A stretch of DNA of 64,000 bases. Source: a bacterium. GTDB lineage: Bacteria > Patescibacteriota > Minisyncoccia > Phycocordibacterales > UBA5272. The translations under genes were made by a program, and so were the position numbers. The stretch covers positions 11 through 64,010 of the forward strand of contig JAIXVU010000001.1 of assembly GCA_027482685.1 (NCBI GenBank). Reading direction: 5' to 3'. This document shows positions 1 through 64,000 of the stretch, piece after piece (position 1 is the first letter of the stretch; the number at the start of each line of letters is the position of its first letter). The notes beneath the pieces are model-generated. The model was not told the origin of the DNA. It did no database searches and worked only from the letters and a program-made list of their open reading frames with translations.

Positions 1-63
1 TAGGGATCGAACCTACGACCAACGCGTTAACAGCGCGCTGCTCTACCGCTGAGCTATCACGGA
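1..63 (-). tRNA. tRNA-Asn (anticodon GTT), truncated at window edge
   Basis: Reverse complement reads TCCGTGATAGCTCAGCGGTAGAGCAGCGCGCTGTTAACGCGTTGGTCGTAGGTTCGATCCCTA. It has an acceptor 5' strand, D-arm GCTC/GAGC, anticodon stem GCGCG/CGCGT with loop CTGTTAA, and a T-arm GTAGG-TTCGATC-CCTAC. The 3' acceptor strand lies outside the window. Confidence 0.85.
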
Positions 64-283
64 ATATATTTTATTTAGAATGTATATTCTACCTAGTGAC
101 AAAAGAAAGTTCGCGCGGGCGCTTACTGATTCTTCTTGCCGCTTTGCTATCTAGGAATATTTTCTCTCAAAATAAACGTACAATCTATATGATTTCTCAA
201 ATAAATGTCTCATAATCATACTAGAAAATAGGTCTTCTCGCAAGGGGAGAATATCTGGGGATAGAGGAGAGATTTGTAGGGGG

Positions 284-322
284 ATACAGAAAGAGGCGCC
301 GTAGGCGCCTCTTTCTGTATCT
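284..322. terminator. Palindromic hairpin gatacagaaagaggcgcc-GTAG-ggcgcctctttctgtatc (18-bp stem)
   Basis: Perfect inverted repeat with a GTAG tetraloop, directly 3' of the minus-strand membrane-protein gene. Member of the recurring gcc-GTAG-ggc hairpin family. Confidence 0.6.
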
Positions 323-342
323 ATCTGTATATGAACCTATGG

Positions 343-1020
343 TTATTCTTGAGATGATAACTTCTTGTATATTTCAGCTGATGTAAGAAGTGTGAGAGGT
401 ACAGTAATGATGAGGCCCAGACCAAGAGGAATAGCCCCAAGAATATTAAGAAGTACTACAAGAATGATATACACGATAAGTTGTACTGAGTTACCTTTTG
501 TTAGGTGATAACTCTTCTTGAGTGCGGTTATCGCTGTAATGGTTTCGTTTTCAATGATGATGTACTTATAAAACTGTAAACGGATGAGGTAATAGAATCC
601 AATAAGTAGCACAATTCCAGCACCAGTAAGTACCGGGATACTCTTAGTAATATCAAAGTCAAAGGTAGTTCCAAAAGCAAGAACACTAAGAATAGCGAGA
701 ACACCTCCTACAGTAACAGCTGCGAGAAGCCCATACACAATGCTAGCGAGAGTATAGTTAACAAACACTTTATGACTTTTAAAATGATTGAATAAGTCAG
801 CAAAGGTAGGCGTATGGCCATGCGCTATTTGAATACTTACACCGATTAAGGCAATACTAACAATAAGCATCGCAAGCACTTCTAGGAGACCTGTTTTTGC
901 AACTGAAGTTACTATAATTGTTGAAATAAAGAACGCTATCGCGAGAAACCATGCGTGTTTCTTGAGATCAGACCAGCCTTTTGTAAATACTTCTTTTTGG
1001 GTAAATGTGTGTTTTGTCAT
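343..1020 (-). CDS. Hypothetical polytopic integral membrane protein (225 aa, about 6 TM)
   Basis: Full-length ORF with host-like AT-rich codon usage and multiple hydrophobic helices. No recognisable catalytic motif. Confidence 0.55.
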   Translation of the reverse strand: MTKHTFTQKEVFTKGWSDLKKHAWFLAIAFFISTIIVTSVAKTGLLEVLAMLIVSIALIGVSIQIAHGHTPTFADLFNHFKSHKVFVNYTLASIVYGLLAAVTVGGVLAILSVLAFGTTFDFDITKSIPVLTGAGIVLLIGFYYLIRLQFYKYIIIENETITAITALKKSYHLTKGNSVQLIVYIILVVLLNILGAIPLGLGLIITVPLTLLTSAEIYKKLSSQE

Positions 1021-1174
1021 ATGAATGTAGTATACCCTTTAATTTTTCTTTAGCACTTCAAAGAGTGTGAATATCGCTTGTAGTGATTTCATGGTATATA
1101 CTGTATTAGTACATTACCATTATTATTTTTTCATCATACACAAATATATGCACATCATCATCACTGGTATCCAC

Positions 1175-1510
1175 ATGGAAATAACAGAAGCGATACGTAA
1201 CTATATTTTTGAAAAAATGAAGCCACTCGAAAAGCTTGTTCCGAAGGGGGATACAAGCGCTCAGCTCACTATTGAACTTTCTAAGACGACTAATCATCAT
1301 CAACACGGAAATATATTTCAAGCAGAAGCAAGGCTGAAGGTTAAAGGAAAAGAAAAAACTCTTACAACTACTCAAAATGATCTCTATAAGAGTATCGATA
1401 TTGTGAAAGACATGCTCTCAAGAGAGCTTGCGACATATAAAGACAAAGAGCGTTCAGTGGTGAGACGTGGAGCACATAAGGTAAAGGCATTATTTAAGAG
1501 ATTATTATAA
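1175..1510 (+). CDS. hpf: Ribosome hibernation promoting factor / RaiA (sigma-54 modulation protein family)
   Basis: MEITEAIRNYIFEKM...AEARLKVKGKEKT...DLYKSIDIVKDMLSRELATYK is typical of HPF/YfiA. The ORF-track start at 1067 adds a nonsense low-complexity N-terminus, so the internal ATG at 1175 is preferred. Confidence 0.8.
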   Translation: MEITEAIRNYIFEKMKPLEKLVPKGDTSAQLTIELSKTTNHHQHGNIFQAEARLKVKGKEKTLTTTQNDLYKSIDIVKDMLSRELATYKDKERSVVRRGAHKVKALFKRLL

Positions 1511-1517
1511 ACATCGT

Positions 1518-2249
1518 ATGGATAAAGACACACAGATTACATTTGCAGTTATAGGAGGACTAGTGTTGTTCTTAGCAGGGCTAGCGTATTTTTTACGTGA
1601 AAGTATTAATATATCAGATATTACAACTACAGAAGTTCCTGTTAAACAAATAACAGCTAAACCGACCCCGACGAAAACACCTACTAAAGTAACAACAGCA
1701 TCAACCACTAACGCAACATCAACTTCTACAACTACTAAAGCAACAACAACTATGGAAATACCAGAAAAAATTACAAGTGCAACTATTACAACTAACAAAG
1801 GGGTTATTGAAGTGACATTCGGCACAGATACTCCAGCAACTGTAGCTAACTTTGCAAAGCTTGCTAAAAGTGGGTTCTATAACGGTACACGATTCCACCG
1901 TGTTATAAAAGATTTTATGATTCAAGGAGGAGACCCGCTTTCAAAAGATATTAATCAAAAAGGCGTTTGGGGAACTGGAGGTCCTGGGTATAGATTCCCT
2001 GATGAGCTAACAGGTAAAGAAACCTACTCCCAAGGTACTCTTGCTATGGCAAATGCCGGACCTAATACTAATGGTAGTCAGTTCTTCATTGTTACCGCAA
2101 ATCCGTCTGTTGCGTTACCTCCTTCGTATACAGTGTTCGGTAAAGTTACAAAAGGTCTGGATGTGGCGTTAGTTATTCAAGATGTGAAGACCGATCCAAA
2201 TGATAGACCTCTTGAAGATGTGATAGTGGAGAAGGTGGAAGTTAGATAG
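1518..2249 (+). CDS. ppiB: Peptidyl-prolyl cis-trans isomerase, cyclophilin type, with N-terminal TM anchor and Thr-rich linker
   Basis: Cyclophilin motifs GFYNGTRFHRVIKDFMIQGGDP and GTLAMANAGPNTNGSQFFI. N-terminal hydrophobic helix followed by a T/S-rich spacer (TTASTTNATSTSTTTKATTT). Confidence 0.9.
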   Translation: MDKDTQITFAVIGGLVLFLAGLAYFLRESINISDITTTEVPVKQITAKPTPTKTPTKVTTASTTNATSTSTTTKATTTMEIPEKITSATITTNKGVIEVTFGTDTPATVANFAKLAKSGFYNGTRFHRVIKDFMIQGGDPLSKDINQKGVWGTGGPGYRFPDELTGKETYSQGTLAMANAGPNTNGSQFFIVTANPSVALPPSYTVFGKVTKGLDVALVIQDVKTDPNDRPLEDVIVEKVEVR

Positions 2250-2250
2250 T

Positions 2251-2270
2251 TAGGGGTTAGAGATTAGGAA
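2251..2270 (-). repeat. CCCTAA-type leader motif copy in inverted orientation (ttaggggttagagattagg)
   Basis: Reverse complement cctaatctctaacccctaa matches the motif upstream of frr (9664-9693). This copy sits between the convergent ppiB and fmt genes. Confidence 0.5.
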
Positions 2271-2330
2271 TCAGGTGCAGATACTAGAAAGCGATGCCGT
2301 AGGCATCGCTTTCTAGTATCTGCACCTGAT
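2271..2330. terminator. Perfect 28-bp inverted repeat with GTAG loop between convergent ppiB and fmt
   Basis: tcaggtgcagatactagaaagcgatgcc GTAG ggcatcgctttctagtatctgcacctga. The two arms are exact reverse complements. Likely a bidirectional terminator, although the stem is unusually long. Confidence 0.65.
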
Positions 2331-2352
2331 TAATCTGACTATCTCTAGCCAA

Positions 2353-3240
2353 CTAATTCATGTATCCACGCTTAAAATCTTCCCAAGATATTTCTTTTTT
2401 ACCTTCAGGGATTACAGTAAGAATAATATCTTGTACTGTTGCATCTCCTAATGTGTATGACGTTAGATCAACTCCAGTAATTTTTACCCGAATAGTTGTA
2501 CCGTGATGAGGGTAGAAGAAGTACAAAGATGGCCATGGGGTAAACGCACGGAATTTACGTCTCACAACATCTGCACTTTCAGTAAGTGATATTTCACCCA
2601 TTGATTTTTCTATTTTTTTACAATATGTTGCCTTGGTGTGATCTTGTTCTTTTGGAATCAGATTTTTGGCAATGTAACTTTCAAGCACATTACTTAGCAG
2701 GTCGCCACCTAGTTGCCCGCATGCTACTTCAAGAGTTCCGGCAGTAGCGTTAGCATCTATCATAAAGGCATTTTGAATAAGGATAGGTCCATGGTCAACC
2801 TCTTCATCAAGTTTCATAATAGTGACACCGGTTGTCATATGTCCGTCAAGAAGTACTGATTCAATAGGGGAGGCTCCGCGATACAACGGCAAAAGCGATG
2901 GATGTACGTTTAGCGTCCCATGTTTCGGGATTGCGAGAAGTTTCTCTGGGATTATCTTGCCATAACTTGCAACAATGAATACATCAAACTGTTGTGTATG
3001 AAGCGGAGATGTATCTGGTAGTTCACGTAGAGATTCGGGTTGGTAGACAGGTATACCTTGTAGCTCTGCCCATACTTTGATATGAGGTGGAGTGAGTGTC
3101 ATGTGACGACCTTGTGGTGCGTCTGGTTTTGTAACAACAAGAGCTGGAGGGTATCCGTTACGAACAAGAGACGCAAGCACACTCTCAGCAAGAGCTCCTG
3201 TACCGAAGAATGCATATGAGATAGAAGAAGTGTTCGACAT
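2353..3240 (-). CDS. fmt: Methionyl-tRNA formyltransferase
   Basis: N-terminal FFGTGALAE, the formyltransferase core NVHPSLLPLYRGASPIE and a C-terminal Fmt domain. Paired with def on the same strand. Confidence 0.9.
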   Translation of the reverse strand: MSNTSSISYAFFGTGALAESVLASLVRNGYPPALVVTKPDAPQGRHMTLTPPHIKVWAELQGIPVYQPESLRELPDTSPLHTQQFDVFIVASYGKIIPEKLLAIPKHGTLNVHPSLLPLYRGASPIESVLLDGHMTTGVTIMKLDEEVDHGPILIQNAFMIDANATAGTLEVACGQLGGDLLSNVLESYIAKNLIPKEQDHTKATYCKKIEKSMGEISLTESADVVRRKFRAFTPWPSLYFFYPHHGTTIRVKITGVDLTSYTLGDATVQDIILTVIPEGKKEISWEDFKRGYMN

Positions 3241-3362
3241 TAAAAAAGCATAGCAAATAAAAACCTTCTTATATATACTTGACTGTTATAACGAAATATG
3301 ATATTATTTATTAGGCTCCATCAACGTCCTCGCACTGCTTAATTTCCAAGAAAGGAACAGCA

Positions 3363-3851
3363 ATGAAAAAGCTCCTTGGACAAATCGCATTCGTTCTCTC
3401 CCTGCTTTGCTTCGGCAATGCGTTCGCGCAACAAGTGATGTACTCTTTGCAAGACGGGAACGGACAACCTCTCGGCCAGATGAACATCAACTACAAGCCG
3501 AATGGCTACGAAGCCACGATGAACGGTGAGAAGATATCTCTGGAAACTACTCACAACACAGCAACAGTGACGATGGGGAAACTCGTCATCACCATGCCGA
3601 TCAACAATACCTTCTACCACAAGGAAGTTGATAAGTGGGTAGTCAGACCTGTCACCACGTCGTTTGGTGACAAAGGTGTCCACAAGATGCTCTACTTCGG
3701 GCTTGCTATATATGGCCGGCATTATCGTGAAGAACTTTGGTTGAACGGTCGCCTTTTCATGTCATCCTCCACGGTCATCGACCACAACGATCAAATCATC
3801 TGGTCATTTGTGAAAGATTCACATGGGGCACTCTCCCTCAGACGGCTCTAG
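3363..3851 (+). CDS. Hypothetical secreted protein (162 aa), GC-rich relative to flanks
   Basis: Signal peptide MKKLLGQIAFVLSLLCFGNAFAQQ. About 48-50% GC with C-ending codons, unlike neighbours. It sits on the opposite strand between def and fmt and has its own terminator. Confidence 0.6.
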   Translation: MKKLLGQIAFVLSLLCFGNAFAQQVMYSLQDGNGQPLGQMNINYKPNGYEATMNGEKISLETTHNTATVTMGKLVITMPINNTFYHKEVDKWVVRPVTTSFGDKGVHKMLYFGLAIYGRHYREELWLNGRLFMSSSTVIDHNDQIIWSFVKDSHGALSLRRL

Positions 3852-3866
3852 TATTACCTGAGAGCT

Positions 3867-3896
3867 GAGAGCCCGCTACATGCGGGCTTTTTCTTT
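3867..3896 (+). terminator. Rho-independent terminator agcccgc-tacat-gcgggcttttt
   Basis: GC stem plus T-run directly after the 3363..3851 stop codon. Confidence 0.7.
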
Positions 3897-4066
3897 TGTA
3901 TTCCCCACACCCAATCTCATCTTTTACAAAGCGCATCGGAGTTCGGTAGGCGAGATAGAGTGTATTTGTAAGCATGCAAATGACACGTCTTTGTAAAGGA
4001 TGAGGTTATAAAGAAACTATAAAAAATTTTACACGAAATATTCGTCGTATCGAACCACTTAATTTT

Positions 4067-4615
4067 TTACTTTGCTGCATTCCTCACTTCCTCCTCTGTA
4101 AATTCTTCTAAATCAAACCCATGATCAACAAAAAGTATCCCGTCTAAATGATCTATCTCATGTTGAAAGATATGTGCGATTAATCCAGATGCACCATAGG
4201 TGAATTTCTTGCCATTCTCATCGTAGCTTTCGATCGTTGCGCTTATCACACGCTTGGTCTTTCCATATATCCATCTCACTGAGAGACAGCCTTCTTGCAT
4301 TACGGCAGTTTTTTTTGATGCTTTTATAATTTTCGGATTGATAAACACAAGAGGTTTAGATTTAGCTGTCTCAGGATATGCATTAGGGGAGACAACAAAG
4401 ATGCGAAGTGACACACCTATCTGAGGGGCAGCAAGGGCGACACCGTCCTTTTCACGTGCAAGAGCCTTATGCATATTCTTCAAGACTTCAGAAAGATATG
4501 GAGAGTTGTATTCATCTTCTGTTACTTCTCGAGCAATAGCGCGCAGTGGGTTATCTGGAACATCGTCTATCTGAATAATAGAGGTTGGTACTTTTTGGAC
4601 TTTTTTGGTCGTCAT
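4067..4615 (-). CDS. def: Peptide deformylase
   Basis: Motifs GxGLAAPQIG, EGCLS and HEIDHLDG are present. Start chosen at MTTKK; the ORF track begins 9 codons earlier. Confidence 0.9.
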   Translation of the reverse strand: MTTKKVQKVPTSIIQIDDVPDNPLRAIAREVTEDEYNSPYLSEVLKNMHKALAREKDGVALAAPQIGVSLRIFVVSPNAYPETAKSKPLVFINPKIIKASKKTAVMQEGCLSVRWIYGKTKRVISATIESYDENGKKFTYGASGLIAHIFQHEIDHLDGILFVDHGFDLEEFTEEEVRNAAK

Positions 4616-4665
4616 GATACGTGTATATGTGCATTCTATCATATAGGTCTTTGTGCTACCATTGT

Positions 4666-5577
4666 CATATGACTAGAGATGTATCACTCCATACACATAA
4701 ATCAATATGGAAGAAAAAGAACGTTAGTCTCCTTACTGTTCTTATAGTAAGTCTTACAATACTTGTACTCTGGTATCAGACATTTAGCACAGTCCCAACG
4801 CCGTATCAAGATACCTATGTTAGAGAGACAGGTAAAGATATCACATTTACCTACTGTGGAGAGACGTACAGTTCTATCTCAGTTCTCATCCAAGGGATTG
4901 ATATTGTTAAACGCTATGTATCTCTTACGGATGGAAAATATTTTGCATGTAAAGATTGGAATGAAGGACGAAAATCTGCAGGCATAGAGAGAATAGTGCC
5001 AACAGTTCTTCCTCTTGGTGAGGGTGTATATAAAATAGTTCTTTCTCGTGAGATTAGTGAAGGCGTGAGCAAGCCTTTTCTAATCTTCATAGTTACTACG
5101 AGAACTAATGAAATTCTGACAAATGATAGAGAGTTCATTGGTTCGCTTAGTGAACCTATTACCACATTTGATGAATGTCTCGCAACTAAAGGCTCGACAG
5201 GAACCTACACCGAGAAAGAGCAAGTATGTACCGCACCAGATGGACGGATCTTCCCTGATATAAGCAGTGATTGGTATATTTCACGAGAGTTTGTGTCTGT
5301 GTCTATTATCCCACGCATGACATATACGAACCCTCTTGTAGTTAAGGTTTTTAAGAAAATACCTGCTTCTGTAGAAGTTACTCTTGTTAGTCAAGGAGAT
5401 GAGCGAGTTTTAGGTGGAGGGATAGTACAAGCAACAACATCAGTTCCTGTTACGCTACTAACAGCGACAACAACATACCCATTTGGAGATAGTTTTGATG
5501 CTTTTGTTCTTATAAAAATACTCGATGATACACAACGAGAGTTTAGAATTCCGATTAAAGTTAACCTAGCTAAGTAG
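4666..5577 (+). CDS. Hypothetical membrane-anchored/exported protein (about 303 aa)
   Basis: N-terminal basic stretch plus TM (LLTVLIVSLTILVLWY), then an extracytoplasmic domain with several Cys. No known motif. Start chosen at MTRDV. Confidence 0.5.
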   Translation, partial: HMTRDVSLHTHKSIWKKKNVSLLTVLIVSLTILVLWYQTFSTVPTPYQDTYVRETGKDITFTYCGETYSSISVLIQGIDIVKRYVSLTDGKYFACKDWNEGRKSAGIERIVPTVLPLGEGVYKIVLSREISEGVSKPFLIFIVTTRTNEILTNDREFIGSLSEPITTFDECLATKGSTGTYTEKEQVCTAPDGRIFPDISSDWYISREFVSVSIIPRMTYTNPLVVKVFKKIPASVEVTLVSQGDERVLGGGIVQATTSVPVTLLTATTTYPFGDSFDAFVLIKILDDTQREFRIPIKVNLAK

Positions 5578-5591
5578 CATTTTTTGCTTGC

Positions 5592-7463
5592 CTAACCAAT
5601 AAAAAAATGAAGAGGGTTAATTATCGGTTTACCGTCATAGACAACTCTTTTAATTCTTTCACGAAGCGCTTGGTTGTGTGACCACTCAGACTCCTTAATG
5701 TGAATAAAAAGCAACGTTACTCCACGACCTTGCTCGAACCATTCTATGACATATGTGCCGAGCTCTTCTTCTATTTTATGTTTCATTTGATCTTGTAGAT
5801 TATCAAACGATGCTTTGATAACAGTGTAGTATGGTGGAAGTAAGAAACGCTCTCGTTCAGAAAGCAGTGTATCAAACACCTCACGAAACGATGGTGAGAT
5901 GAGTTGCTTAATGACTGGCAGATTTTTCATACGAGTTTGTAATATCATACGACCGCCACGACTACCATCACTTTTTTGTTTAACTTTTTCTGCCATCTCA
6001 GTTACAAGAGTCAGCACCTTCTCATCGTTTCTATATTCAGGAAGTGCAAAGAGTGAGTCAAGAGAAAGTATAACAATACCATCAGCATGAGTTACAACAT
6101 TATGAGCCATCTCAGTTCCAATTAATACACCATACTTGCTCTCAGTCCATTCTTTATATGTTTTTTTTATTTTCGCTCGTGTTGGTGTACGCTCACCATC
6201 AATAACAAAGAGAGGAATTCCTAGTCTTTGTAACTCTTCCTCTATTCCTGTTGTTGCGATACCGAGAGTTGTCATACGCCACCCTCCGCAATGTTTACAT
6301 GAGAGCGTGCTATCATCATCTAGTCTAATAATATTCTCACACCCATGACATACGTAGGTTCTAACTCCACCGATTTTGTGGAGAACATATGGGCGGTTAC
6401 ATGTAGAGCAGGTGAAGAGTAGCCCGCAGTCAGAACATACGGTCGTTGGGTACATTCCTTTTCTATGTGAGTAAAAGAAGTAATGACCGCTTTCATTGAG
6501 TTGCATCATGTGTAATAACGAGAGAGACTGTTTGCTCAGATAGGGACTGCTTGTTTTATTCTCATCTATCATAGGTACTATTGTTATGCCGGCATCATTT
6601 CTATATTGCATAGGCATGACCTCATTTGCATCACGTGTTTTATGTAGGAGATGCGCGTTTAGTGAGAGCATATGAGAACCAAGAAGGCAGGTAGTACTTG
6701 TTCCCTTACATAGCTCCATCAAAACAAATCTCATATCATACCCACCATCTCCATGTGTGTAATAGTAGTGGCTGTGCTCACGTTCAATAATGACTAGACC
6801 AAGATCAACTCTTACCCACGGGAGAAGTGAAGGGGTAGAAAGGATTAGCAGTGGGTGTTGATTAGTAAATAGTTCGTTTTGTGCTTCTGTATATTGTTTG
6901 TCTGTAAGTCCGCTATGAAGTGGGATAACATATTCATCTATTCCGCGAGACAGTTCATTCTTTGCACATTCAAGATCAGTGATCGTAGGGAAGAATATAA
7001 CGATTGACTGTTTCTTAGAAAAAGCTTCGCGTACTGTTGTTTTATAATGAGTGATGCGATGTGCGTAACTTTGTTCAAGAAGAAGGATTTCAAATCCACG
7101 AGGATTAATTTGTGGTTCTATTTTGGTAATAGAAGCAAATGATCTCTCTGAAATGAGGTCATAGAGTATAGTTCCAATTGGTCGAAGTAAGTAGGATGAC
7201 GTATACGAAAGTGCATTCCATAATTTTTGATGCAAGAATTCTTTTGTGATTGTTTTTGAAACTTTTTTGAGCCCAAATGATGCGTGACGGAGTGACTGAC
7301 GTTCTTCTTCTGCTTTTTCTGATGTAAGAACAAGAGCGCGCGAAATACGTCTCTTTATAGTTATCTCCACTAAGTCACCTGCGTGTATATCATCCCTTCC
7401 AAAGTAGGAAAGTTCTTCGTATGGAATGCCGCTTGCAAGTGGGGCTACAGTTACGACGCGCAT
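5592..7463 (-). CDS. priA: Primosomal protein N' (PriA) homologue with degenerate Walker A/B motifs
   Basis: PriA-type Cys-rich zinc ribbon (CSDCG...CSTCN...CHGCE...CKHCGG). N-terminal 3'-DNA-binding/winged-helix region. At the expected Walker A position the sequence reads LLLEQSYAHRITHY (no GxGKT). At the DEAH-box position it reads VIIEREHS. Confidence 0.75.
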   Translation of the reverse strand: MRVVTVAPLASGIPYEELSYFGRDDIHAGDLVEITIKRRISRALVLTSEKAEEERQSLRHASFGLKKVSKTITKEFLHQKLWNALSYTSSYLLRPIGTILYDLISERSFASITKIEPQINPRGFEILLLEQSYAHRITHYKTTVREAFSKKQSIVIFFPTITDLECAKNELSRGIDEYVIPLHSGLTDKQYTEAQNELFTNQHPLLILSTPSLLPWVRVDLGLVIIEREHSHYYYTHGDGGYDMRFVLMELCKGTSTTCLLGSHMLSLNAHLLHKTRDANEVMPMQYRNDAGITIVPMIDENKTSSPYLSKQSLSLLHMMQLNESGHYFFYSHRKGMYPTTVCSDCGLLFTCSTCNRPYVLHKIGGVRTYVCHGCENIIRLDDDSTLSCKHCGGWRMTTLGIATTGIEEELQRLGIPLFVIDGERTPTRAKIKKTYKEWTESKYGVLIGTEMAHNVVTHADGIVILSLDSLFALPEYRNDEKVLTLVTEMAEKVKQKSDGSRGGRMILQTRMKNLPVIKQLISPSFREVFDTLLSERERFLLPPYYTVIKASFDNLQDQMKHKIEEELGTYVIEWFEQGRGVTLLFIHIKESEWSHNQALRERIKRVVYDGKPIINPLHFFIG

Positions 7464-7590
7464 ATAGTACTAGTGTATAGGTTTTAGGGGATAGGGGCTA
7501 GTAGGTAACAAAAAACCTTGCGTGTCATGAGGCTGAGGGGAAAAGGGAACAAGGGGATTGATTATACTAAAAGTGTCAAGTGTTGCGTAT

Positions 7591-7620
7591 CTCTCTAAAC
7601 CTCTAGCCACTATACCCTAG
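7591..7620 (+). repeat. CCCTAA/CCTCTAGCC leader motif upstream of mreB
   Basis: ctaaacctctagccactataccctag lies 30 nt 5' of the mreB ATG. Member of the recurring motif family. Confidence 0.5.
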
Positions 7621-7650
7621 TTACCACTGGTATGATAGAATGCGTTCTAC

Positions 7651-8664
7651 ATGGGATTTTTCTTCAAGAAACTCGGAATTGATTTAGGAACAGCAAACAC
7701 TCTTGTATATGTACCAGGGAAAGGTGTTGTACTTGTTGAGCCATCTGTTGTTGCGGTGTCACAATTTGATAACAAGATAATGGCCGTTGGAAGCGATGCA
7801 AAGGACATGATAGGGAAGACACCAGATTCTATCATTGCATATCGTCCTATGCGTGATGGTGTAATTGCTGACTATCGTGTTACAGAAGCGATGCTACGTT
7901 ACTATATTCATAAAGCACTTGGCGGGTTCGCGCTCTTTAAGCCTGATGTCATGGTATCAGTTCCAGCTGGGGTTACATCAACAGAAAGACGTGCAGTAAT
8001 CGAAGCTGCTCTTAAGGCTGGAGCTCGTAATGCATATGTTGTGAAGGAGCCAATCCTTGCAGCAATAGGTGCGGGGATCCCCATTCATGAGGCGCAAGGG
8101 CGTATGATAGTTGATATTGGAGGTGGGACCACAGACGTTGCGGTGATATCTCTTGGGGGTATCGTATGCAGTACATCAGTTAAGTGTGCAGGCAACAAAA
8201 TAGATCAAGCAATTATTGATTATGTTAAGAAGACCTATAATCTTGCAATAGGAGATCAAACTGCAGAAGAAATAAAGATACAAGTAGGAAGTGCATTGCC
8301 TGTAGAAGAAGAGCTTGTTATGAAAGTAAAAGGAAGAGACTTCATAGCAGGGCTTCCACGAACAGTAGAGATACGAACTAATGAAATTGTAAAAGCGATC
8401 GACAAGGAGTTGCGTGCGATGATAAAAGCAATCAAAGATGTTCTCCAAGAGACACCACCAGAGCTCGCTTCAGATATTATCGATAACGGTATCATCATGA
8501 GTGGTGGTTCATCAATGCTTAGACATTTCCCCGATCTCGTTCTACGTCGTACGGGGGTAAAGGCAGTCCTTGCTGACGATGCGTTCTTCTGTGTTGCAAA
8601 GGGGACTGGTGTTGCGCTTGAGCATCTAGACACGTACAAGCGCTCCATCTTCGCTAAGAAGTAA
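7651..8664 (+). CDS. mreB: Rod shape-determining protein MreB (actin-like), paralog 1
   Basis: GIDLGTANTLVY, DIGGGTTDVAV and actin-fold phosphate motifs. 337 aa. Confidence 0.9.
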   Translation: MGFFFKKLGIDLGTANTLVYVPGKGVVLVEPSVVAVSQFDNKIMAVGSDAKDMIGKTPDSIIAYRPMRDGVIADYRVTEAMLRYYIHKALGGFALFKPDVMVSVPAGVTSTERRAVIEAALKAGARNAYVVKEPILAAIGAGIPIHEAQGRMIVDIGGGTTDVAVISLGGIVCSTSVKCAGNKIDQAIIDYVKKTYNLAIGDQTAEEIKIQVGSALPVEEELVMKVKGRDFIAGLPRTVEIRTNEIVKAIDKELRAMIKAIKDVLQETPPELASDIIDNGIIMSGGSSMLRHFPDLVLRRTGVKAVLADDAFFCVAKGTGVALEHLDTYKRSIFAKK

Positions 8665-8947
8665 CTTGTCGAAAAATCACTGCATCTACTTCTTTGTAAA
8701 GATTTTTTTGCTCCTGTGATGTACAACTTGTACATCTTAGTCTCAAAAAATCTATACGCCTCGTATCTACAGCATTTTTTCAACAAGTGAGTGGGGGATA
8801 AAATGTGTAACTCTTTCGTTACGTTTGTTACTCGCTCGTCAATGTACAAGTAAGTACAACTCCTCGCCCGCTCCTTCCTGATTAAGATTTGCATCATTTT
8901 CTGCTCTCGTTAGAATTTACTACTAACTAGTTTGCTATACTGTTTCA

Positions 8948-9622
8948 ATGAAATCTGTCATCACATTCTCTGAGATTCCTCCACATCATGCTGTGCTTAT
9001 GGTGCATAAAGAGAGAGGCGCCGTGGGCGCCTCTCTCTTTGACGAATTAAAAGAGTTGTCTCCGGTTCATAGATTCTTTGACCAGTCAGTTCTAGATATT
9101 GAGACAGCGAGATATATATCGTCGTGGTCTAACACTCCATACAGTGGAGAAAAAGTTGGGCTTATTTCCTTCAATACAGCTGGACTTGAAGCACAGAATG
9201 CTCTCCTTAAAGTTTTAGAAGAGCCAAGAGCAGGTGTACGCTTCATCATTATTACAACACACAGAGAGCACCTCATCCCAACAGTCTTATCAAGGCTTCA
9301 TCAGATGAATCTTACACAAGATGTTCTTCATGATGAGATGTATACAAAAGCTTACACATTTCTCACAACTCCAAAAGTTAACAGAATGAATCTCAAAGAA
9401 GTAAAATTGCTTCTTGAAGAAGAAGATGAAGAGGGACGCAAGAAACGCGAGTCCGTCAAGAGTTTTATCCTCGCACTTACTGATGTTTTGAAAACTGAAA
9501 ACAGTGAATCAAGATATATTCTTGAAACGTTAGAGTTCGCTTCATATGCATCTCGTCCTTCAACATCAGGCAAAGCGCTCATTGAGTACCTTGCTCTTCT
9601 ATTGCTAGAGATTAGAAATTAA
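8948..9622 (+). CDS. holB: DNA polymerase III delta' subunit-like clamp-loader protein (short form)
   Basis: AQNALLKVLEEP sensor motif and IPTVLSR, with no Walker A, fit delta'. 224 aa. An alternative TTG start is possible near 9055. Confidence 0.7.
   Translation: MKSVITFSEIPPHHAVLMVHKERGAVGASLFDELKELSPVHRFFDQSVLDIETARYISSWSNTPYSGEKVGLISFNTAGLEAQNALLKVLEEPRAGVRFIIITTHREHLIPTVLSRLHQMNLTQDVLHDEMYTKAYTFLTTPKVNRMNLKEVKLLLEEEDEEGRKKRESVKSFILALTDVLKTENSESRYILETLEFASYASRPSTSGKALIEYLALLLLEIRN
9008..9040. repeat. Palindromic hairpin aaagagagaggcgcc-GTGG-ggcgcctctctcttt embedded in-frame in the holB 5' region
   Basis: Core agaggcgccgtRggcgcctct is identical to the intergenic hairpin at 284-322. Here it encodes KERGAVGASLF inside the holB ORF. 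Confidence 0.6.
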
Positions 9623-9663
9623 TGTACAATTTGTCTACTAATAAGGTATTAAATTTTGTATTT

Positions 9664-9693
9664 CCTAACCCCTAATCTCTATACCCTAACTAT
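9664..9693 (+). repeat. CCCTAA leader motif (cctaacccctaatctctataccctaactat) abutting the frr start codon
   Basis: Ends 1 nt before the frr ATG. No SD sequence is present. Confidence 0.55.
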
Positions 9694-10248
9694 ATGTCAT
9701 ACAACTTTACAGATATACATCAAAAGAAAGAGGCAATAATCGATTGGTTGCATGGAGAGTATCGTTCTATTTCAACGGGTCGTGCTACACCTCAAGTGCT
9801 AGATCTTGTACATATAGACATGTATGGGGCACGAACTGCTATAGCGCATGCTGCGAGTATTACAATAGAAGACCCTCGTACACTTCGTGTATCACCATGG
9901 GATAAGACAATTTTAAGCGGAATGGAAAAAGCTATTAATGATGCAGATCTCGGACTATCAGTTGCATCTGACGCTGAAGGGCTACGTGTGCATTTCCCAG
10001 CGCTCACCACAGAGACACGTCAGAAGCTTGTTAAGTTACTTAAGGACAGACTAGAAGATGCCCGTGTGAAAGTCCGTTCTATGCGTGAAGATGGTAACAA
10101 AGATATTGATGCCCGCGAAAAAGCAGGAGAGTATGGTGAAGATGATAAGCGTCGTTATAGAGATGAGATGCAAAAGATAGTAGATGAAGCTAACCAGACT
10201 CTTGAAAGTACTTTTGATAAAAAAGAAAAAGAAGTAATGGGGGAGTAG
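9694..10248 (+). CDS. frr: Ribosome recycling factor
   Basis: Full-length RRF signature (ISTGRATPQVLDLV...RVSPWDK...LRVHFPALTTETRQKLVK). Confidence 0.92.
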   Translation: MSYNFTDIHQKKEAIIDWLHGEYRSISTGRATPQVLDLVHIDMYGARTAIAHAASITIEDPRTLRVSPWDKTILSGMEKAINDADLGLSVASDAEGLRVHFPALTTETRQKLVKLLKDRLEDARVKVRSMREDGNKDIDAREKAGEYGEDDKRRYRDEMQKIVDEANQTLESTFDKKEKEVMGE

Positions 10249-10283
10249 AAGTAAGGAGTATACTATAACAAATAACTAAATTA

Positions 10284-10318
10284 GAAATGAGGGACACCTG
10301 CGGTGTCCCTCATTTCTA
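10284..10318 (+). terminator. Terminator agaaatgagggacacc-tgcg-ggtgtccctcatttct
   Basis: Perfect 16-bp stem after the frr stop. Confidence 0.7.
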
Positions 10319-10382
10319 ATTGTATGTATCGCATGAAATATCTTTGCTATGGTATACTTTTGACTATCAAATAACTTAATTT

Positions 10383-11495
10383 ATGTCGCTTACCACTATC
10401 TTATTGTTCCTTCTTATTATTGTTGTTCTGGTGCTTATTCATGAACTTGGGCATTTCTTAGCAGCGAAGTGGGTTGGGATGAGGGTGGATGAGTTTGCTT
10501 TTGGATTTCCTCCAAGACTTTTCAGTAAAAAAATTGGCGAGACAGTCTATGCGTTCAATGCGTTACCGCTTGGTGGGTATGTTGCTATTTGGGGTGAAAA
10601 TGGATCAGAAGATGATAACAAAGAAGATGGCGCAAAACATCACAAGAGAGCGTTTGGTAATCGTCCATGGTGGGCACAGTTATTTGTACTAGTTGCAGGT
10701 GTAACGATGAACATGTTACTTGCGCTTTTTATATTCATTATTATTTCATACGGTCCAGTAAATATTAGTACCACAGATGAGATATATGGTGATCGTGTAC
10801 GAAATGCACAAATGGTAATTGTCGACACGTTACCTAATAGCCCAGCTCTTAATGCAGGCTTGAAACCAGGAACAGTTATCACGAGTATGACAGCAGGTCG
10901 TCAGAAGGCTGACATGACAACTGCAACATCACTCGTACTCTTTATTAACCGTAACATTGATACACCGTTTGTTGTTACCTATAAGACGCCTAAGGGTGAA
11001 TACGCAAGTACGACAATTGCTGCGGTGTACGGAGTTGTCCCTCATGGTAAGAAGGCGCTCGGTATTGCAGTAGATACAATCGGCACTGTTGATATTGGTT
11101 TTTTTGAATCATTCACGCTTGGTGCTGAGAGAACATATCAGATGACACTCATGACTGTGTATGGCTTACGAGATGTGCTTGTCTCTTTAGGTAAAGGTGA
11201 GAATGTACTTCAATCACTTTCAGGTCCTGTGGGTATCGCACGTATTGTAGGGGAAACGAGTGAGTATGGAATGGATCCACTGCTTACTCTCGTTGCTGTG
11301 CTATCTATCAATCTTGCAATCTTTAATATTCTCCCGCTTCCGGCACTTGATGGTGGGCGTATGGTTATGGTGATTATTGAAACAATTACACGACGCAAGA
11401 TTCCGTTTAAGTATTACTCTTGGTTAAATGGTGTAGGATTCATAGCACTTCTCTTACTTCTCGTTGTTGTAACATTTAAAGATTTTACACAGTAG
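10383..11495 (+). CDS. rseP: RIP zinc metalloprotease RseP (site-2 protease)
   Basis: HELGHFLAAKWVGMRVDEFAFGFPPRL HExxH motif, a PDZ-like middle region and NILPLPALDGGRMV. Confidence 0.9.
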   Translation: MSLTTILLFLLIIVVLVLIHELGHFLAAKWVGMRVDEFAFGFPPRLFSKKIGETVYAFNALPLGGYVAIWGENGSEDDNKEDGAKHHKRAFGNRPWWAQLFVLVAGVTMNMLLALFIFIIISYGPVNISTTDEIYGDRVRNAQMVIVDTLPNSPALNAGLKPGTVITSMTAGRQKADMTTATSLVLFINRNIDTPFVVTYKTPKGEYASTTIAAVYGVVPHGKKALGIAVDTIGTVDIGFFESFTLGAERTYQMTLMTVYGLRDVLVSLGKGENVLQSLSGPVGIARIVGETSEYGMDPLLTLVAVLSINLAIFNILPLPALDGGRMVMVIIETITRRKIPFKYYSWLNGVGFIALLLLLVVVTFKDFTQ

Positions 11496-11519
11496 TACTT
11501 TCAAAGTACAATACTCTTC

Positions 11520-12800
11520 ATGCGACAATCACATCTTTACACTAAGACATTAAAAGAAGCCCCTTCAGATGAAGTATCCAAAAACGCGATACTACTTACA
11601 CGTGCAGGATATATTCATAAAGAAATGGCTGGAGTCTATACCATCATGCCACTTGGTCTACGAGTGCTTACGAAGATTGAGAATATCATTCGTCATCACA
11701 TGGATACCGTTGGTAATGAGCTTCTCATGCCTGCACTTTCTCCAACTGAGAGATGGGAGGCAACAGGGAGATTAGACAGCATCGATGTCCTCATGAAAAC
11801 TGCGCCAGCCAACAAGGCATCTGAGGAACGTTCGTCAGCGTCATACATTCTTAACCCGACACACGAGGATGTCATCACTCCTATTGTGAAAAACATTACG
11901 AGGTCATACAAAGACCTACCTGTTGCGATGTATCAGATACAAAGTAAGTTTAGAAATGAAGCCCGTGCAAAGTCAGGCCTCCTACGCGAACGCGAGTTTC
12001 GTATGAAGGATCTCTACAGCTTCCATGTATCACAAGATGACTTAATGAGATTTTATGAAGAGATGAAGAGCGTATATGCAAATGTATTTCGTGATATCGG
12101 TATTGGCAAAGAGACATTTATCACTGTTGCTTCAGGTGGAGATTTCACTCCGAATTTTTCACATGAGTTCCAGACTCTTACAGATGCAGGAGAGGATGTT
12201 GTGTATCTAGATAGAAAGAATGGTATTGCATATAACAAAGAAGTAGTTACAGAGGAGAACGCGAAGAAGCTCGGTGTTGATTTTGGAACACTTGAGCAAG
12301 TAAAAGCATGTGAAGTTGGAAACATATTTCCACTCGATACTCGTTTTAGTTCTGCACTTGATTATACTTACATCGATGATAAGGGTGAAAAACAGTTAGT
12401 ATACATGGGTAGCTATGGCATCGGACCTACACGCCTTATGGGTGTAGTTACAGAGGTGTTTGCAGATGATAAGGGTCTCGTATGGCCAGCGTCTATTGCA
12501 CCATTTTCGCTACATTTGATTGTCCTTGCAAAAGAAAAAGATGCAGATAGTTACAAGCAAGCAGAAGAGTTATACAAGAAGCTAACCGAGAAAGGTGTTG
12601 AAGTATTATTTGATGATCGTATGGTAGGCGCAGGCGAGAAATTCGCTGATAGTGATCTCATTGGTATTCCGATGCGAGTGGTAGTTAGTGATAAGTCGTT
12701 ACTTGCAGGTGGTGTTGAGATAAAAGAACGCACGAGTGAGAAAAGTGAAGTAGTAACTATTGATGAACTTCTAAAAACCTACACAGGAAATTGTGAGTAG
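11520..12800 (+). CDS. proS: Prolyl-tRNA synthetase (class II, short form without editing domain)
   Basis: ProRS N-terminus LTRAGYIHKEMAGVYTIMPLGLRVLTKIENIIR, class II motifs and a C-terminal anticodon-binding domain. 426 aa. Confidence 0.85.
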   Translation: MRQSHLYTKTLKEAPSDEVSKNAILLTRAGYIHKEMAGVYTIMPLGLRVLTKIENIIRHHMDTVGNELLMPALSPTERWEATGRLDSIDVLMKTAPANKASEERSSASYILNPTHEDVITPIVKNITRSYKDLPVAMYQIQSKFRNEARAKSGLLREREFRMKDLYSFHVSQDDLMRFYEEMKSVYANVFRDIGIGKETFITVASGGDFTPNFSHEFQTLTDAGEDVVYLDRKNGIAYNKEVVTEENAKKLGVDFGTLEQVKACEVGNIFPLDTRFSSALDYTYIDDKGEKQLVYMGSYGIGPTRLMGVVTEVFADDKGLVWPASIAPFSLHLIVLAKEKDADSYKQAEELYKKLTEKGVEVLFDDRMVGAGEKFADSDLIGIPMRVVVSDKSLLAGGVEIKERTSEKSEVVTIDELLKTYTGNCE

Positions 12801-12915
12801 GGGTGTAGATAGTAAATAGCAAAAAGTAGAGTAGATGGTGAGATGTGCAGAGGGCGCCTTACGGTACCCTCTGTTTACGTATTGCTATAAATCAATTGAC
12901 GCTATATAAAAACGA

Positions 12916-12937
12916 ACCCGCGCCGTAGGCGCGGGTC
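12916..12937. terminator. Bidirectional terminator acccgcgcc-GTAG-gcgcgggt
   Basis: GC hairpin with GTAG loop between the convergent proS (+) and 12954..13352 (-) genes. Confidence 0.7.
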
Positions 12938-12953
12938 ACGAAGCGCGAAGGCT

Positions 12954-13352
12954 TCAGACAGGTGAAGGTGTCCGTGTGAACATCTTCTTCTCTTCTTCGG
13001 TCACATCTCCGGGGATCTCGAACTCGTTATCGATCCTCTTGATACGGCCATCACACAGGCCGTCAACGTAGTCGAGGAGCTTCATCTCTTCCGACGTCTG
13101 ATCAGCAATGATCAGTCCGTAGAGGGCAGTTGAGTAGCTGAAGCTTAGCCCCCCGTTGCGTTCTTTTTCTCGATACGAAATCTTGTCGTGATTGATTCCG
13201 TCGAGTAGCAGCTTCTTGGCGAGTTCGTCACGTTGTTTCAGAACCTCGTCGAGACGGCGGCTAAGTATGTTCATTTGTTTGCTGTGACGCTTTTTGTTTT
13301 TCTTGAACGTGTATCGCCAAATCATGATGATGCCGATGTAGACGATGTGCAT
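12954..13352 (-). CDS. Hypothetical protein (132 aa), GC-rich with SD
   Basis: About 50% GC. AGGAG sits 6 nt before the ATG. No recognisable domain. Flanked by AT-rich core genes. Confidence 0.5.
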   Translation of the reverse strand: MHIVYIGIIMIWRYTFKKNKKRHSKQMNILSRRLDEVLKQRDELAKKLLLDGINHDKISYREKERNGGLSFSYSTALYGLIIADQTSEEMKLLDYVDGLCDGRIKRIDNEFEIPGDVTEEEKKMFTRTPSPV

Positions 13353-13469
13353 TGGTACTCCTGGTTTGGATGTGGTAATTGGGACAGCTTATTATATTAT
13401 ACTACATTTATAAAATAAGTCAAGTAAAGCTGAAAATTAAAATCATGATAGAATGAGTCAATACTATCT

Positions 13470-14519
13470 ATGTTTAGCAGTCTCTATCATCGCTTTTCAA
13501 ATGACATCGGAATTGACCTAGGTACTGCAAACACCCTTGTATATCTTGGTGGTAGAGGTATCGTTATCAACGAGCCATCGGTTGTTGCGCTTAACACAAA
13601 GACTAACCGAGTGGTTGCGGTAGGAATGGAAGCAAAGAATATGATGGGTCGCACGCCACAGCATATACGCATTGTTAGACCACTTGTTGACGGAGTGATA
13701 TCTGATTATGAAGTTACAGAAGAGATGCTCAGCTATCTTATCAACAAAGCAAATGAGATAGATAAGAAATTATTCCGCCCACGTGTTGTTATCGGCATAC
13801 CGGTGGGTATCACTAATGTGGAGATGCGCGCTGTGTATGATGCCGCTATATCAGCAGGTGCGCGTGAGGTCTACATCGTAGAAGAACCAATGGCGGCAGC
13901 TATAGGTGTGAGACTTCCAATACATGAACCAGTAGGCAGTATGATGGTGGACATTGGTGGCGGCACAACAGATATTGCAGTTATTGCGCTCTCTGGAGTA
14001 GTGCGCGCAAAGAGCTTAAAAGTTGCAGGCGATAAACTAACAGAAGATATCATCACCTATATGCGTGATGAGTTCAAGATGTTAATAGGAGAAAAGACAG
14101 GTGAGCATATCAAGATGACGATAGGGTCAGCACTCCCAGATGAACATGGTGAAGAGATGAGTATCAAGGGACGAGATCTTGTTACAGGGCTACCACGTGA
14201 AGCAATAATTACTGATGTTGATATCCGTCAAGCAATGTATAGCTCTATCTCCCAGTTAGTTGATGTTATTCGTGAAGTACTTGAGACTACACCACCTGAA
14301 GTACTCTCTGATATCATGCAACGCGGTATAGTAGTTTCAGGTGGTGGGGCGCTTATTCGTAACTTGCCTAAACTACTTGAAATGCAACTTAAAGTTCCAG
14401 TTACTGTATCTGATGATCCATTAACAGCAGTTGCTCGCGGAACAGGAGTTATACTAGAGCATATTGATGAGTACAAAGACGTGCTAATCAAAAATACAGA
14501 TGACATATCTTTCCGATAA
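13470..14519 (+). CDS. mreB: Rod shape-determining protein MreB, paralog 2
   Basis: GIDLGTANTLVY and DIGGGTTDIAVI. 349 aa. Followed by mreC and PBP2. Confidence 0.9.
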   Translation: MFSSLYHRFSNDIGIDLGTANTLVYLGGRGIVINEPSVVALNTKTNRVVAVGMEAKNMMGRTPQHIRIVRPLVDGVISDYEVTEEMLSYLINKANEIDKKLFRPRVVIGIPVGITNVEMRAVYDAAISAGAREVYIVEEPMAAAIGVRLPIHEPVGSMMVDIGGGTTDIAVIALSGVVRAKSLKVAGDKLTEDIITYMRDEFKMLIGEKTGEHIKMTIGSALPDEHGEEMSIKGRDLVTGLPREAIITDVDIRQAMYSSISQLVDVIREVLETTPPEVLSDIMQRGIVVSGGGALIRNLPKLLEMQLKVPVTVSDDPLTAVARGTGVILEHIDEYKDVLIKNTDDISFR

Positions 14520-15303
14520 AAAAAGAAAAATCTCTAAAGTAAAGCTTGCTTTTTTGGTTATACTTTTCTTTCTGCTTACCTATTTTTGGTTTTCTATTAG
14601 AACTTATGTACGCGCGGAAGCCGAGTCTTTACCGTTTATCTATAGTGCAGTAAAAGAAATTACTACACTTTTGCCTAATGCTGTTAGTCTAACTCTTACC
14701 TCGAAGAATACTCTTGCAAAAGAGAATAGTGATCTTAAGAAAAAAGTAGAACAATTACAAAACGAGCTAGCGCTTAATCGTATAGAAAGCATAGAACAAG
14801 TAACCATAAGCGAGGAAAGGGCTTCCACAACAGTACAAACCGCAAAAATAAAAATTCTTCCGCTTGCCATGTATCCACTTATGCAAGATATTAGTTCTAT
14901 CTATGGAACAATATTACTTTCTCGTGGTGCAAATGACGGTGTTCTAAACGATATGTTGGTGTACATACAAGGTAGAGGTCTTGTATGTAAAGTTGTCACA
15001 GTTAATGCACGCACTGCCATTTGTAAGTTATTTACTTCACCAAAAGAAACTGTTGATGGAGTCATTGGAACAACCACACTTACGCTCTACGGTGATGGAG
15101 GTGGTGCGTACATTGCTGATAGTGTGCGTGGAAGTAATATTAACGAAGGTGATACAATTTATTTCAAAAGTGATGAAACTATGACACTTGGAACAGTTGC
15201 AAGTGTTAAGCGCGACCCACAAGCAGCCTTTGAGAAGGTATATGTTCGAGGGGTGTATAGTCCAACCCAAGCACATATTTTTTATGTTGATAAACAACCA
15301 TAA
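14500..15303 (+). CDS. mreC: Rod shape-determining protein MreC-like
   Basis: N-terminal TM, coiled-coil (LKKKVEQLQNELALNR) and a C-terminal beta domain. Sits between mreB and mrdA and overlaps the mreB stop. Confidence 0.7.
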   Translation: MTYLSDKKRKISKVKLAFLVILFFLLTYFWFSIRTYVRAEAESLPFIYSAVKEITTLLPNAVSLTLTSKNTLAKENSDLKKKVEQLQNELALNRIESIEQVTISEERASTTVQTAKIKILPLAMYPLMQDISSIYGTILLSRGANDGVLNDMLVYIQGRGLVCKVVTVNARTAICKLFTSPKETVDGVIGTTTLTLYGDGGGAYIADSVRGSNINEGDTIYFKSDETMTLGTVASVKRDPQAAFEKVYVRGVYSPTQAHIFYVDKQP

Positions 15304-15307
15304 TTCT

Positions 15308-15466
15308 ATGTACTTTCGTTATAGTATCTATACTATTATTTTTTGTATAACATTATTTATTGATGTATTTTTAGGTGTTGCACGAGTACCAATCCTCACA
15401 CTCTTCTTTTGTGGTATAGTAGTCATATATGAAACTGTTTCGCCGTTTATCTACGTATCGCGCTAA
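15308..15466 (+). CDS. Small hydrophobic ORF (52 aa), possible MreD remnant
   Basis: One or two predicted TM helices at the position where mreD usually lies. Overlaps the mrdA start. Confidence 0.25.
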   Translation: MYFRYSIYTIIFCITLFIDVFLGVARVPILTLFFCGIVVIYETVSPFIYVSR

Positions 15467-17141
15467 AGTCCTTTCTTCACATGAGATAGCACCTGAGGAC
15501 GTATTTCTTGATTCTCAGAATCTTTCTAATCTTGATGTTGATCATATGCAAGGGGCTCTTGAAAGACCGCTTGGTAAACATGTATTTTATTTAACAATTG
15601 GGGTCGTCCTGTTACTTTTTTTTGCATTTACCTACAGACTCTTTAGTATGCAGATTATAGAAGGTCAGGAGTACAAAGATAAAGCTGATCGCAACCATCT
15701 TCGCTCAACACCAATATTTGCACTTCGTGGGACTATTACTGATAGAAATGGTGAGCTACTCGCGTGGAATGTATTAGGTACATCAACATCAGCAACATCA
15801 ACTGATGTGCCTAAGCGTAGATACATAGATCAAGAAGGTTTTTCTCATCTCCTTGGTTATGTCAGTTATCCGAAAAAAGATACGAGTGGAATATTTTGGC
15901 AAGATACATACATCGGTAAAGATGGTGTAGAGATGCAATATCAAGATAGACTACAAGGTAAGCCAGGCGAGCGTGTGATAGCAGTAGACGCACTACATAA
16001 TATAGAAGCACAAAACGTAACAATAGACCCAGTTCATGGAGAGAATATCCAGTTAAGTATAGATAGTAAGGTTCAATCAAAACTCTACGAGAGCATTAAA
16101 GCACTTGCGCATAAAGCACCCTTTGTAGCAGGTGCTGGGGTTATCATGGATGTTAATACAGGAGAGATACTAGCTCTTACTAGTTATCCGCAATATAGCA
16201 ATAACATAATTACTAATACCGAAACCAAGGAAGACAAGAAGCAGGTGGCAGACGATTTACTCGATCCTAAAAAGAAGTTTCTTAATCGCATAACATCAGG
16301 CCTCTTTGTCCCTGGGTCTACTGTTAAGCCATATGTAGCTCTAGCTGTACTCATGGAAGACATTATTGATCCGTATACTAATATTTATAGTGCGGGGCAG
16401 TTGGTAATAAAGAATAAGTATGGCGGACCAGATACTATTTTTAAAGATTGGAAGAAGCACGGCTATGTTGATATGCGTCATGCTATCGCAGTATCCTCCG
16501 ATGAATATTTCTATCAGGTTGGTGGTGGATATATGTCACAGAAAGGTATAGGTATTGATAAGATACATGATTATTTGACACGATTCGGTTTTGCAACCAC
16601 AACGGGGATAGATTTACCAGGTGAAAAAGCTGGCACCGTGCCGTCTCAAGAATGGAAAAAGAGGGTCTTTGGAGAAGATTGGTACGTTGGGAATACTTAT
16701 CATACATCTATTGGTCAGTATGGTTTTCAGGTGACACCTCTTGAGCTTGTGCGTGCTGTTGCTATGGTTGCAAATGGAGGCACATTAGTTACACCACATG
16801 TGCTACAAGGTGCAAAAACTTCTCCATTACAAGTTGAGCTTAAGGATAAAGATTTGAAAGTCATTCGAGAGGGTATGCTTCTTGCTGTTACAGAGGGAAC
16901 AGGAAAGTCTCTTAATGTAACAGGTGTAACTTCTGCGTCAAAGTCAGGCACGGCCGAGCTTGGAGTTTCAAAGGATAATGTTAACTCATGGATAACTGGA
17001 TATTTCCCATATGAGAATCCAAAATATGCCTATGTTGTTGTGATGGAGAAGGGAAGTCGTCACAATGTATTTGGTGCGGTTGGTGTTATGCGGGAGATGC
17101 TACTTTGGATGCGTGATAATACAAACTACACTAAGGAATAA
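15429..17141 (+). CDS. mrdA: Penicillin-binding protein 2 (elongasome transpeptidase)
   Basis: N-terminal TM anchor. Transpeptidase motifs STVKP (SxxK), SSD (SxN) and KSGT (KTG). Confidence 0.88.
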   Translation: MKLFRRLSTYRAKVLSSHEIAPEDVFLDSQNLSNLDVDHMQGALERPLGKHVFYLTIGVVLLLFFAFTYRLFSMQIIEGQEYKDKADRNHLRSTPIFALRGTITDRNGELLAWNVLGTSTSATSTDVPKRRYIDQEGFSHLLGYVSYPKKDTSGIFWQDTYIGKDGVEMQYQDRLQGKPGERVIAVDALHNIEAQNVTIDPVHGENIQLSIDSKVQSKLYESIKALAHKAPFVAGAGVIMDVNTGEILALTSYPQYSNNIITNTETKEDKKQVADDLLDPKKKFLNRITSGLFVPGSTVKPYVALAVLMEDIIDPYTNIYSAGQLVIKNKYGGPDTIFKDWKKHGYVDMRHAIAVSSDEYFYQVGGGYMSQKGIGIDKIHDYLTRFGFATTTGIDLPGEKAGTVPSQEWKKRVFGEDWYVGNTYHTSIGQYGFQVTPLELVRAVAMVANGGTLVTPHVLQGAKTSPLQVELKDKDLKVIREGMLLAVTEGTGKSLNVTGVTSASKSGTAELGVSKDNVNSWITGYFPYENPKYAYVVVMEKGSRHNVFGAVGVMREMLLWMRDNTNYTKE

Positions 17142-17178
17142 AAGGAAAATAAGTAGAAAGAATCTAAGTAAAGGAAAA

Positions 17179-17201
17179 GGGACAGTACAAAGTACTGTCC
17201 C
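17179..17201. terminator. Bidirectional terminator gggacagtac-aa-agtactgtccc
   Basis: Perfect palindrome between the convergent mrdA (+) and 17224..17757 (-) genes. Confidence 0.65.
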
Positions 17202-17223
17202 ACTGCATATTTTGACATGCTAA

Positions 17224-17757
17224 TCATGGATTGATCCATTGAAGTTCATGAACCTCATTAAACATCACGATGTATATTGATGGATCATAATATATCCTGT
17301 TTATGCGTTTCGGAAAGTATGCTGATGTGCTCAGTATACTCACAGAACTGACCGTACCCCTGCATGCGCTTACTGTAAGTACTCGTGTATTTCCACTCTT
17401 TTGCTGTGAGGCTATGAGCGCACAATGCTTATTATCTACAAGAAGAGTACCTTCTGTAGATTCATTGTCGTTTAGATTTTCAAGAGCTTGTCTAGACATT
17501 TGAACTACAGATACACCACTTTTAACATCTGTATGTGTGCAATACGTACCAAATCGATTACACGATACAGTTTCTCGCACATTACCATGTCTGTGGTCTA
17601 TTATTTCAGTCTGAAGCCGTGGTAAAGGTCGGACTACCCGATGTGTCTCAAAACGCTCTATTCCTGTGAGCATATCAGTCACTTTGTACAAGGCGCTTTG
17701 TGCAAACACTACATGTGGCATGTTTGCAAGAAGTATCAAGAAAAGGTAAGCCTTCAT
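17224..17757 (-). CDS. Hypothetical secreted protein (177 aa), GC-rich with SD
   Basis: Signal peptide MKAYLFLILLANMPHVVFAQS. AGGAGAGAGCG precedes the ATG. GC content is above the flanks. Confidence 0.55.
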   Translation of the reverse strand: MKAYLFLILLANMPHVVFAQSALYKVTDMLTGIERFETHRVVRPLPRLQTEIIDHRHGNVRETVSCNRFGTYCTHTDVKSGVSVVQMSRQALENLNDNESTEGTLLVDNKHCALIASQQKSGNTRVLTVSACRGTVSSVSILSTSAYFPKRINRIYYDPSIYIVMFNEVHELQWINP

Positions 17758-17930
17758 CGCTCTCTCCTCTAGTGACTAGTAGTTAATAAAAGGTCAAGCT
17801 TATATGGGTATATTCTAAATAAAATTAGTTGTCAAATACATTTGTCGAGGTTTGCAAAATAAATTACTAAAAAACAGAAACCGCCTAAGGCAGGTTCCTG
17901 CGTCGGCGGTTGGTATAGTGAGACTGTCAA

Positions 17931-18170
17931 TCAAGATTGACTTGTGATGAAGCAATGTGTTAGCCACATCGTCACATTGTATGTAACTGCGCCGTAGCAT
18001 CCAAGTTGAAGTCTCGTATCATCTCGTAACCAAAAATAACCAAGAACGACAAACCACACAAGAAATGAGATAAAGAGTACGTACTGTTCTGCATATCGTC
18101 CAGACAACAGTCCAAGTATGAGCATTATTGTGCAAAATTGGACATTAAAAAAGTCTCTTGCTCGGTCCAT
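17931..18170 (-). CDS. Small hypothetical membrane protein (79 aa)
   Basis: Two hydrophobic helices. Low-confidence gene. Confidence 0.3.
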   Translation of the reverse strand: MDRARDFFNVQFCTIMLILGLLSGRYAEQYVLFISFLVWFVVLGYFWLRDDTRLQLGCYGAVTYNVTMWLTHCFITSQS

Positions 18171-18263
18171 GAAAATTCTCCTAGCAACTTGTGTTAGGCC
18201 AAGAACAACTTTTTTATTATATATTAATTTATCGTTTTGTCAATATAACCAACTCTTGTTTTT

Positions 18264-18740
18264 ATGTTATACTATTTAAATATGGAATATCTAACACCAG
18301 AAAAAAAATTAGAACTAGAAAATGAGCTTAACACCCTAAAAACAATACGTCGTAAGGAGATTGCGGACGCTCTTGAGTATGCAAAGTCCTTAGGTGATCT
18401 CTCAGAAAACGCTGAGTATCATCAGGCACGCGAGGATCAGGCTAACTGTGAGGACCGTATTAACCATCTTGAGATGATTCTCAAGAATGCTGTTATTACA
18501 ACAGGTAAACACAAAGCTGGAGTTGTAGAAGTTGGTGTTGTGGTAACGGTAAACAAGAAAGGAGAAAAATCTGACCGTGAATTCACATTAGTTGGAAGTG
18601 AAGAAGCTGACTCACTTACTGGTAAGATCTCTAACGAGTCACCGCTTGGTATTGCACTCCTTGGCAAGATGAAAGGTGATGTTGTAAAAGTTACAACTCC
18701 AAAAGGTGAAAGTGTATATACAATCAAAGCAGTAGCGTAG
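18264..18740 (+). CDS. greA: Transcription elongation factor GreA
   Basis: LTPEKKLELENELNTLKTIRRKEIADALEYAKSLGDLSENAEYHQARE and a C-terminal FKBP-like domain. The true start may be the ATG at 18282. Confidence 0.9.
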   Translation: MLYYLNMEYLTPEKKLELENELNTLKTIRRKEIADALEYAKSLGDLSENAEYHQAREDQANCEDRINHLEMILKNAVITTGKHKAGVVEVGVVVTVNKKGEKSDREFTLVGSEEADSLTGKISNESPLGIALLGKMKGDVVKVTTPKGESVYTIKAVA

Positions 18741-18769
18741 GGGTAGTCAATAGTTTATGGTTAATAGTA

Positions 18770-18800
18770 GAACACGCGCGACCGAAGGTCGCGCGTGTTC
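18770..18800 (+). terminator. Terminator gaacacgcgcgacc-GAAG-gtcgcgcgtgttc
   Basis: Perfect 14-bp stem after greA. Related to the hairpin at 20843. Confidence 0.7.
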
Positions 18801-18923
18801 TGTATTTAACTAATTACAAATTACTAATAACTAATTACTTGTGCTTCCATATCGACTAAACTTCTCCAATTTGTTACTATACTGTATATCAACACGCATC
18901 TCAACTATTAACATTAACTATCC

Positions 18924-20375
18924 ATGGCATCCATCGAAGAACTCCGCAGAGAACGCATGAAGAAACTAGAAGCCCTTCAGTCGCTCGGTGTGAATGCATA
19001 CCCAAGTGCCACATCTCAAACGCATGAACTTAGTAACGTTCTCACAGAGTTTATTTCACTTGATCAGTCACAAGAACAGATTATCGTTACAGGTCGTATC
19101 ATGTCATCTCGTGGACAGGGTGCTATCTCATTTATTGACCTCTACGATGGAACAGCACGCATGCAGGTAGTGATTAAGTTACCAGAGACTCCAGAGGAGA
19201 CGATGAACTTCTATCGTGAGTATGTTGATGTTGGGGACTTTATAGAAGTTACTGGCAAGGTGTTTGTAACAAAATCTGGCCAGCAGAGTATATTGGTAGA
19301 TACTATTGCAATGCTATCAAAGGCTCTTCTTCCGCTACCGGATAAATATCACGGGATACAAGATGAGGAACTTCGTATGCGCGAGAGGTATTTGGATATA
19401 CTCACTAACACAGAATTAAAAGAATTATTTATCAAGAAATCAAAGTTTTGGAATGTTACTCGTAGCTTCTTAACAGAGAAGGGCTTCCTTGAAGTTGAAA
19501 CTCCAACAATTGAGGTTACAACAGGAGGAGCAGAAGCTCGTCCGTTTGCAACACATCATAATGATTTTGATCTTGATGTGTACATGCGTATATCAGTAGG
19601 GGAATTGTGGCAGAAGAGATTGATGGCAGCAGGATTTCCTCGTACATTTGAGATAGGGCGTGTGTACCGCAATGAAGGGAGTTCGCCTGAGCATGTGCAG
19701 GAGTTTACTAACTGTGAGTTTTACATGGCATATGAGAACTACGAAGGTGGAATGAAATTGGTTGAAGAGTTATACAGGAAATTAGCAACGGATGTATTTG
19801 GTACAACAACATTTACAACACGTGGGCATACCTTTAATCTCGCAGATGAGTGGAAAAAGATTGACTATACTGACGAAATAAAACGTCAGACGGGGATAGA
19901 TATCGCAGTTGCAATAGACGATGATATAAAGGAGAAATTATCTGAGCTTCATGTAAAATATGACGGTAATAATCGTGAGCGATTGATAGACACTCTTTGG
20001 AAGTATTGCCGTAAGAATATTTCTGGTCCAGCATTTCTTATCAATCATCCACTCCTTGTTGCTCCACTTGCAAAAGCAAACAAGGATGGCAAAACTGCAC
20101 AGATATTCCAACCAATCCTCGCAGGTAGCGAGATAGGTAAGGGTTATAGTGAGTTAAATGATCCAATCGATCAGCGTAAACGCTTTGAGGTACAACAGGC
20201 ATTACTCGCAGGAGGGGATGAAGAAGCGATGATGGCAGATGATAGTTTTGTAGAGATGCTCGAGCATGGCATGCCACCAACATGTGGCTTCGGATTCGGT
20301 GAACGCCTCTTTGCATTCCTAGCTGATAAACCTATTCGCGAAGTGCACATGTTCCCACTTGTGAAGCCAAAATAA
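18924..20375 (+). CDS. lysS: Lysyl-tRNA synthetase, class II
   Basis: N-terminal OB fold (VTGRIMSSRGQGAISFIDLYDGTARMQVV) and class II motifs (FLEVETP, ELxxGGxE equivalents). Confidence 0.9.
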   Translation: MASIEELRRERMKKLEALQSLGVNAYPSATSQTHELSNVLTEFISLDQSQEQIIVTGRIMSSRGQGAISFIDLYDGTARMQVVIKLPETPEETMNFYREYVDVGDFIEVTGKVFVTKSGQQSILVDTIAMLSKALLPLPDKYHGIQDEELRMRERYLDILTNTELKELFIKKSKFWNVTRSFLTEKGFLEVETPTIEVTTGGAEARPFATHHNDFDLDVYMRISVGELWQKRLMAAGFPRTFEIGRVYRNEGSSPEHVQEFTNCEFYMAYENYEGGMKLVEELYRKLATDVFGTTTFTTRGHTFNLADEWKKIDYTDEIKRQTGIDIAVAIDDDIKEKLSELHVKYDGNNRERLIDTLWKYCRKNISGPAFLINHPLLVAPLAKANKDGKTAQIFQPILAGSEIGKGYSELNDPIDQRKRFEVQQALLAGGDEEAMMADDSFVEMLEHGMPPTCGFGFGERLFAFLADKPIREVHMFPLVKPK

Positions 20376-20531
20376 ATGTGATTACTAATTTCATAATTAG
20401 TAGTATATCAGGCTGATTTCACAAAAGAGTAAGGGATTTATAAAGTTTTTACTATACTAATCCTGATCTGTTTGACTTTATGGTTATCATGAAGTAGTTT
20501 AGTAAAAGTTTGTTCAATCACCATGGAGGTC

Positions 20532-20840
20532 ATGATGCCAACTATCACAGTTCGGCTTGGAAGTACTCAAGATGTAACTACTTGCGAAGTTAGTGAAAAT
20601 GAACTTAAAGTGCTTAATTGTATAGGCGACAAAGAACTTACTCCGCTTCAGATTAGCAGGTTGATAAGTTATAAGGAAATCGAAAAGTCTAAACTTTATT
20701 CCATATTAGCAAAACTTCTTGCTAAAGGTCTCTTACAAAAAAAGCAAAAGTTTGTTCAAGAAGGTACCGCTTTGAAGAAAGCGGTATGTTATAAGAGAGC
20801 CTTTACTTTTGTTATTTTGATGATGGAAACAAAAGTGTAA
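20532..20840 (+). CDS. Small hypothetical protein, possible winged-helix DNA-binding (about 102 aa)
   Basis: LKVLNCIGDKELTPLQISRL...LYSILAKLLAKGLL resembles a MarR/wHTH recognition helix. GGAGGT SD overlaps the alternative ATGs. Confidence 0.4.
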   Translation: MMPTITVRLGSTQDVTTCEVSENELKVLNCIGDKELTPLQISRLISYKEIEKSKLYSILAKLLAKGLLQKKQKFVQEGTALKKAVCYKRAFTFVILMMETKV

Positions 20841-20842
20841 AG

Positions 20843-20874
20843 TAAGCGCGACCGAAGGTCGCGCTTGTTTTTGT
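20843..20874 (+). terminator. Terminator aagcgcgacc-GAAG-gtcgcgctt plus T-run
   Basis: GC hairpin followed by tgtttttg. Confidence 0.7.
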
Positions 20875-20883
20875 ATCAACCAT

Positions 20884-20910
20884 TCCCTAATCCCTAACCT
20901 CTAGACCCTA
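20884..20910 (+). repeat. CCCTAA leader motif (ccctaatccctaacctctagaccctag)
   Basis: Lies between the terminator and the mraZ promoter. Confidence 0.5.
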
Positions 20911-20957
20911 GTTCTGGATATCCACACTTTTTTCTAGGTATTTAGGTAGAAAGTGGA

Positions 20958-20987
20958 GTATAATGGGTGCTAGTGGGGGGAAGTGGG
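20958..20987 (+). promoter_or_regulatory. mraZ promoter -10 (TATAAT) followed by three MraZ boxes TGGGT-N5-TGGGG-N5-TGGGA
   Basis: gagTATAATggg. TGGGT (20963-67), gctag, TGGGG (20973-77), ggaag, TGGGA (20983-87). This is the canonical MraZ operator architecture upstream of mraZ. Confidence 0.75.
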
Positions 20988-21135
20988 AGCTTCCAAAAAA
21001 GTTTTTAATTTTGCGAATTGCATAGAGGTTCCTCACTTTATCATCGTGGTGTACTTACCAGAGGCGTCACAAATAGAGGTGTCCTATGCATTTCGTTATA
21101 ATTAAAAACTTTTACCACACAATTTTTTAACAAAC

Positions 21136-21570
21136 ATGTTAATTGGTAAATACACTCACGATCTAGATCCAAAGAAACGACTAACGCTACCTTCAAAGTG
21201 GCGCCAGGATCTCGGGAAGAAAGTAGTAGTTACCAATGGGCTCGATAGTTCTTTATTTATTTTTTCGGTCAAAGAGTGGGAGAATGTCGCGGTTAAGCTA
21301 TCTCAAGGGGGATTCGGGAACAAGGATACTCGTGACTTCAACAGGTTTATCTTAGGTAATGCCTTTGAGACTGATGTTGATGCCGCAGGACGTATCGTTA
21401 TTCCAGATACTCTAAAGCATTTTGCAAAGCTTAGTGGTAAAGTAGTCCTCGCTGGTATGCATTCACGAGTTGAACTCTGGGATGAAACTGCTTGGAATAC
21501 ATTTACCACAAAAGTAAGCGGCGAAGCAGATGTCTTAGCAGGGAAGTTGAGTGATCTAGGAATTCTATAA
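21136..21570 (+). CDS. mraZ: Transcriptional regulator MraZ
   Basis: Duplicated MraZ/SpoVT-AbrB halves (LDPKKRLTLPSKWRQDLG ... DAAGRIVIPDTLKHFAKL). Confidence 0.9.
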   Translation: MLIGKYTHDLDPKKRLTLPSKWRQDLGKKVVVTNGLDSSLFIFSVKEWENVAVKLSQGGFGNKDTRDFNRFILGNAFETDVDAAGRIVIPDTLKHFAKLSGKVVLAGMHSRVELWDETAWNTFTTKVSGEADVLAGKLSDLGIL

Positions 21571-21588
21571 TTGTATTTGCATCTGAAT

Positions 21589-21630
21589 TTCCTAGACCCT
21601 AGATCTTAATCCCTAACAATCTAACCTCAA
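21589..21630 (+). repeat. CCCTAA leader motif (cctagaccctagatcttaatccctaacaatctaacctcaag) abutting rsmH start
   Basis: Ends 3 nt before the rsmH ATG. Confidence 0.5.
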
Positions 21631-21633
21631 GTT

Positions 21634-22542
21634 ATGTCTCACATCCCTGTACTCCTTCACGAATCAATTGATGCTCTCCAGATTAAACGTGGAGGCATCT
21701 ACGTTGATTGTACGACTAATCGTGGTGGGCACAGTAAAGAGATTGCGGAACTTCTTGGCAAGACTGGTACGCTTATCTGTATCGACTTAGATACCGACGC
21801 CTTGAGAGAAGCAGAAGCTAATCTAATGCAGATAGATAATCACCCGCGTTACATTTTCGTTCACTCTAACTTTCGTCACCTAGGTACCATCCTCGTGACA
21901 CACGGGATAGAGCGCGTTGATGGAATTCTCGCTGACCTCGGTCTATCATCACAAGAGTTAGATAGTGCGGGACGTGGATTCACATTCAGATACGACGAAC
22001 CGCTCCTAATGACATTTGACCCTCATCCAACAGATGATATGACGACAGCATATGACATCATTAACAACTGGGGAGAGGAATCAATTGCAGATGTCCTCTA
22101 CGGGTATGCAGATGAGAGATATGCAAAACGTATCGCAAAGAAGATAGTAGAGACTAGAATAAGCAAGGAGATAAAGACCACATTCCAGCTAGTTGATATC
22201 ATCGCTTCTGCAGTGCCGACACTCTATCGTCATCGCAAGACCCACTTTGCAACGAAGACTTTCCAAGCACTTCGTATGGCAGCAAATGACGAGCTTACAA
22301 GTATCAAAGAAATGATACACACAGCATCATCTGTTCTTGCTTACGATGGTCGACTTGCGATTATAACTTTTCACAGTACAGAGGATAGAGTAGTGAAGCA
22401 CACTCTCAAAGAGTACAGAGACATCCTCACCCTCACTAGCAAAAAGCCAATTGTTCCAAGCGAAGAAGAATTAAACACTAACCCACGCGCACGTAGCGCA
22501 CAATTACGAGTAGCTTATAAACCATTACCAAAGTATAACTAA
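21634..22542 (+). CDS. rsmH: 16S rRNA (cytosine1402-N4)-methyltransferase RsmH/MraW
   Basis: IPVLLHESIDAL...YVDCTTNRGGHS SAM-binding signature. Position in the dcw cluster. Confidence 0.9.
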   Translation: MSHIPVLLHESIDALQIKRGGIYVDCTTNRGGHSKEIAELLGKTGTLICIDLDTDALREAEANLMQIDNHPRYIFVHSNFRHLGTILVTHGIERVDGILADLGLSSQELDSAGRGFTFRYDEPLLMTFDPHPTDDMTTAYDIINNWGEESIADVLYGYADERYAKRIAKKIVETRISKEIKTTFQLVDIIASAVPTLYRHRKTHFATKTFQALRMAANDELTSIKEMIHTASSVLAYDGRLAIITFHSTEDRVVKHTLKEYRDILTLTSKKPIVPSEEELNTNPRARSAQLRVAYKPLPKYN

Positions 22543-22555
22543 AACGTTCATAAGT

Positions 22556-22873
22556 ATGAAAAAGCATCTAACACACGCACAATTTTTTGAAAAGACGGTC
22601 CATGCAATGCTTTTTACACTTTCTATAATTGCACTCGTATATTGTGTAGTGTTACTCTCACTCGTATTTTCTGTTATTGAACGTAAACAAAATATTATTG
22701 CATCTCGTGATCTTACATCACGTCTAAGTACTCTTGAGGCAACATACGCTAATACAGTAGCTTCTATCAATGATGCGAAGCTAGCAGAATATAACTACAA
22801 GCGTGTTGACGGGACTACATTTGCTGTACGAAAAGATTCGATTGCCACCTATTCTGTTCTTTATGCGCGCTAA
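22556..22873 (+). CDS. ftsL: Cell division protein FtsL-like
   Basis: 105 aa bitopic protein (TM LFTLSIIALVYCVVLLSLVF plus coiled coil) between rsmH and ftsI. Confidence 0.65.
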   Translation: MKKHLTHAQFFEKTVHAMLFTLSIIALVYCVVLLSLVFSVIERKQNIIASRDLTSRLSTLEATYANTVASINDAKLAEYNYKRVDGTTFAVRKDSIATYSVLYAR

Positions 22874-24620
22874 GAGGAATAATCCTACACCTCAACTCAC
22901 CGAAGACCAAAAGCTACGCTCGATAGATAGAGCAGGTATCGTTATCGGCGTGTTTTTTTTAGTCGGTATGGTTATCCTTGGAAAAGCTTTTTATATACAA
23001 GTTATTAATCACAAGCATTACACAGAGCTTGCTGATAAACAATATATATCCTTGACAGGAGGAGGGTTCGACCGAGGGGCTATATATTTTGCACACTATA
23101 AAAATGAGCCGGGTATTGCAGCTGAGCTTCGTAGTGTCTATCGTATCGCTGTTAATCCTAATCAGATAACAGATAAGGAAATGGTATACAAAGAATTGTC
23201 ACAGCATATTGATATAGATAAAGATGACTTCATGACAAGAGCCTCAAAGCAAAATGATCCGTATGAAGAAATTGCTAAGAATGTGAGTGAGGAAGTGGTT
23301 AAGAAGCTTCGAGAAAAAAATTTGGTTGGCATTTCATACATAAAAGAAAATAAACGTGCATATCCACAAGATGAAGTCGCTGCGTCTACTATTGGATTTG
23401 TCGGTAATGATGGTACTCGTGTGCGCGGGCAGTACGGAGTTGAGAGATACTATGACGATGTGTTATCTCGTGTAGCGAGTAATCGACGTGTTAATTTTTT
23501 TGCAGAACTTTTTACTAATATAGAAAAAACTATTGCGTCAAATACTGACATGATGGAAGGAGATGTCATGCTCACTATAGATGTCGAAGCACAACGCGCC
23601 CTTCATAACATATTGGTAGAGACTAGAAATCAGTGGAAATCAGATACAATTGGTGGCATCATCATGGACCCAAAGACTGGTGAGATTGTTGCCATGGACT
23701 CTCTCCCATCATTTAACCCTAATGACTTTAGTGGCGTAGAAGATACAAGTGTTTTTGTTAATCAGAATGTATCAGGTGTATATGAGATGGGGAGTATTAT
23801 TAAACCTCTCACTATGGCGGCAGCCTTTGATAGCGGTGCTGTTACATTAGAGACAACGTATAACGATACAGGTATTCGAGAGCTAAATGGGTATAAGGTA
23901 AAGAACTATGATAGCCAAGCGAGAGGTCCTAACACCACCATGCAGACAATACTTGATAAGTCACTTAACGTTGGTATTGTTTTTCTAGTAGAGCAGTTAG
24001 GTATCAAACGTTTTGCAGAATATTTTAACAATTTCGGTATCGGAGAAGAGACTGGCATTGATCTTCCAAATGAAGCAAAAGGATTGAGTAAGAATCTTAA
24101 GAGTGGAGTCTTGGTTGATAGTGCTACAGCTGGATTCGGTCAGGGGATTGCTATTACTCCGATACAGACAATACGCGCGCTTGGTGCATTAGCTAACCAC
24201 GGCAAGCTAGTTACACCTCATGTTGTAAAAAGCATAGTGTACAAAAATGGTACTGTGAAAAAAATAGTCCAAGACGAACAAGATCAAGTTATCAGTGAAA
24301 AAACTAGTGAAGCTGTTTCTCGTATGCTTGTGCATGTTGTTGATACATCACTTAATAAAGGCACATTAAAAATGGATGGTTACAGTATTGCTGCAAAGAC
24401 CGGTACCGCCCAGATGGTAAAGCCAGGCGGTGGATACTATGAAGGTAGATATCTCCACTCGTTCTTTGGATATTTTCCAGCGTATGAGCCTAGGTATATT
24501 GTTTTCTTATTCCACACGTATCCTAAGGGTGCTGAGTATGCATCTGCAACACTAAGTGAGCCATTTTTCAAAATCGTAAAATTCTTGATTAGCTACTACG
24601 AGATACCACCAGATAGATAG
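22863..24620 (+). CDS. ftsI: Penicillin-binding protein FtsI/PBP3-type transpeptidase
   Basis: TM anchor, PBP dimerisation domain and SIIKP (SxxK), SLN and KTGTA motifs. Overlaps the ftsL stop by 11 nt. Confidence 0.88.
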   Translation: MRAKRNNPTPQLTEDQKLRSIDRAGIVIGVFFLVGMVILGKAFYIQVINHKHYTELADKQYISLTGGGFDRGAIYFAHYKNEPGIAAELRSVYRIAVNPNQITDKEMVYKELSQHIDIDKDDFMTRASKQNDPYEEIAKNVSEEVVKKLREKNLVGISYIKENKRAYPQDEVAASTIGFVGNDGTRVRGQYGVERYYDDVLSRVASNRRVNFFAELFTNIEKTIASNTDMMEGDVMLTIDVEAQRALHNILVETRNQWKSDTIGGIIMDPKTGEIVAMDSLPSFNPNDFSGVEDTSVFVNQNVSGVYEMGSIIKPLTMAAAFDSGAVTLETTYNDTGIRELNGYKVKNYDSQARGPNTTMQTILDKSLNVGIVFLVEQLGIKRFAEYFNNFGIGEETGIDLPNEAKGLSKNLKSGVLVDSATAGFGQGIAITPIQTIRALGALANHGKLVTPHVVKSIVYKNGTVKKIVQDEQDQVISEKTSEAVSRMLVHVVDTSLNKGTLKMDGYSIAAKTGTAQMVKPGGGYYEGRYLHSFFGYFPAYEPRYIVFLFHTYPKGAEYASATLSEPFFKIVKFLISYYEIPPDR

Positions 24621-24639
24621 TTCTTGTGCACTAGACAAA

Positions 24640-24917
24640 AACTAAAAAACGTTGTAGTATATTTCCATACTGTTGTTTTGTCCAAGAAAGGTGTAAGCAA
24701 TGAAAGAAAGAAAATCACTTCCCACTCTGTCTCTTGTCGCGTGGATGAGAGTGCGATTTGCGAGGTTCGATCCGCCAACATACGGCGAACTGTGGGTCAG
24801 AACTCTTCTCTTTCTGTCTTCACGTTTGAGAAGCCTTTCTCTCAGGCTCGAACGCGCTGCAAAAAAGCACAAGTGACGAAGTGAAAAGGCCGTACCCACG
24901 TTGTGGGTACGGCCTTT
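24640..24917 (+). ncRNA. Candidate structured ncRNA or cis-regulatory leader (about 270 nt), family unknown
   Basis: GC-rich block (about 50%) in an AT-rich genome with no credible ORF on either strand. Contains a tRNA-T-loop-like GGTTCGATCC. Ends in a strong hairpin aaaggccgtaccc-acgttgt-gggtacggccttt 26 nt before the photolyase ATG. Confidence 0.4.
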
Positions 24918-24942
24918 CCTACAATGCTATACTATTGCAATC

Positions 24943-26373
24943 ATGGTTAACCCTGTACGTGTACAAAAAATCACCGAAAAAGATTACAGTAATGGCACTG
25001 TTATCTACGAGATGTGTCGCGAGCTACGCGCGCATGATAATGACGCACTGCTTTTCGCTCAGGATCTTGCAAAAAGTAATGGGTGTAAGCTTGTAGTGCA
25101 CTACCGTATCTATAACTATCTTTGGCAAGGTGCAACCGCACGCTTTTACGACTGGGTCATAGCATCTCTTAAAGAAGTTGAAGCAACACTCCGTGTGCAT
25201 GCTATCCCTCTTGTGATTATCTTCGAAGATAACAAGTTGTACGCACGTGATACTAAGATATCTCATATACCTCATGATACTGGCGCAGTAGTGATAGAAG
25301 AGATACCGCTACACTTTGCTCGCAAGTGGAAAGATATCTATCTCGCTCATCACAATACTATTCCACTCTATGAAGTCGATGCGCGTAACTGTATTCCAGT
25401 ATGGGAGTTGTCACATAAGCAGGAATTTGCAGCTCGTACAATCCGCTCAAAAGTACACGCGAAGTTAGGAGGGTACCTAGAAGAATATGACAAACTTACC
25501 ACACATACCGCAAATGCTGATCTGCTCACAAAGATGCAACCGATAGATTGGAATGATATTCGCAAAAAGATTATATGTGATGAATCCGTAGCTGAAGTTG
25601 ATTGGATACATGCAGGTGAGAAGGCCGCTCATAAGCAACTCACTCACTTCCTTTCAGAAAAGTTACAAGAGTATGATGAGTCTCGCAATAGTATCAACAT
25701 TGATGGTCAGAGTAACCTCTCACCATACATATCTCATGGCAATATTTCACGTCGACGTATTGTACTAGAGTTACTTAGGACAACTGGGGTGGAGATTCGT
25801 AGTGCGTTTGATCCAGTACAGAATGGCTCAAACGGGAAGTTGGGTAGTATCGCAGCATTTATCGAAGAGTGCGTAGTGCGAGCAGAACTCTGTGAAAACT
25901 TTTGTTACTACAACCACGCGTATGATAAGGTCACAGGCTTTCCAGCGTGGGCAAAGGAGACGCTTGACGCTCATAAACATGACGCGCGAGAGTATACGTA
26001 TACATATAAGCAATTAGAAAAAGGAGAAACTCACGACAGGTTATGGAACGCTGCACAGTTACAAATGGTGCAGACTGGTAAGATGCATGGGTACATGCGT
26101 ATGTACTGGGCAAAGAAAATACTAGAGTGGACCAAGTCCCCAGAGGATGCTATGAAGTTCGCAGTGAAGCTAAACGATACCTATGAGCTAGATGGACGAG
26201 ACGTTGGCGGGTATGTTGGATGTGCATGGTCAATAGGTGGCGTGCATGATAGGCCGTGGTTCACGCGTCCGATATTCGGTACTATTCGCTACATGGCAGT
26301 AAGTGGCGTTGAGAAACGTGGTAGTATAGAAGAATATATAACGAAGTTCGCTTCTCCTCCAAAACTTGTATGA
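24943..26373 (+). CDS. phr: Deoxyribodipyrimidine photolyase, class II CPD photolyase
   Basis: Class II photolyase C-terminal FAD-binding signature GYMRMYWAKKILEWT...GGYVGCAWSIGGVHDRPW...IRYM. Confidence 0.85.
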   Translation: MVNPVRVQKITEKDYSNGTVIYEMCRELRAHDNDALLFAQDLAKSNGCKLVVHYRIYNYLWQGATARFYDWVIASLKEVEATLRVHAIPLVIIFEDNKLYARDTKISHIPHDTGAVVIEEIPLHFARKWKDIYLAHHNTIPLYEVDARNCIPVWELSHKQEFAARTIRSKVHAKLGGYLEEYDKLTTHTANADLLTKMQPIDWNDIRKKIICDESVAEVDWIHAGEKAAHKQLTHFLSEKLQEYDESRNSINIDGQSNLSPYISHGNISRRRIVLELLRTTGVEIRSAFDPVQNGSNGKLGSIAAFIEECVVRAELCENFCYYNHAYDKVTGFPAWAKETLDAHKHDAREYTYTYKQLEKGETHDRLWNAAQLQMVQTGKMHGYMRMYWAKKILEWTKSPEDAMKFAVKLNDTYELDGRDVGGYVGCAWSIGGVHDRPWFTRPIFGTIRYMAVSGVEKRGSIEEYITKFASPPKLV

Positions 26374-27344
26374 AAAAATCAAACAATAGTTTCCCGAAAA
26401 AAGTAAGTACAAACAAAGCCACGAAACCATTTGCAGATAAAGCACCAAGGACAACAGTCATGAATTATGATTCTCCTCGAAAGATAGACAAAAGATTAAA
26501 CTTTAAAAATCCTGATAGATTAGCTGATATAGAATCTCGTCCGAAGCCGATGAGTAAGAGTAAGCATAAGCCAGTAGTAGATACATCATGGGGAACAGTT
26601 GCATCATGGTACGACAGTCATCTAGAAAAGAGTGATGATACCTATCATGCAAAAGTTATCTTCCCGAATCTTCTACGACTACTTGATGATGTTAAAGGTA
26701 AGAAGATTTTAGACCTTGCATGTGGGCAGGGGGTGTTTACTCGTGAGCTACATAGTAAGGGGGCGCTTGTAACAGGTACAGACATCGCAAAGGAACTCCT
26801 TACAATTGCAGAAGAGAAGGGTAAAGCATCAAAAGTCATCCCTAAGATAACCTACATACGAACAAGTGCAGATGATCTTTATATGTTGAAAGACAACACA
26901 TTTGATATTGTCATCTGTATTCTCGCACTTCAAAACATCGAGAACATGCAAAAGACAGTGAAGGAAGCATCTCGAGTGCTCACAACAGGAGGGCGATTTA
27001 TCTTCGTACTTAATCATCCGTCGTTCCGCAATCCTCGTCAGTCCGCATGGGGCTACGATGAGCATACGAGCATGCAGTACAGACGAGTGGACGAGTACAT
27101 GTCAGAGTCTCATGTGAAGATAGACATGACACCAGGGAGTAAAGCCGACAAGAAGTTCACTGTGTCATTCCACCGACCTCTTCAGGTATATGTAAAAGCA
27201 CTTTCAAAAGCAGGCTTTACTATTACTCACCTTGAAGAGTGGATTAGTCACCGTACAAGTGAAAAGGGGCCGAAGCAGCGCGCGGAGGATAGGGCTAGGA
27301 AAGAGATTCCATTATTCATGTGCCTCGAATCTAAAAAAGTATAA
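26370..27344 (+). CDS. Class I SAM-dependent methyltransferase with basic N-terminal extension
   Basis: ILDLACGQGVFTRELHSKGALVTGTDI (motif I) and DIVICILALQN. Overlaps the photolyase stop (ATGA). Confidence 0.75.
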   Translation: MKKSNNSFPKKVSTNKATKPFADKAPRTTVMNYDSPRKIDKRLNFKNPDRLADIESRPKPMSKSKHKPVVDTSWGTVASWYDSHLEKSDDTYHAKVIFPNLLRLLDDVKGKKILDLACGQGVFTRELHSKGALVTGTDIAKELLTIAEEKGKASKVIPKITYIRTSADDLYMLKDNTFDIVICILALQNIENMQKTVKEASRVLTTGGRFIFVLNHPSFRNPRQSAWGYDEHTSMQYRRVDEYMSESHVKIDMTPGSKADKKFTVSFHRPLQVYVKALSKAGFTITHLEEWISHRTSEKGPKQRAEDRARKEIPLFMCLESKKV

Positions 27345-27384
27345 AACTTCCGTACTTGGCGACCTTTTTTGTAGAAATTTCTAA

Positions 27385-27415
27385 TTCATTCGTCAATGTA
27401 GGTTCACTACACCTC
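27385..27415 (+). repeat. Diverged copy of the 3'-UTR repeat element (tcaatgtaggttcactacacctcctcat)
   Basis: Shares the tgtag-gttNa-ctaca hairpin with the copies at 32557 and 37972. Located 40 nt after the methyltransferase stop. Confidence 0.4.
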
Positions 27416-27578
27416 CTCATGAATTTTCGTTTCCCCTCAAATCTCTTCCAGGTATGAAAGTTTTAGTAATGTGTGGTGAACTTCCTTGAATTTCATCTAA
27501 TTTCTAAACTTTTCAATTCCAGTTTATTTATAATTCTCGCGAAAATAATTCTATGCTACACTAGAAAAATATAAAAAT

Positions 27579-28238
27579 ATGAAAAAGTTATCACATTTCT
27601 TAAAAACACCTCAAGGTAAAATTATTAGCGGAATCGTCGGTATTATCGTGCTTCTCTTTGCATACTATTTTTACGCAATGAGTAAAGTAGAAGCTACCCC
27701 AACATCCACCGAAATAACCATCTCAGAAAAAGACCATGTCCGTGGCAAAGGGGGAGCAAAGGTAACTATTGTTGAGTTCGCAGACTTCCAGTGCCCAGCA
27801 TGTCGCGCGTATGAACCGCTTGTTCGTAAAGTAGTTGAGGATAACAAAGACACAGTACAGCTCGTGTTCCGTAACTTCCCACTTACTCAGATCCACCCTA
27901 ACGCTCTCTTAGCTGCAAAGGCAGCTGAGGCTGCTGGTGTACAAGGTAAGTTCTGGGAGATGCATGATGTGCTCTATGACAAGCAAGATGAATGGTCATC
28001 AGCGCTTAACGCTCGTGACAAGTTCATGGTCTATGCAACGACTCTTGGTCTTGATATGACTAAGTTCGCTCAGGATCTTAACAGTAAGGAGATAGAAGAT
28101 AAGATACGTGCTGAGATGAAGGAAGGCGTAGCTCTCGGGGTGCAAGGCACACCATCATTCTTCGTTAATGGTAAGAAGATAGAGAACCCTCGTTCAGTAG
28201 AAGCATTCGATAAAATTGTAAAAGACGCTGCTGAATAG
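27579..28238 (+). CDS. Thiol:disulfide oxidoreductase, DsbA/BdbD-like thioredoxin fold, membrane anchored
   Basis: N-terminal TM and the CPAC active site in FADFQCPACRAYEP. Confidence 0.8.
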   Translation: MKKLSHFLKTPQGKIISGIVGIIVLLFAYYFYAMSKVEATPTSTEITISEKDHVRGKGGAKVTIVEFADFQCPACRAYEPLVRKVVEDNKDTVQLVFRNFPLTQIHPNALLAAKAAEAAGVQGKFWEMHDVLYDKQDEWSSALNARDKFMVYATTLGLDMTKFAQDLNSKEIEDKIRAEMKEGVALGVQGTPSFFVNGKKIENPRSVEAFDKIVKDAAE

Positions 28239-28243
28239 TTAGC

Positions 28244-28270
28244 GCTAACCCCTAACCTCTAGCCCCTAAC
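28244..28270 (+). repeat. CCCTAA leader motif (ctaacccctaacctctagcccctaaca) abutting the start codon
   Basis: Ends 2 nt before the ATG at 28273. Confidence 0.55.
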
Positions 28271-28272
28271 AT

Positions 28273-28500
28273 ATGATAAAAGAATTCCTCCTCAAACAAG
28301 CAGTCAAACGTGGCGCAAAAGATCTTCCAAAAGAACAACAGGAAATGCTCACCAAAGCGGTAGAACAGAACCCAGAGCTTTTCAGTAAGATTGCAAAAGA
28401 AATCGAAGCCTTGAAGAAATCCGGTAAGCCAGAGATGTACGCAGCACTTGATGTGATGAAGAAGTATCAGAAGGAACTTTCGGTACTTTTTAAGCAGTAA
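28273..28500 (+). CDS. Hypothetical small protein (75 aa, helical, Lys/Glu-rich)
   Basis: Host-like codon usage. Preceded by the leader motif. Confidence 0.45.
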   Translation: MIKEFLLKQAVKRGAKDLPKEQQEMLTKAVEQNPELFSKIAKEIEALKKSGKPEMYAALDVMKKYQKELSVLFKQ

Positions 28501-28503
28501 TTA

Positions 28504-28902
28504 ATGAATCCTAATTTTTCTGGTGCGCCATCTCAAAATATACAAAAACCGACTGACATTGAAAGAGAACCATATCTTGATTTAATAAATGATTTTGGTG
28601 TATTTATTAGCCTTAATGCCGTAGCACTTGATACACAAATTATTCCAGGTAAAGAAAAAGAATTATTGGAATTGCGTCAAGTATTAAGAAAGCCTGTCAT
28701 TAACGGCCAAACATTCACTGAGTTTCTTTCTAATAACCATCAAAGTCTGACGAAACCACAAGTTGCGGAGGCTCTTATTTCACAAATTTACAACTTTTTG
28801 TTGTATATAGAGCCAGGACTATCAATATTCACAACAGATGCTGCTTGGCCTAAAAGATTCAATGTTATTAAAGAAAAGTATAGTAAATTAGTACGTGCAT
28901 AA
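28504..28902 (+). CDS. Hypothetical protein (132 aa)
   Basis: ORF immediately follows 28273..28500. No motif recognised. Confidence 0.45.
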   Translation: MNPNFSGAPSQNIQKPTDIEREPYLDLINDFGVFISLNAVALDTQIIPGKEKELLELRQVLRKPVINGQTFTEFLSNNHQSLTKPQVAEALISQIYNFLLYIEPGLSIFTTDAAWPKRFNVIKEKYSKLVRA

Positions 28903-28981
28903 TTTTGGGATATTTGTGGTTGAGTCTACATATTAAATAGACACTTTAGCAGCAGTCTAACTATTTTCTCTGGTATACTGC

Positions 28982-29713
28982 TTGCATATGGATAGACATC
29001 CCGAAATTATCGAGACGACACCAACGATTGGCAACGTGCAAGAACTCCCTCAGGATGTTCCAACACTTCAGGCTGAGGTATTGCGCCTACGAGAGGAAGT
29101 GAGACGTTTACAAGAAGAGGCACTCACAGATAGTCTCACAGGGTTACCTAACAGACGTTACGCTGACCAAGAGATAAAAACTCTTTTCGCCCAAAGAGGG
29201 AGAAATGAGATAGACTCATTCAGTGTTATTGCATTTGATCTAGATGGTTTCAAGGCGATCAATGACAAAGGTGGACACCTCGCAGGGGATGAATGTCTCA
29301 AGATTGTCGCAGAGGAGATCCGGAATACATTACGAACTACCGACTTCTTCGCACGCGAAGGAGGGGATGAGTTTCTTATTTTCCTACGTAACGAGCCACA
29401 TGCAACAACAGTTGCTGAGAATGTGCTCAAGAGAATGAATGACAACGTAACCACAAGGTTACGCGAGTATACAAAGGACGAAACGTCCTGGATATCAGCA
29501 AGTATTGGTCTTGTAACGATAGCAGATGATAGTAGCTTGCGAGGTATCACATCATCAAAGGATGTGCTTACTCAGGCAGACTATGTGAGGTATGTGGTAA
29601 AGGCAGCTGGTAAAAAAGGAGTCTTCACCCTCGAGCAAGCCCGCGAGGTAGACACAGACGGCAGATACTGGAAGCAATTTGTGGAGAATAAAATAGGGAA
29701 GGTCTCAGTGTAA
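28982..29713 (+). CDS. Diguanylate cyclase (GGDEF domain) with N-terminal coiled coil
   Basis: LTGLPNRRY, DLDGFKAINDKGGHLAGDECL and the canonical active site REGGDEFL. Confidence 0.85.
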   Translation: MHMDRHPEIIETTPTIGNVQELPQDVPTLQAEVLRLREEVRRLQEEALTDSLTGLPNRRYADQEIKTLFAQRGRNEIDSFSVIAFDLDGFKAINDKGGHLAGDECLKIVAEEIRNTLRTTDFFAREGGDEFLIFLRNEPHATTVAENVLKRMNDNVTTRLREYTKDETSWISASIGLVTIADDSSLRGITSSKDVLTQADYVRYVVKAAGKKGVFTLEQAREVDTDGRYWKQFVENKIGKVSV

Positions 29714-29810
29714 GTACTATTTAGCAAAAGTGGTTTAAATAGATGTCTATTTTATCTCAACAAAGTTGCAATGTAGTTTGCTGGTAAATATCATTGGATA
29801 AAAAAGAACA

Positions 29811-29840
29811 CACCCCGAACAGCGTCGGGGGTGGGGTGGA
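29811..29840. terminator. GC-rich hairpin (ccccgaac-agcg-tcgggg core) between convergent genes
   Basis: Located between the GGDEF stop and the 3' end of the 29856 ORF. Confidence 0.45.
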
Positions 29841-29855
29841 CCTTGGTGCGATGTG

Positions 29856-30198
29856 TCAGTCATCACTTAGGATATGAAATGAGTGACATGACCTCGCGAT
29901 GAAGGGGATCTCACCCTTTAGTTGTGCGAGCTTACTCTCGGCAACATCGCGTTGCTTGTAGCAGGCGACAACCTGAAGTTCGCCTCGTAGCATCGCAGTT
30001 ACAATAGCGCACTCGAGATCTCGCATCGTGATATCGAGTATCCTCGCAACACGCTCAGCGTGTATGGTGAGGAAGATTATCCTTTCATTTCTGAAGCAAC
30101 GACATACAAAGAGTGCTATACGGACTTCAGGTGGCTCTTTTTGTTGTTCTCTGATATCTGAGGCGGGCCTATGCACCTTATCTGGAGTAGCATACATC
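29856..30198 (-). CDS. Hypothetical protein (about 114 aa), GC-rich with SD
   Basis: ATG chosen at MYATPDK, preceded by GGGAGAAG; the longer ORF starts on TTG. Transcribed divergently from the RhuM-Fic gene. Confidence 0.45.
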
Positions 30199-30309
30199 AG
30201 ATCTTCTCCCGTAATGTAATGAGCAATGCACAAATACTACAACGATTATTGCCCCATCGTCAACTATAGCGGGCAAGGGTATTATTACTTTATCCACAAA
30301 ATATTGAGG

Positions 30310-30338
30310 TTGTTCTATTGATGTAGAACACTTGTTCT
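30310..30338. promoter_or_regulatory. Palindromic operator candidate TGTTCTA-N5-TAGAACActtGTTCTA (GAAC-N4-GTTC, Cheo-box-like)
   Basis: GTAGAACACTTGTTCTAC is a perfect 8+8 inverted repeat 15 nt upstream of the RhuM-Fic ATG. The core matches the Gram-positive LexA box GAAC-N4-GTTC. Confidence 0.5.
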
Positions 30339-30352
30339 ACTAGACTATATAT

Positions 30353-31369
30353 ATGGCAAAGAAAAAACAAACATCAAAAACAACTACAATTTTTAATAAC
30401 AACGTCATTGTCTATCAGACAAAGTCAGGAGCACTCGAGCTAAAGGGTGATTATACAGGTGAGACAGTGTGGGCAACACAGGCGCAGATAGCAGAGGTGT
30501 TTGGTATAGAACGATCCGTTATAACTAAGCACATTAGAAATATTTATAAAGAAGATGAATTAAATGAGAAAGCAACATGTGCAAAAATTGCACAAGTTCA
30601 AATTGAAGGAAAACGTAGAGTTGAACGTGAAGTAGAGCACTATAATCTTGATCTTATTATTTCCGTTGGTTATCGAGTTAATTCAAAGACAGCCACCTCC
30701 TTTCGTCAGTGGGCGACAAGGACGCTTCGTGAACATTTAACTAAAGGGTATACACTGAATAAGAAAGTTATCCTCGAGAACTACGATCAATTTATTAAAA
30801 ATGTGTCCGAAATACAAGCGCTACTTCCGGAGCATGTGACGCTTGACCCAAAGGGAATACTTGATCTAGTAAAAGAATATGCAACAACATGGTCCAAGCT
30901 TGATGCGTATGATAAAGATGAGCTCACCTCAGAAGGTGTCACAAAGAAGAAAATTAAAATTAATGCAGATGAGCTTTCTACTACTGTAGAAACATTCAAA
31001 ACAGAACTTATAAAAAAAGGTGAAGCTACAGAAATTTTCGCACAAGAACGAGCCTCTGGAAATCTAGAAGGTATATTAGGGAATGTGATGCAGTCATTTG
31101 GTGGTTCTGATGTGTATAAGACACTGGAAGAAAAGGCGGCACACCTTCTCTATTTTATGGTGAAGAATCATCCATTTGTAGATGGGAATAAACGCTCAGG
31201 AGCTTTTACTTTTATCTGGTTCTTGAGAAAATCAGGAGTTCGTGGAGCTAAGAACATCAATCCATCCGGACTGACCGCTATTACACTTCTCATTGCAGAA
31301 AGTGACCCAAAGCATAAAGAAAAGGTAGTTGCCCTTGTTGTAGAACTTCTCAAAACAAAAGTGAAATAA
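30353..31369 (+). CDS. RhuM-family N-terminal domain fused to Fic/Doc (death-on-curing-like) domain
   Basis: RhuM signature VWATQAQIAEVFGIERSVITKHIRNIY...YNLDLIISVGYRVNSKTATSFRQWATRTLREH. C-terminal Doc-type motif HPFVDGNKRSGAF. Confidence 0.75.
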   Translation: MAKKKQTSKTTTIFNNNVIVYQTKSGALELKGDYTGETVWATQAQIAEVFGIERSVITKHIRNIYKEDELNEKATCAKIAQVQIEGKRRVEREVEHYNLDLIISVGYRVNSKTATSFRQWATRTLREHLTKGYTLNKKVILENYDQFIKNVSEIQALLPEHVTLDPKGILDLVKEYATTWSKLDAYDKDELTSEGVTKKKIKINADELSTTVETFKTELIKKGEATEIFAQERASGNLEGILGNVMQSFGGSDVYKTLEEKAAHLLYFMVKNHPFVDGNKRSGAFTFIWFLRKSGVRGAKNINPSGLTAITLLIAESDPKHKEKVVALVVELLKTKVK

Positions 31370-31419
31370 TATCTCGTCTATGTTAGAATGCAATGCATTA
31401 AGTATTTATCTAATTAACC

Positions 31420-31454
31420 AGCCCCTAGTCCCTAAACCCTAACCTCTAGCCCTT
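31420..31454 (+). repeat. CCCTAA leader motif (gcccctagtccctaaaccctaacctctagccctt) abutting ychF start
   Basis: Ends at the nucleotide before the ychF ATG. Confidence 0.55.
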
Positions 31455-32552
31455 ATGTCTCTCTCTATCGGAATCGTCGGCCTACCAAATGTTGGTAAGT
31501 CAACACTATTCAATGCTATCACCAAGAAATCTGTTCCAGCAGATAACTATCCGTTCTGTACCATTGATCCATCAGTAGGTATCGTTCCTGTACCAGATGC
31601 ACGTCTAGAAGTCCTCTCAAAAATTTCTAGTTCAAAGAAGATAATCCCAGCTATCGTTGAGTTCGTCGATATTGCAGGACTAGTAAAAGGTGCAAGTGAA
31701 GGGCAAGGACTAGGCAACCAATTCCTCTCACATATTCGTGAGACAGATGCAATTGCTGAGGTGGTACGTATCTATGAGAACGGTGACCTCATCCACGTAG
31801 AAGGGACAGTTGACCCGCTTCGTGATATCGAGATCATCAATATGGAGCTCATACTAGCTGATATGTCTACGGTTGAGAAGCGTATACAGACTATCGGTCG
31901 TGATGTAAAGCGTGGGGATAAGGATGCTATAAAACTAGACGAGCTACTCAAGCGTCTGAAGAGTCACCTAGAAGAAGAAAAACTCGCCAACAGACTATCG
32001 CTTGATGAAGAAGAGAAGCGACTCGTGAAAGAACTTCATTTGATCACGATGAAACCTTTTCTCTATGTACTCAACAAGCAATCAGGTGGCAAGAACCTAG
32101 ATGAAATGGGGGACGATAGATTTACCAAGCTAATAGCGTATTTCAAAGAGCATAACTTCCAGTATGTGGTGGTAGATGCCAAGATAGAAGATGAGCTCAA
32201 AGAGTTTGAAGGCGAGGAGAAGGAAATGATGCGTGCTGAGCTCGGCGCGCATGATAATGGAGTAGATGGACTTATCAAAGCCGGATATGATCTTTTAGGC
32301 CTTGAGACATACCTCACCACAGGGGAGATGGAGACACGTGCATGGACTGTAAAAAAGGGGAGTACCGCACCAGTAGCAGCTAGTGCGATACACACGGACT
32401 TCGAGCAGAAGTTTATACGCGCAGAAGTTGTTGCGTATGATGACCTTGTGAAGGCAGGAGGCTTCGCGGAAGCAAAGTCACAAGGTGTACTACGGACAGA
32501 AGGGAAGGAGTATATTGTTCACGACGGTGACGTCATCGAATTTAAGATATAA
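31455..32552 (+). CDS. ychF: Ribosome-binding ATPase YchF (Obg-family GTPase fold)
   Basis: GIVGLPNVGKSTLFNAIT P-loop, DIAGLVKGASEGQGLGNQFL and the C-terminal TGS domain. Confidence 0.92.
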   Translation: MSLSIGIVGLPNVGKSTLFNAITKKSVPADNYPFCTIDPSVGIVPVPDARLEVLSKISSSKKIIPAIVEFVDIAGLVKGASEGQGLGNQFLSHIRETDAIAEVVRIYENGDLIHVEGTVDPLRDIEIINMELILADMSTVEKRIQTIGRDVKRGDKDAIKLDELLKRLKSHLEEEKLANRLSLDEEEKRLVKELHLITMKPFLYVLNKQSGGKNLDEMGDDRFTKLIAYFKEHNFQYVVVDAKIEDELKEFEGEEKEMMRAELGAHDNGVDGLIKAGYDLLGLETYLTTGEMETRAWTVKKGSTAPVAASAIHTDFEQKFIRAEVVAYDDLVKAGGFAEAKSQGVLRTEGKEYIVHDGDVIEFKI

Positions 32553-32556
32553 ATTA

Positions 32557-32665
32557 CCCCATCTACTTTGTCGCTACGAAATTTTCCTCAGTCATCGTAG
32601 GTCTACTACGACTCTTTCAAAAATTTCTAAGCTTCGCATATCTGAGGCAATTTCTATCTTAAATC
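32557..32665 (+). repeat. 3'-UTR repeat element copy A (catctactttgtcgctacgaaattttcctcagtcatcgtaggtctactacg...tctgaggcaattt)
   Basis: Starts 5 nt after the ychF stop. About 75% identical over about 105 nt to the element after alaS. Contains the hairpin cgtag-gtcta-ctacg. Confidence 0.6.
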
Positions 32666-32714
32666 TGCATAGAATCTATAATAATTTTTGAATTTTGAAG
32701 TATAATATATACAT

Positions 32715-32769
32715 CACCTCATCTACTTTGTCGCTACGAAATTTTCCTCAGTCATCGTAGGCCTACTAT
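32715..32769 (+). repeat. 3'-UTR repeat element copy B (partial direct duplicate of copy A)
   Basis: cacctcatctactttgtcgctacgaaattttcctcagtcatcgtaggcctacta is 52/53 identical to the 5' half of copy A, 160 nt downstream. Confidence 0.6.
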
Positions 32770-32853
32770 CAATGATATATACAGATATGGTATTATGTGG
32801 TATAGTGTGAAGCGAAACAGTTCTGTTTTACCCACTACCATGGAGGTTATGCA

Positions 32854-33159
32854 ATGGAAAATTCAACCGAAGAGTCCAATGTCCATGCAGGAAACGTTGA
32901 CAAGACACCTGCATTTCTCGCATATGAGTTTGCCGTCAAGCTCGTACAAGAACATGGGTTCCCAACGACTGACCCGCTCGTTGCTTACCTCTACGCAGAT
33001 GAGATGATGACGAGCTTGGTAGCGTTCAAGGACCTCTGTGTGGTCTTGGAATTTGCGGAGGGTCTTCCTAAAACAATTCCAGACCTGTTTCATATCAAGC
33101 ATCTTGAGAAGATGAAGCAGGCACTCGAAGATAAACAATCCAATAAAAAATCCTCATGA
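32854..33159 (+). CDS. Hypothetical protein (101 aa), GC-rich with strong SD
   Basis: GGAGGT lies 6 nt before the ATG. About 47% GC. Private terminator. Lies just after the duplicated repeat element. Confidence 0.5.
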   Translation: MENSTEESNVHAGNVDKTPAFLAYEFAVKLVQEHGFPTTDPLVAYLYADEMMTSLVAFKDLCVVLEFAEGLPKTIPDLFHIKHLEKMKQALEDKQSNKKSS

Positions 33160-33169
33160 GGGTTGTTGG

Positions 33170-33197
33170 GCCACGCGGTACTCCGCGCGGCTTTTTC
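33170..33197 (+). terminator. Terminator gccacgcgg-tact-ccgcgcggc plus T-run
   Basis: GC hairpin followed by ttttt. Confidence 0.7.
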
Positions 33198-33268
33198 TTA
33201 TGGGTTTTTTATTGCTTAATAAATGAAATAAAAATCTATTTGAATTGTAGTATTATGAGTAGAACAAT

Positions 33269-33841
33269 ATGACTGAAGAACAAGCAACTTTGACAGATGA
33301 AGATATTGCAATCTGCGTATGTAATGGAGATAAAGATTTGTATGGAGTTCTCATTGATAGGTATGAATCAAAATTAACACGCTATGTTAAACGATTCACA
33401 CAACATGAGGAAGATGTCCTTGATATCATACAAACTATTTTTATAAAAGCATATATACATCTACAGAGTTTTGACAGTAAGCGATCTTTTAATAGCTGGA
33501 TATATCGTATTGCGCATAATGAAAGTGTGAATTATCTGAAGAAGCGAGGGGGAGAGAAAATTTCATTTATTGATTTTGATACATTTCTTCCATATTTATT
33601 CGCGCAAGAAGAGTCTGACAAGCTAGCTCTTGATGACGAGACTAAACGTCTCATGGATGCAAGTTTACAAAAAATACCACCAAAGTATCGAGAAGTATTG
33701 GTGCTTTTCTTTTATGAAGAATTATCATATCAAGAAATTGCAGATGTGCTCCATATACCGATTTCAACCGTTGGGGTACGTATTAAACGAGGAAAAGATG
33801 CATTAGAAAAAACTTTAACAGCTAATCACTATCAATCATGA
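33269..33841 (+). CDS. ECF-type RNA polymerase sigma factor (sigma-70 region 2 and region 4)
   Basis: Region 2 (IIQTIFIKAYIHLQSFDSKRSFNSWIYRIAHNESVNYLKK) and region 4 HTH (LSYQEIADVLHIPISTVGVRIKRGKDAL). Confidence 0.85.
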   Translation: MTEEQATLTDEDIAICVCNGDKDLYGVLIDRYESKLTRYVKRFTQHEEDVLDIIQTIFIKAYIHLQSFDSKRSFNSWIYRIAHNESVNYLKKRGGEKISFIDFDTFLPYLFAQEESDKLALDDETKRLMDASLQKIPPKYREVLVLFFYEELSYQEIADVLHIPISTVGVRIKRGKDALEKTLTANHYQS

Positions 33842-34638
33842 CAATCAAAAATAATATTTTAGATACACTTCATACTAAGAACCTAAAGATGATACCTAGG
33901 TGGCAATTCATCGTGTATTCTATTTTGGTAGTACTTGGCCTGGTCTTTATTTTTTTGGTTACGGTATTTTTCTTTAGCTTGATGCTCTTTGTACTTTCGC
34001 GTTACGGGTACATGTATATGCCATTCTTTGGTTTTATGGCAACCTTGAAGGCATTATCTGCGATCCCACTTCTTCTCTTTGGAGCTACAATTATCCTTCT
34101 TGTTTTAATTGAGGTTATTTCTCGCAAATATACTATTTCTTTTAAGAGACCACTTATTGTTACTCTTTTATCAACCACTTCATTTGTGGTAATAGTTAGT
34201 TTTATCATCAGCGAGACATCAATGCATGACTATATTCATACATATGCCAAGTCTCGTCGTATTGATATCATGTCACGTGCATATGACAGGCCAATACCGT
34301 TTAAGCTAAAGGATGATATGACAGTAGTTCGAGGGGAGGTAGTTGCAACGACAAGCACAAGTACTTCTATCAGGCTTTTTGATGGAGTTATCCTTACCGC
34401 GTATGCGAGTACTTCACTCATGGATAGATTCATTCAGCCGGAAATCGGAAAAGATATCATACTCTTGGGGACATTCCTAGGTGATCGTATTGAAATACTT
34501 GATATTCGTGCGGCACCTCGCGCGACATTTGGTAGACATATGGGTGGCGGGAAGCATATGCACGATGGAGTCAGGGGTAGTATGTCAAATGATATCGGTA
34601 TGCCGATAATTCGAGTTCAAACTGGGGTAGATAAATAG
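33838..34638 (+). CDS. Membrane protein, putative anti-sigma factor
   Basis: Translationally coupled to the sigma factor (ATGA overlap). Multi-TM N-terminal half plus a C-terminal soluble domain. Confidence 0.5.
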   Translation: MTIKNNILDTLHTKNLKMIPRWQFIVYSILVVLGLVFIFLVTVFFFSLMLFVLSRYGYMYMPFFGFMATLKALSAIPLLLFGATIILLVLIEVISRKYTISFKRPLIVTLLSTTSFVVIVSFIISETSMHDYIHTYAKSRRIDIMSRAYDRPIPFKLKDDMTVVRGEVVATTSTSTSIRLFDGVILTAYASTSLMDRFIQPEIGKDIILLGTFLGDRIEILDIRAAPRATFGRHMGGGKHMHDGVRGSMSNDIGMPIIRVQTGVDK

Positions 34639-34836
34639 AATTATTTTAATGTTTTGCCAGCTTGAAAATGATAATTGACTATTTTTAAGCCGGTTAACTA
34701 GATTTAATCTAGAGGTGAAATAAAATATCTACACATCATGTAGTACATAGTGAGAGGGGGAAGGTATATCCTATGAACTAATTTTTCCTCTCCAGTCATA
34801 CATTTGACTATTACTACAAATAACTATCGTATAATC

Positions 34837-35295
34837 ATGAAATCTACAATAAAAAAAGCATCACTCTTAGGAGCGCTAGGTATGGCAGTAGCAGGCGTTG
34901 CAACTGCTTCTGCTATGGGGTTCGGTGGTTTTGGTGGCGGAATGATGAGCACTCTTACAACGGATGAAATTGCGACACGTCAGACAACTATGTTTCAAAA
35001 ACAAGCAGAGCTTATCGGCGCAACTACTGATGAAATCAAGAACGCTTGGGCTGATGGAACAGACTTTCTTACTTTTGCTAAATCAAAAGGGGTAACCGAG
35101 GAAGCTCTCAAGGTCAAATTGCAAGCTGTTCGTGTTGCAGAGTTAAAGACACAGCTAGATATGCTCGTTAGTAAAGGTGTCATCACCCAAGCACAGGCAG
35201 ACAAGCGATTAGCCACCATGCAAACCAAAATGACAAATAAGAAATCATTTGGTATGGGTCGTGGTCATCACGGGATGATGGGCGGATTATTTTAG
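34837..35295 (+). CDS. Secreted Gly/Met/His-rich protein (putative periplasmic metal-binding)
   Basis: Signal peptide MKSTIKKASLLGALGMAVAGVATASA. GFGGFGGGMM and GMGRGHHGMMGGLF Met/His clusters resemble Cu-binding motifs. The ORF track starts 11 codons earlier. Confidence 0.5.
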   Translation: MKSTIKKASLLGALGMAVAGVATASAMGFGGFGGGMMSTLTTDEIATRQTTMFQKQAELIGATTDEIKNAWADGTDFLTFAKSKGVTEEALKVKLQAVRVAELKTQLDMLVSKGVITQAQADKRLATMQTKMTNKKSFGMGRGHHGMMGGLF

Positions 35296-35370
35296 TGCAC
35301 ATCTCTTGCGAATGTAAGGGATGTATAAAAACAATAGTTGTTCTTTAATAAAAGTATAATTATATATTGC

Positions 35371-35404
35371 AAAACAGGCGCCCTAAATGGAGGCGCCTGT
35401 TTTG
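35371..35404 (+). terminator. Terminator aaaacaggcgcc-ctaaatgg-aggcgcctgtttt
   Basis: 12-bp stem plus T-run after the secreted-protein gene. Confidence 0.7.
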
Positions 35405-35552
35405 TTTTTTAGAGAAGTGAAACATCCTTATAGCTTGCCCTGAGTTTGTAAAAGGAAGGTGGGGGATAGTTTGCCGAGTAGACAAAGCACGGTATCAATT
35501 TTTGCAAATTAATTTTTAAACATGTAGAGTATCCCATAGATCCACGTAGGTC

Positions 35553-35885
35553 GTGGAAGGAGAAATGGTGATGAGCGATATCAATCGAGAGTTCGATACA
35601 ACTGTTGAACTTGTGAGGGCAGCTGAGATTGAGCTAATCCAACATATTGGAGAAGTAAACGCCAGAAAACATGAGCTACTCTCCTACAAATTTCTCAAGT
35701 TCAACAGTGAGAAAGAGTATGCCTGGCAGGCGTTATTGCGTAGGTTCTCAAGAAACCCAGAGCAAAAAGGAAACGTGCAAGGTGTCGAAGAGCTCACCTT
35801 TGCACTTCGTGCGTACCTTGCGGCACTAGAAGCAGAACTAGAAAAGCCGCTAGAAGTACAGCAAAAGCAAAGTACTGCAAGCTAG
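35553..35885 (+). CDS. Hypothetical protein (110 aa), GC-rich with strong SD
   Basis: GGAAGGAGAA directly precedes the ATG. No known motif. Confidence 0.5.
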   Translation: MEGEMVMSDINREFDTTVELVRAAEIELIQHIGEVNARKHELLSYKFLKFNSEKEYAWQALLRRFSRNPEQKGNVQGVEELTFALRAYLAALEAELEKPLEVQQKQSTAS

Positions 35886-35931
35886 GGTGTATCTGATGTT
35901 GCTACTTCATCTTCAGATTTTTGAAAGGGTC

Positions 35932-35960
35932 AAGCGCGCCGTAGGCGCGCTTTCTTTTTA
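35932..35960 (+). terminator. Terminator aagcgcgcc-GTAG-gcgcgctt plus T-run
   Basis: GTAG-loop hairpin family member. Confidence 0.7.
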
Positions 35961-36073
35961 TACATACTGCAACGCTAGAATCTCATCACCATCTTTGCTA
36001 TAATCAAACTACTAATTTTGTATTTAGAATTGTATCTGTATCAACTAGACCTAACCTTTACCTACCTAGTACT

Positions 36074-37966
36074 ATGTCACTCACCGTAAATCAAATTCGC
36101 ACCAAATTCCTAAAATATATGGAAAGTAAAGGCCATGTTGTTGTTCCATCAGCGTCTCTTGTTCCTGAGAACGACGCAACAACACTTTTCACTGGTTCTG
36201 GTATGCAACCGATGGTGCCGTATCTCCTGGGACAGCCACATCCGCTTGGTGTTCGTATCACAGACTCACAAAAGTCATTCCGTTCACAAGATATCGAGGA
36301 GGTGGGAGACAATCGCCACACAACATTTTTTGAGATGTTAGGCAACTGGTCATTCGGTGATTATTTTAAAGAAGAACAAATTAGGTGGATGTGGGAGTTC
36401 CTCATTGATGAGCTTAAACTTGATCCTAATAACTTTTATATCACGTGTTTTGCAGGTAATGAGTCACTTGGCGTCAAGCGAGATACGTTCTCTGCAGAAT
36501 TATGGCAGAAGCTTTTTGCGCAGAAGGGTATTGATGCAAAAGTGAGCGATACACCAGAGAGTGGAATGAAAGATGGCGAGAAGATTTTCTACTACAATGA
36601 AAAGAAAAACTGGTGGTCACGTAGTGGAGTACCTGCTAACATGCCAGAGGGAGAACCTGGCGGACCAGATAGTGAGATGTTCTATGATTTTGATGCAACT
36701 GGTCAACAAAAGATTCACGAAACGAGTGCATGGAAGGATGTGCCGTGCCATGTGAACTGTGACTGTGGGAGATTCCTTGAGATAGGGAATAATGTATTCA
36801 TGCAATACAAGAAAGTTGCTGGAGGGTTTGAAGAACTACCACAGATGAATGTGGATCATGGGTCGGGGCTTGAGCGTTACGCAGCGGCACTACGTAATGA
36901 TCCAGATGTTTTCAATATCGACGTGTTTGATGAACCGAAGAAGATGATTGAGCGTTTGAGCGGAAAAGTATATGGTGAGTCAACAGAGGTAACCTACGCA
37001 TATCGTGTTGTGCTCGACCACATTCGTGCGGCAGTATTTCTTATTGGTGATGGAGTGTTGCCAGGGAACAAGGATCAGATGTACTTTGTACGTAGACTTC
37101 TTCGTCGCGCGGTACGATTTGCTCGTAACTTGGGCGTGCATGATAATTTTACTCGAGAAGTTGGAGCTTCTTTTATTCAAACATATAAGGTAGAGTACAC
37201 GCTGCTTGAAGAAAAGAGACAGGTGATTTTAGATGAACTCGAAAAAGAAGAGATGAAGTTCCGCAAGACTCTTGAGAATGGAATAAAAGAGTTCGAGAAA
37301 ATAGCAGATAAGAATATTAGTGGAGTAGATGCATTTAACCTCCTTCAGTCATTTGGGTTCCCAATCGAGCTTACAGAAGAGTTAGCAAAAGAACGTAATA
37401 TTACAGTTGATAGAGTATCCTTTGATGAAGAAAAGAAAAAACATAGTGAAGAATCTCGTACAGCAAGCGCTGGGAAGTTCAAAGGAGGACTAGGAGGGGA
37501 CGGTGAGATGGAGGTTAAGTATCATACCGCAACGCATTTGCTTCATGAGGTACTTCGCCAAGTGCTCGGTGATCATGTACTGCAGAAGGGAAGTAACATT
37601 ACATCAGAGCGATTACGATTCGACTTCTCTCACGGCGAGAAGATGACTGATGAGCAGAAGAAGCAAGTAGAAGATATTGTGAACAAAGTCATTGCAGATG
37701 ATTTACCTGTTCACCGCGAAGAAGTGAGTTATGATGAAGCTCGTGCACGAGGGGCAATAGGAGTGTTTGATGCAAAGTATGGCGATACGGTATCTATCTA
37801 TACCGTAGGTCGTGAGACTGGTACACGTGGTGGAGCGAATCTCTTCTCACTTGAATTCTGTGGTGGTCCGCATGTAGAGCACACAGGAGTACTCGGAACC
37901 TTCAAGATTACAAAAGAGGAGGCGGTATCAGCCGGTGTTCGCCGGATCAAAGCAATTTTATCCTAA
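36074..37966 (+). CDS. alaS: Alanyl-tRNA synthetase, C-terminally short form (630 aa)
   Basis: AlaRS catalytic N-terminus (FTGSGMQPMVPYLLG, WSFGDYFK). Editing-domain metal site HTATHLL...H and CGGPHVEHTG. Lacks the C-terminal C-Ala/DHHA1 region. Confidence 0.88.
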   Translation: MSLTVNQIRTKFLKYMESKGHVVVPSASLVPENDATTLFTGSGMQPMVPYLLGQPHPLGVRITDSQKSFRSQDIEEVGDNRHTTFFEMLGNWSFGDYFKEEQIRWMWEFLIDELKLDPNNFYITCFAGNESLGVKRDTFSAELWQKLFAQKGIDAKVSDTPESGMKDGEKIFYYNEKKNWWSRSGVPANMPEGEPGGPDSEMFYDFDATGQQKIHETSAWKDVPCHVNCDCGRFLEIGNNVFMQYKKVAGGFEELPQMNVDHGSGLERYAAALRNDPDVFNIDVFDEPKKMIERLSGKVYGESTEVTYAYRVVLDHIRAAVFLIGDGVLPGNKDQMYFVRRLLRRAVRFARNLGVHDNFTREVGASFIQTYKVEYTLLEEKRQVILDELEKEEMKFRKTLENGIKEFEKIADKNISGVDAFNLLQSFGFPIELTEELAKERNITVDRVSFDEEKKKHSEESRTASAGKFKGGLGGDGEMEVKYHTATHLLHEVLRQVLGDHVLQKGSNITSERLRFDFSHGEKMTDEQKKQVEDIVNKVIADDLPVHREEVSYDEARARGAIGVFDAKYGDTVSIYTVGRETGTRGGANLFSLEFCGGPHVEHTGVLGTFKITKEEAVSAGVRRIKAILS

Positions 37967-37971
37967 AATTA

Positions 37972-38072
37972 CTTCATCTACTTTGTCGTTACAAAACTTT
38001 TTCAGTTCAATGTAGGTTTACTACATCTCATTAAAAAAGTTTCTAGACTCCTCGTATCTAAGGCAATTTTAA
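37972..38072 (+). repeat. 3'-UTR repeat element copy C (after alaS)
   Basis: catctactttgtcgttacaaaactttttcagttcaatgtaggtttactacatctc...tatctaaggcaatttt. Hairpin tgtag-gttta-ctaca carries compensatory changes relative to copy A. Confidence 0.6.
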
Positions 38073-38098
38073 GACAAAATAATTCTTGAATAAAAAGA

Positions 38099-38127
38099 AA
38101 AACCGCCGAGAAACTCGGCGGCGGTTT
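38099..38127. terminator. Hairpin aaaccgccgag-aaa-ctcggcggcggttt
   Basis: GC stem with flanking A/T runs, 3' of the minus-strand gene 38224..38523. Confidence 0.5.
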
Positions 38128-38223
38128 GAGCAATAAGTGCTCATGATAGTTGAGGTGTCGTGACGACATCGTAGATACGAAGTAAAACGTACAAGAAAAT
38201 CGTCAAAGGAAACAGAAGGACCA

Positions 38224-38523
38224 TCAGAAGTATCTCTTTTTCACCCGCTCCCAGTCAATGAGTCCGAGCTTGTACTTCAGCCGGTACTCGATCACGATGA
38301 GGTGATAAAAGATGAAAAAGTCGACTAGGATGATGAAGCTGATGGCTTTCCAGTTCGATTCATCAAGATGCTTCCATATTGTCACTGCACAAAGGAACGC
38401 AAGTCCGAGTTTTGCAAACTGCACAAGCTCGAGCTTCTTTGTATCAGAAATCTTTTTCATGGGATCTCTCTGGTTGGTTAAGAACAACTTTTTCATAATA
38501 CATCTAATATAAAGAATAGTCAA
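38224..38523 (-). CDS. Hypothetical small membrane protein (2 TM)
   Basis: Two hydrophobic helices. Several alternative ATG starts (MKKLFL / MKKISD). Confidence 0.4.
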   Translation of the reverse strand: MTILYIRCIMKKLFLTNQRDPMKKISDTKKLELVQFAKLGLAFLCAVTIWKHLDESNWKAISFIILVDFFIFYHLIVIEYRLKYKLGLIDWERVKKRYF

Positions 38524-38555
38524 TAGTACTGCATTTTGTGATACTGTTAAAACTA

Positions 38556-38617
38556 TTAACTAGAAACAATTGGCTATCTTTATTAACTATTAACTATTAA
38601 CTATTAACTATTAACTG
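38556..38617. repeat. Heptanucleotide tandem repeat (TTAACTA) x5 plus a nearby sixth copy in a divergent promoter region
   Basis: ttaacta ttaacta ttaacta ttaacta ttaactg at 38583-38617, with another ttaacta at 38556-62. The tract ends 14 nt before the ATG of 38631..39014. Confidence 0.8.
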
Positions 38618-38630
38618 TATACTTATTCTC

Positions 38631-39014
38631 ATGAATCCATTCCTTAGTATCGCAGTTGGAGATATCGCAACACTCATTAACTATGTTGTTGATGATCATG
38701 TTATTGTGTCACACACGCATCCTATCGGGTACAAACACATAGAAGCAGATGGTATGAATCAGATAGCAGCGTCTAAATTTATTGATGGTGTACTCTACAC
38801 GCTTGAGTTCGTATCACTTCACGATAGAATACCTACACACTTTAGACTTGTATCACCGCGATATGCGATGTGGGTAGGGGAAGCTCTTGAGCAGGCATCT
38901 TATACACAGTTCTTTACTGATGGAGCACCTATAAGTGTTACACTAGAAGATACAGAAGCCGTTCCTCTTTTCTATGCAAGACATTCGCAAGCCATACACT
39001 CGTTCAAGATCTAA
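38631..39014 (+). CDS. Hypothetical protein (127 aa)
   Basis: ORF directly downstream of the heptad repeat tract. Overlaps the next ORF by 41 nt in another frame. Confidence 0.4.
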   Translation: MNPFLSIAVGDIATLINYVVDDHVIVSHTHPIGYKHIEADGMNQIAASKFIDGVLYTLEFVSLHDRIPTHFRLVSPRYAMWVGEALEQASYTQFFTDGAPISVTLEDTEAVPLFYARHSQAIHSFKI

Positions 39015-40428
39015 CCGTAATCTCTACGACAGGGTGGAGCAGTTTGAGTCGCGTCGCTATAGAGATGAAGATGAGAGACTTATTGATGATAGATACGATG
39101 ATGAGCCAGTTCGTATAGCACCGAAAGATGCACCGCGTGTTCGTCGCAATGTGGACCAGATGGAGATGTACCCGCTCAAACGTCGCTCAAGTGATGATGA
39201 GTATGAAAGAGAAGATGATAGGGATCAAGAAGAATCTCGTAGTAGTTTCTTCAATAAACGCCGTATACCAATAGATCGCGATCCTCGAACAAGGTACGCT
39301 AAGACACACTCTCTTAGAACATGGCTATTTATTCTCGGTCTTATTGTTATATGTGTGGTTGTATATATGTTCACGTATGTTTTTAATAAAGCGACAATTA
39401 CAGTTGTTCCTAAGTTTCAGGATGTTGAAGTAAAGAAGTCTGTAAACCTTTCACTTGCACCGACTGATAATCAAGTCAAGATTATTGTTGCGTCTACATC
39501 ACTTACTGCATCTAAACAGCTAGAGAAAACTGAAACCAAGAAAGTGGAAGCAAAAGCAAGTGGTAAAATTATTATTTATAACAACAACGATAGTGAGCCG
39601 CAAAGACTGATAAAAAATACTCGCTTTGAGTCTGCTTCTGGTAAAACATATCGTATTAGTGAGTCGGTAACTATTCCAGGAAAGTCAGGCGATAAGCCAG
39701 GAAGCTTAGAAGTAACTGTGTATGCTGATAGTTATGGAGCAGACTATAATACGAATCCGACAGACTTTACCATACCAGGATTTAAGGGGACACCGAGGTA
39801 TACAGCATTCTTTGGCAGGTCAAATGGCCCAATAACAGGAGGATCATCTGGTGAAGTGACATCCCCATCGATGGCAGATATAAATGCTGCAAAAGATTCT
39901 TTAGCTATGGAACTTGCTCCTAAAATTAAACAAAAGCTTCTTCAGGTAAAAGAAAAAGGATATACACCACTTTACTCAGCAGTTGAAGTAGTTTACAAAG
40001 ATAACGAAAAAGATATTCTCCAAGGTAACGCAACAACATATGAAGTTGTTGCAACCGGGTATCTTATGTTGGCTGACACCCAAGAACTTACAAAATCATT
40101 TGCAGATAGTATTCGTGATTATAACAATGAGCCATTTCGCCTAGGTAACGAAGAAAATCTAACGTACACCAAAAAAGAAGGAGATAGTGTCCTTACATCT
40201 CCATCAGTACAGGTCCTTGCTGAGGGAAGTCCTCGTATAATCTGGTCAACAGATGAAAATGAAATAAAGAAATTGTTTGCAGGTAAGAGTAAAAGTGAAT
40301 TCAAAACGCTCATGAACACCATCCCTTCAGTACAGCAAGGCGAGATATCCTTCTATCCATTATGGGTATCGACATTTCCAAAAGATGTAGAAAAGATTTC
40401 TGTTGTAGAAAAGCTACCTAAACGTTGA
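38974..40428 (+). CDS. Hypothetical bitopic membrane protein (484 aa)
   Basis: Charged Arg/Asp/Glu-rich cytoplasmic N-terminus (RRYRDEDERLIDDRYDDEP), one TM (LFILGLIVICVVVYMF) and a large extracytoplasmic domain. Confidence 0.55.
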   Translation: MQDIRKPYTRSRSNRNLYDRVEQFESRRYRDEDERLIDDRYDDEPVRIAPKDAPRVRRNVDQMEMYPLKRRSSDDEYEREDDRDQEESRSSFFNKRRIPIDRDPRTRYAKTHSLRTWLFILGLIVICVVVYMFTYVFNKATITVVPKFQDVEVKKSVNLSLAPTDNQVKIIVASTSLTASKQLEKTETKKVEAKASGKIIIYNNNDSEPQRLIKNTRFESASGKTYRISESVTIPGKSGDKPGSLEVTVYADSYGADYNTNPTDFTIPGFKGTPRYTAFFGRSNGPITGGSSGEVTSPSMADINAAKDSLAMELAPKIKQKLLQVKEKGYTPLYSAVEVVYKDNEKDILQGNATTYEVVATGYLMLADTQELTKSFADSIRDYNNEPFRLGNEENLTYTKKEGDSVLTSPSVQVLAEGSPRIIWSTDENEIKKLFAGKSKSEFKTLMNTIPSVQQGEISFYPLWVSTFPKDVEKISVVEKLPKR

Positions 40429-40471
40429 TTATAAAGACTTTTTTTGATATACTAAAACACTACCCTTACTT

Positions 40472-40684
40472 ATGGATGAAACAGATATTGCTATTGTTGA
40501 TGGCCGCGTAATAGAAGCACTACCAAGCACACTTTTTCGTGTAGAATTGGAGGATAAAAAAGCTCTTATCTGCTATCTAGGAGGTCGTATGCGAGTTCAT
40601 AAGATAAAAGTTCTTGTAGGAGATAAGGTAAGTGTTCAGCTTGATCCATACGGAGGAAAAGGGCGGATCATTAAACGTTTATAG
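40472..40684 (+). CDS. infA: Translation initiation factor IF-1
   Basis: S1-like OB fold (GRVIEALPSTLFRVELEDKKALICYLGGRMRVHKIKVLVGDKV). 70 aa. Confidence 0.92.
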   Translation: MDETDIAIVDGRVIEALPSTLFRVELEDKKALICYLGGRMRVHKIKVLVGDKVSVQLDPYGGKGRIIKRL

Positions 40685-40783
40685 GATTACTAATTTTTTA
40701 AGATTATCTTTATAAGACAGCTTAAACCTTCACTGCTTGCATATATCCTAAGAATATAGTACAATTACACCCACATTTCTCAC

Positions 40784-40897
40784 ATGAAAGTACGATCATC
40801 AGTAAAAACAATCTGCTCAAAATGCCAAATGATTAAACGCGGTGGTGTTCTCCGTGTTATCTGTGAGAACCCTAAGCATAAGCAAGCTCAAGGATAA
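40784..40897 (+). CDS. rpmJ: 50S ribosomal protein L36
   Basis: Not in the supplied ORF track because it is under 60 aa. Translates to [37 protein letters not shown], with the L36 C-x2-C...C-x-H zinc ribbon. Canonical position between infA and rpsM. Confidence 0.85.
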
Positions 40898-40942
40898 GTA
40901 ATCCAGCCTCAATTCTACTACAGAAATTAATAATCACTTTAT

Positions 40943-41323
40943 ATGCGTATCTCAGGTATTACACTCCCAGAAAATAAGCGTCTCGAAATTGCACTCACTG
41001 CAGTGTATGGTGTAGGGCGACCACGCGCACTTGAGATTATCAAGAAGATTGGTCTTGATGCTGGGATGAAGACAACTGAGCTTACTGCCGATCAAGAGAA
41101 TCTTATCCGTCGAGAAATTGAACTTTTCAAAACAGAGGGAGACCTGAAGCGTGAAGTTCAGCAGAACATCAAGCGTTTAAAAGATATCAAGGCGTACCGA
41201 GGTATTCGTCACCTTCGCCATTTACCAGTTCGTGGACAGCGTACAAAGACTAACAGTCGTACCGTCCGTGGTAACGTACGTCGTACGATGGGAAGCGGTC
41301 GTCGTAAGGCAGAGAAGACCTAA
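40943..41323 (+). CDS. rpsM: 30S ribosomal protein S13
   Basis: MRISGITLPENKRLEIALTAVYGVGR...YRGIRHLRHLPVRGQRTKTNSRT. Confidence 0.95.
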   Translation: MRISGITLPENKRLEIALTAVYGVGRPRALEIIKKIGLDAGMKTTELTADQENLIRREIELFKTEGDLKREVQQNIKRLKDIKAYRGIRHLRHLPVRGQRTKTNSRTVRGNVRRTMGSGRRKAEKT

Positions 41324-41357
41324 AAACTAACTGGTTAATTTATATACACAAAACATT

Positions 41358-41792
41358 ATGGGAAAAAAACGTATCGTAAAAAAGAATAGTTCTGGAGTAG
41401 ATACCGCTCTTAAGGCTCGTTCACTAGCAAAAGTTCTCAAGAAGAAAATTGTACAAGGGACTCTTTATGTAGAATCTACTTACAATAATACACGTCTTTC
41501 ACTTTCTGATAAAGACGGTAATATCCTTGCGTGGTCATCTTCAGGCGCGCTAGGATTTAAGGGTGCTAAGAAGGGGACTCCATTTGCAGCATCAAAGATT
41601 GGTGAACTTATTGGAGAAAAAGCTCAGCAAGCAGGACTTAAGGAAGTCGGAGTAGTGGTGAAGGGTGTAGGATCAGGACGTGAGTCTGCTATCCGCGGTT
41701 TCTCTACATTTGGAGTAGAAATTGTTTCTATTATTGATAAGACGCCGGTTCCACACAATGGTCCAAAGCCTCGTAAGCCACGTCACGTATAA
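41358..41792 (+). CDS. rpsK: 30S ribosomal protein S11
   Basis: GTLYVESTYNNTRLSLSDKDGNILAWSSSGALGFKGAKKGTPFAA...VKGVGSGRESAIRG. Confidence 0.95.
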   Translation: MGKKRIVKKNSSGVDTALKARSLAKVLKKKIVQGTLYVESTYNNTRLSLSDKDGNILAWSSSGALGFKGAKKGTPFAASKIGELIGEKAQQAGLKEVGVVVKGVGSGRESAIRGFSTFGVEIVSIIDKTPVPHNGPKPRKPRHV

Positions 41793-41797
41793 CATTT

Positions 41798-42418
41798 ATG
41801 AGTAGAATTACATGTAAAACTTGCCGCCGACTTGGAGAATCACTTTGTGGTCGAGCTAAATGCGCGTATATTAAGCGACCATATGCCCCAGGAAAGCTTG
41901 ACTCTGATCGTAAGCATCGTTCATCTGTATCTGAATACGGTGAGCAGCTCCGAGCAAAACAGAAGATGCGTATTACATACGGTCTTATGGAGAAGCAGTT
42001 TGCTTCATACGTAAAACTTGCTACAGCAAAGCATGAGACTACAGAAGGAGCGGTATCATCTGGTCTTAAGCTCGCACAAATCCTTGAGTCACGTCTAGAC
42101 AACATGGTGTATCGTGCAGGATTCGCTAATACTCGCGCTCTTGCTCGTCAACTTGTATCTCATGGACATATTCTTGTTAATGGTCGTCGTATTAACGTAG
42201 CATCTCACAAGCTTCGCGTTTCAGATACTATCGCTATACGTGAGGGTAGTAAGGGGCTTAAAGTTTTTAGTGGTATACAAGATAAACTCACTGCACAGAA
42301 TCCTAGCTATTTAGTAGCAGTTGATCCAAAATCTCTTAGTGCCACTGTTAAAGCTCTTGCTCGCGAAATAGAACCAAACTTTGATACACAGAAGGTTCTC
42401 GAGTACTATTCACGTTAA
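41798..42418 (+). CDS. rpsD: 30S ribosomal protein S4
   Basis: N-terminal zinc ribbon CKTCRRLGESLC and the S4 domain LESRLDNMVYRAGFANTRALARQLVSHGHILVNGRRINVAS. Confidence 0.95.
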   Translation: MSRITCKTCRRLGESLCGRAKCAYIKRPYAPGKLDSDRKHRSSVSEYGEQLRAKQKMRITYGLMEKQFASYVKLATAKHETTEGAVSSGLKLAQILESRLDNMVYRAGFANTRALARQLVSHGHILVNGRRINVASHKLRVSDTIAIREGSKGLKVFSGIQDKLTAQNPSYLVAVDPKSLSATVKALAREIEPNFDTQKVLEYYSR

Positions 42419-42591
42419 TTCGTGTAAAGTGAAGTTAAGACTGCTCTTGCTGTCCACTACCACAAACTTGCATATTTTGCAATTTTACGATAGAATAGGA
42501 TAACTTTACTTATAAGAGTGCAGTACCAGTTTTTTTGTGTGAATAGTTTACTACAATTTTTATCCTACTAATTTAAGATCTTCATCTTTAT

Positions 42592-43551
42592 ATGTCTTCA
42601 CATTCTATTATTTTGCCGTCAAAGCCAAGAATTGTTAAAGAAGATGCCATCTCAGGCGTGTACGAGATTGATGGACTTTTCCCGGGGTACGGTCATACTC
42701 TTGGTAACTCACTTCGTCGTATTATTCTTTCTTCTATTCCAGGGGCTGCTATCACTTCACTTTCTATCGATGGTGTGAAGCATGAGTTTTCAACAATTGA
42801 TGGTATCAAGGAAGATGTTATAGCTATCATTCTTAATCTCAAAAAGACTCGCTTTAAGTTACACGGTGATGACACACAAAAAGCAACACTTCATATCAAG
42901 GGTGCAAAGACTATTACTGCAAAAGATATCACTCTCCCAACACAGCTTGAGATAATGAATAAGGATCAGTATATTTGTGAGTCTACTGCTAAGGATGTTG
43001 ATATTGCTATCGAACTGACTGTAGAGAAAGGGCTAGGATATGTTCCACGTGAGGTTCTTCAAAAAGAGAAAGCTGATATTGGCACCATTGCCCTTGATGC
43101 ATCGTTTACTCCTATTCGTCGTGCTAGTTACGAGGTAGAGAATATGCGTGTAGGCGACAGAACTGATCATAACAGACTTCGTGTATCTATCGAGACCGAC
43201 GGAACAATCACTCCACACGAAGCTCTTGAAGATGCAATACATACTATGATTAACCAGCTTCAGTCAATTGTTGGATTCCGTGCTGAAGTTATCGAAACAT
43301 CTACCGCTCCAGCTATTGCTGATGTATCATCAGATACCGCAGATACAACAGACGCTAGTAAAGTTAAAGTAGAGGATCTAGGGTTATCAACCCGTACAGA
43401 AAATGCCCTTGTATCAGCTGGGGTTCGATCAGCGGGTGGTCTTACACGTAAGTCAGAAGCAGATTTACTTTCTACTGACGGACTAGGCGAGAAAGGTATA
43501 GATGAGATTAAGAAGGCTCTCTCAGATCTTGGTCTGACTCTTAAAGCATAA
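42592..43551 (+). CDS. rpoA: DNA-directed RNA polymerase subunit alpha
   Basis: N-terminal dimerisation domain (GHTLGNSLRRILLSSIPGAAIT) and C-terminal CTD (LGLSTRTENAL). Confidence 0.95.
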   Translation: MSSHSIILPSKPRIVKEDAISGVYEIDGLFPGYGHTLGNSLRRIILSSIPGAAITSLSIDGVKHEFSTIDGIKEDVIAIILNLKKTRFKLHGDDTQKATLHIKGAKTITAKDITLPTQLEIMNKDQYICESTAKDVDIAIELTVEKGLGYVPREVLQKEKADIGTIALDASFTPIRRASYEVENMRVGDRTDHNRLRVSIETDGTITPHEALEDAIHTMINQLQSIVGFRAEVIETSTAPAIADVSSDTADTTDASKVKVEDLGLSTRTENALVSAGVRSAGGLTRKSEADLLSTDGLGEKGIDEIKKALSDLGLTLKA

Positions 43552-43609
43552 GCAATAATCAAGCTAGCAACTATCAGAAAATCGTGCTATAGTAGAACAC
43601 TACAAGGAT

Positions 43610-43963
43610 ATGAAACATCATAAATCATTCAGAAAATTCGGAAGAGAGAAGAACGAGCGTAAGGCGTTTGTTCGTGGACTCCTCGTTAACCTCATTCGTC
43701 ATGGACGCATTGAGACTACTCTTGCACGTGCAAAAGAGATTCGTCCACATGTAGAGAAGCTCGTTACTCTTGCAAAAGAAGACACTGTACCACGACGTCG
43801 TCTAGTGATGTCTCGTATCATGAATCAAGATATTGAAACGGGGAAGCTATTCTCTGAATATGCTCCTAAGTATAAGAACATTGCAGGTGGGTACACTCGT
43901 ATCCTTAAGCTTCCAACACGTATCTCAGATGGCGCTGAGAAAGCTATCATCGAATTTGTATAA
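43610..43963 (+). CDS. rplQ: 50S ribosomal protein L17
   Basis: MKHHKSFRKFGREKNERKAFVRGLLVNLIRHGRIETTLARAKE. Confidence 0.93.
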   Translation: MKHHKSFRKFGREKNERKAFVRGLLVNLIRHGRIETTLARAKEIRPHVEKLVTLAKEDTVPRRRLVMSRIMNQDIETGKLFSEYAPKYKNIAGGYTRILKLPTRISDGAEKAIIEFV

Positions 43964-43973
43964 TTTACACGCT

Positions 43974-44327
43974 ATGACATCAACCACACACACAATCGAC
44001 GCAACAGATAAGGCACTCGGACGCTTAGCATCAGAAGTTGCCGCACTACTTAATGCAAAAAATAGTATTCACTTCGTAAAGAATCGCGTAGCAGATGTTA
44101 CTGTTACCGTTAAGAATGCATCAAAGGTAAAAGTAACAGGTAATAAGATGAAGGAGTCTGTTCACAAGTCATATTCTGGTTACCCAGGAGGATTAAAAGA
44201 GATGCCTCTAAGTTATGTTGTTGCCAAGAAAGGATACAGTGAAATTATCAAGCATGCAGTATATGGTATGCTTCCAAAGAATAAGCTTCAGGATATTCGT
44301 ATCAAGAATCTCATCATTGAGGAGTAA
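43974..44327 (+). CDS. rplM: 50S ribosomal protein L13
   Basis: MTSTTHTIDATDKALGRLASEVAALL... The ORF track extends upstream to 43833 across rplQ. ATG 43974 is chosen just after the rplQ stop. Confidence 0.88.
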   Translation: MTSTTHTIDATDKALGRLASEVAALLNAKNSIHFVKNRVADVTVTVKNASKVKVTGNKMKESVHKSYSGYPGGLKEMPLSYVVAKKGYSEIIKHAVYGMLPKNKLQDIRIKNLIIEE

Positions 44328-44345
44328 TTTTAATAAATATATATT

Positions 44346-44753
44346 ATGGCAACAGAAACAAAGAATCGTTATATAGAAGCAGTAGGACGTCGTAAGACAG
44401 CAGTTGCTCGTGTTCGTATCACTCCTGCAACAAAGGCATCTTTTACAGTAAACGATAAGGATGTAAAAGAATATTTTACAACACCAGATTTACAGGTTAT
44501 TGCAGAGGAAGCTATCATCAAAGGTGAGGTAGGAGAAAAGTTCTCTGTATCTGTACATGTTGTTGGAGGTGGTATCCATGGACAAGCAGAGGCTATTCGT
44601 CATGGACTATCTCGCACACTCGTACTTCGTGATGAGGAAGTTAAGAATAAGCTCAAGAAACTAGGTTTCTTGAAGCGTGATTCTCGTCAGGTAGAGCGCA
44701 AGAAATTCGGTCTCAAGAAAGCTCGTAAGGCTCCAACTTGGTCTAAGCGTTAA
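44346..44753 (+). CDS. rpsI: 30S ribosomal protein S9
   Basis: YIEAVGRRKTAVARV...GGGIHGQAEAIRHGLSRTL...KKARKAPTWSKR. Confidence 0.95.
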   Translation: MATETKNRYIEAVGRRKTAVARVRITPATKASFTVNDKDVKEYFTTPDLQVIAEEAIIKGEVGEKFSVSVHVVGGGIHGQAEAIRHGLSRTLVLRDEEVKNKLKKLGFLKRDSRQVERKKFGLKKARKAPTWSKR

Positions 44754-44757
44754 TAAT

Positions 44758-44784
44758 AAAAAACTGCACAATGTGCAGTTTTTT
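44758..44784. terminator. Bidirectional terminator aaaaactgcaca-atg-tgcagttttt
   Basis: Perfect palindrome with A- and T-runs on both sides, between rpsI (+) and 44803..45189 (-). Confidence 0.75.
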
Positions 44785-44802
44785 TGTTATTATAATTTTT
44801 GT

Positions 44803-45189
44803 TTATCTTTTTCCAGCCTCTAGAATCGGAATGCCTGCTTCTGTTGGGACATAGATAACTTCTTTTGCTTGATCTTTCATATTGTTGATCCAGAGATAAC
44901 GTAAGTAGGCTTCGTTGCCTTTAAGTGAGTTACCAATAATAGCGTTTGCTTTTGCTACACCTTCAGCGCGTGTTACTTCTGCTTGCGCTTCGTACTTCGC
45001 ACTTTCATTTTTTGCTTCAGCTGTTGCTATGGCTACTTGCTTTAAGTATTGCTGAGCAGCAAGCTCGTTCTTTGCATTAAGTAATGCTTGATAGCGATTA
45101 AATGCTGGTAGTCCGAAGAATATCCCAATGATAATAACCACCACACCGAGAGACATAAATACTATTGTTGATGTTTTTCTTGTGTTCAT
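44803..45189 (-). CDS. Small membrane-anchored protein with SPFH/band-7-like C-terminal helix (128 aa)
   Basis: N-terminal TM (IVFMSLGVVVIIIGIFFGL) then an Ala/Glu-rich helical region (AEAKNESAKYEAQAEVTRAEGVAKANAII) reminiscent of prohibitin-type proteins. Family assignment is tentative. Confidence 0.4.
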   Translation of the reverse strand: MNTRKTSTIVFMSLGVVVIIIGIFFGLPAFNRYQALLNAKNELAAQQYLKQVAIATAEAKNESAKYEAQAEVTRAEGVAKANAIIGNSLKGNEAYLRYLWINNMKDQAKEVIYVPTEAGIPILEAGKR

Positions 45190-45267
45190 ATGGGTATGAG
45201 TATAGCATTTTAGGAAAATGGGTGGCGCTCTAGAGTATCTTTCATTTATAAGATTTTCTGGTAGGAT

Positions 45268-45609
45268 ATGTATAGAGTTTTTTGTTCATTCCCAAACAAA
45301 GCGGTTATTCTACAAGGAGATACATCAATGGGAGAGGGTACATATGGACTTTACGTTGTATACCTAGCACTTTTTGTGGGTTGCTGTGCATCTGCATATT
45401 TTGGTTATAACTTTCGCTTGATTGGAGAGAGTGACTGGTATGCATGGCATGTTGTTGTGACTTTTGGCACTCAAATACTCTGGCTGTATCTTTTCTATGG
45501 TGAAGAGAAGATGCTAGAAATTCTTAGTAAATTTAGTATCACTTTCGTTATCGCTGCTATTTTAGGGGTTGCGGTACATCGCTTCACTCGCATTCGACAC
45601 AAAGGGTGA
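45268..45609 (+). CDS. Small membrane protein, paralog A
   Basis: Three hydrophobic helices. Motif SDWYAWHVVV is shared with the next ORF. Confidence 0.4.
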   Translation: MYRVFCSFPNKAVILQGDTSMGEGTYGLYVVYLALFVGCCASAYFGYNFRLIGESDWYAWHVVVTFGTQILWLYLFYGEEKMLEILSKFSITFVIAAILGVAVHRFTRIRHKG

Positions 45610-45616
45610 TATCATC

Positions 45617-45883
45617 ATGCATGATGTGATTACTGTATTGCTTGTTGTTGGCACAGCGGGTATGTTTGTAACGGGTTGGTATTGCCATGCATGGCATACC
45701 AAGAAGTGCCTAGTTCCTTACTATGCCACAGAATATCTACCCATAATTCTGCTTGGTGCATCTTTTGCAGCATTCGTTCTCGATAAGAGACTATTGCTAG
45801 TTCTGTGGCTTGTATTTCTTGGCGGATATGCATTTGCGTGGTGCTGTGCATATGTCGATAAAGAGATGCAATCGTGGAAGTAG
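45617..45883 (+). CDS. Small membrane protein, paralog B
   Basis: MHDVITVLLVVGTAGMFVTGWYCHAWHTKK. The shared W-Y-x-x-A-W-H motif points to a tandem duplication. Confidence 0.4.
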   Translation: MHDVITVLLVVGTAGMFVTGWYCHAWHTKKCLVPYYATEYLPIILLGASFAAFVLDKRLLLVLWLVFLGGYAFAWCCAYVDKEMQSWK

Positions 45884-45887
45884 TGGA

Positions 45888-45915
45888 AACCCCCGCGCCT
45901 TTAGGCGCGGGGGTT
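45888..45915 (+). terminator. Terminator aacccccgcgcc-ttta-ggcgcgggggtt plus T-run
   Basis: 12-bp GC stem followed by tttattttttt. Confidence 0.75.
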
Positions 45916-45937
45916 AGTGTTTATTTTTTTACAATTC

Positions 45938-45966
45938 TTGACTTTTTTATTGAAATATTTTATATA
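45938..45966 (+). promoter_or_regulatory. Sigma-70-like promoter TTGACT-17-TATATA upstream of grpE
   Basis: TTGACT (45938-43), a 17-nt spacer and TATATA (45961-66), about 100 nt upstream of grpE. No CIRCE inverted repeat is seen. Confidence 0.55.
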
Positions 45967-46064
45967 TAGAAATGCTATACTAGAGAAGTTCAGAGACTAC
46001 AGATAATGACAGATGTGCGGGTATAGCATTATGAAGATATTGAACTTTTATTTGTAACCATATT

Positions 46065-46694
46065 ATGAAAAACAACGACAACGAAATTAATAATGACGTC
46101 TTGATAGACGATATGGAAAGTGAAAGTATTGAGAAAACTAAAGACGAGACAGATGATGTTTCTTTTGAAGAAGTAAACGAAGAAGGAGAAGCAGGTGCAC
46201 GAACAACCATCAAGAAACTTCGTGAGAAGATCAAAAAATTAGAAGGAGAAAAGCAGGAATACCTTGATCTTAGTCAGCGTACACTTGCGGATTATGCTAA
46301 TCTTAAGAAACAAGTAGCAGATGAACGTGCGCTTATGAGTAAGTTTGCAACTAAGCGTTTTATTGAAGACCTTCTTCCTATACTTGATGCATATGATATG
46401 GCGCAAGGGAACAAGGAAGCATGGGAAAGTGTCGATAAGAACTGGAGGATGGGAATCGAGTATATCTTTTCACAACTTCGTGCAGTATTAGAAAAAGAAG
46501 GCGTTGTACAACATGGAAAAGTTGGTGAAGCCTTTGACCCTAACCATCATGAAAGTCTAGAAATAGTGGATGTGGATAATGAGCACGAGCACGACAGAAT
46601 CGTTCGCGTGCTACAGAATGGGTATCGCATGCATGACAAGAATCTTCGCCCAGCACGAGTACACGTTGGTAAGTATTCTAAGAAAGAGAACTAA
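46065..46694 (+). CDS. grpE: Nucleotide exchange factor GrpE
   Basis: Coiled-coil N-terminus, LLPILDAYDMA and a C-terminal beta domain. Confidence 0.9.
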   Translation: MKNNDNEINNDVLIDDMESESIEKTKDETDDVSFEEVNEEGEAGARTTIKKLREKIKKLEGEKQEYLDLSQRTLADYANLKKQVADERALMSKFATKRFIEDLLPILDAYDMAQGNKEAWESVDKNWRMGIEYIFSQLRAVLEKEGVVQHGKVGEAFDPNHHESLEIVDVDNEHEHDRIVRVLQNGYRMHDKNLRPARVHVGKYSKKEN

Positions 46695-46758
46695 TATATA
46701 CTACTAACTAAGAGCGAATTATATTTTATAAAAATTATCTAACTACCTTATAACAACT

Positions 46759-48660
46759 ATGGCAAAAATAATTGGAATTGATCTAGGAACAACAAACAGC
46801 GCGGTCGCAATTATCGAAGGAGGACAGCCAAAGATAATAGAAAATATTGAAGGTAATCGTACCACTCCTTCTGTTGTATCTGTAAACAAAAATGGTGAAA
46901 GATCTGTTGGGCAGATTGCAAAGCGTCAAGCGGTAACCAACCCAGAGAATACTGTATACGGAGTTAAGCGATTCATGGGACATTCATTTACTGATAAGGA
47001 AGTACAAGATGATATACCTCGTGTTGCATACAAGCTAAAGAAAAGTGATAACGGAGGTGTGCTTATCACTCTTGGCGGTAAAGATAGTCGTCCAGAAGAA
47101 ATAAGTGCGATGATACTACAGAAAATTAAGGCAGATGTTGAAGCGAAGCTTGGGGAAACAGTAACTGAAGCTATCATCACAGTACCTGCATACTTTAATG
47201 ATGTACAACGTCAGGCGACGATTGATGCTGGTAAGATTGCGGGACTTGATGTGAAGCGTATTATTCCAGAACCAACAGCAGCAGCACTTGCGTACGGTTT
47301 TAACAGTACGAAGAATGAAAAGATTGCAGTGTATGATTTTGGAGGGGGAACATTTGATATCTCAATTCTTGAAGTAGGTGATGGTGTGGTTGAAGTAAAG
47401 TCTGTAGACGGAGACTCACACCTAGGAGGACGTGATATCGATCAGAAGTTCGTACAGTATATTGCAGAAGAGTTTAAGAAAGATCAAGGTATTGATGTTA
47501 GCAAGGATCCGCTTGCACTACAGCGACTCGATGAAGCTGCGGAAAAAGCAAAGCATGAGCTCTCCACTCAGATTGAGACAGAGATTAACTTACCATTTAT
47601 CACTTCAGGGGCTGATGGACCTAAGCACTTAGTGATGAAAGTAACACGTGCAAAGCTTGAAGAAATTTCAAAAGAGTTCATCGATAGATCTATTGAGATA
47701 ACCAAGCGTGCTCTTGTTAATTCACCATTTAAGAAAGAGGAAATACAAGAGATAATTATGGTTGGAGGACAGACGAGAATGCCAGCTATTGTTGAAGCGG
47801 TAAAAGAGCTTTTCGGTAAAGAGCCTAACCGCTCTATTAACCCAGATGAAGTGGTGGCGCTCGGCGCTGCAGTACAAGCTGGAGTACTACAAGGGGATGT
47901 GAAGGATGTATTACTTCTTGATGTTATTCCGCTATCTCTTGGTATTGAGACCATGGGAGGAGTAGCTACAAAGTTAGTAGAGAAAAACACCACCATTCCA
48001 ACATCTAAGTCTCAAGTATTCTCAACCGCAGCTGATAACCAGACATCAGTTGAGATACATATCACTCAAGGTGAGCGTCCAATGGCGACTGACAATAAGT
48101 CACTGGGCAGATTTATCCTAGATGGTATCCCACCAGCACCACGAGGTATGCCTCAGGTTGAAGTTACATTTGATGTCGATGCTAACGGTATCCTTAATGT
48201 AAAAGCAAAAGATAAAACCTCAGGGAAGGAACAGTCTATTCGCATAGAAGCATCTTCTGGATTATCTGATGAGGATATCAAGCGTATGCAAGCAGATGCA
48301 GAAGCTCACGCAGAAGAAGATAAGAAGAAGCAAGAACTTGCAGAAGTTAAAAACATTGCTGACACTATGGTACATACTGCAGAAAAAGCTCTGAAGGATG
48401 CAGAAGGAAAAATTAGTGATGATATCAAGAAAGAAGTTACAGATGCAATTGTTGAGGTTAAAAAAGCACGTGACGGCTCTGATAAGGATGCAATTACAAA
48501 AGTAAGCGATGCGTTATCTGCCGCAATGATGAAGATAGGTGAGGCCATGAAGAGTGCAAATGATGCAACTGCAAAACCAGAAGAACAACAAGCAGGAACT
48601 GATACAAAAACATCACCTGACACGACTCCAGAGGAACCGAAAACAACCCCACAAGCATAA
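46759..48660 (+). CDS. dnaK: Chaperone DnaK (Hsp70)
   Basis: [25 protein letters not shown] and [13 protein letters not shown]. Confidence 0.97.
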
Positions 48661-48689
48661 GGATTAGCTTTGTGTTAGAATAACTTCAT

Positions 48690-49775
48690 ATGGCAACAAA
48701 AGATTACTATAACGTTTTAGGAATTGATAAAGGTGCTTCAAAAGACGATATCAAAAAAGCGTTCTATAAACTTGCTGCAAAATACCATCCTGATAAAAAA
48801 GGAGGGGATGAGGCAAAGTTCAAAGAAATAAACGAAGCCTATCAAGTTCTCTCAGATGAGAAAAAGCGAAAAGAATACGACACCTACGGTCAGACGTTTA
48901 ATGGAGCAGGGCCTACAGGAGGATCTGGCTTCGGCGGATTCGGAGGATTCAATCAATCAGACTTTGCTGATATGCAGTTTGATTTCGGGGATCTTGGAGA
49001 TATGTTTGGAGATATGTTTGGATTTGGAGGTGGGCAGTCACGCCAGAAACGTGGACGCGATATCTCGCTTGAGATTGATGTACCATTTACCGAAGCAGTT
49101 TTTGGAACGGAACGTAACGTACTGCTTTCAAAAGTAAACACCTGTAAGACATGTACCGGTACAGGGGCAAAGACAGGTAGTAAGATGATTACCTGTACAA
49201 CATGTAATGGTCAAGGCAAGGTGCATGATGTGAAGAAAACGTTCATGGGTAACTTCCAGACTGTGCGTACCTGTGATGTTTGTCACGGTAAAGGCAAAGT
49301 CCCAGAAGAGCGTTGTAATGACTGTCGTGGAGCAGGGGTGGTGAATAGTCGCGAGGAGGTTAACATTACAATTCCAGCCGGAATTAATAATGGTGAAATG
49401 ATGCGTATGTCACAAATGGGTGAGGCGGTGTCAGGTGGTACAACAGGAGACCTTTATGTGAAAGTAAATGTTCAACCGCATAAACTTTGGAAACGTGAAG
49501 GTAATGACCTTGTATATACACATAACATTAAGCTTACTGATGCTCTTATCGGAGTAACTCATTCTATAGATGGACTAGATGGTAAGATAGATCTAGATAT
49601 TCCAGGTGGAGCATCCTCTGGTGAGATACTTCGTGTACGTGGTCGTGGTGTGCCGCATATTCATGAGAAGAATAAACGCGGTGATGTGCTTATCAAGCTC
49701 TCGATTGTTATGCCTAAGAAACTATCACGAAAAGCAATGCAGTATATAGAAGGGTTGAAGGAAGAGGGTCTCTAA
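48690..49775 (+). CDS. dnaJ: Chaperone DnaJ
   Basis: J-domain with HPD, a G/F-rich region and four CxxCxGxG zinc-finger repeats. Confidence 0.95.
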
Positions 49776-49803
49776 TAATGCTCAGTAATTACGTAACCAA
49801 CAA

Positions 49804-49829
49804 AGGATACCAGTAAAGGTATCCTTTTT
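49804..49829 (+). terminator. Terminator aaaggatacc-agta-aaggtatccttttt
   Basis: Hairpin plus T-run 30 nt after the dnaJ stop. Confidence 0.65.
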
Positions 49830-49963
49830 GGCTTGTGGGACTCTATTTAAATGACTCTTGTTTGTAAGTAACTAGCCATACTTTACTTTTGTTCTGTCGT
49901 CTTATAGTATTAATTATAATATCGTTCTTTCGTTTCGGTATGTTGTTAATAAGGAGCACAAAG

Positions 49964-50626
49964 ATGGACGCATATTCTTCATCAGAACCTGCTATTCAAA
50001 AAATAATCACGCGACTACAGGCATTTGCAGAGTATAGAAATGAGGTATGTGGTAAGAGTCAGCGTCAGCTAACAGATCAACTCCTTCATTCTGTAATTGC
50101 AGTACAGAAGCGTAGCCCGATTTTCTTCGTATTTGAGCAACGACAAGATGGATGGTTCATCATTGTTGATATGGACAAGGAATTGCCTGTCACTAGTCGT
50201 TGTGTGCAGGGTCGCACATTGTATGAGTTTAGTGTTACGTTCCCTGCTCTTAAGTATCAGAATAAAAAGAGAACGTTCGAAGAACATTTACAAGAGCTAG
50301 AGGAGTTTGAAGACTCATGGCTCTCTCTGTATGAAGGGTGTTGCAGGAAGATTCGTAAGTACGAACGTTGCCTAAACAATCTTCGAGATATAAGTAGTGT
50401 CGATGTATCGGTGTTGCGACAGTTATCTTCTGATCTACGGTTAGAGATGTCTCGCAAAACCACCGAGATGCGTATCGCAAGACTGCATTTCCCGAAGAAA
50501 AAACTTCGAGCTGACATCGACCAATGTCGATTGCGCCTTCAGGTTGTCATGAGGGAGCTTGAAAAAAGGGGGCATGGCATCAGGTTACTCTCAGCCCCTC
50601 AAAAGCCGAAACAACACAAACCTTAA
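49964..50626 (+). CDS. Hypothetical protein (about 220 aa), Cys/Arg-rich, GC-elevated with SD
   Basis: AAGGAG lies 7 nt before the ATG (MDAYSSSEP). No known domain. Own terminator. Confidence 0.45.
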   Translation: MDAYSSSEPAIQKIITRLQAFAEYRNEVCGKSQRQLTDQLLHSVIAVQKRSPIFFVFEQRQDGWFIIVDMDKELPVTSRCVQGRTLYEFSVTFPALKYQNKKRTFEEHLQELEEFEDSWLSLYEGCCRKIRKYERCLNNLRDISSVDVSVLRQLSSDLRLEMSRKTTEMRIARLHFPKKKLRADIDQCRLRLQVVMRELEKRGHGIRLLSAPQKPKQHKP

Positions 50627-50638
50627 AAGTATTACTTG

Positions 50639-50672
50639 ACCCCCCGCTACAGTTGTAGCTGAGGGGTTTTCA
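50639..50672 (+). terminator. Terminator ccccccgctacag-ttg-tagctgaggggtt
   Basis: Compound GC hairpin followed by ttttcac. Confidence 0.55.
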
Positions 50673-50733
50673 CTTTTAAGTATATTTTCTGTATACTTTA
50701 CATATTTACTAACGGTATATTATTTTCAATATC

Positions 50734-52143
50734 ATGATCGTAGCCATGGCTGTTGTTCTCTATGTTCTTGTGATGATACCAATAGGTCTCTATGCTAGTC
50801 GCAAGGTCAAAAATAGTGAGGATTATGTACTTGCGGGTAGGTCGCTTCCGATGTATATGGCTCTTGCGACTGTGTTTGCAACATGGTTTGGGAGTGAGTC
50901 TATCTTAGGAGCAAGTACTAAATTTGCAGAAGGAGGTTTCAGTAATGTACTTGAGGATCCGTTTGGGGCAGCATTATGTCTCATCATTGCTGGATTATTT
51001 TTTAATCGTAAGTTGTATAATTTCAGTTTTCTTACAATAGGAGATTACTTTAAGCATCGTTATAACACAATCATTGCTACGTTTCTTTCTCTTGCAATCA
51101 TCGTGAGTTATTTTGGTTGGGTGGGGGCACAATTTTTAGCACTTGGTCTCGTACTTTCTACTGTTATCCCAGGGCTATCACTTACATGGGCGATACTATT
51201 CTCTGCTGCACTTGTTCTTGTGTATACATTTTTCGGAGGAATGTACTCAGTGGCTATATTAGATACAATACAAACAGTTGTTATTATTACCGGATTGTCA
51301 GCAATTCTAGCATATGCACTAAACAAAGTCGGTGGTATAGATATTGTGCTTGCAAGTACACCGCCAGACTTTTTTAGAGTATTTCCTGAAAACAAAGACA
51401 GTCTCACATCATGGATTATTTTTGCAACAGCTATTATGACATTTGCTTTTGGTAGTATTCCACAGCAAGATGTCTACCAGCGCGCAATGAGTGCAAAGAA
51501 TGTATCTGTATCTGTGTGGGCGTCTGTATGGGCAGGGGTATTTTATTTTATTATTGTGATGATACCGATTGCAATAGCGCTTGTAGCACGCATGCTATAT
51601 CCTGATGTCTTAGCTAATGAGCCACAACAGCTCATACTCACTCTCGTTGAAGATCATATGCCTGTTGCACTACAGATACTATTTTTTGGTGCACTTGTCT
51701 CAGCTATCATCTCTACTGCTTCTGGTGCATTACTTGCTCCTGGAACATTACTTGCAGAGAACATTGTAAAGCCTTTCTTTACCGGAATGTCAGATAAGTT
51801 GAGGCTCCATCTTATACGTATGGCTATTATTATTGTTACTCTTGGGGGAGTGTTTATGGCGCTTTCACCTGACGCGCGTATCTACGAACTTGTAACAAGT
51901 GCGTACTCGGTAACACTTGTTGCTGCGTTCATCCCTCTAGCTGTTGGGCTTTATAGTACGCGTGCAAATAGCTTCGGTGCACTACTTGCTATTATTTTTG
52001 GTATTACAGTATGGCAGGGGATAGATTCAGTGATTGTTTCTGAGATACCGGCTGTATTTTCTGGGTTTGTTGCAAGTATTGTTGGTATGATTGTGGGGTC
52101 ATTTATTGGTAACTTTGTGAAGAAGGAAGAAAAGATGATGTAG
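50734..52143 (+). CDS. Sodium:solute symporter (SSS family, proline/pantothenate-permease-like)
   Basis: 13-14 TM helices. N-terminal SSS signature YVLAGRSLPMYMALATVFATWFGSESILG. Confidence 0.8.
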   Translation: MIVAMAVVLYVLVMIPIGLYASRKVKNSEDYVLAGRSLPMYMALATVFATWFGSESILGASTKFAEGGFSNVLEDPFGAALCLIIAGLFFNRKLYNFSFLTIGDYFKHRYNTIIATFLSLAIIVSYFGWVGAQFLALGLVLSTVIPGLSLTWAILFSAALVLVYTFFGGMYSVAILDTIQTVVIITGLSAILAYALNKVGGIDIVLASTPPDFFRVFPENKDSLTSWIIFATAIMTFAFGSIPQQDVYQRAMSAKNVSVSVWASVWAGVFYFIIVMIPIAIALVARMLYPDVLANEPQQLILTLVEDHMPVALQILFFGALVSAIISTASGALLAPGTLLAENIVKPFFTGMSDKLRLHLIRMAIIIVTLGGVFMALSPDARIYELVTSAYSVTLVAAFIPLAVGLYSTRANSFGALLAIIFGITVWQGIDSVIVSEIPAVFSGFVASIVGMIVGSFIGNFVKKEEKMM

Positions 52144-52228
52144 ATTTGTAAGCTAGACACTAACTATAAAAAGTGTTAGTGTGAAAGTGAATTTGTTCGT
52201 TCATCAATCTTCATTACGGAGCATCAAA

Positions 52229-52684
52229 ATGTTTCAGAATGTTACAAAAAACAAGCTAGAGCTTGGAAGTCTAGTTCTTGCCTTGCTGGGTGTAGTCATA
52301 TACGGTGGATGTATCAGTTTTGAATTTCAGGTTGGGTTTTTTGCTCCAGAAGGAAAGCCAAAAGAAGGTGCCAGCTATCTCTTTGTTTTTTTGTGTTCAG
52401 TTAGTTATTTTGTGCTATTCCTATTATGTCAGATGCAAGCAGGCATAGTTCTCCACTCACTGTTTGATGACAATGCCGAAACATTTAAGGGAAAAGTACT
52501 GGGAGTGGCCATTGTTTCCTTAGTAGCTATGTATATGCTATTTCAACTAAATCCACTACTAATCATTTCATACATGCTTTTGTTTATGGGTTCGTTTGGG
52601 GTTATGCTTAGTGAATTTCATAAAAACAAAAAACTTCGTCTATGCGATGATCCTCCTGAAGAAGAAAAGACAGAATCTACCTAG
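52229..52684 (+). CDS. Hypothetical membrane protein (about 150 aa, 4 TM)
   Basis: ATG chosen at MFQNV; the ORF track starts at an upstream GTG. Ends in an acidic tail DDPPEEEKTEST. Confidence 0.45.
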   Translation: MFQNVTKNKLELGSLVLALLGVVIYGGCISFEFQVGFFAPEGKPKEGASYLFVFLCSVSYFVLFLLCQMQAGIVLHSLFDDNAETFKGKVLGVAIVSLVAMYMLFQLNPLLIISYMLLFMGSFGVMLSEFHKNKKLRLCDDPPEEEKTEST

Positions 52685-52702
52685 CCTCACAGTTTCGTAC
52701 CA

Positions 52703-52728
52703 AAGCCCCTCAGCGATGAGGGGCTTTT
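52703..52728 (+). terminator. Terminator aaagcccctc-agcgatg-aggggctttt
   Basis: GC stem plus T-run. Confidence 0.75.
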
Positions 52729-52772
52729 GTTTTGTCTATGATTAGTTTACATAATTTGATAGAATAGAATAC

Positions 52773-53750
52773 ATGAAAAAAGTTCTTGTCTCAGGAGTTC
52801 AATCAAGTGGCAGGTTGCATATCGGTAACTATTTCGGAGCGATTAAGCAAAATGTAGAACTTGGCAATAGTGGAGAGTATGATAGTTATATCTTCATTGC
52901 GGACTACCATTCAATGACAACACTTACAGATGCCAAGGAACGTATAGAGAATACATTTGATGCAGCATGTACCTACCTTGCGTGCGGACTTGACCCATCT
53001 AAAGTTGCACTTTTCAAGCAGTCAGATGTACCATCTCATACCGAACTTACATGGATACTCTCAACCGTAACCCCGATGCCGATGCTGATGCTTGCACATG
53101 CGTTTAAGGATAACGAAGCAAAGAACAAAGATATCAATGCAGGACTCTTTACATACCCGGTGCTTATGGCATCAGATATTCTCATGTACAACGCACATGT
53201 TGTGCCAGTTGGTAAGGATCAAGAGCAACATATAGAGATAGCCCGTGAGATAGCAGGGAAGTTCAATCGTGCGTATGAGGAAGTCTTCACTATGCCACAT
53301 GCATACATCGTGAAAGATGTAGCAACTATTCCAGGAATAGACGGTACGAAGATGAGCAAGAGTAAAGGTAACACTATTTCATTATTTGGAACTGACGAAG
53401 AGATTAAGAAACAAGTAATGAGTATTGTGACTGATAGTGCACGCCCTGAGGATAAGAAAAACCCTGATGAGTCTGCGGTGTATCAAATACATAAACTATT
53501 CTTAACAAAAGAACAAGATGCCGTATTACGAAAAAAGTTTGAAGACGGTGGGTATGGATACAAAGAAGCAAAAGAACATTGCGCAGAAGCAATTATTGCA
53601 TTCGTCTCCCCGATGCGTGAGAAGTATAACTACTACCGCTCACATCCAGATGAGGTGTACGCTGTTCTAAACGCAGGTGCTCAACAAGCAGAATCCCGTG
53701 CCAAAGAAATGATGAATCGTGTACGTCACGTAACTGGGTTAGTCAGCTAG
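52773..53750 (+). CDS. trpS: Tryptophanyl-tRNA synthetase
   Basis: Class I HIGH (GRLHIGNYFG) and KMSKS motifs. 325 aa. Confidence 0.92.
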   Translation: MKKVLVSGVQSSGRLHIGNYFGAIKQNVELGNSGEYDSYIFIADYHSMTTLTDAKERIENTFDAACTYLACGLDPSKVALFKQSDVPSHTELTWILSTVTPMPMLMLAHAFKDNEAKNKDINAGLFTYPVLMASDILMYNAHVVPVGKDQEQHIEIAREIAGKFNRAYEEVFTMPHAYIVKDVATIPGIDGTKMSKSKGNTISLFGTDEEIKKQVMSIVTDSARPEDKKNPDESAVYQIHKLFLTKEQDAVLRKKFEDGGYGYKEAKEHCAEAIIAFVSPMREKYNYYRSHPDEVYAVLNAGAQQAESRAKEMMNRVRHVTGLVS

Positions 53751-53807
53751 TGCTATACCTACAAAAGAAAAAGAGAGTGGCTCTAGGCACACTCTCCCTG
53801 AGTGACG

Positions 53808-54284
53808 TTATCGTCTTATTGGATGCAGTAGATACCCAAACACCACGTCTCCCCAGTGGGCAAGATTATGCGGTGGTACGACGGCATTTGGTCGTGTGTC
53901 TATACCGCGCTTACGTAACTGAAAGCACAAATCCCTTTCTGGAGTACCTGTCATTAGAATTACTGGGACAGACATGTTATCGCAGGTAGAGAAAAGAGCA
54001 TCAAGCTCTCCCCAGATTTCTGAGGCATCATTTCTGCTGTCCCATGTCGTATCTCGTATAGAAATTGCAAACACTGGAATTTTTTCAAGCAGTCTATATA
54101 CCCTAGTTACGGCCGACGCTCCATGTACTTGTATTATTTCTTGACGAATCCTCGCGCGATTCTCTATGTGAGTAGATAATTGCCGAAGCCGATCTTCATC
54201 CGGTTCTACAATGATAAGGTTCCATGCTGTTTGAATAGTCGCAGGCATAGCGCCCTCCCGTATCAAAAACTTTGCAGAATTCAT
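53808..54284 (-). CDS. Hypothetical protein (158 aa), GC-rich with SD, possible degenerate receiver-like fold
   Basis: AAGGAAA lies 6 nt before the ATG. The segment LIIVEPDEDRL...IPVFAISIRDTTW...VPVILMTGTPERD loosely resembles a REC domain. Confidence 0.4.
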   Translation of the reverse strand: MNSAKFLIREGAMPATIQTAWNLIIVEPDEDRLRQLSTHIENRARIRQEIIQVHGASAVTRVYRLLEKIPVFAISIRDTTWDSRNDASEIWGELDALFSTCDNMSVPVILMTGTPERDLCFQLRKRGIDTRPNAVVPPHNLAHWGDVVFGYLLHPIRR

Positions 54285-54358
54285 GATGGTTTCCTTGTAT
54301 GCGTAACCAGGTCATGATTCTATCAAAAATAAAAGTATTTTGCTATAATAAACGAACT

Positions 54359-55765
54359 ATGCGTACGTATATCAAAGATGTTTCAGCACATGTTGGAGAA
54401 GAAGTTACAGTAAAGTCGTGGGTGGATGTTCGTCGTGATCAAGGAAAAATGGTATTTCTCGATCTTCGTGATGTGTCTGGCAAAGTACAGGCAGTGGTAT
54501 TACCTAACCACACCGAGGCGCTTGAGGTTGCACAAAGACTCCGTACAGAATGGGTGGTTGAGGTAAGAGGTCTTGTGAATAAACGCCCAGAAAAAAATAT
54601 AAAAGCAGGTGTAGTAAACGGAGATGTAGAACTTGAAGTTCTTTCTATCGTTGTGCTAAATGAAGCAACTACGCCAAGCTTTGATCTCTCAACAGATGGC
54701 AAAGAGATAGGAGAGGAGGTACGACTTGAACACAAATATCTTGATCAGCGTCGTGCTCGTATACAGCATAATATCCGTACACGTCATAACGTTATCAAGT
54801 ATATTCGTAATTATTTAGATAAAGAGAACTTTATAGAAGTAGATACACCTCTCCTTACTAACCCAACACCCGAAGGGTCACGCTCATACCTTGTACCATC
54901 TCGTATTTATCCAGGAAGTTTCTATGCGCTACCACAATCACCTCAACAGTTCAAGCAGTTGCTCATGGTGGGAGGATTTGAGAGATACTTTCAGATTGCA
55001 AAATGTATGCGTGATGAAGATACGCGAGGGGATAGACAACCGGAGTTTACACAGATGGACCTTGAGATGAGTTTTGTTACAGAAGAGGATGTGATGAAGG
55101 TAAACGAAGGCTTACTCATCAAGCTCGTAACTGATCTTTTCCCAGAGAAGAGGATTCAGTCTGTACCATTTCCGCGTATCACGTACAAAGATGCGATGGA
55201 AAAGTACGGTAATGATAGACCAGATATACGAGAAGATAAGAACGACCCTAACCTCCTTGCTTTTTGTTGGGTTGTTGATTTTCCTTCGTTTGAAAAGACA
55301 GGAGCTGATAATGTCGATGATACGGGAGAGTGGACATTCACACATAATCCGTTCACAGGCCCAAAGAAGGAGTATCTTAATGACATGATGGAGAAGAAAA
55401 ATATTGGAGATATAATTTCTTCACAGTATGATATAACTTTGAACGGGTATGAAATTGGTGGTGGGGGTATACGCCTGCATAAGCCAGAAGAACTAAAGAA
55501 AGCATTTGAGATCATGGGGTACAGTGATGATCGTATCGAGCTTAACTTCGGCCACATGTTACGCGCACTCGGTGCCGGTGCACCGCCTCACGGAGGTATA
55601 GCGTGGGGACTTGATCGTCTACTTATGATACTTCTTAACGAACCGAATATTCGCGAAGTAATAGCATTCCCAAAGACTGGGGAAGGTCGTGACCTATTGA
55701 TGCAAGCACCGAGCAAGCCTAATCCAAAGGCACTGAAAGAACTAAAGATACAAGTGAAGGAGTAA
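54359..55765 (+). CDS. aspS: Aspartyl-tRNA synthetase (short form)
   Basis: N-terminal OB fold. Class II motif 2 FERYFQIAKCMRDEDTRGDRQPEFTQMDLEMSF. Motif 3 GGIRLH...GAPPHGGIAWGLDRL. Confidence 0.9.
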   Translation: MRTYIKDVSAHVGEEVTVKSWVDVRRDQGKMVFLDLRDVSGKVQAVVLPNHTEALEVAQRLRTEWVVEVRGLVNKRPEKNIKAGVVNGDVELEVLSIVVLNEATTPSFDLSTDGKEIGEEVRLEHKYLDQRRARIQHNIRTRHNVIKYIRNYLDKENFIEVDTPLLTNPTPEGSRSYLVPSRIYPGSFYALPQSPQQFKQLLMVGGFERYFQIAKCMRDEDTRGDRQPEFTQMDLEMSFVTEEDVMKVNEGLLIKLVTDLFPEKRIQSVPFPRITYKDAMEKYGNDRPDIREDKNDPNLLAFCWVVDFPSFEKTGADNVDDTGEWTFTHNPFTGPKKEYLNDMMEKKNIGDIISSQYDITLNGYEIGGGGIRLHKPEELKKAFEIMGYSDDRIELNFGHMLRALGAGAPPHGGIAWGLDRLLMILLNEPNIREVIAFPKTGEGRDLLMQAPSKPNPKALKELKIQVKE

Positions 55766-55817
55766 ATTAGGAAATTTTCTGCTTTTCTTTTCATCTATAC
55801 TTAGGTATAGTAGGTAT

Positions 55818-57068
55818 ATGAAAGTATCTCGTAAGACATGGTGTATACATAGTGTAGTTGTGGCTTTTTTTGTTATTGCTCCTATTTCGACCGTATTTGC
55901 AGTAACGACTAAGCCTACTTCATCAACTACTACAAAGAAATCCTCACCACAACATGTCTCTGCCAAGAAACAACAACCACAGTTACAATCTAGGGTACCT
56001 TTTGATGTTGCTATCTGGATACCGTATTGGAGAAAAGAAGAGGGGGCAAGTTCAACACTTCAACACTTAGATAAAGTTACTCAGATTAGCCCATTTGCAT
56101 ATGAACTACAACTTGATGGCAGTATAAAAGACGCACTTAAGGCAACCGAGGAACCGTGGACTACCCTCATTACCGAAGCAAGAAAAAAGAATGTAAAGAT
56201 CTATCCAAGTATTTTGTCATATCCAAAAAATCAAACAGAAAAGCAAGCTCAGCTCGACCTTCTCTCCAACAAAAAAAGACGCCAAGCTCATGTTAAAGAA
56301 ATAGTAGTCCTGGTGAAGGTAAACAAGTTTGATGGTATCGATATTGATTACGAAGCGAAACTTGCAGAAGCAAAGCCTCACTTTAGTGCATTTCTAACAG
56401 AATTAAGTGCTGCACTTAAAAAAGAAAAGAAACAGCTTATTTGTACAGTTGAACCACGCACACCACCGGATGCTCGGTATGCAACAACCTCAAAAGAAGT
56501 GTTGTCAAAAGTTGAGTATGCAAATGATTATAAGGTGATAGGAAAGGTATGTGATCAGGTACGTATTATGACCTATGATCAAATAGGGGATGATCTTCAA
56601 CTTGTCTATCAGAATAGAAATGCAGGTAATCTGTATCGACCTGTTGCTGACATTGAGTGGGTAGAAAAAGTCGCAACACTAGCACTTCGTGATATTCCCT
56701 CACGTAAGATTATCCTTGGAGTGGCAACATATGGATACAAGTATGAAATAGTACCTGCTAGTGCAACAACTTCTATTCGTTACCCTCGTATCGGCTCGAT
56801 GAATTTTTTTTATGCTGACGAACTAGCTCGTAACTTAGGTATCACTCCAACTCGTAACATTGCCGGTGAGCTTAGTTACGTATACAGTACTTCAACAGAT
56901 ATCTATGGTGGGTACGTAGGTGGAATGAAGCAGTATCTGATATGGTATTCAGATTCTGTAGCTATAGCTCAGAAAGTCCGTCTTGCAAAATTGTATAAGC
57001 TAGGAGGTGTATCAGTGTTTAAGATAGATGGTGGGCATGACCCGAATGTGTGGAATGTGATTAAATAA
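55818..57068 (+). CDS. Secreted glycoside hydrolase family 18 (chitinase/peptidoglycan-hydrolase-like) protein with Thr-rich linker
   Basis: Signal peptide, a T/S-rich spacer (TTKPTSSTTTKKSS) and the GH18 catalytic motif DGIDIDYE. MTYDQIGD is also present. Confidence 0.75.
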   Translation: MKVSRKTWCIHSVVVAFFVIAPISTVFAVTTKPTSSTTTKKSSPQHVSAKKQQPQLQSRVPFDVAIWIPYWRKEEGASSTLQHLDKVTQISPFAYELQLDGSIKDALKATEEPWTTLITEARKKNVKIYPSILSYPKNQTEKQAQLDLLSNKKRRQAHVKEIVVLVKVNKFDGIDIDYEAKLAEAKPHFSAFLTELSAALKKEKKQLICTVEPRTPPDARYATTSKEVLSKVEYANDYKVIGKVCDQVRIMTYDQIGDDLQLVYQNRNAGNLYRPVADIEWVEKVATLALRDIPSRKIILGVATYGYKYEIVPASATTSIRYPRIGSMNFFYADELARNLGITPTRNIAGELSYVYSTSTDIYGGYVGGMKQYLIWYSDSVAIAQKVRLAKLYKLGGVSVFKIDGGHDPNVWNVIK

Positions 57069-57099
57069 CGGCTCTTCTTGCATGGTACACTAGTATCAT

Positions 57100-57834
57100 A
57101 TGAATACTGATGAAAAATTCACAGTAAAGCTCGAACGTTTTGAAGGACCATATCCTAAACTACTTGAGCTTATTGAGCAGAGAAAACTTTCTATTACAGA
57201 AGTTTCTCTGGTTACGGTTGCTGATGATTACATTACCTACATTAAGACACTTGATCAAAAAAATCTAATTGATATCTCACAATTTATCCTTGTTGCGTCT
57301 ACTCTTATGCTCATGAAGGCAAAGTCGCTTTTGCCAGGAGTAACGTATACAGAAGAAGAAGAGAAGCAGGTGCATGATCTTGAGCGTAAGCTTGCACTTC
57401 ATTCTGTTCTTTTAGCTTCTGTTGAGCGTACTAAGAGCATATACGGTAAAACAGTTCTCTACGGCAGAACGAGAATATCGTATAAAGGAGGAGAGGCATT
57501 CGTCCCTGATGAACGCATCAATAAAGATATCTTACTTTCTGTTGCGTTACTCACACTTGCCTCTTTTGTTACACCAAAAGAACTTGTAAAAGTTGCAGTA
57601 GAGCAAGCGCTACGTATTGAGACAGTTATAGAGAAGTTATTAGAGAGAGTCCGTACCATGCACGCTCTCACACTACAGAGTTTAAGCAATGGTGCAGAGA
57701 CGGTAGAAGAACGTAAGAAATTGCTTATTGTTAACTTTATTGCCATGCTCGAGCTTCTTCGCAGTGGACAAATATACGTAGAACAAAAAGAATCAGGAGG
57801 TGAGATACAAATTCACAAAGCCACAACTCTTTAA
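57100..57834 (+). CDS. scpA: Segregation and condensation protein A
   Basis: LERFEGPYPKLLELIEQRKLSITEVSL and the ScpA kleisin N and C motifs. Confidence 0.85.
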   Translation: MNTDEKFTVKLERFEGPYPKLLELIEQRKLSITEVSLVTVADDYITYIKTLDQKNLIDISQFILVASTLMLMKAKSLLPGVTYTEEEEKQVHDLERKLALHSVLLASVERTKSIYGKTVLYGRTRISYKGGEAFVPDERINKDILLSVALLTLASFVTPKELVKVAVEQALRIETVIEKLLERVRTMHALTLQSLSNGAETVEERKKLLIVNFIAMLELLRSGQIYVEQKESGGEIQIHKATTL

Positions 57835-57854
57835 GATGATATACTAACTCTACT

Positions 57855-58361
57855 ATGCTCCAAAAGATTATTACTGTACTTTTTCTATCAGGGGATGCTC
57901 TCACAAAAGAAAGCATCGCGCGTATCTTGCAAGTAAATGCTGAAGAAATAGATAAGCATATAGAAGAGATTGATACGGCACTTCGTGGGATTGGTCTTTC
58001 ATTACTACAGACTGAGCTTGGTCTTACTATTGTTACACAGCCTCAGCAAGCAGCTACCGTAAAGTCTTTTTGGGAAGAAGAGCTAAAAGGCGAACTCACT
58101 CCAGCTGCCATTCAAGTTCTTACACTTGTTGCGTATCTTGGAAGTCCAACACGTGAAGAGATATCGTATATTCGTGGTGTACAGTCATCACAATCAATAC
58201 GAACACTTACTGTACGAGGACTCATTATGCGTGATGGAGAGAAGTGCATGCTAACAGAAGATGCTCTTAAGCAGTTAGGAGTTACCAAAGCAACACTTCT
58301 TCCAGACTATGAGTCTATCAATACCAGTCTTTCAGAAAAGTTGAAGGAGCGTGAAGGTTAG
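57855..58361 (+). CDS. scpB: Segregation and condensation protein B
   Basis: Tandem winged helices (LTLVAYLGSPTREEISYIRGVQSSQSIRTLTVRGLI). Confidence 0.85.
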   Translation: MLQKIITVLFLSGDALTKESIARILQVNAEEIDKHIEEIDTALRGIGLSLLQTELGLTIVTQPQQAATVKSFWEEELKGELTPAAIQVLTLVAYLGSPTREEISYIRGVQSSQSIRTLTVRGLIMRDGEKCMLTEDALKQLGVTKATLLPDYESINTSLSEKLKEREG

Positions 58362-58376
58362 AACAGTGTTAGTTGT

Positions 58377-59333
58377 ATGATTCCTCGACATTTCCGTCAT
58401 GATTATGTTCTTCTCCAGCTTATTTGTAGTCTTTCAGTTGTACTTACTATTGGACTTATTATATTTTTTTCATATACGAAAAGTATCAACTTAAGAAAAT
58501 TATCTGAAGCAGTTCTTCCAACATCAAAACAAACACAACCAGCATCTTTGTTTAATAAAAATAGTTTTTCTGATGTTACGACACAAGCACGTGCATATAT
58601 TGTGTATGATATCAATAAACAAGAGATTATTGCTTCAAAAAACAGTGACGAAGTTCTTCCTCTTGCGAGTTTGACAAAGGTTATGACAGCTGTTACTGCA
58701 CGCATGCATAGTGACCCAACTAAACAAGTTATTGTTACTGCAAATCCTATTGATGGCAACTATGATCTTGGGCTACAAAAGAATCAAGTCTGGAAGTTAA
58801 ATGAATTACTTAAATATACACTTCTTCTTTCTTCAAATGATGGAGCTTTTATGATAGCAAATGCTCTAGGCGGTGAATCATTTTTTATAGAGACTATGAA
58901 TACTGACGCACAGTCTCTTGGTCTTAGTACGCTTTCTTTTACTAATCCAGCCGGATTAGATAGCAGTACGACTCTTGGCGGTAAAGGAAGTGCTCTTGAT
59001 ACAGCTAAACTCTTAGCATATGCTACGCGTGAGTATCCAGAACTTTTTGATATAACAACAAAAAAAAGAGGTACTGTTACTGCGAATGGGGTTAAATTAA
59101 CTGGTATCCCAAATACTAATCAGTCGATAGATATGCTCACAGAAGCACAAGCTTCAAAAACAGGCTTTACTGACAGCGCTGGGGGTAATCTAGGAGTGGT
59201 TGTTGACGTTACGCTTGGTCGCCCGATTGTTATCCTTGTTCTTGGCTCTACAAAAGAAGAGAGGTTTAGTGACGTAGGCCTCCTCTATAAGAAACTTAAA
59301 GAAAGCATTGTTTCTGAGAGTCACGAGAAGTAG
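58377..59333 (+). CDS. dacA: D-alanyl-D-alanine carboxypeptidase (PBP5/6 family)
   Basis: Motifs SLTK (SxxK), SSND (SxN) and KTGF (KTG). N-terminal TM anchor. Confidence 0.85.
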   Translation: MIPRHFRHDYVLLQLICSLSVVLTIGLIIFFSYTKSINLRKLSEAVLPTSKQTQPASLFNKNSFSDVTTQARAYIVYDINKQEIIASKNSDEVLPLASLTKVMTAVTARMHSDPTKQVIVTANPIDGNYDLGLQKNQVWKLNELLKYTLLLSSNDGAFMIANALGGESFFIETMNTDAQSLGLSTLSFTNPAGLDSSTTLGGKGSALDTAKLLAYATREYPELFDITTKKRGTVTANGVKLTGIPNTNQSIDMLTEAQASKTGFTDSAGGNLGVVVDVTLGRPIVILVLGSTKEERFSDVGLLYKKLKESIVSESHEK

Positions 59334-59382
59334 AATAAGAAGTGTATAACCTAAAAACGCTCATGATATACTAATATTTACT

Positions 59383-60453
59383 ATGTTATTATCGCTTGAT
59401 CCGTTTAAGATACTTCTTCCTGCAGTAATTTCATTTTGTATAGGTATATTGATAGCTCCTCGTGTTATTAGACTCTTATCACATTATAAAGTTTGGAAAA
59501 AGAAAGCAATAACAAAGACAATTGATGGAAAAGATGCAACTATAACTGCATCACTTCACAACGATGAGAGCAAGCAACTTCTTCGTATGGGCGGAATTGT
59601 TATCTGGTTCTCGGTATTTTTTACAGCACTACTTTTTTGGTTTTTGTCGAAAATATATCCAACTGATGTTACAGAGAAGTTAGACTTTATCTCTCGTAAT
59701 CAGACATGGCTACCATTAGTTGGAATGTTAGTAGGAGCTATTGTCGGAGGGATTGATGATTTATTGGTATCACGAGTGTTTGGTAAAGTCGGTACATATA
59801 TTGGAGGAGGATTGTCATTTCCTATACGGCTAGGTGCAGTTGCTTCTATGGGCCTTTTTGCGGGACTTTGGTTTTATTTTAAACTAGGAGTTGCATCAGT
59901 ATATGTGCCATTTTATGGACCTATACTTATAGGCGGCTTTTTGTTTATAACCTTTTTTGTTATTGTCACCGTTGCACTTTTTTCTACGAGTGTGATTGAT
60001 GGGATAGACGGACTATCGGGCGGAATATTTAGTGCAATATTTTCAGCCTACGGAGCTATAGCATTTATCAATAACCAGATAGATATTGCAGCATTGTGTT
60101 TCGTTATTGCAGGGGGGATTATGGCTTTTCTGTGGTTTAATGTTCCACCGGCTTCATTTATGATGGGAGAGACGGGCGTAATGGCGACATTACTTGCATT
60201 GTCTGTTATTGTTTTTCTGACTGATGCAGTTTTGTATCTTTTAATTATTGCGCTTCCTCTCATTGTTACATCATTATCTGTCATCTTACAACTTTCTTGG
60301 AAAAAGTTTTTTAAGAGAAAGCTATTTCTTGTTGCTCCACTTCATCATCATTTTGAGGTTAAGGGTTGGGCTCGTCATACCATTGTGATGAGGTATTGGA
60401 TTGTATCGTATGTATGCGCACTTCTTGGGGTGGTGATTGTACTTGTTAGTTAA
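59383..60453 (+). CDS. mraY: Phospho-N-acetylmuramoyl-pentapeptide transferase MraY
   Basis: 10 TM helices. GIDDLL... and DGIDGLSGG motifs of the PNPT superfamily. Confidence 0.88.
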   Translation: MLLSLDPFKILLPAVISFCIGILIAPRVIRLLSHYKVWKKKAITKTIDGKDATITASLHNDESKQLLRMGGIVIWFSVFFTALLFWFLSKIYPTDVTEKLDFISRNQTWLPLVGMLVGAIVGGIDDLLVSRVFGKVGTYIGGGLSFPIRLGAVASMGLFAGLWFYFKLGVASVYVPFYGPILIGGFLFITFFVIVTVALFSTSVIDGIDGLSGGIFSAIFSAYGAIAFINNQIDIAALCFVIAGGIMAFLWFNVPPASFMMGETGVMATLLALSVIVFLTDAVLYLLIIALPLIVTSLSVILQLSWKKFFKRKLFLVAPLHHHFEVKGWARHTIVMRYWIVSYVCALLGVVIVLVS

Positions 60454-60459
60454 GCATCT

Positions 60460-61563
60460 ATGTTATCAAGAATTGATAAAACGCTTTTTATTACGGTTGT
60501 TATTATTTTAATCTCAGGGTTGCTATTTTTCGGTTCGGCTGCACTGGGGGTGCTTGCAAGCAATGAGGCAAAGTTTTATGGGATTATAGAAAATCAACTA
60601 ATCTATGCTTTTTTAGGCGGGTCACTTGCGTTGTTTTTGGGTATGTCGATTCCGTATCAATTATATAAAAAGTATGCATACGTACTTTTTGCTTTTTCTT
60701 TAGTGGTCACATCTCTTGTATTTGTACCAGGTCTTTCTATGTATCATGGTGGAGCGCACAGATGGATAGATTTAGGCCCCATTACTATTCAACCGAGTGA
60801 ATTCATGAAGTTTTGTTTTGTTGTTGTTGTTGCGTACTGGTGTAGCACATATAGGCATCTTTTTAAGAACTGGAAGTATGGACTGCTACCTTATGTTCTA
60901 GCGGGAGGACTTGTATCATTGTTATTGTTACTTCAGCCTGATTTCGGTACATATACGATTATTATGGCTTCATCGTTTGTTGTTTACTTTGTTGGAGGTG
61001 CTCGCAAGAAACATATTTATATCCTTCTTTTGCTTGCAGTGGTTGGCGCTGTTTTACTTATATCTGCTCGACCGTATATGTTGGAACGTGTTAAGACATT
61101 TTTTAATAATGAGTATGATCCTCACGGGGCATCATATCAACTACGGCAAGGGCTTATTGCTCTTGGAAGTGGGGGGCTTACTGGACGAGGTCTTGGGCAA
61201 AGTGTGCAAAAGTTTAATTATTTACCAGAGCCGATTGGAGATTCTATTCTTGCCGTTATTGGGGAAGAGCTTGGTTTTCTTGGGGTTGCGTATGTTGTTA
61301 TTCTCTATGGTATAGTAGGTAGGCGGGGATACTATATCTCAGTACATGCGGGTGACCAATTTGGAAGACTTCTGGCTATCGGAATAACTGTTATCATATT
61401 AACTCAAGCAATGATTAACATTATGTCTATGATCAAACTTTTCCCTCTTACAGGAGTACCTCTTCCTCTTATTTCGCATGGAGGAACAGCACTTATGGTT
61501 GTATTATTCCAGCTTGGTGTACTTCTTAATATTTCAAAATCATCTGATCAAAATCTTGTATGA
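60460..61563 (+). CDS. ftsW: SEDS-family peptidoglycan glycosyltransferase FtsW/RodA
   Basis: Polytopic membrane protein with the SEDS signature (PSEFMKF, GIPLPLISHGGTA), located between mraY and murG. Confidence 0.88.
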   Translation: MLSRIDKTLFITVVIILISGLLFFGSAALGVLASNEAKFYGIIENQLIYAFLGGSLALFLGMSIPYQLYKKYAYVLFAFSLVVTSLVFVPGLSMYHGGAHRWIDLGPITIQPSEFMKFCFVVVVAYWCSTYRHLFKNWKYGLLPYVLAGGLVSLLLLLQPDFGTYTIIMASSFVVYFVGGARKKHIYILLLLAVVGAVLLISARPYMLERVKTFFNNEYDPHGASYQLRQGLIALGSGGLTGRGLGQSVQKFNYLPEPIGDSILAVIGEELGFLGVAYVVILYGIVGRRGYYISVHAGDQFGRLLAIGITVIILTQAMINIMSMIKLFPLTGVPLPLISHGGTALMVVLFQLGVLLNISKSSDQNLV

Positions 61564-62666
61564 AAATACTACTAACAGGCGCAGGAGGAGGACATTTCAC
61601 ACCGCTTATAGCAGTAGCTGAACGGGTGCGTAAAGAGGTTTTCGTACAAAAAATCGTCCCACCAGAGCTATATTTTATGTCCGATAGACCCTATGACGAA
61701 AAAGCCCTCTCACAGAATCAGATAACATTCATTCAAGTTCCTGCTGGTAAACTTCGTCTTTATCCGTCACTTGAGACTATCCCTGATATTTTCAAAACTA
61801 TCTGGGGGTGCATTGTTGCTCTAAAAAAAATGTACTCCCTCTATCCAGATGTTATATTTGCAAAAGGGGGGTATGCTAGCTTTCCGGCGCTCTTTGCTGC
61901 GCGTATTTTATCTATTCCTGTAATTGTCCATGAAAGTGATACGGTGCCGGGAAGGACTACACTTTGGGCTGGGAAGTTCGCATCACGTGTAGCACTTTCA
62001 TATCCCGAGGCATCGCACGCCTATCGACGTGATGTCGTTGCATTAACAGGCCAACCTATTCGTGAGGCCCTGCTTCCACCAGAAGGATATACACGTAATT
62101 ATGGAAATAAAGAACGCCCTCTTATTCTTATCTTAGGTGGTTCACAGGGTAGTGCGGTTATTAACTCTCTTATAGCCGGCCTACTTCCTGATCTTCTTAA
62201 TAAATATGATGTTGTCCATCAAACAGGGGATACAAATGCAGATACAATGAAAGAACTTGTAAAAGAGACAATAACTACACATCCCTTTAAAGATCACTAT
62301 TTTGCAGCTGGGTATATCGATACTGGACTTTTTTACCCAAAAGCTGATATGGTTATTACTCGCGCCGGATCATCAATGTTTGAGATGGCGCTTTGGCAGT
62401 TACCAATGCTTGTTATTCCGATTCCAGAGACTATAAGTCGTGATCAGATAACTAACGCATACGCAATGGCTGGGAAGGGGACTGCTCTTGTACTTGAGGA
62501 AAATAACTTAGGTAAGACTCTTGTCCTTGAAGAAGTTTCACGTATCCTTGAAGACAAGGATACGTATGCAAAGATGTCACAAGCAGGCCTTCAGTTCGAG
62601 AACTCTCGCACTGCAGCAACAGTAATTGCTCGAGAACTTATTAGAATTGGGTTAAGCCATGCATAA
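61560..62666 (+). CDS. murG: UDP-N-acetylglucosamine--N-acetylmuramyl-(pentapeptide) pyrophosphoryl-undecaprenol N-acetylglucosamine transferase MurG
   Basis: N-terminal GGGHFTP glycine-rich loop, GGSQG and the GT-B fold. Confidence 0.9.
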   Translation: MKILLTGAGGGHFTPLIAVAERVRKEVFVQKIVPPELYFMSDRPYDEKALSQNQITFIQVPAGKLRLYPSLETIPDIFKTIWGCIVALKKMYSLYPDVIFAKGGYASFPALFAARILSIPVIVHESDTVPGRTTLWAGKFASRVALSYPEASHAYRRDVVALTGQPIREALLPPEGYTRNYGNKERPLILILGGSQGSAVINSLIAGLLPDLLNKYDVVHQTGDTNADTMKELVKETITTHPFKDHYFAAGYIDTGLFYPKADMVITRAGSSMFEMALWQLPMLVIPIPETISRDQITNAYAMAGKGTALVLEENNLGKTLVLEEVSRILEDKDTYAKMSQAGLQFENSRTAATVIARELIRIGLSHA

Positions 62667-62682
62667 GTGTATAAAAAAATTT

Positions 62683-64000
62683 ATGATCGAAGATTTAACA
62701 CCATCACATTCTATCGTTACCAGATTCGCTCCAAGTCCAACTGGTTTACTTCATCTCGGTAACTATCGCACTGCAATATTTGCATATCTTTATGCTCGTC
62801 GTCATCAAGGGAAGTTCATTCTTCGTATTGAAGATACCGACAGAGCACGTAGTACTAAGGAGTATGAAGATAATATTATAGAAAGTCTCGCGTGGCTTGG
62901 ACTTTCGTATGATGAACGATATCGTCAAAGTGAGCACATCGAAGAACACACAAAATGTTTGCAAAAATTAATAGATGAAGGTAAGGCATATATTAGCGAA
63001 GAAGCTGCAAAAGATGGCAGTGGAGTAGTAAAGTCAATAGTACGTTTCAAGAATCCTAACAAAAAAGTTGTTTTCAAGGATGAGATACGAGGCGTAATAG
63101 AAACAGATACAACTGACCTTGGAGATTTTGTTATAGCAAAATCAATAACTGAGCCACTTTTCCATCTTGCTGTAGTGGTTGATGATCATAATGAAGGAGT
63201 AACTCATGTTATACGTGGTGAAGATCATATACCAAATACCCCACGTCAAATTCTTATTGCAGAGGCACTTGGTTTCTCACCACCATCGTATGCACATCTC
63301 CCGCTTGTTTTATCTGAAGACAGAACTAAGCTTTCAAAGCGTAAAGGTGCTCTTCCTGTAACCGCGTATCGTGATATGGGATATTTGCCAGAGGCTATTC
63401 TTAACTTCATGGCATTTATTGGTTGGAATCCAGGTGGAGAACGTGAGATCTACACACTTGCTGAGCTTGTTGAGTTATTTGATTTTGAAAAGATTCATAA
63501 AGGTGGAGCAATTTTCAATAAAGAAAAACTTTCATGGATGAATAAGGAGCATATGCGGTTAAAGACCACAGAAGAGAATCTTCATAATGTAAAAAAACAC
63601 ATGTCAGAATATAGCGATGATATTCTTCAGAAACTTCTTCCAACGATTATTGATCGTGTCTCATCATATGGGGAGTTATCTGGTATCAAAGATAGTGAGT
63701 TTGGATTTTTTATCAAACGCCCTTTAGTCGATATCTCAAAAGTCATATGGAAGGATGATGAGTCTTATATAACAATTAATCATCTAGAAGCTGTGTATGA
63801 CATTTTGCAAAACACTAACTTTGATACGATAGAAGGTATTAAACAGGCCATCATGGCCTACGCAGAGATACACGGAAAAGGAAGTGTGCTCTGGCCACTA
63901 CGAATGTCTCTTTCAGGACAAGAAAAGTCTGTTGATCCTTTTACAATTCTCTATGTTCTTGGTCGCGAAGAATCATGTGCGCGTATTTCAGAAGTAATTA
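62683..64000 (+). CDS. gltX: Glutamyl-tRNA synthetase (3' end beyond window)
   Basis: RFAPSPTGLLHLGN (HIGH) and KLSKRKG (KMSKS). The ORF is open to the window end. Confidence 0.9.
   Translation, partial: MIEDLTPSHSIVTRFAPSPTGLLHLGNYRTAIFAYLYARRHQGKFILRIEDTDRARSTKEYEDNIIESLAWLGLSYDERYRQSEHIEEHTKCLQKLIDEGKAYISEEAAKDGSGVVKSIVRFKNPNKKVVFKDEIRGVIETDTTDLGDFVIAKSITEPLFHLAVVVDDHNEGVTHVIRGEDHIPNTPRQILIAEALGFSPPSYAHLPLVLSEDRTKLSKRKGALPVTAYRDMGYLPEAILNFMAFIGWNPGGEREIYTLAELVELFDFEKIHKGGAIFNKEKLSWMNKEHMRLKTTEENLHNVKKHMSEYSDDILQKLLPTIIDRVSSYGELSGIKDSEFGFFIKRPLVDISKVIWKDDESYITINHLEAVYDILQNTNFDTIEGIKQAIMAYAEIHGKGSVLWPLRMSLSGQEKSVDPFTILYVLGREESCARISEVI

Follow-up and report, generated by a model that had tools for sequence, protein, structure and literature searches.

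Tandem repeats of this class have already been described in other bacteria, and 7-nt units are the favoured class in published surveys. G-rich heptamers of the GGGNATC type, such as GGGAATC in Xanthomonas and GGGGA(C/T)T in Nostoc PCC 7120, are found in one of two settings: up to 50 bp upstream of an ORF with the G-rich strand antisense, or up to 50 bp past a stop codon with that strand as sense (Rehm et al. 2015, PMC4692102). Direct repeats of the heptamer TAACTGA are found in marine Beggiatoaceae and in some Cyanobacteria and Bacteroidetes (MacGregor 2015, PMC4679880); the same paper cites earlier work in which one CspB protein is bound per heptamer.

Here we analyzed the whole stretch of 64,000 nucleotides, referred to below as the window, in which an earlier note had described a C-rich, CCCTAA-like leader motif immediately 5' of start codons.

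The CCCTAA element is a tandem heptanucleotide array

All the CCCTAA-like copies listed in the earlier note are present where it placed them, although the minus-strand copy at 7470-7501 had been overlooked (Table 1). The fixed 20-mer that it took for the motif, with its sole exact match in the array before orf28273, is not borne out: the element is a tandem array of three to five heptads (YCYCTAR-N), with no discrete leader motif. Within the window, CCCTAACCTCTAGCCCCTAA was matched five times at up to three mismatches (2250-, 9670+, 20892+, 28250+ and 31437+) against 0.01 expected from 100 shuffles, and the pattern CTA-N4-CTA-N4-CTA gave 15 matches, grouped in eight arrays, against 0.8 expected. 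This excess is confined to period 7; a triple CTA at periods 3-6 and 8-12 was matched just 0-2 times in the window. A repeat-family search of the window aligned five CCCTAA copies in a single register (66-100% identity), the unit sequence being common to all eight CCCTAA arrays and the unit order to five. Several unrelated units (CCCTAAC, TTAACTA and ACTAATT) occur together in the window. Intergenic heptanucleotide simple-sequence repeats occupy short gene spacers throughout the lineage, and the CCCTAA/CCTCTAG motif is the form that their sequence takes locally.

Table 1. Heptanucleotide arrays located in the window.
Array	Position	Strand	Units and setting
CCCTAA-type	2248-2276	-	TTCCTAA TCTCTAA CCCCTAA CT on the minus strand
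CCCTAA-type	7470-7501	-	CTAGCCC CTATCCC CTAAAAC CTATACA CTAG
Upstream of mreB promoter	7588-7621	+	CCCTAA-type
frr	9660-9693	+	3' part of predicted frr leader, up to ATG at 9694
Weak heptad array	12801-12832	-	TATCTAC TATTTAC ... on the minus strand
ACTAATT x4.4 (different unit)	18805-18843	+	just past greA terminator hairpin
mraZ region	20882-20912	+	between terminator-like hairpin and conserved mraZ promoter region
mraZ-rsmH, degenerate	21586-21633	+	fills intercistronic spacer; rsmH ATG at 21634
orf28273	28239-28272	+	entire 34-nt spacer from DsbA-like gene stop (28238) to orf28273 ATG (28273)
ychF, five units	31417-31454	+	predicted ychF leader, up to ATG at 31455
TTAACTA x5 (different unit, same element class)	38574-38627	+	directly 5' of TATACT and ATG at 38631

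Position of the arrays relative to genes

Only four of the eight CCCTAA-type copies abut an ATG (frr, rsmH, orf28273 and ychF). These had been said to end within 3 nt of it, which holds for their degenerate units (reaching about -1 to -3) but not for the intact CCCTAA/CCTCTAG units, which stop 4, 17, 3 and 5 nt short; CTA and ATG are 2 to 13 nt apart, depending on the copy. Where an array abuts the ATG, it would have to lie in leader or intercistronic RNA, a position predicted from the sequence. The frr array is preceded by a promoter-like site, TTGCTA-17-TACAAT, with its 3' end at 9630, and the ychF array by an extended -10 box, TGTTAGAAT, at 31381-31389. TAACCT occurs within the rsmH array, 6 nt 5' of the ATG, and within the ychF array, 9 nt before it; orf28273 is a conserved gene of 75 aa.

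Two further copies listed in the earlier note are not immediately 5' of a start. That of mreB is 30 nt upstream of the ATG at 7651, from which a -10 box (TGaTAGAAT, 7633-7641) separates it, and that of the mraZ region is 225 nt upstream of mraZ and adjoins no start codon. The terminator-like hairpin before the latter, an inverted repeat GCGCGACC/GGTCGCGC at ~20848-20866 followed by a T-rich run, was read off by eye and is absent from the terminator-scan output. The inverted copy near 2250 does exist, but at the stop codon of a plus-strand PPIase gene (1518-2249) and not at a start; the sense of this gene is the G-rich strand of the array, and a perfect hairpin with a 30-bp stem lies at 2269-2331, 3' of it. 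The overlooked copy sits upstream of the minus-strand gene at 5592-7463 and pairs as an inverted repeat with 7603-7619 (88% over 17 nt). Moreover, the ACTAATT array has an oppositely oriented partner at 18744-18771, across the greA hairpin, and the weak array lies 1 nt past the stop of a prolyl-tRNA synthetase-like gene (11520-12800), with its G-rich strand as sense.

Orientation rule and composition of the units

In each of the nine arrays that stop 0-4 nt short of a start codon, sense is the G-poor strand (9/9; G-rich, 0); a tenth, in the relative L135, lies 1 nt before the mraZ ATG and had been classed as stop-adjacent by the ORF caller. On the stop side, eight arrays have G-rich sense and begin -14 to +12 nt from the stop codon; in many cases a terminator hairpin comes next and, past the hairpin, a G-poor array. 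In a set of 123 arrays from other phyla, an ORF boundary lay within 50 nt on the C-rich 3' side in 64 cases and on the opposite side in 29; the commonest array size there is 4-5 units.

The G-poor strand carries no start codon in 31 units (3.3 expected), and stop codons are present in 20 of the 31 on this strand (10.7 expected) and in 30 on its complement (18.9 expected). The CTA core is present in 24 of the 31 units, against 6.4 expected, a sequence constraint beyond base composition.

Translation and promoter signals of the host

The host is a tiny, uncultured CPR bacterium (Paceibacterota), essentially devoid of Shine-Dalgarno (SD) sequences and with many genes seemingly leaderless; its genome is likely small. 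An SD-like 4-mer was found at -18 to -5 of 5/66 window genes, equal to the 8% at random positions. The motif genes do lack an SD, as had been observed; this is however no peculiarity of theirs, since the whole region is essentially SD-free. The recurrent promoter-like signal of the window, TGnTAnnnT, lies within 100 nt upstream of 32 of the 66 genes, in 10 of these at 6-10 nt from the ATG, and the spacing of -10-like hexamers of other window genes to the ATG peaks at 6-9 nt. Predicted folding energy over -35 to +20 was -2.5 kcal/mol for the array genes, only seven in number, and -5.4 for the other genes.

Periodicity and turnover in relatives

Over 234 kb from 10 related genomes we found 43 period-7 segments, 36 of them intergenic, against 2-6 for periods 4, 5, 8, 10 and 11; 7 is the one enriched period outside the multiples of 3. 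At orthologous sites (frr, rsmH, ychF, orf28273 and mreB) the relatives have different heptads (TAACGAT, TAACTAC, TTCTACN, AACTATT, TTACTGC) or none. The earlier note had treated absence from close relatives as counting against its proposal; the CCCTAA sequence is absent there, whereas period-7 arrays as a class are present.

The frr leader, CCCTAA-type in the window, holds TAACGAT x4 in L008 and TAACTAC x4 in L010, two arrays ~64% identical by eye; L004 and L006 have no array, and L006 shares the promoter of L008 and L010 and has, in place of the array, a clean gap of 32-33 nt. The mraZ-rsmH spacer carries the CCCTAA type in the window, TTCTACN x5 in L135, a TACAAGC type in L145 and no array in four others. 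At ychF the window and L132 agree in promoter and in the initial part of the leader, after which the former has CCCTAAN x5 and the latter AACTATT x4, each running up to the ATG. In L006, the array upstream of the prolyl-tRNA synthetase-like gene is accompanied by TATACT, 7 nt before the ATG.

Units were closer to each other within a genome (mean distance 2.33) than across genomes (2.63; permutation p = 0.009). Purely local slippage does not predict this difference, which speaks for dispersal, for gene conversion or for a trans factor that co-evolves with the units. Unlike hypermutable repeats, arrays showed no copy-number change between strain pairs at 99-100% identity. The CCCTAAY/CTCTAAY unit is also found in Bacteroidota, Cyanobacteria, Planctomycetota and Acidobacteriota.

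Arrays as probable inert spacers and alternative explanations

We lean towards the view that the arrays are heptanucleotide simple-sequence repeats serving as inert, G-poor, start-codon-free and unstructured spacers or leaders, and not as an SD substitute. Slipped-strand replication or gene conversion would create the arrays and keep their units uniform, and only forms harmless to expression would persist. A G-poor array between two cistrons or in a 5' leader would present no ATG, GTG or TTG, no SD-like purine run and next to no capacity for secondary structure, usually with stops in all three frames; in an SD-free host with many mRNAs starting at or near the ATG, it would be a passive, unstructured and untranslatable spacer from which SD-independent initiation at the first AUG could still proceed. 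Any effect would come through bulk properties, not through base-pairing with rRNA or promoter activity. The start-abutting arrays are always G-poor and therefore at least compatible with SD-independent initiation; the preference for G-rich sense after stop codons is left unexplained by this leader argument. Also telling against the spacer view are the unit sequence and unit order common to window copies, the greater likeness of units within a genome, the CTA core, the recurrence of one unit in several phyla and the constant copy number between near-identical strains. An SD-replacing, sequence-specific initiation element, as the earlier note had proposed, finds no support, given the lack of unit conservation at orthologous sites, the variable CTA-ATG spacing, the half of the copies that lie off start codons and the region-wide absence of SD.

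Binding of the arrays by a trans factor whose footprint is 7 nt, such as a cold-shock-domain protein, ribosomal protein S1 or some other binder of single strands, acting in ribosome loading or translation regulation at SD-less leadered genes with a specificity drifting between genomes, is a reading that we regard as rather unlikely. It agrees with units alike within a genome and diverged between genomes, with the CTA core, with the strict orientation of arrays ending 0-4 nt before the ATG, and with relatives keeping arrays and period at the same sites while the sequence changes; a like proposal was made for the TAACTGA repeats (PMC4679880). However, unrelated units coexist within one genome, half of the arrays lie outside leaders (upstream of promoters, past terminators, or past stops in the opposite orientation), and orthologs of essential genes such as frr in L006 do without any array. 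No protein with a CSD motif was present in the sampled regions, which cover only a fraction of each genome.

Among the three readings of the earlier note, a dispersed repeat preferring gene boundaries comes closest to the evidence; spread of a mobile (MITE-like) element or templated repeat addition is nonetheless unlikely as its cause. Copies would land at gene boundaries since insertion at other places would disrupt ORFs, stops being present on both strands of most units. The single-register alignment of five copies, the presence of one unit in many phyla and the inverted array pairs around ~100-nt segments or hairpins (window 7485-7501/7603-7619 and 2244-2350; L132 7288-7445) are consistent with such spread, and horizontal transfer has been suggested for the TAACTGA repeats (PMC4679880). 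Against it, the sequence enclosed by the inverted pairs differs from pair to pair, neither target-site duplications nor a conserved internal sequence nor a transposase came to light, and arrays at orthologous sites (frr of L008 and L010) resemble diverged descendants, not independent insertions; Rehm et al. (PMC4692102) found no link of such repeats to mobile elements.

Modulation of transcription by non-B DNA, with a G-quadruplex and an i-motif formed by the G-rich and the C-rich strand, respectively, as proposed for the GGGNATC repeats, is quite improbable. The complement of the motif, (T)TAGGG(G), is the telomeric G4-forming repeat, arrays are mostly of 4-5 units, and the ychF array has four GGG tracts. 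Nevertheless, a canonical G4 (G3+, loops 1-7, four tracts) occurs nowhere in the window, the ychF array qualifying only with loops up to 12; alternate units read GAG in place of GGG, and the TTAACTA, ACTAATT, TAACGAT, TTACTGC and TTCTACN arrays are without G-tracts on either strand.

We give even less credit to TAACCT as the -10 hexamer of a promoter module; the earlier note had suggested such a module for transcripts with a short leader or none. TAACCT fits TAnnnT, and its distance to the rsmH and ychF ATGs is the same as that of the -10-like hexamers of other genes, which leaves room for a weak role; some arrays of other units also contain or abut a good -10 box (the L006 prolyl-tRNA synthetase-like gene and window 38631). 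However, the TG extension of TGnTAnnnT is missing from the arrays, conserved promoter-like sites lie upstream of those of frr and ychF, no TAnnnT precedes frr or orf28273 at a leaderless distance, the replacement arrays of the relatives (AACTATT, TAACGAT) have none either, and copies past stops or terminators cannot drive flanking genes.

An alternative SD pairing with a non-canonical region of 16S rRNA is barely credible: several copies adjoin the ATG and CCCCUA is presumably complementary to the conserved UAGGGG of helix 45 (E. coli sequence), but the unit is unconserved at orthologous sites, its distance to the ATG is variable and helix 45 is a stable, buried hairpin.

Comparison with known systems

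As an SD sequence would, four window copies occupy the last 5-15 nt before the start codon; unlike it, the motif has no anti-SD complementarity and no fixed spacing, is not conserved across orthologs and is also found off start codons. Contiguous 7-bp units upstream of promoters likewise form the operators of omega, the ribbon-helix-helix protein of plasmid pSM19035, whose heptads share a single conserved sequence (WATCACW), lie in either orientation within one operator and are part of a plasmid system for partition and regulation; for the window arrays, neither a protein of this kind nor a conserved unit was identified. The cyanobacterial STRR heptanucleotides, e.g. CCCCAGT, reportedly described by Mazel and colleagues in 1990, are also intergenic tandem heptamers, C-rich/G-rich and scattered around the chromosome; they differ in belonging to heterocystous cyanobacteria and in arrays often much longer, and we know of no start-codon rule described for them.

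The TAACTGA repeats resemble the window arrays: 2-6 tandem heptamers, mostly 'forward', end ~1 nt before SD-less start codons, this orientation has stops in all frames, one unit recurs throughout the genome, and a translation role is a proposal, not demonstrated (PMC4679880). Their unit sequence is not that of the window arrays and a single unit dominates the Beggiatoaceae genome (169 sets), whereas the lineage of the window has several unit families and adds a stop-adjacent class in the opposite orientation.

From the GGGNATC repeats, the window arrays differ in their unit, GGG(G)TTA/GAGGTTA (CCCTAAC/CCTCTAG on the other strand), in that most are incapable of a canonical G4 and sister arrays in the lineage have no G-tracts, and in the host, a CPR bacterium with a likely small, SD-free and seemingly largely leaderless genome. 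Both systems share the same position and strand rule, occasional inverted pairs, much variation of length and sequence at one intergenic site among close relatives, and no tie to particular gene functions (PMC4692102).

Heptanucleotide arrays in the window

Pfam identified mreB, a DNA polymerase III delta'-like gene, mraZ, rsmH, ychF, alaS, a class II (D/K/N) aminoacyl-tRNA synthetase, dnaK, a DsbA-like gene, greA, fmt and a cyclophilin in the window; frr (RRF) was assigned separately from this set. Those Frr homologues with a named source come from Candidatus Pacebacteria/Paceibacterota, and we therefore consider the organism a CPR bacterium.

The 20-mer CCCTAACCTCTAGCCCCTAA was matched five times at up to 3 mismatches (2250 on the minus strand; 9670, 20892, 28250 and 31437 on the plus strand) versus 0.01 in shuffles, and five copies share one register at 66-100% identity in the repeat alignment of the window. 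Once placed in register, the copies turn out to consist of 3-5 tandem units of the 7-nt sequence (C/T)C(C/T)CTA(A/G)N. All the copies listed by the earlier note are present, the list having overlooked a minus-strand copy at 7470-7501, upstream of the gene at 5592-7463; its leader motif does recur, although the CTA phasing resolves it into these arrays. CTA-N4-CTA-N4-CTA gave 15 matches in 8 arrays of the window versus 0.8 expected, and at the remaining periods between 3 and 12 triple CTA gave 0-2 matches each; Tandem Repeats Finder also reported period 7 at 28245-28270. The alaS leader (36040-36073), CTA-rich and G-poor, was left out of the array count because its period 7 is not clean. In 234 kb from ten genomes we found 43 period-7 segments (36 of them intergenic), versus 2-6 for periods 4, 5, 8, 10 and 11; periods 6, 9 and 12 gave 8-14 segments, which are coding.

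Location directly before the ATG, as first proposed, holds for four arrays (frr, rsmH, orf28273 and ychF), the remaining four lying elsewhere.

Heptad arrays of the window and their counterparts at orthologous sites of related genomes. L-numbers are loci of related genomes; CCCTAA-type is the local unit of the eight window arrays; orf28273 is a conserved 75-aa ORF.
Array	Window position	Setting	Unit in window	Unit in relatives	Relatives with no array
Inverted copy	2248-2276	Begins at cyclophilin stop codon; a perfect hairpin with 30-bp stem comes next
Minus-strand array	7470-7501, minus	Upstream of and overlapping the -10-like TACACT of a divergent gene
mreB		Upstream of extended -10 box TGaTAGAAT, 7633-7641	CCCTAA-type	L008 TTACTGC x5; L010 mixed TTACTGC-like; L004 TTTCTAT
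frr leader		Reaches gene start, ATG at 9694	CCCTAA-type	L008 TAACGAT x4; L010 TTACTAC/TAACTAC x4	L004, L006
ACTAATT array	18809-18839	Tandem Repeats Finder, period 7	ACTAATT
mraZ region	20882-20912	Between terminator-like hairpin and mraZ promoter, 225 nt from ATG
rsmH (mraZ-rsmH spacer)		Reaches gene start, ATG at 21634; last units degenerate	CCCTAA-type	L135 TTCTACN x5, ends 1 nt before ATG; L145 TACAAGC/TAAATGC	Four other relatives (4-16 nt spacers, or AT-rich)
orf28273		Reaches gene start, ATG at 28273; array is the whole 34-nt spacer	CCCTAAC	L132 CCTAACC/ACTAACC; L133 CTAATNA	L136, L145
ychF leader		Reaches gene start, ATG at 31455	CCCTAAN x5	L132 AACTATT x4
TATTAAC array	38581-38616	Tandem Repeats Finder, period 7	TATTAAC

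Translation initiation background

GGAG, GAGG or AGGA occurs at -18 to -5 in 5/66 window genes, which is the random rate (8%); thus the missing Shine-Dalgarno (SD) sequence noticed for the motif genes is real but not particular to them, being a property of the genome. It is also correct that the C-rich motif is unable to pair with the canonical CCUCC anti-SD. We reject an initiation element replacing the SD on two grounds, the lack of SD sequences throughout the window and a motif that relatives do not conserve.

TAnnnT ends 4-12 nt before the start codon in 28 of 66 genes, most often at 6-9 nt, against a random rate of 19%, and TGnTAnnnT is found within 100 nt upstream of 32 of 66 genes (~0.17 per 100 nt expected), 10 of them having it 6-10 nt from the ATG. 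This pattern, with predicted transcription starts at or beside the ATG, implies that mRNAs with little or no leader account for much of the expression in this Paceibacterota genome. Genes that serve as examples are those at 8948, 15429, 44803 (minus strand), 48690, 52773, 57100, 57855 and 59383.

The same sites in related genomes

Syntenic loci were obtained via Frr (L004, L006, L008 and L010; 76-83% protein identity) and via RsmH (L132, L133, L135, L136 and L145; 61-67%). Conservation of the CCCTAA motif, when looked at in these relatives, was not observed, since orthologous sites carry other heptads or none. In the alignment of L006, L008 and L010 at frr, the promoter GTGTTAGAATTGCAGGTAC and the start are conserved, and L006 displays a clean 32-33-nt gap exactly where L008 and L010 have their arrays. 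Similarly, at ychF the window and L132 have in common TGTTAGAAT plus ~15 nt of leader, after which a different array in each fills the leader as far as the ATG.

Units were more alike within than between genomes (permutation p = 0.009). Copy-number change was not seen between near-identical strains or contigs in the small sample compared: a gap-free stretch of 12 kb in which L006 and L007 have 99.0% identity includes the array at L006 12108-12149, and the window is identical to the contigs L001-L003.

Orientation and unit composition

Each intergenic array was oriented by its own G-poor strand; gene calls in relatives and in loci of other phyla follow a longest-ORF rule. Arrays ending 0-4 nt before a gene start had the G-poor strand as sense in nine cases and the G-rich strand in none, and a tenth start-abutting array, 1 nt before the mraZ ATG in L135, had been filed as stop-adjacent by the ORF caller. 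After genes the sense is reversed: among arrays beginning -14 to +12 nt from a stop codon, eight have the G-rich strand as sense and two the G-poor one. Moreover, inverted array pairs enclose terminator hairpins or ~100-nt segments (window 2244-2350, 18744-18826 and 7485-7501/7603-7619; L132 7288-7445). The arms are 86-105 nt apart in the window pair 7485-7501/7603-7619, located between divergent genes, and in the L132 pair 7288-7326/7413-7445, which encloses a terminator hairpin. An identical copy of one L132 arm is present at L132 5135-5165, at a distance of 2.1 kb.

On their G-poor strand the 31 consensus units are all free of ATG, GTG and TTG, where 3.3 units with such a codon were expected; stop codons are present in 20 units on this strand (10.7 expected) and in 30 on the complement (18.9 expected); CTA is present in 24 (6.4 expected). 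The unit length of 7 shifts the reading frame from one unit to the next, so that a single stop codon per unit closes all frames within three units. The predicted folding energy of positions -35 to +20 was -2.5 kcal/mol for array genes (n = 7, a small sample), versus -5.4 for other genes and -7.9 for random windows.

Distribution in other phyla and viruses

A search for CCTAAYCTCTADNCCCTA in a single genome of each species gave at least 120 loci, with 123 matches listed. By our own estimate 596 Gb would yield ~400 matches by chance, so the raw count is no evidence; what counts is that 108 of the 123 listed matches continue into arrays of 4-24 phased units, 4-5 being the most frequent number. 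A tally by title among the matches listed gives ~50 Bacteroidota, 22 Cyanobacteria, 11 Planctomycetota, 9 Acidobacteriota, 4 Gemmatimonadota, 7 Proteobacteria, 6 Firmicutes and no Actinobacteria, proportions that are indicative only; no Paceibacterota locus is among them. Arrays stopping 0-15 nt short of an ATG are common within this same set of listed matches, and so are inverted pairs; an ORF boundary falls within 50 nt of the C-rich 3' side in 64 cases (29 sense starts and 35 antisense ends) and of the other side in 29.

CCCTAAY/CTCTAAY arrays in these loci (L012-L131) often adjoin arrays of other heptads, such as TCAACTT (L105), TCATTAC (L117), ATGTCCA (L114) and AAAGTGA (L068), and those of L066, L072, L105 and L102 end right at the ATG.

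Of the 29 matches on viral contigs (L151-L179), few are true arrays, and ~20 come from one conserved phage locus. These ~20 contigs share ...TTTATCATTTTGCTCCCTAATCTCTAAACCCTAAATGGATTTAGG..., with the pattern present once inside an imperfect inverted repeat, and we regard it as a conserved phage sequence, not as a heptad array.

Other features of the window

Rfam at gathering threshold over the whole window detected only a truncated tRNA at 1-63 (minus strand, cut by the window edge, 49.7 bits), not called by ARAGORN because of the truncation; ARAGORN found no tRNA or tmRNA in the window, and an Rfam E-value search of 32500-38300 gave nothing credible.

The mraZ promoter region (20918-20989) is conserved in L132, L133, L135, L136 and L145; a DnaA-box-like (T/A)TATCCACA (20918-20926) is followed by GTGGAG-TATAAT (TATAAT at 20959-20964), after which AGTGGGG plus AAGTGGGAG repeats resemble MraZ operator boxes. 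Terminators at 18767-18827 and 20837-20897 have an identical 19-nt hairpin, GCGCGACCGAAGGTCGCGC, followed by heptad arrays of different units, and CGTAGG or GAAGG loops occur in many other window hairpins.

A dispersed repeat of 66 to ~110 nt (32543-32608, 32703-32768 and 37958-38023; 70-92% identity) begins at or just after the ychF and alaS stop codons and contains two small conserved hairpins with no Rfam match; possible weaker relatives are situated near 27390 and 8840. The gene directly upstream of ychF (30353-31369) has RhuM-family, Fic/DOC and, weakly, phage pRha domains and may be of mobile or phage origin.

Possible roles of the arrays

We favour a passive role for the arrays, with a mechanism that we infer: arrays would originate by slippage or conversion, and only the forms compatible with expression would survive, that is, leaders that are G-poor, devoid of start codons or SD-like runs, unstructured and stop-rich. 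Two observations indicate that expression tolerates the arrays without needing them: frr orthologues do with or without them under the same promoter, and the unit sequence is free to change.

A purely neutral picture, however, fits incompletely. We keep alive models based on a trans-acting factor or on dispersal, because of the within-genome similarity of units, the CTA core, the same unit across phyla and the near-identical strains lacking copy-number change, and because the neutral picture does not account for the preference for G-rich sense after stop codons. In a further reading, which we consider improbable, heptads would act in cis, dependent on the period but tolerant of sequence change, and be widespread among bacteria with little SD use (CPR, Bacteroidota, Cyanobacteria, Planctomycetota). 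The G-poor heptads would be read by a conserved single-strand binder of 7-nt footprint (S1 or cold-shock-type OB folds) or by the ribosome, so as to load ribosomes on, or trim to, the first AUG of leadered or internal cistrons, and post-stop G-rich arrays would pair with these leaders and mask them on read-through transcripts. A cold-shock-domain motif had no match in the sampled loci, a search that is uninformative.

The suggestion that the arrays themselves are promoter modules is weak: they lack a TG extension, and conserved promoter-like sites are located upstream of the frr and ychF arrays. It may still hold for rsmH and ychF, TAACCT being found 6 nt before the ATG of the former and 9 nt before that of the latter. 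A generic -35/-10 scan was not enriched over shuffles (51 vs 54.8; 43 vs 50.6), and its use was confined to the frr and ychF sites.

G-quadruplexes are rejected as a general explanation: a regular expression for four tracts of G3+ with loops of 1-7 finds nothing in the window, and although the ychF array qualifies with loops of up to 12, it is the only one. Sister arrays in this lineage have no G-tracts. An rRNA-pairing (SD-type) element is contradicted by the variable distance from CTA to ATG (CTA starting at -7 in orf28273, -8/-4 in frr, -9 in ychF and -13 in rsmH) and a sequence that is replaced or absent in relatives; no rRNA gene was found in the window (Rfam) or among the fetched loci. 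A MITE or mobile dispersed repeat is not supported: inverted array pairs exist but their cores are unrelated, no target-site duplications were seen, and strain pairs showed no presence/absence differences of arrays. Phase-variable (contingency) repeats are not supported either, given the constant copy number in the small sample of near-identical strains.

Comparison with known heptanucleotide repeats

Intergenic heptanucleotide repeats have been known in bacteria for decades, with no demonstrated function. The cyanobacterial STRR are long-reported repeats of this kind. The CCCTAAY/CTCTAAY unit recurs in several phyla in which the SD is little used. Should the arrays prove to aid initiation without an SD, they would be relevant to the translation of internal or leadered genes in SD-poor bacteria, and should they be neutral, they would caution against calling repeats at gene starts regulatory motifs. 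For this question the relatives offer natural pairs, the essential frr under the same promoter with (L008, L010) or without (L006) a heptad leader.

Rehm et al. 2015 (PMC4692102) described G-rich heptamers, GGGAATC in Xanthomonas and GGGGA(C/T)T in Nostoc, biased to non-coding regions, with four units preferred, differing in length and sequence between close relatives and of unresolved function. MacGregor 2015 (PMC4679880) reported 169 TAACTGA heptamer sets in a Beggiatoaceae genome, mostly forward and ending ~1 nt before start codons without SD, and proposed S1, Csp or CsrA-like binders. In Nostoc, heptamer repeats near promoters and start codons are reported to affect recF and recO expression (preprint 10.1101/2022.06.06.494920). 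As cited in PMC4692102 and PMC4679880, Mrazek et al. 2007 reported heptanucleotides to be the most abundant class of long simple repeats and suggested polymerase slippage as their cause.

The arrays of the window share the traits of this class: head-to-tail 7-nt units in numbers that reach the class minimum of 2-3 (8 arrays, CTA phased at 7 nt), an excess over chance and over other unit lengths, a non-coding location near ORF boundaries with the G-rich strand antisense before ORFs and sense after stops, and variation in length and sequence between relatives at the frr, rsmH, ychF, orf28273 and mreB sites. Their membership in the intergenic heptanucleotide simple-sequence repeats is well supported. 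The window also adds the presence of the class in a CPR bacterium, probably one with a very small genome, in which intergenic DNA is expected to be scarce and neutral filler costly.

Follow-up and report, generated by a model that had tools for sequence, protein, structure and literature searches.

A codon-aligned perfect palindrome in the 5′ part of holB and recurrent base pairing at the same codons in related Paceibacterota

Near the 5′ end of holB, the gene for a short δ′ subunit of DNA polymerase III, 33 nt of DNA from an uncultured Paceibacterota bacterium form a perfect palindrome that is read in frame. Base pairing at these codons shapes the sequence of the protein, since one third of the related genomes keep a hairpin exactly there, whose two arms differ in sequence from genome to genome yet compensate each other. 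The palindrome occupies positions 9008–9040 of the window (the whole 64,000-nt stretch of DNA that was analysed) and reads AAAGAGAGAGGCGCC-GTG-GGCGCCTCTCTCTTT. We tentatively explain it, with a probability of about 0.4, as an ancestral terminator-type hairpin early in a leaderless holB mRNA, which would pause or terminate transcription unless a ribosome melts the stem, and which would be kept perfect by template switching.

The hairpin and its genomic setting

The two arms of the palindrome are 15 nt long and 100% complementary, and they enclose a loop of 3 nt. The left arm (AAAGAGAGAGGCGCC, 9008–9022, forward strand) encodes K21, E22, R23, G24 and A25; the loop codon GTG (9023–9025, forward strand) encodes V26; and the right arm (GGCGCCTCTCTCTTT, 9026–9040, forward strand) encodes G27, A28, S29, L30 and F31. 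The whole is therefore codons 21–31 (KERGAVGASLF) of a 224-codon ORF, with codon-aligned pairing of AAA with TTT, GAG with CTC, AGA with TCT, GGC with GCC and GCC with GGC. An earlier sequence-only reading had placed a 33-nt in-frame palindrome here, correctly, but had miscounted the loop as GTGG. It had also remarked on the lack of a trailing T-run, which holds for the full 15-bp stem: the sequence that follows (GACGAAUUAAAAG) has no U-run, and a consensus terminator scan made no call there. When only the upper 8–9 G+C pairs are counted as the stem, however, the tail becomes UCUCUUU (5 U in 7).

The hairpin is far beyond chance. Folded as RNA, it reaches −33.2 kcal/mol, compared with −17.3 ± 2.6 kcal/mol for shuffled sequences (z = −6.2; 0 of 200 shuffles equal it), and folding as DNA gives z = −7.0. 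Across folds, the energy of this perfect, G+C-rich 15-bp stem ranges from −27 to −33 kcal/mol. Given the peptide KERGAVGASLF and the codon usage of the window, the probability of a perfect palindrome is 1.2 × 10−7, so the peptide alone does not account for the pairing. Two rare codons, GCC (7%) and GGC (13%), occur twice each in the palindrome.

The ORF (8948–9622, forward strand, 224 aa) was assigned to holB from PF13177 (E = 1.2 × 10−11, above that family's cutoff), NCBIfam (best match PRK08485, short δ′; E = 1.7 × 10−20, under the curated cutoff), 213 homologues in Paceibacterota, and synteny. PDB profile matches are to γ/τ, δ′ and RFC, and the AlphaFold model has a pLDDT of 94.3. The product has an AAA+ clamp-loader fold whose Walker A motif is degenerate: GxxxxGK[ST] is absent, and the consensus is HHAVLxVHxxRxxxxxxLW. 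The HHA motif (H13-H14-A15, 8984–8992, forward strand), upstream of the palindrome at the start of strand β1, fixes the reading frame and the start of holB; E. coli δ′ has this motif as well. In the AlphaFold model, residues 15–19 are a strand, 20–22 a loop and 23–37 a helix. Because a PDB sequence search left the N-terminal 70 residues unaligned, it is the HHA motif and this modelled strand-loop-helix that point to the palindromic segment as coding for a P-loop remnant and the N-terminal turns of helix α1. Codons 21–31 are the only early stretch of δ′ that varies freely among orthologues.

Immediately upstream lies the extended −10 promoter TGcTATACT (8933–8941, forward strand; hexamer TATACT at 8936–8941), followed by 6 nt and the ATG. 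Nearly all orthologous loci share with the window a TGnTATACT box 6–8 nt ahead of the ATG, and TGNTATACT occurs 12 times in the window (3.4 expected), mostly directly upstream of ORF starts. From the 6-nt distance between the TATACT box and the ATG at 8948, we infer the transcription start and, with it, a leaderless or nearly leaderless holB mRNA. Downstream, frr, encoding ribosome recycling factor (9694–10,248, forward strand; PF01765, E = 3 × 10−49), is the conserved partner of holB, adjacent to it in all related loci whose downstream genes were examined. A perfect hairpin with a 20-bp stem and a TGC loop (10,279–10,321), 31 nt past the frr stop, presumably marks the end of the holB-frr unit.

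This last hairpin belongs to a family of about 13 perfect hairpins in the 64-kb window, most of them capped by C(GNA)G-type triloops; they follow a stop codon by 4–50 nt or lie between genes. The holB hairpin has the same architecture, being perfect, G+C-rich and closed by a triloop. Its nearest sequence relative, the perfect intergenic hairpin GATACAGAAAGAGGCGCC-GTA-GGCGCCTCTTTCTGTATC at 283–321, 22 nt past the stop of an ORF on the reverse strand (343–1020), matches it at 13 of 15 positions per arm (0.08 expected) and is the only other locus in the window within two mismatches of a holB arm; the stems of the other hairpins are unrelated. A covariance model made from the holB hairpins matches intergenic hairpins of the window at 2287–2316 (31 bits), 289–319 (29.7 bits) and 18,757–18,812 (19.9 bits). 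The earlier description of the palindrome as belonging to the terminator family is borne out by this resemblance. Long, perfect, C-GNA-G-capped palindromes after genes, together with TGnTATACT promoters, are what these genomes use, as the data indicate.

Conservation and covariation among orthologues

Thirty-six orthologues of 215–225 aa align across the 11 codons without a gap, and no gap at codons 21–31 is seen among 50 orthologous DNA segments either. One orthologue (P0003) corresponds residue for residue, with GERGAVGAALW opposite KERGAVGASLF, and no orthologue departs from H13, H14, A15 or R23, of which the first three precede the palindrome and R23 lies in its left arm. The earlier reading had suggested an in-frame insertion, which would make the palindrome a mobile element akin to the Rickettsia palindromic elements, and the holB element does resemble the genome's other hairpins, one of which shares 13 of 15 arm bases with it. 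Yet its site shows zero length difference from the 36 orthologues, the 11 residues align one to one with R23 inside the left arm unchanged, the segment is a normal AAA+ strand-loop-helix, and the window hairpins are not a multi-copy sequence family. These results refute the insertion, which we hold to be very improbable. At most, ectopic conversion from 283–321 might have replaced the window's own stem variant; the clade-consensus holB stem is GAGCGCGAGGCC. A true start further downstream, at a TTG near 9055, is likewise refuted. The in-frame TTG exists (L37, 9056–9058), with nothing further in its favour, and would leave the hairpin in the 5′ UTR; such a start would delete strand β1 and helix α1, the invariant HHA motif and R23 lie upstream of it, and the orthologues begin at an ATG 6–8 nt past the conserved −10 box, as ATG 8948 does. 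A mis-annotated start is barely credible.

The sequence-only reading had foreseen that orthologues would show either an insertion or the same residues on non-palindromic DNA. Neither describes the alignment: the segment has the same length in all, about two thirds of the orthologues lack a palindrome and about one third carry a palindrome of their own. In 17 of 50 distinct orthologous holB DNAs, from the same Paceibacterota clade, a hairpin of 11–15 bp is centred on the same codon; the other 33 have none, and the hairpin is thus dispensable. From one stem to another, whole codons are exchanged in compensating pairs (GAG/CTC, GAC/GTC, GGC/GCC, AAA/TTT, CGC/GCG and AGA/TCT). Residues i and 12−i of the peptide, encoded by reverse-complement codons, covary as a result: E pairs with L, D with V or I, G with A, K with F, and R with A, S or T. 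Both sides have changed at 8 of 15 scored pairs, all in the 12-bp core (22 cells across the 17 hairpins). The covariation score of these hairpins is 0.292, compared with 0.105 after shuffling (reached by 0 of 500 shuffles) and 0.07–0.12 in slid registers; with all 50 sequences taken together, pairing extends to 54.7% of cells vs. 46% when shuffled (again 0 of 500). At the protein level, the signature of reverse-complement codon pairs occurs in 20 of 116 orthologues; elsewhere in these proteins, 0.15% of 11-aa segments show it. A check of the DNA exposed one of these 20 (P0043, TERRALGASLF, locus L113), which has no hairpin, as a false positive. Where amino acids are identical, codon identity among hairpin-bearers is 0.785 in the arms vs. 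0.476 in the rest of the gene, and among non-bearers 0.361 vs. 0.406. G+C pressure was rejected as the cause: loci with the hairpin have 39% GC, those without it 41%.

Twelve of the 17 stems are perfectly Watson-Crick paired. In the non-decaying stems, four of five wobble pairs are G·U in the sense RNA and none is A·C, a weak hint of RNA-level constraint; as event counts, the asymmetry is 4–5 vs. 0–2 against a codon-position expectation of 5:3, and is not significant. The loop is GTG in the window and GTA, GAA, GCA or an inverted TAC or TGC in orthologues; nine of the 17 hairpins have GNA on the sense strand and five the inverted form, TNC. Inverted loops sit on otherwise identical stems (GTA/TAC in L003/L008 and L093/L121; GCA/TGC in L123/L116), the inversion flipping the loop codon between Val and Tyr or between Ala and Cys. 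Decayed hairpins are also found, with only the left arm left in L006 and L089 and half-decay in L119.

The feature is confined to the clade with the HHA motif, as distant δ′ loci (L018–L080, about 30% identity, including Helicobacter and Campylobacter) gave no match to the hairpin covariance model. Among the hairpin-bearing lineages, δ′ proteins are only about 55% identical, and the nearest available relative of the window's holB has 58% protein identity. The identical protein is also encoded on two other contigs from the same organism (Logan SRR16126875 and SRR16126879), whose DNA matches the window at 100% and so holds no polymorphism information.

A proposed translation-gated hairpin and its rivals

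Sixteen other lineages have pairing at these codons too, with compensatory change, which strengthens the earlier suggestion of an mRNA structure, taken broadly as one that affects holB expression; its original form, in which the structure slows translation, is retained as a rival only. In our preferred explanation, the hairpin would be ancestral to the clade and repeatedly lost. Its perfect complementarity and its loop flips would be upheld by template switching within the palindrome during DNA replication, aided by the very stable C-GNA-G DNA mini-hairpin at its apex. Transcription would proceed from the TGnTATACT box 6 nt before the ATG, yielding a leaderless mRNA, and the hairpin would form about 60–93 nt into the nascent RNA, where its stem may cause RNA polymerase to pause or terminate, as the intergenic family members are presumed to do. 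The first translating ribosome could melt the hairpin, since this lies inside the ORF; holB(-frr) would then be transcribed to full length only when translation is prompt, and δ′ output would stay low, as expected of a translation-gated attenuator that has no separate leader peptide. Stated most specifically, RNA polymerase on holB would stop at about +95 unless a 70S ribosome, loaded on the 5′-terminal AUG, had reached codon ~20 and melted the stem, a claim that we consider rather doubtful. Pausing or termination, together with melting by the ribosome, is the weakest part of the explanation.

The position of the hairpin is that of an attenuator, within ~100–200 nt of the putative transcription start and overlapping a translated ORF. 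It is not that of an intrinsic terminator, which would have a stop codon upstream, as the hairpin lies at codons 21–31 of an ORF. A role as terminator of the upstream gene was rejected, that gene being divergent in 10 of 13 readable hairpin-bearing loci. Minimum-free-energy and centroid folds of 8948–9110 contain the hairpin only, with no competing helix that uses an arm as an antiterminator would. Orthologous hairpins are followed by UGGAAYGAA, and most of them, like the full window stem, have no U-tract, which speaks against the explanation. The appearance of the GNA loop on either strand and the much lower stability of its RNA version favour DNA-level over RNA-level constraint, and template switching alone, without a selected function, could give both the covariation and the conserved synonymous sites.

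The main rival starts from this last point, and we rate it as possible but on the unlikely side. It holds that the palindrome is functionless and self-perpetuating, having arisen by template switching in the only permissive stretch of δ′. Arm-to-arm switching would correct or propagate arm mutations faster than new ones arise, stable G+C-rich stems with a GNA apex would persist while the rest decay, and any effect on expression would be incidental. The mismatch-free stems, the loops inverted between otherwise identical stems, the GNA or TNC loops on either strand, the frequent loss and decay and the freely variable protein segment all agree with this, and preferential correction of imperfect repeats to perfect ones has been published (PMC5941160, PMC8794818). 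It leaves unexplained, however, the architecture shared with a positionally constrained family that follows stop codons, and why holB alone, and not its neighbours mreB, frr and rseP, carries the palindrome in many lineages. Nor is a hairpin of 11–15 bp and −22 to −27 kcal/mol, placed within 100 nt of the 5′ end of an mRNA, likely to be neutral for expression. Long perfect palindromes also tend to be lost by deletion, whereas this one persists across lineages of widely diverged δ′.

Two further readings give the hairpin a function other than attenuation. As an element of RNA processing, stability or translation, it might be cut by RNase III, block an exonuclease (5′-to-3′ or 3′-to-5′) or slow early ribosomes, setting the ratio of holB to frr post-transcriptionally. 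Pairing conserved through compensatory change and sense-strand wobble pairs suit this reading, as do the needs of two always adjacent genes for very different protein amounts, and double-strand-specific RNases can act on stems of 12–15 bp, the length seen here. The hairpin, however, begins no less than 50 nt past the start codon, outside the footprint of the initiating ribosome, translating ribosomes unwind such stems, and a strand-symmetric loop motif is unexpected of a purely RNA element; we regard this reading as unlikely. Alternatively, the palindrome might be a DNA-level signal shared with 283–321, either bound by a protein dimer or, as a single-strand hairpin, used in replication or priming. 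In its favour are the close match of the two hairpins' arms, which concerns the window genome only, the strand-symmetric loop motif, and the fact that C-GNA-G mini-hairpins are known where phage and plasmid DNA is primed and in N4 promoters (PMC13037366). Orthologous stem sequences, however, vary freely while complementarity is kept, which is the signature of a hairpin and not of a sequence-specific operator, and no candidate binding protein was identified. This reading is quite improbable.

If the translation-gated attenuator is real, synthesis of the clamp loader, and possibly of frr, would be coupled directly to ribosome availability in CPR bacteria with reduced genomes, by a control element written into, and constraining, the vestigial P-loop of the very protein that it regulates. 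More generally, functional pairing of any kind would make this a compact regulatory device without a dedicated leader, a terminator-type hairpin set in the dispensable P-loop remnant of a replication protein and on a leaderless transcript, in Paceibacterota/CPR bacteria that are unculturable and whose gene regulation is almost unknown. Whatever its function, the palindrome is an unusually clean natural case of nucleic-acid pairing dictating protein sequence, and it warns annotators and those who analyse protein evolution that apparent coevolution of residues can be imposed by DNA or RNA.

Likeness to known elements

With the trp leader of E. coli (1:2 pause hairpin, 3:4 terminator), holB shares a stable hairpin early in a translated stretch. 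In attenuators of this type, the leading ribosome prevents or undoes a hairpin and so decides whether RNA polymerase continues. The holB gene differs in having no separate leader peptide, its own first 31 codons taking that role, and in having no antiterminator fold, no clear U-tract and an apparently leaderless mRNA; attenuation is here a prediction only. E. coli dnaX, which also codes for a clamp-loader subunit, likewise has a stem-loop within its coding sequence, one that stimulates frameshifting. The holB hairpin, whose function is putative, differs in lying near the 5′ end of its gene, with no alternative-frame product apparent. A programmed −1 frameshift of the dnaX type was rejected, as no X XXY YYZ heptamer was found by eye 5–9 nt upstream, where the sequence is CTT ATG GTG CAT (AAA GAG).

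Rickettsia palindromic elements are reportedly in-frame palindromic insertions of 100–150 bp in multi-copy families. Like them, the holB palindrome is palindromic DNA read in frame at a structurally permissive place in a conserved protein; unlike them, it adds no length and is single-copy in sequence within the 64-kb window. It is also unlike the REP/BIME palindromes, which were rejected as a match: those are extragenic, imperfect and present in many near-identical copies, whereas this one is intragenic, perfect and unique in sequence.

Template switching creates and maintains perfect hairpins, and the repeats that it maintains combine perfect complementarity, multi-base compensation and loop inversions (Lavi et al., 2018, PMC5941160; Monttinen and Loytynoja, 2022, PMC8794818). 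The holB hairpins have the same features, with perfect stems that changed on both sides and loop inversion on identical stems. They differ from the published cases, which are in rRNA genes and Proteobacteria, in being found in many uncultured CPR lineages and codon-aligned inside a protein gene, so that each compensatory event changes two amino acids. The C-G-closed GNA triloop apex recalls the d(GCGNAGC) mini-hairpins, which are extraordinarily stable in DNA and much less so as RNA loops (Hirao and co-workers; PMC13037366). This apex is present in nine of the 17 holB hairpins in sense and in five in antisense orientation, as well as in most intergenic hairpins of the window, whereas the loop of the window's own holB hairpin is GTG and not GNA. 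The known natural cases belong to the priming sites of phages or plasmids and to N4 promoters; here, the apex caps long stems that follow genes or lie inside holB.

A literature search on CPR terminators turned up nothing relevant, and GC skew around the holB locus gave no origin signal nearby. TGTACAA motifs cluster at 8720–8849 and 9623, with 18 copies window-wide vs. 12.8 expected, which is not an enrichment. An Rfam search of 8600–9700 at E ≤ 10 returned meaningless miRNA-type matches on the hairpin only; the single Rfam match at the gathering threshold in the whole window is a tRNA at 1–63 on the reverse strand.

A codon-aligned palindrome in holB

Nucleotides 9008-9040 of the window read AAAGAGAGAGGCGCC-GTG-GGCGCCTCTCTCTTT, a palindrome whose two 15-nt arms show 100% complementarity around a 3-nt spacer, both in a repeat finder and in a separate scan. 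The sequence-only reading had the 33-nt span right, but gave the loop one base too many (GTGG). The palindrome lies in frame, as that reading had stated, at codons 21-31 of the holB ORF (8948..9622, +), with codons AAA GAG AGA GGC GCC / GTG / GGC GCC TCT CTC TTT encoding KERGAVGASLF; GCC and GGC, both rare in the window (7% of Ala and 13% of Gly codons), are each used twice. Folding of the region as RNA yielded −33.2 kcal/mol, vs. −17.3 ± 2.6 in dinucleotide-shuffled controls (z = −6.2; 0/200 as low), and folding as DNA yielded z = −7.0. Conditioned on the peptide and on the codon usage of the window, a perfect palindrome would arise with P = 1.2e-7. The palindrome is not a product of chance.

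The ORF encodes a short DNA polymerase III delta-prime (PF13177, E = 1.2e-11). Its top NCBIfam match was short delta-prime PRK08485 (E = 1.7e-20, under the curated cutoff), and PDB profiles of gamma/tau, delta-prime and RFC subunits also matched. Almost all of its 213 homologues come from Candidatus Paceibacterota/Nomurabacteria metagenome bins, the nearest non-self homologue being 58% identical. Two earlier proposals, that the 11 codons are an in-frame insertion or that translation really starts at an in-frame TTG (9056), are refuted by the orthologue alignment that the sequence-only reading had suggested and by the modeled structure. The segment is of normal length, with no gap at codons 21-31 among 36 orthologues (215-225 aa), and the later start would remove invariant residues (H13, H14, A15 and R23) and two core secondary-structure elements. 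In an AlphaFold model (pLDDT 94.3), beta-1 spans residues 15-19, a loop 20-22 and alpha-1 23-37. From these positions and the alignment, the palindrome is predicted to encode the Walker-A loop position, degenerate in this holB (consensus HHAVLxVHxxRxxxxxxLW), and the initial turns of alpha-1. Judged from the aligned sequences, this site alone in the early part of the protein is free to vary.

Compensatory change among orthologous hairpins

We extracted the 33-nt segment that aligns with codons 21-31 from each orthologous locus in GTDB genomes, JGI/ENA metagenomes and contigs encoding chosen proteins. A hairpin of 11-15 bp was centred on the same codon in 17 of 50 distinct sequences, with examples at the loci L003 (GAGCGCGAGGCC-GTA-GGCCTCGCGCTC; GEREAVGLALW), L083 (GAGCGTGACGCC-TAC-GGCGTCACGCTC; NERDAYGVTLW), L093 (GAGCGCAAAGCC-GTA-GGCTTTGCGCTC; SERKAVGFALW), L115 (GAGCGCGGCGCC-GTA-GGCGCCGCGCTC; GERGAVGAALW), L120 (GAACGCGATGCC-GTA-GGCATCGCGTTC; SERDAVGIAFY) and L114 (AAGATCGAGGCACT-TAC-GGTGCCTCGATCTT; KDRGTYGASIF). 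The stems differ by compensatory swaps of whole codons (GAG/CTC, GAC/GTC, GGC/GCC, AAA/TTT, GAT/ATC, CGC/GCG, CGT/ACG, AGA/TCT and GAA/TTC). In the ungapped alignment of the 17 hairpin-bearers, 8 of 15 scored pairs changed on both sides (22 cells, all in the 12-bp core), and the covariation score was 0.292, vs. 0.105 for shuffles (0/500 reached 0.292) and 0.07-0.12 in registers slid by 1-3 nt. These 17 were picked by folding energy, which inflates the percentage paired but not the both-sided changes. Across all 50 sequences, pairing was 54.7% vs. 46% (0/500), above both controls.

The pairing is also visible in the proteins: at least four contiguous reverse-complement-compatible codon pairs about the central codon occurred in 20 of 116 orthologues, vs. 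0.15% of all other 11-residue windows of those proteins. One of the 20 (P0043) was a false positive, as a check of its DNA (L113) revealed. At identical amino acids, codon identity among hairpin-bearers was 0.785 in the arms vs. 0.476 in the rest of the gene; among non-bearers it was 0.361 vs. 0.406. Since hairpin loci are no richer in G+C than other loci (39% vs. 41%), the 75-83% G+C of the arms is a local anomaly. Sequence comparison shows that, at one place in holB, compensatory changes have preserved a terminator-type hairpin aligned with the codons. Of the earlier interpretations, only that of an mRNA structure gains from these data. Pairing kept across many lineages, visibly dictating amino-acid covariation, makes the finding more interesting than had been thought.

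Hairpin-bearers are dispersed over a neighbour-joining protein tree, which is short and noisy, and adjoin sequences with recognisable remnants. In L006 and L089, which are identical (L006 1555-1587), decay has affected the right arm and left GAGCGCGAGGCC, the left arm, unchanged; L119 (1137-1169) departs from Watson-Crick pairing at three positions, with two C.A mismatches and a G.U wobble. Such decaying copies could serve to time the loss of the element. The consensus stem GAGCGCGAGGCC is common to most bearers, and a single origin in the ancestor of the clade followed by repeated loss would be the simplest history. A covariance model of the hairpin found no match among about 60 more distant delta-prime loci.

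Hairpin relatives, promoter and neighbours

A scan of the window with a minimum perfect stem of 9 bp returned hairpins at 283-321 (18 bp, loop GTA), 2269-2331 (30 bp, GTA), 10279-10321 (20 bp, TGC), 12916-12936 (GTA), 17179-17201 (AAA), 18769-18801 (GAA), 20844-20866 (GAA), 24885-24917 (GTT), 35932-35952 (GTA), 44758-44784, 45888-45915, 49802-49827 and 52702-52727. All but one follow a long ORF at a distance of 4-50 nt from its stop codon, often where two genes converge; the exception (24885-24917) is 265 nt past the nearest stop, with a promoter motif just 3' of it. Most lack a U-run. These long, perfect post-stop hairpins constitute a putative terminator architecture that is unusual for bacteria, and the earlier label 'terminator-family' is fair for the architecture of the holB palindrome. 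The hairpin at 283-321 shares 13 of the 15 arm positions with the holB palindrome (0.08 such matches expected), and intergenic hairpins of the window score 31, 29.7 and 19.9 bits against a covariance model of the holB hairpins. Complementarity is perfect in the family, with arms of up to 30 bp (2269-2331), and most caps are [G/A]CC-GNA-GG[C/T] triloops. Related genomes carry hairpins of the same style (e.g. L008 1439-1471, L006 1318-1357). Within ORFs, the holB palindrome is the only long G+C-rich hairpin of the window. Weaker ones occur at 20765-20786 (9 bp), 44653-44673 (9 bp) and 62540-62565 (11 bp); the last, ACGTATCCTTG-AAGA-CAAGGATACGT, is perfect, not codon-symmetric, and about 100 nt before the stop of ORF 61560..62666.

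A TGcTATACT box (8933-8941, +) precedes the holB ATG (8948) by 6 nt, and TGnTATACT stands 6-8 nt 5' of the ATG in nearly all orthologous holB loci, a spacing kept in dozens of Paceibacterota genomes. The extended −10-like box TGNTATACT occurs 12 times in the window (3.4 expected), mostly just 5' of ORF starts; besides 8933-8941, sites include 10350-10358, 24925-24933, 28971-28979, 40445-40453, 45199-45207(−), 45973-45981, 57837-57845 and 59364-59372. This suggests a clade-typical promoter giving mRNAs that are leaderless or have very short leaders. From the box-to-ATG spacing, holB mRNA is probably leaderless or nearly so, which would place the hairpin, about 50-90 nt from the conserved promoter, at about +61 to +93.

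The mreB-holB spacer (8665-8947) is unusually long (283 nt) and has no Rfam match. Within it lie a 23-nt palindrome with imperfect arms (8704-8750; 78% complementarity) and TGTACAA at 8720, 8728(−) and 8843; a fourth copy is at 9623, just past the holB stop. Window-wide, TGTACAA is not enriched (18 vs. 12.8 expected). A 213-aa ORF antisense to mreB (8256-8897, −), without a Pfam match, is almost certainly spurious; a fragment of it is called as a gene on contig L082. The window edge cuts a tRNA gene (1-63, −; RF00005, 49.7 bits). Strands switch at 7463-7651, between priA (5592..7463, −) and mreB (7651.., +), and from there to 62 kb nearly all genes are on the + strand. As GC skew stays positive throughout, the window shows no sign of a replication origin.

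Maintenance and possible function

Twelve of the 17 orthologous stems are perfectly Watson-Crick paired. The loop is GNA in nine (GTA six times, GAA twice, GCA once) and its reverse complement TNC in five (TAC four times, TGC once), varying within each class at the middle base only. On identical stems the loop can be inverted (L003 GTA/L008 TAC; L093 GTA/L121 TAC; L123 GCA/L116 TGC); at codon 26 such inversions recode Val/Tyr and Ala/Cys. Template switching within a palindrome during replication leads to loop inversion and multi-base homogenisation of arms, and published work argues that perfect hairpins arise and persist through this process (PMC8794818; PMC5941160). With a C-G closing pair, a GNA triloop forms the d(GCGNAGC) mini-hairpin, which has extraordinary stability in DNA and is far less stable in RNA (PMC13037366). 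Because the loop motif is strand-symmetric and the mini-hairpin is stabler as DNA, a DNA-level contribution is favoured. In stems that are not decaying, the pairs other than Watson-Crick are G.U or U.G on the sense strand (L114, L117, L118, L123), not A.C, an asymmetry that is not significant given few events and the 5:3 expected from codon positions.

Our tentative reading (probability about 0.35-0.4) is a translation-gated pause or termination hairpin whose arms template switching would keep perfect. On the nascent leaderless mRNA, it would act like its intergenic relatives, pausing or terminating RNA polymerase, unless melted by the first ribosome, which its position inside the ORF would allow. 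Full-length transcription of holB, and of the downstream ribosome recycling factor gene frr, would then depend on prompt translation, and delta-prime levels would stay low. UCUCUUU follows the upper G+C stem in the window's holB hairpin; against pause or termination count the lack of a U-tract after the hairpin in most orthologues, the frequent loss of the hairpin among orthologues, and a search that found no antiterminator (alternative) fold. The main rival, unlikely but serious, is a functionless palindrome in a permissive site, which its own template switching would perpetuate; only the stablest forms would survive. An element of RNA processing, stability or translation is improbable, and a signal at the DNA level, for a protein or for priming, more improbable still.

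Several known systems were considered. In 10 of 13 hairpin loci the gene upstream of holB is transcribed away from it, so we rejected a terminator of an upstream co-directional gene. Also rejected were a Rickettsia-type in-frame palindromic insertion (no added length, not multi-copy), a REP element and a dnaX-type frameshift signal (no slippery site), and an Rfam search returned no family for the hairpin. Its placement is not that usual for intrinsic terminators. In its proposed working it comes nearest to a ribosome-sensitive attenuator or pause hairpin, although, unlike classical attenuators, it has neither a distinct leader peptide nor an alternative fold. It does show the testable features of a perfect repeat maintained by template switching.

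Follow-up and report, generated by a model that had tools for sequence, protein, structure and literature searches.

Small RNAs such as CpxQ, SroC, and DapZ of enterobacteria are derived from the 3′ untranslated region of an mRNA and share its terminator. Terminator-type riboswitches, for which the FMN and THF types are examples, lie between the promoter of the regulated gene and its start codon, and intrinsic terminators are stable GC-rich stem-loops 3′ of a gene on the same strand, with arms carrying an A-run and a T-run in the bidirectional type. With respect to transcription without a leader, the sequence criterion is a −10 box ~6–10 nt before the start codon together with the lack of a Shine–Dalgarno site, a Pribnow box so placed being a recognised signature of leaderless transcription (PMC6028130). 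Leaderless-mRNA promoters have been described for the "group C" bacteria of GeneMarkS-2, such as Actinobacteria and Deinococcus (PMC6028130).

The locus compared here with these systems belongs to a Parcubacteria/Paceibacterota (CPR) metagenome-assembled genome, for which the closest species-level genomes encode an FtsI that is ~48% identical. The whole stretch analysed, of 64,000 nucleotides and termed the window, is part of a contig on record both at NCBI and in the Logan run SRR16126875. Its + strand carries, in this order, mraZ, rsmH, ftsL, ftsI, a photolyase gene, a methyltransferase gene, and a DsbA-like gene, and relatives keep this order; the interval separating ftsI from the photolyase gene is termed the slot. 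In the window, the slot is a 322-nt spacer (24621–24942) within which the source's gene caller placed zero genes. An earlier note on this DNA had singled out the GC-rich part of the spacer (hereafter the block) as a candidate RNA element. The features discussed below are as follows:

22803–24620, + strand: ftsI, with which the mraZ-rsmH-ftsL-ftsI cluster ends; its product has PBP dimerisation and transpeptidase domains
24621–24884, + strand: spacer body, apparently untranslated, with ~51% GC in 24714–24884 and without a coding signature, homologue, conserved counterpart, or significant structure
24700–24876, + strand: 58-aa ORF starting with ATG and having AAAGGTG 6 nt upstream, missed by the earlier note and judged not to be a gene
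24764–24773, + strand: GGTTCGATCC, similar to a tRNA T-loop by chance and lacking a flanking stem
24885–24917, + strand: GC-rich 15-bp hairpin without mismatches, its ends formed by an A-run and a T-run
24925–24933, + strand: extended −10 promoter TGCTATACT of the photolyase–methyltransferase operon, 9 nt before the ATG
24943–26373, + strand: photolyase gene (PF00875), with its ATG at 24943 and no Shine–Dalgarno site

Overall, the spacer is probably a lineage-specific, non-coding 3′ tail of the mraZ–ftsI transcript, situated in a hypervariable slot and followed by a constitutive terminator and a leaderless photolyase promoter. It would then combine an ordinary terminator, a leaderless promoter that is ordinary for this genome, and non-conserved filler, and would be of little importance in itself.

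The hairpin at 24885–24917 and the photolyase promoter

The arms of the hairpin, AAAGGCCGTACCCAC and GTGGGTACGGCCTTT, occupy 24885–24899 and 24903–24917 and enclose a 3-nt loop; 9 of the 15 pairs are G-C, and the hairpin folded alone reaches −27 kcal/mol. The earlier note had described a 13-bp hairpin ending 26 nt before the photolyase ATG. The hairpin is real, but it comprises 15 bp (13 bp with a 7-nt loop in the earlier pairing), and its 3′ end lies 25 nt upstream of the ATG. As a stable GC-rich stem-loop 3′ of the same-strand ftsI, it is a putative intrinsic terminator, resembling the bidirectional type in its GC-rich perfect stem with AAA...TTT ends, and intrinsic terminators in general in its location between a gene and the promoter that follows. 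It differs from them in the 3′ flank, which consists of UUU only, followed by CCU, and in its distance from the upstream stop codon. The hairpin is missing from the list produced by a simple terminator scan because only three U follow the stem, and the efficiency of termination at this short tract is uncertain. Several other gene-end hairpins of the window likewise carry the T-run inside the stem.

At least 10 stop codons in the window are followed, 4–40 nt downstream, by a long perfect hairpin with A-rich 5′ and T-rich 3′ ends, and several of these hairpins stand between convergent genes. The hairpin at 24885–24917 shares their design but starts 265 nt downstream of the ftsI stop, a distance that counts against the reading favoured here; perhaps a feature formerly had, or still has, its end immediately upstream of it. 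No other strong hairpin was found between the ftsI stop and 24885, and transcripts of the mraZ cluster are therefore expected to cross the block and end at 24885–24917. Transcription of mraZ-rsmH-ftsL-ftsI would thus continue past the ftsI stop through ~264 untranslated nt, with the spacer body forming the putative 3′ untranslated tail of the ftsI transcript and the 15-bp hairpin acting as a constitutive intrinsic terminator that would also protect and stabilise the 3′ end.

Elsewhere in the window, a perfect 15-bp GC-rich hairpin of terminator type (9008–9040) lies 60 nt inside the ORF 8948..9622. The ATG of this ORF is preceded, at a distance of 6 nt, by a textbook TGCTATACT box. This hairpin could be an intragenic attenuator, a sign of a mis-set gene boundary, or a coincidence.

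The photolyase promoter box starts 7 nt downstream of the hairpin and is the single site found when both strands of the spacer were scanned for TGnTAnAnT. Its TATACT hexamer occupies 24928–24933. The presence of this −10-like hexamer had been recognised earlier, with a distance of 11 nt to the ATG that is corrected here to 9 nt. When the upstream regions of 65 window genes were aligned for promoter and Shine–Dalgarno signals, a TANANT box ending 5–12 nt before the ATG was observed in 18 of them, nearly all at 6–9 nt, with the two positions of a preceding TG occupied by T in 12 and by G in 14 of the 18. No −35 consensus was detected upstream of these 18 boxes, and an SD-like 4-mer at the right distance was present in 8 of the 65 genes, which is about the chance level. 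Examples of extended −10 boxes in the window are located at 8933–8947, 15412–15428, 28971–28987, 57083–57099, 57837–57854, and 59364–59382. Furthermore, among 10 photolyase relatives with 62–68% identity and the conserved start M-(x)-VNPLR, a TATACT, TACACT, or similar box lies 6–9 nt before the true ATG in nine.

The photolyase gene itself shows the arrangement expected for leaderless transcription, that is, TGCTATACT, then 9 nt, then ATG, with no Shine–Dalgarno site. The −10 spacing and the absence of a Shine–Dalgarno site seen in this gene, in its relatives, and in many window genes are the same as in the group C promoters, from which the present ones differ in their extended −10 box (TGnTATACT), in having no recognisable −35 element, and in their Parcubacteria host. 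Judging from these sequence features, the photolyase mRNA would be leaderless or near-leaderless: the mRNA of the photolyase–methyltransferase operon would start at, or within ~3 nt of, the AUG and would be translated without a leader, as appears to be common in this genome. A side remark of the earlier note, that TATACT could make the operon leaderless, is supported by the operon's own promoter downstream of the hairpin and by the retention of its placement in relatives. The same features suggest that the mRNAs of this Parcubacteria genome are predominantly leaderless, and given the many extended −10 boxes 6–9 nt from start codons and the scarcity of Shine–Dalgarno sites, short "leaders" in this genome should not be taken for regulatory RNAs. 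Since the terminator would end upstream transcription and the operon has its own promoter after it, the hairpin would insulate the photolyase promoter and would not regulate the photolyase gene.

On the − strand, a sigma-70-like site, TGGACA-17-TATACT (24684..24656; 10 of 12 positions), points antisense toward the 3′ end of ftsI. It has neither a downstream start codon nor a downstream terminator, and it is without the TG of the genome consensus; it is probably a chance match.

A quite different role for the hairpin had been proposed in the earlier note, namely that of a terminator-type riboswitch or attenuator that would govern read-through to the photolyase–methyltransferase operon in response to, for example, flavin or folate. 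The 25 nt between hairpin and ATG would suit such an element, as would the flavin and folate cofactors of photolyase, a link that is the earlier note's idea and not a test. The proposal is nonetheless hardly credible, being contradicted by the downstream promoter, the uncontested terminator stem, and the relatives that lack the block. A riboswitch is placed between promoter and start codon, whereas the only genome-type promoter of the spacer is 3′ of the hairpin, with its 6–9-nt placement kept in relatives without the block; with a leaderless promoter of its own, the operon would therefore have no leader in which a riboswitch could reside. No riboswitch family matched at E ≤ 10. The fold analysis suggested earlier, of alternative terminator and antiterminator structures, showed nothing that competes with the terminator stem: there is no antiterminator, forbidding the terminator costs 27.4 kcal/mol, the best upstream complement to the stem is 6 bp long, and in the fold of 24667–24902 (up to the loop) the 5′ arm of the hairpin is unpaired. 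In four relatives the slot measures just 16–89 nt, and no conserved aptamer precedes the orthologous photolyase genes, whose spacers of 16–1095 nt are unlike the block. Thus, the locus is similar to the FMN, THF, and other terminator-type riboswitches in that the gene for a flavin/folate enzyme is closely preceded by a hairpin, but differs from them in lacking an aptamer match and an alternative pairing, in the position of the promoter, and in the absence of the block from relatives.

Coding capacity, composition, and origin of the spacer body

The block contains ORFs of 86 aa (+ strand) and 85 aa (− strand), and the earlier statement that no plausible ORF is present holds, with no coding signature and no homologues found for either. 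Searches of Pfam and PHROGs with the translations of four block ORFs gave no match except noise at E = 0.095, and the 58-, 85-, and 86-aa translations had zero homologues among 5.8 billion protein clusters and 1.84 billion representatives (HMMER, exhaustive). By codon log-odds trained on 40 long window ORFs, real genes scored +0.30 (sd 0.10) and the block ORFs −0.15 to +0.02. Real window genes have GC1, GC2, and GC3 values of ~0.5–0.59, ~0.35, and ~0.32–0.40, respectively; all block frames are flat in these values (~0.44–0.50), and hence without codon-position periodicity. Past its TAG, ftsI is continued in the same frame by the 86-aa ORF, which was also considered as a read-through extension and rejected, because relatives stop at the same PPDR-stop (the C-terminal end ...PPDR-TAG being shared with them) and because its codon score is the worst of the candidates.

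The 58-aa ORF could in principle be a real small protein gene that uses AAAGGTG for ribosome binding and the hairpin for termination. It begins with ATG, has this SD-like site 6 nt upstream, and ends with a stop codon 9 nt before the hairpin. AAAGGTG counts for little, because SD-like 4-mers are at chance level here and Shine–Dalgarno sites are hardly used in this genome. The codon log-odds of the ORF (−0.07) falls below the 5th percentile of 58-codon chunks of real genes (+0.11), and its GC1/2/3 values are flat. Moreover, its product is rich in R, L, and S and has no homologue and no Pfam or PHROG match, a promoter is absent upstream, and the ORF was omitted by the source's gene caller; its being a gene is very improbable.

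With respect to composition, the GC content is 40.4% for the window, 44.7% for the whole spacer, and 52% for 24714–24917, which ranks in the top 0.3% for GC among 204-nt windows. The ~50% GC noted earlier for the block is thus real for the 3′ two thirds of the spacer, but the surrounding 37% of that description is not, and ~15 further stretches of the window also reach at least 50% GC. No tandem duplication was found within the block, and a second copy that would indicate a MITE or other repeat is absent from the window. Three other GC-rich stretches (50–56%) of the window, at 12954–13352 (−), 29856–30233 (−), and 32854–33159 (+), are small orphan ORFs of 132, 125, and 101 aa, respectively, with atypical codon usage (score ~0) in two of the three; they are probably recently acquired genes. 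In addition, 17224..17757 (−) and greA are separated by an otherwise empty 500-nt gap in which a 79-aa hydrophobic ORF (17931–18170, −) may encode a small membrane protein that has escaped annotation.

The ftsI–photolyase slot was compared among relatives, where its length ranges from 16 to ~1100 nt and its contents are unrelated:

L013: slot of 16 nt, no content
L012 and L092: slot of about 78 nt, no content
L007: slot of 89 nt, no content
L095: slot of 531 nt, containing a terminator hairpin and, on the − strand, a 110-aa membrane ORF that had not been called
L008: slot of 1058 nt, with two orphan genes
L093: slot of 1095 nt, with a 260-aa orphan gene
L096: contig beginning within the slot, with a 188-aa gene upstream of the photolyase gene

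The comparative alignment of the spacer that had been suggested earlier thus gave no similarity to the block in slots of 16–1095 nt, and the ftsI–photolyase junction is a hypervariable slot. The uncalled ORF of L095 (2545–2877, −), strongly hydrophobic and convergent with ftsI, has a GC-rich hairpin (2513–2540) in common with that gene and probably encodes a small membrane protein.

The block was found in one genome only. When the window and 105 related loci were searched with blastn, nhmmer, and tblastx, only the block itself was returned, and the same was true of a single-sequence covariance model of its predicted fold (R1) run over the window and 627 kb of related loci. Phage and plasmid collections searched in distant mode yielded nothing meaningful for the block, and four exact block patterns had zero matches in IMG/VR. 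Regarding strain variants, exact look-ups of neighbouring proteins placed the organism in only four runs, all from one study, with no further contig that spans the spacer. A metagenome scan with a photolyase alignment, based on overly general peptide patterns, recovered mostly relatives of 42–48% identity and added little on the spacer.

These observations bear on where the body came from. Two in-register frames on opposite strands are open for 87 and 85 codons, as occurs in ~1% of dinucleotide shuffles, and pure drift explains neither this pair of frames (at least 85 codons each) nor the GC content in the top 0.3%, both of which weigh against the favoured reading. The paired frames are compatible with a decayed former gene, and it is possible, if doubtful, that the body is the remnant of an orphan protein gene that once stood in the slot together with its terminator, an origin compatible with the favoured 3′-tail reading. 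Such a remnant would be in keeping with the orphans of 155, 75, 260, 188, and 110 aa in the slots of relatives, which are mutually unrelated, and with the identity of other GC-rich stretches of the window as small orphan genes; two stops in + frames, 1 and 9 nt before the hairpin, would also restore the usual distance from stop codon to terminator. The body, however, resembles neither any protein nor the genes in the slots of relatives, even residually, and lacks codon-position periodicity.

RNA families and folding

Rfam 15, whose families include SRP RNA, 6S RNA, tmRNA, RNase P, tRNA, riboswitches, and sRNAs, gave no match to the spacer at the gathering score, the only hit in the window being a tRNA at 1–63. 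Even at E ≤ 10, the check that the earlier note had suggested, no family matched, and the spacer gave only hairpin-driven noise far below threshold. Nor did ARAGORN find a tRNA or tmRNA in the spacer. A tRNA-T-loop-like motif had been pointed out, and GGTTCGATCC is indeed present, but it does not form a T-arm, which is defined by GGTTCGANNCC and a 7-nt loop closed by a stem of 5 bp: the pattern failed because the block reads GGTTCGATCCG, the flanks of the motif (CGAGG and CGCCA) cannot pair, and the motif is instead paired with GCTCGAAC (24845–24853) in the MFE fold.

The fold z-score of 24660–24920 on the + strand was −4.4. Without the hairpin, it was −1.1 for 24667–24884 and −2.2 for the best-chosen core, 24714–24884, with −2.2 being reached by 5% of 79 windows of 171 nt chosen arbitrarily from this sequence; the − strand values for these two segments were +0.5 and −0.8. 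The z-score of −4.4 comes from the hairpin, and the body is ordinary for this genome. Of the properties expected of a free-standing sRNA gene—its own promoter, a fold beyond chance, and conservation—the block shows none. The proposal of an SRP RNA, 6S RNA, or novel sRNA therefore fails on the lack of an Rfam match, a body fold at about the chance level, the lack of a genome-type promoter, and the lack of conservation, and the block is probably not a discrete functional RNA, lineage-specific non-coding filler being the most likely description.

A lineage-restricted sRNA of ~200–250 nt on the + strand, either transcribed from its own weak promoter or cut from the ftsI 3′ UTR and sharing the terminator at 24885–24917, is unlikely, and is considered at all because the stop-to-terminator distance is anomalous and the GC content high for an AT-rich genome. 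A weak promoter-like site, TAGACA-17-TAGTAT (24632–24660), and the terminator would bracket ~250 nt; promoter hits of this kind are at chance level (2 found vs 1.9 expected), and this one does not match the TGnTAnAnT consensus. Immediately 5′ of the terminator, a closing helix (CACUUCC/GGAAGUG) forms in the MFE fold, and several CU-rich tracts are single-stranded, but the body folds no better than shuffles or arbitrary windows. No Rfam family matches, and none of the syntenic relatives contains the block, nor do the 627 kb of related DNA. Still less likely is the narrower case of a structured sRNA, restricted to this lineage and arising from or behind the ftsI mRNA, that shares the ftsI terminator and might act via the CU-rich tracts. 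With sRNAs of the CpxQ, SroC, and DapZ type, the likeness is in layout only, that is, in a long untranslated tail ending in the operon terminator; the block differs from them in having no conservation, no seed-like conserved stretch, and no internal promoter. If it were such an sRNA, it would be among the very few candidate regulatory RNAs proposed for the reduced, episymbiotic CPR bacteria.

An element of ~120 nt at gene ends

Apart from the block, AU-rich long imperfect hairpins of ~120 nt were observed in the window and in relatives, starting −8 to +5 nt from a stop codon and lying on the same strand as the gene:

Window, five copies: 8668–8790, 8794–8912, 27346–27467, 32545–32665, and 37960–38081
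Relative L008: 2941–3062 and 8260–8380
Relative L011: 2405–2525 and 1–49
Relative L096: 4560–4724

Their conserved motifs are AAATTAC..CATCTACTTTGT, a central GTAC/GTAG stem, and CGCCTCGTATCTA.AGCAATTT. Rfam holds no match for this element. The block was tried as a further copy and rejected: with filters off, a covariance model of the element (R2) matches only the generic terminator stem of the block, at 10 bits and E = 0.13. True copies score 80–123 bits with R2 on the strand of the gene vs 35–46 bits on the other (110–123 bits on the + strand vs 35–46 bits on the − strand), and in the RNAalifold consensus compensatory changes occur in 23 of the 39 pairs. The element could be a clade-specific terminator, a 3′-UTR element, or a REP/MITE-like repeat, and it merits follow-up more than the block does. 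It occurs at orthologous positions in different genomes, namely after the methyltransferase gene, after a 75-aa gene, and after ftsI, and the ftsI–photolyase slots of L008 and L011 contain it.
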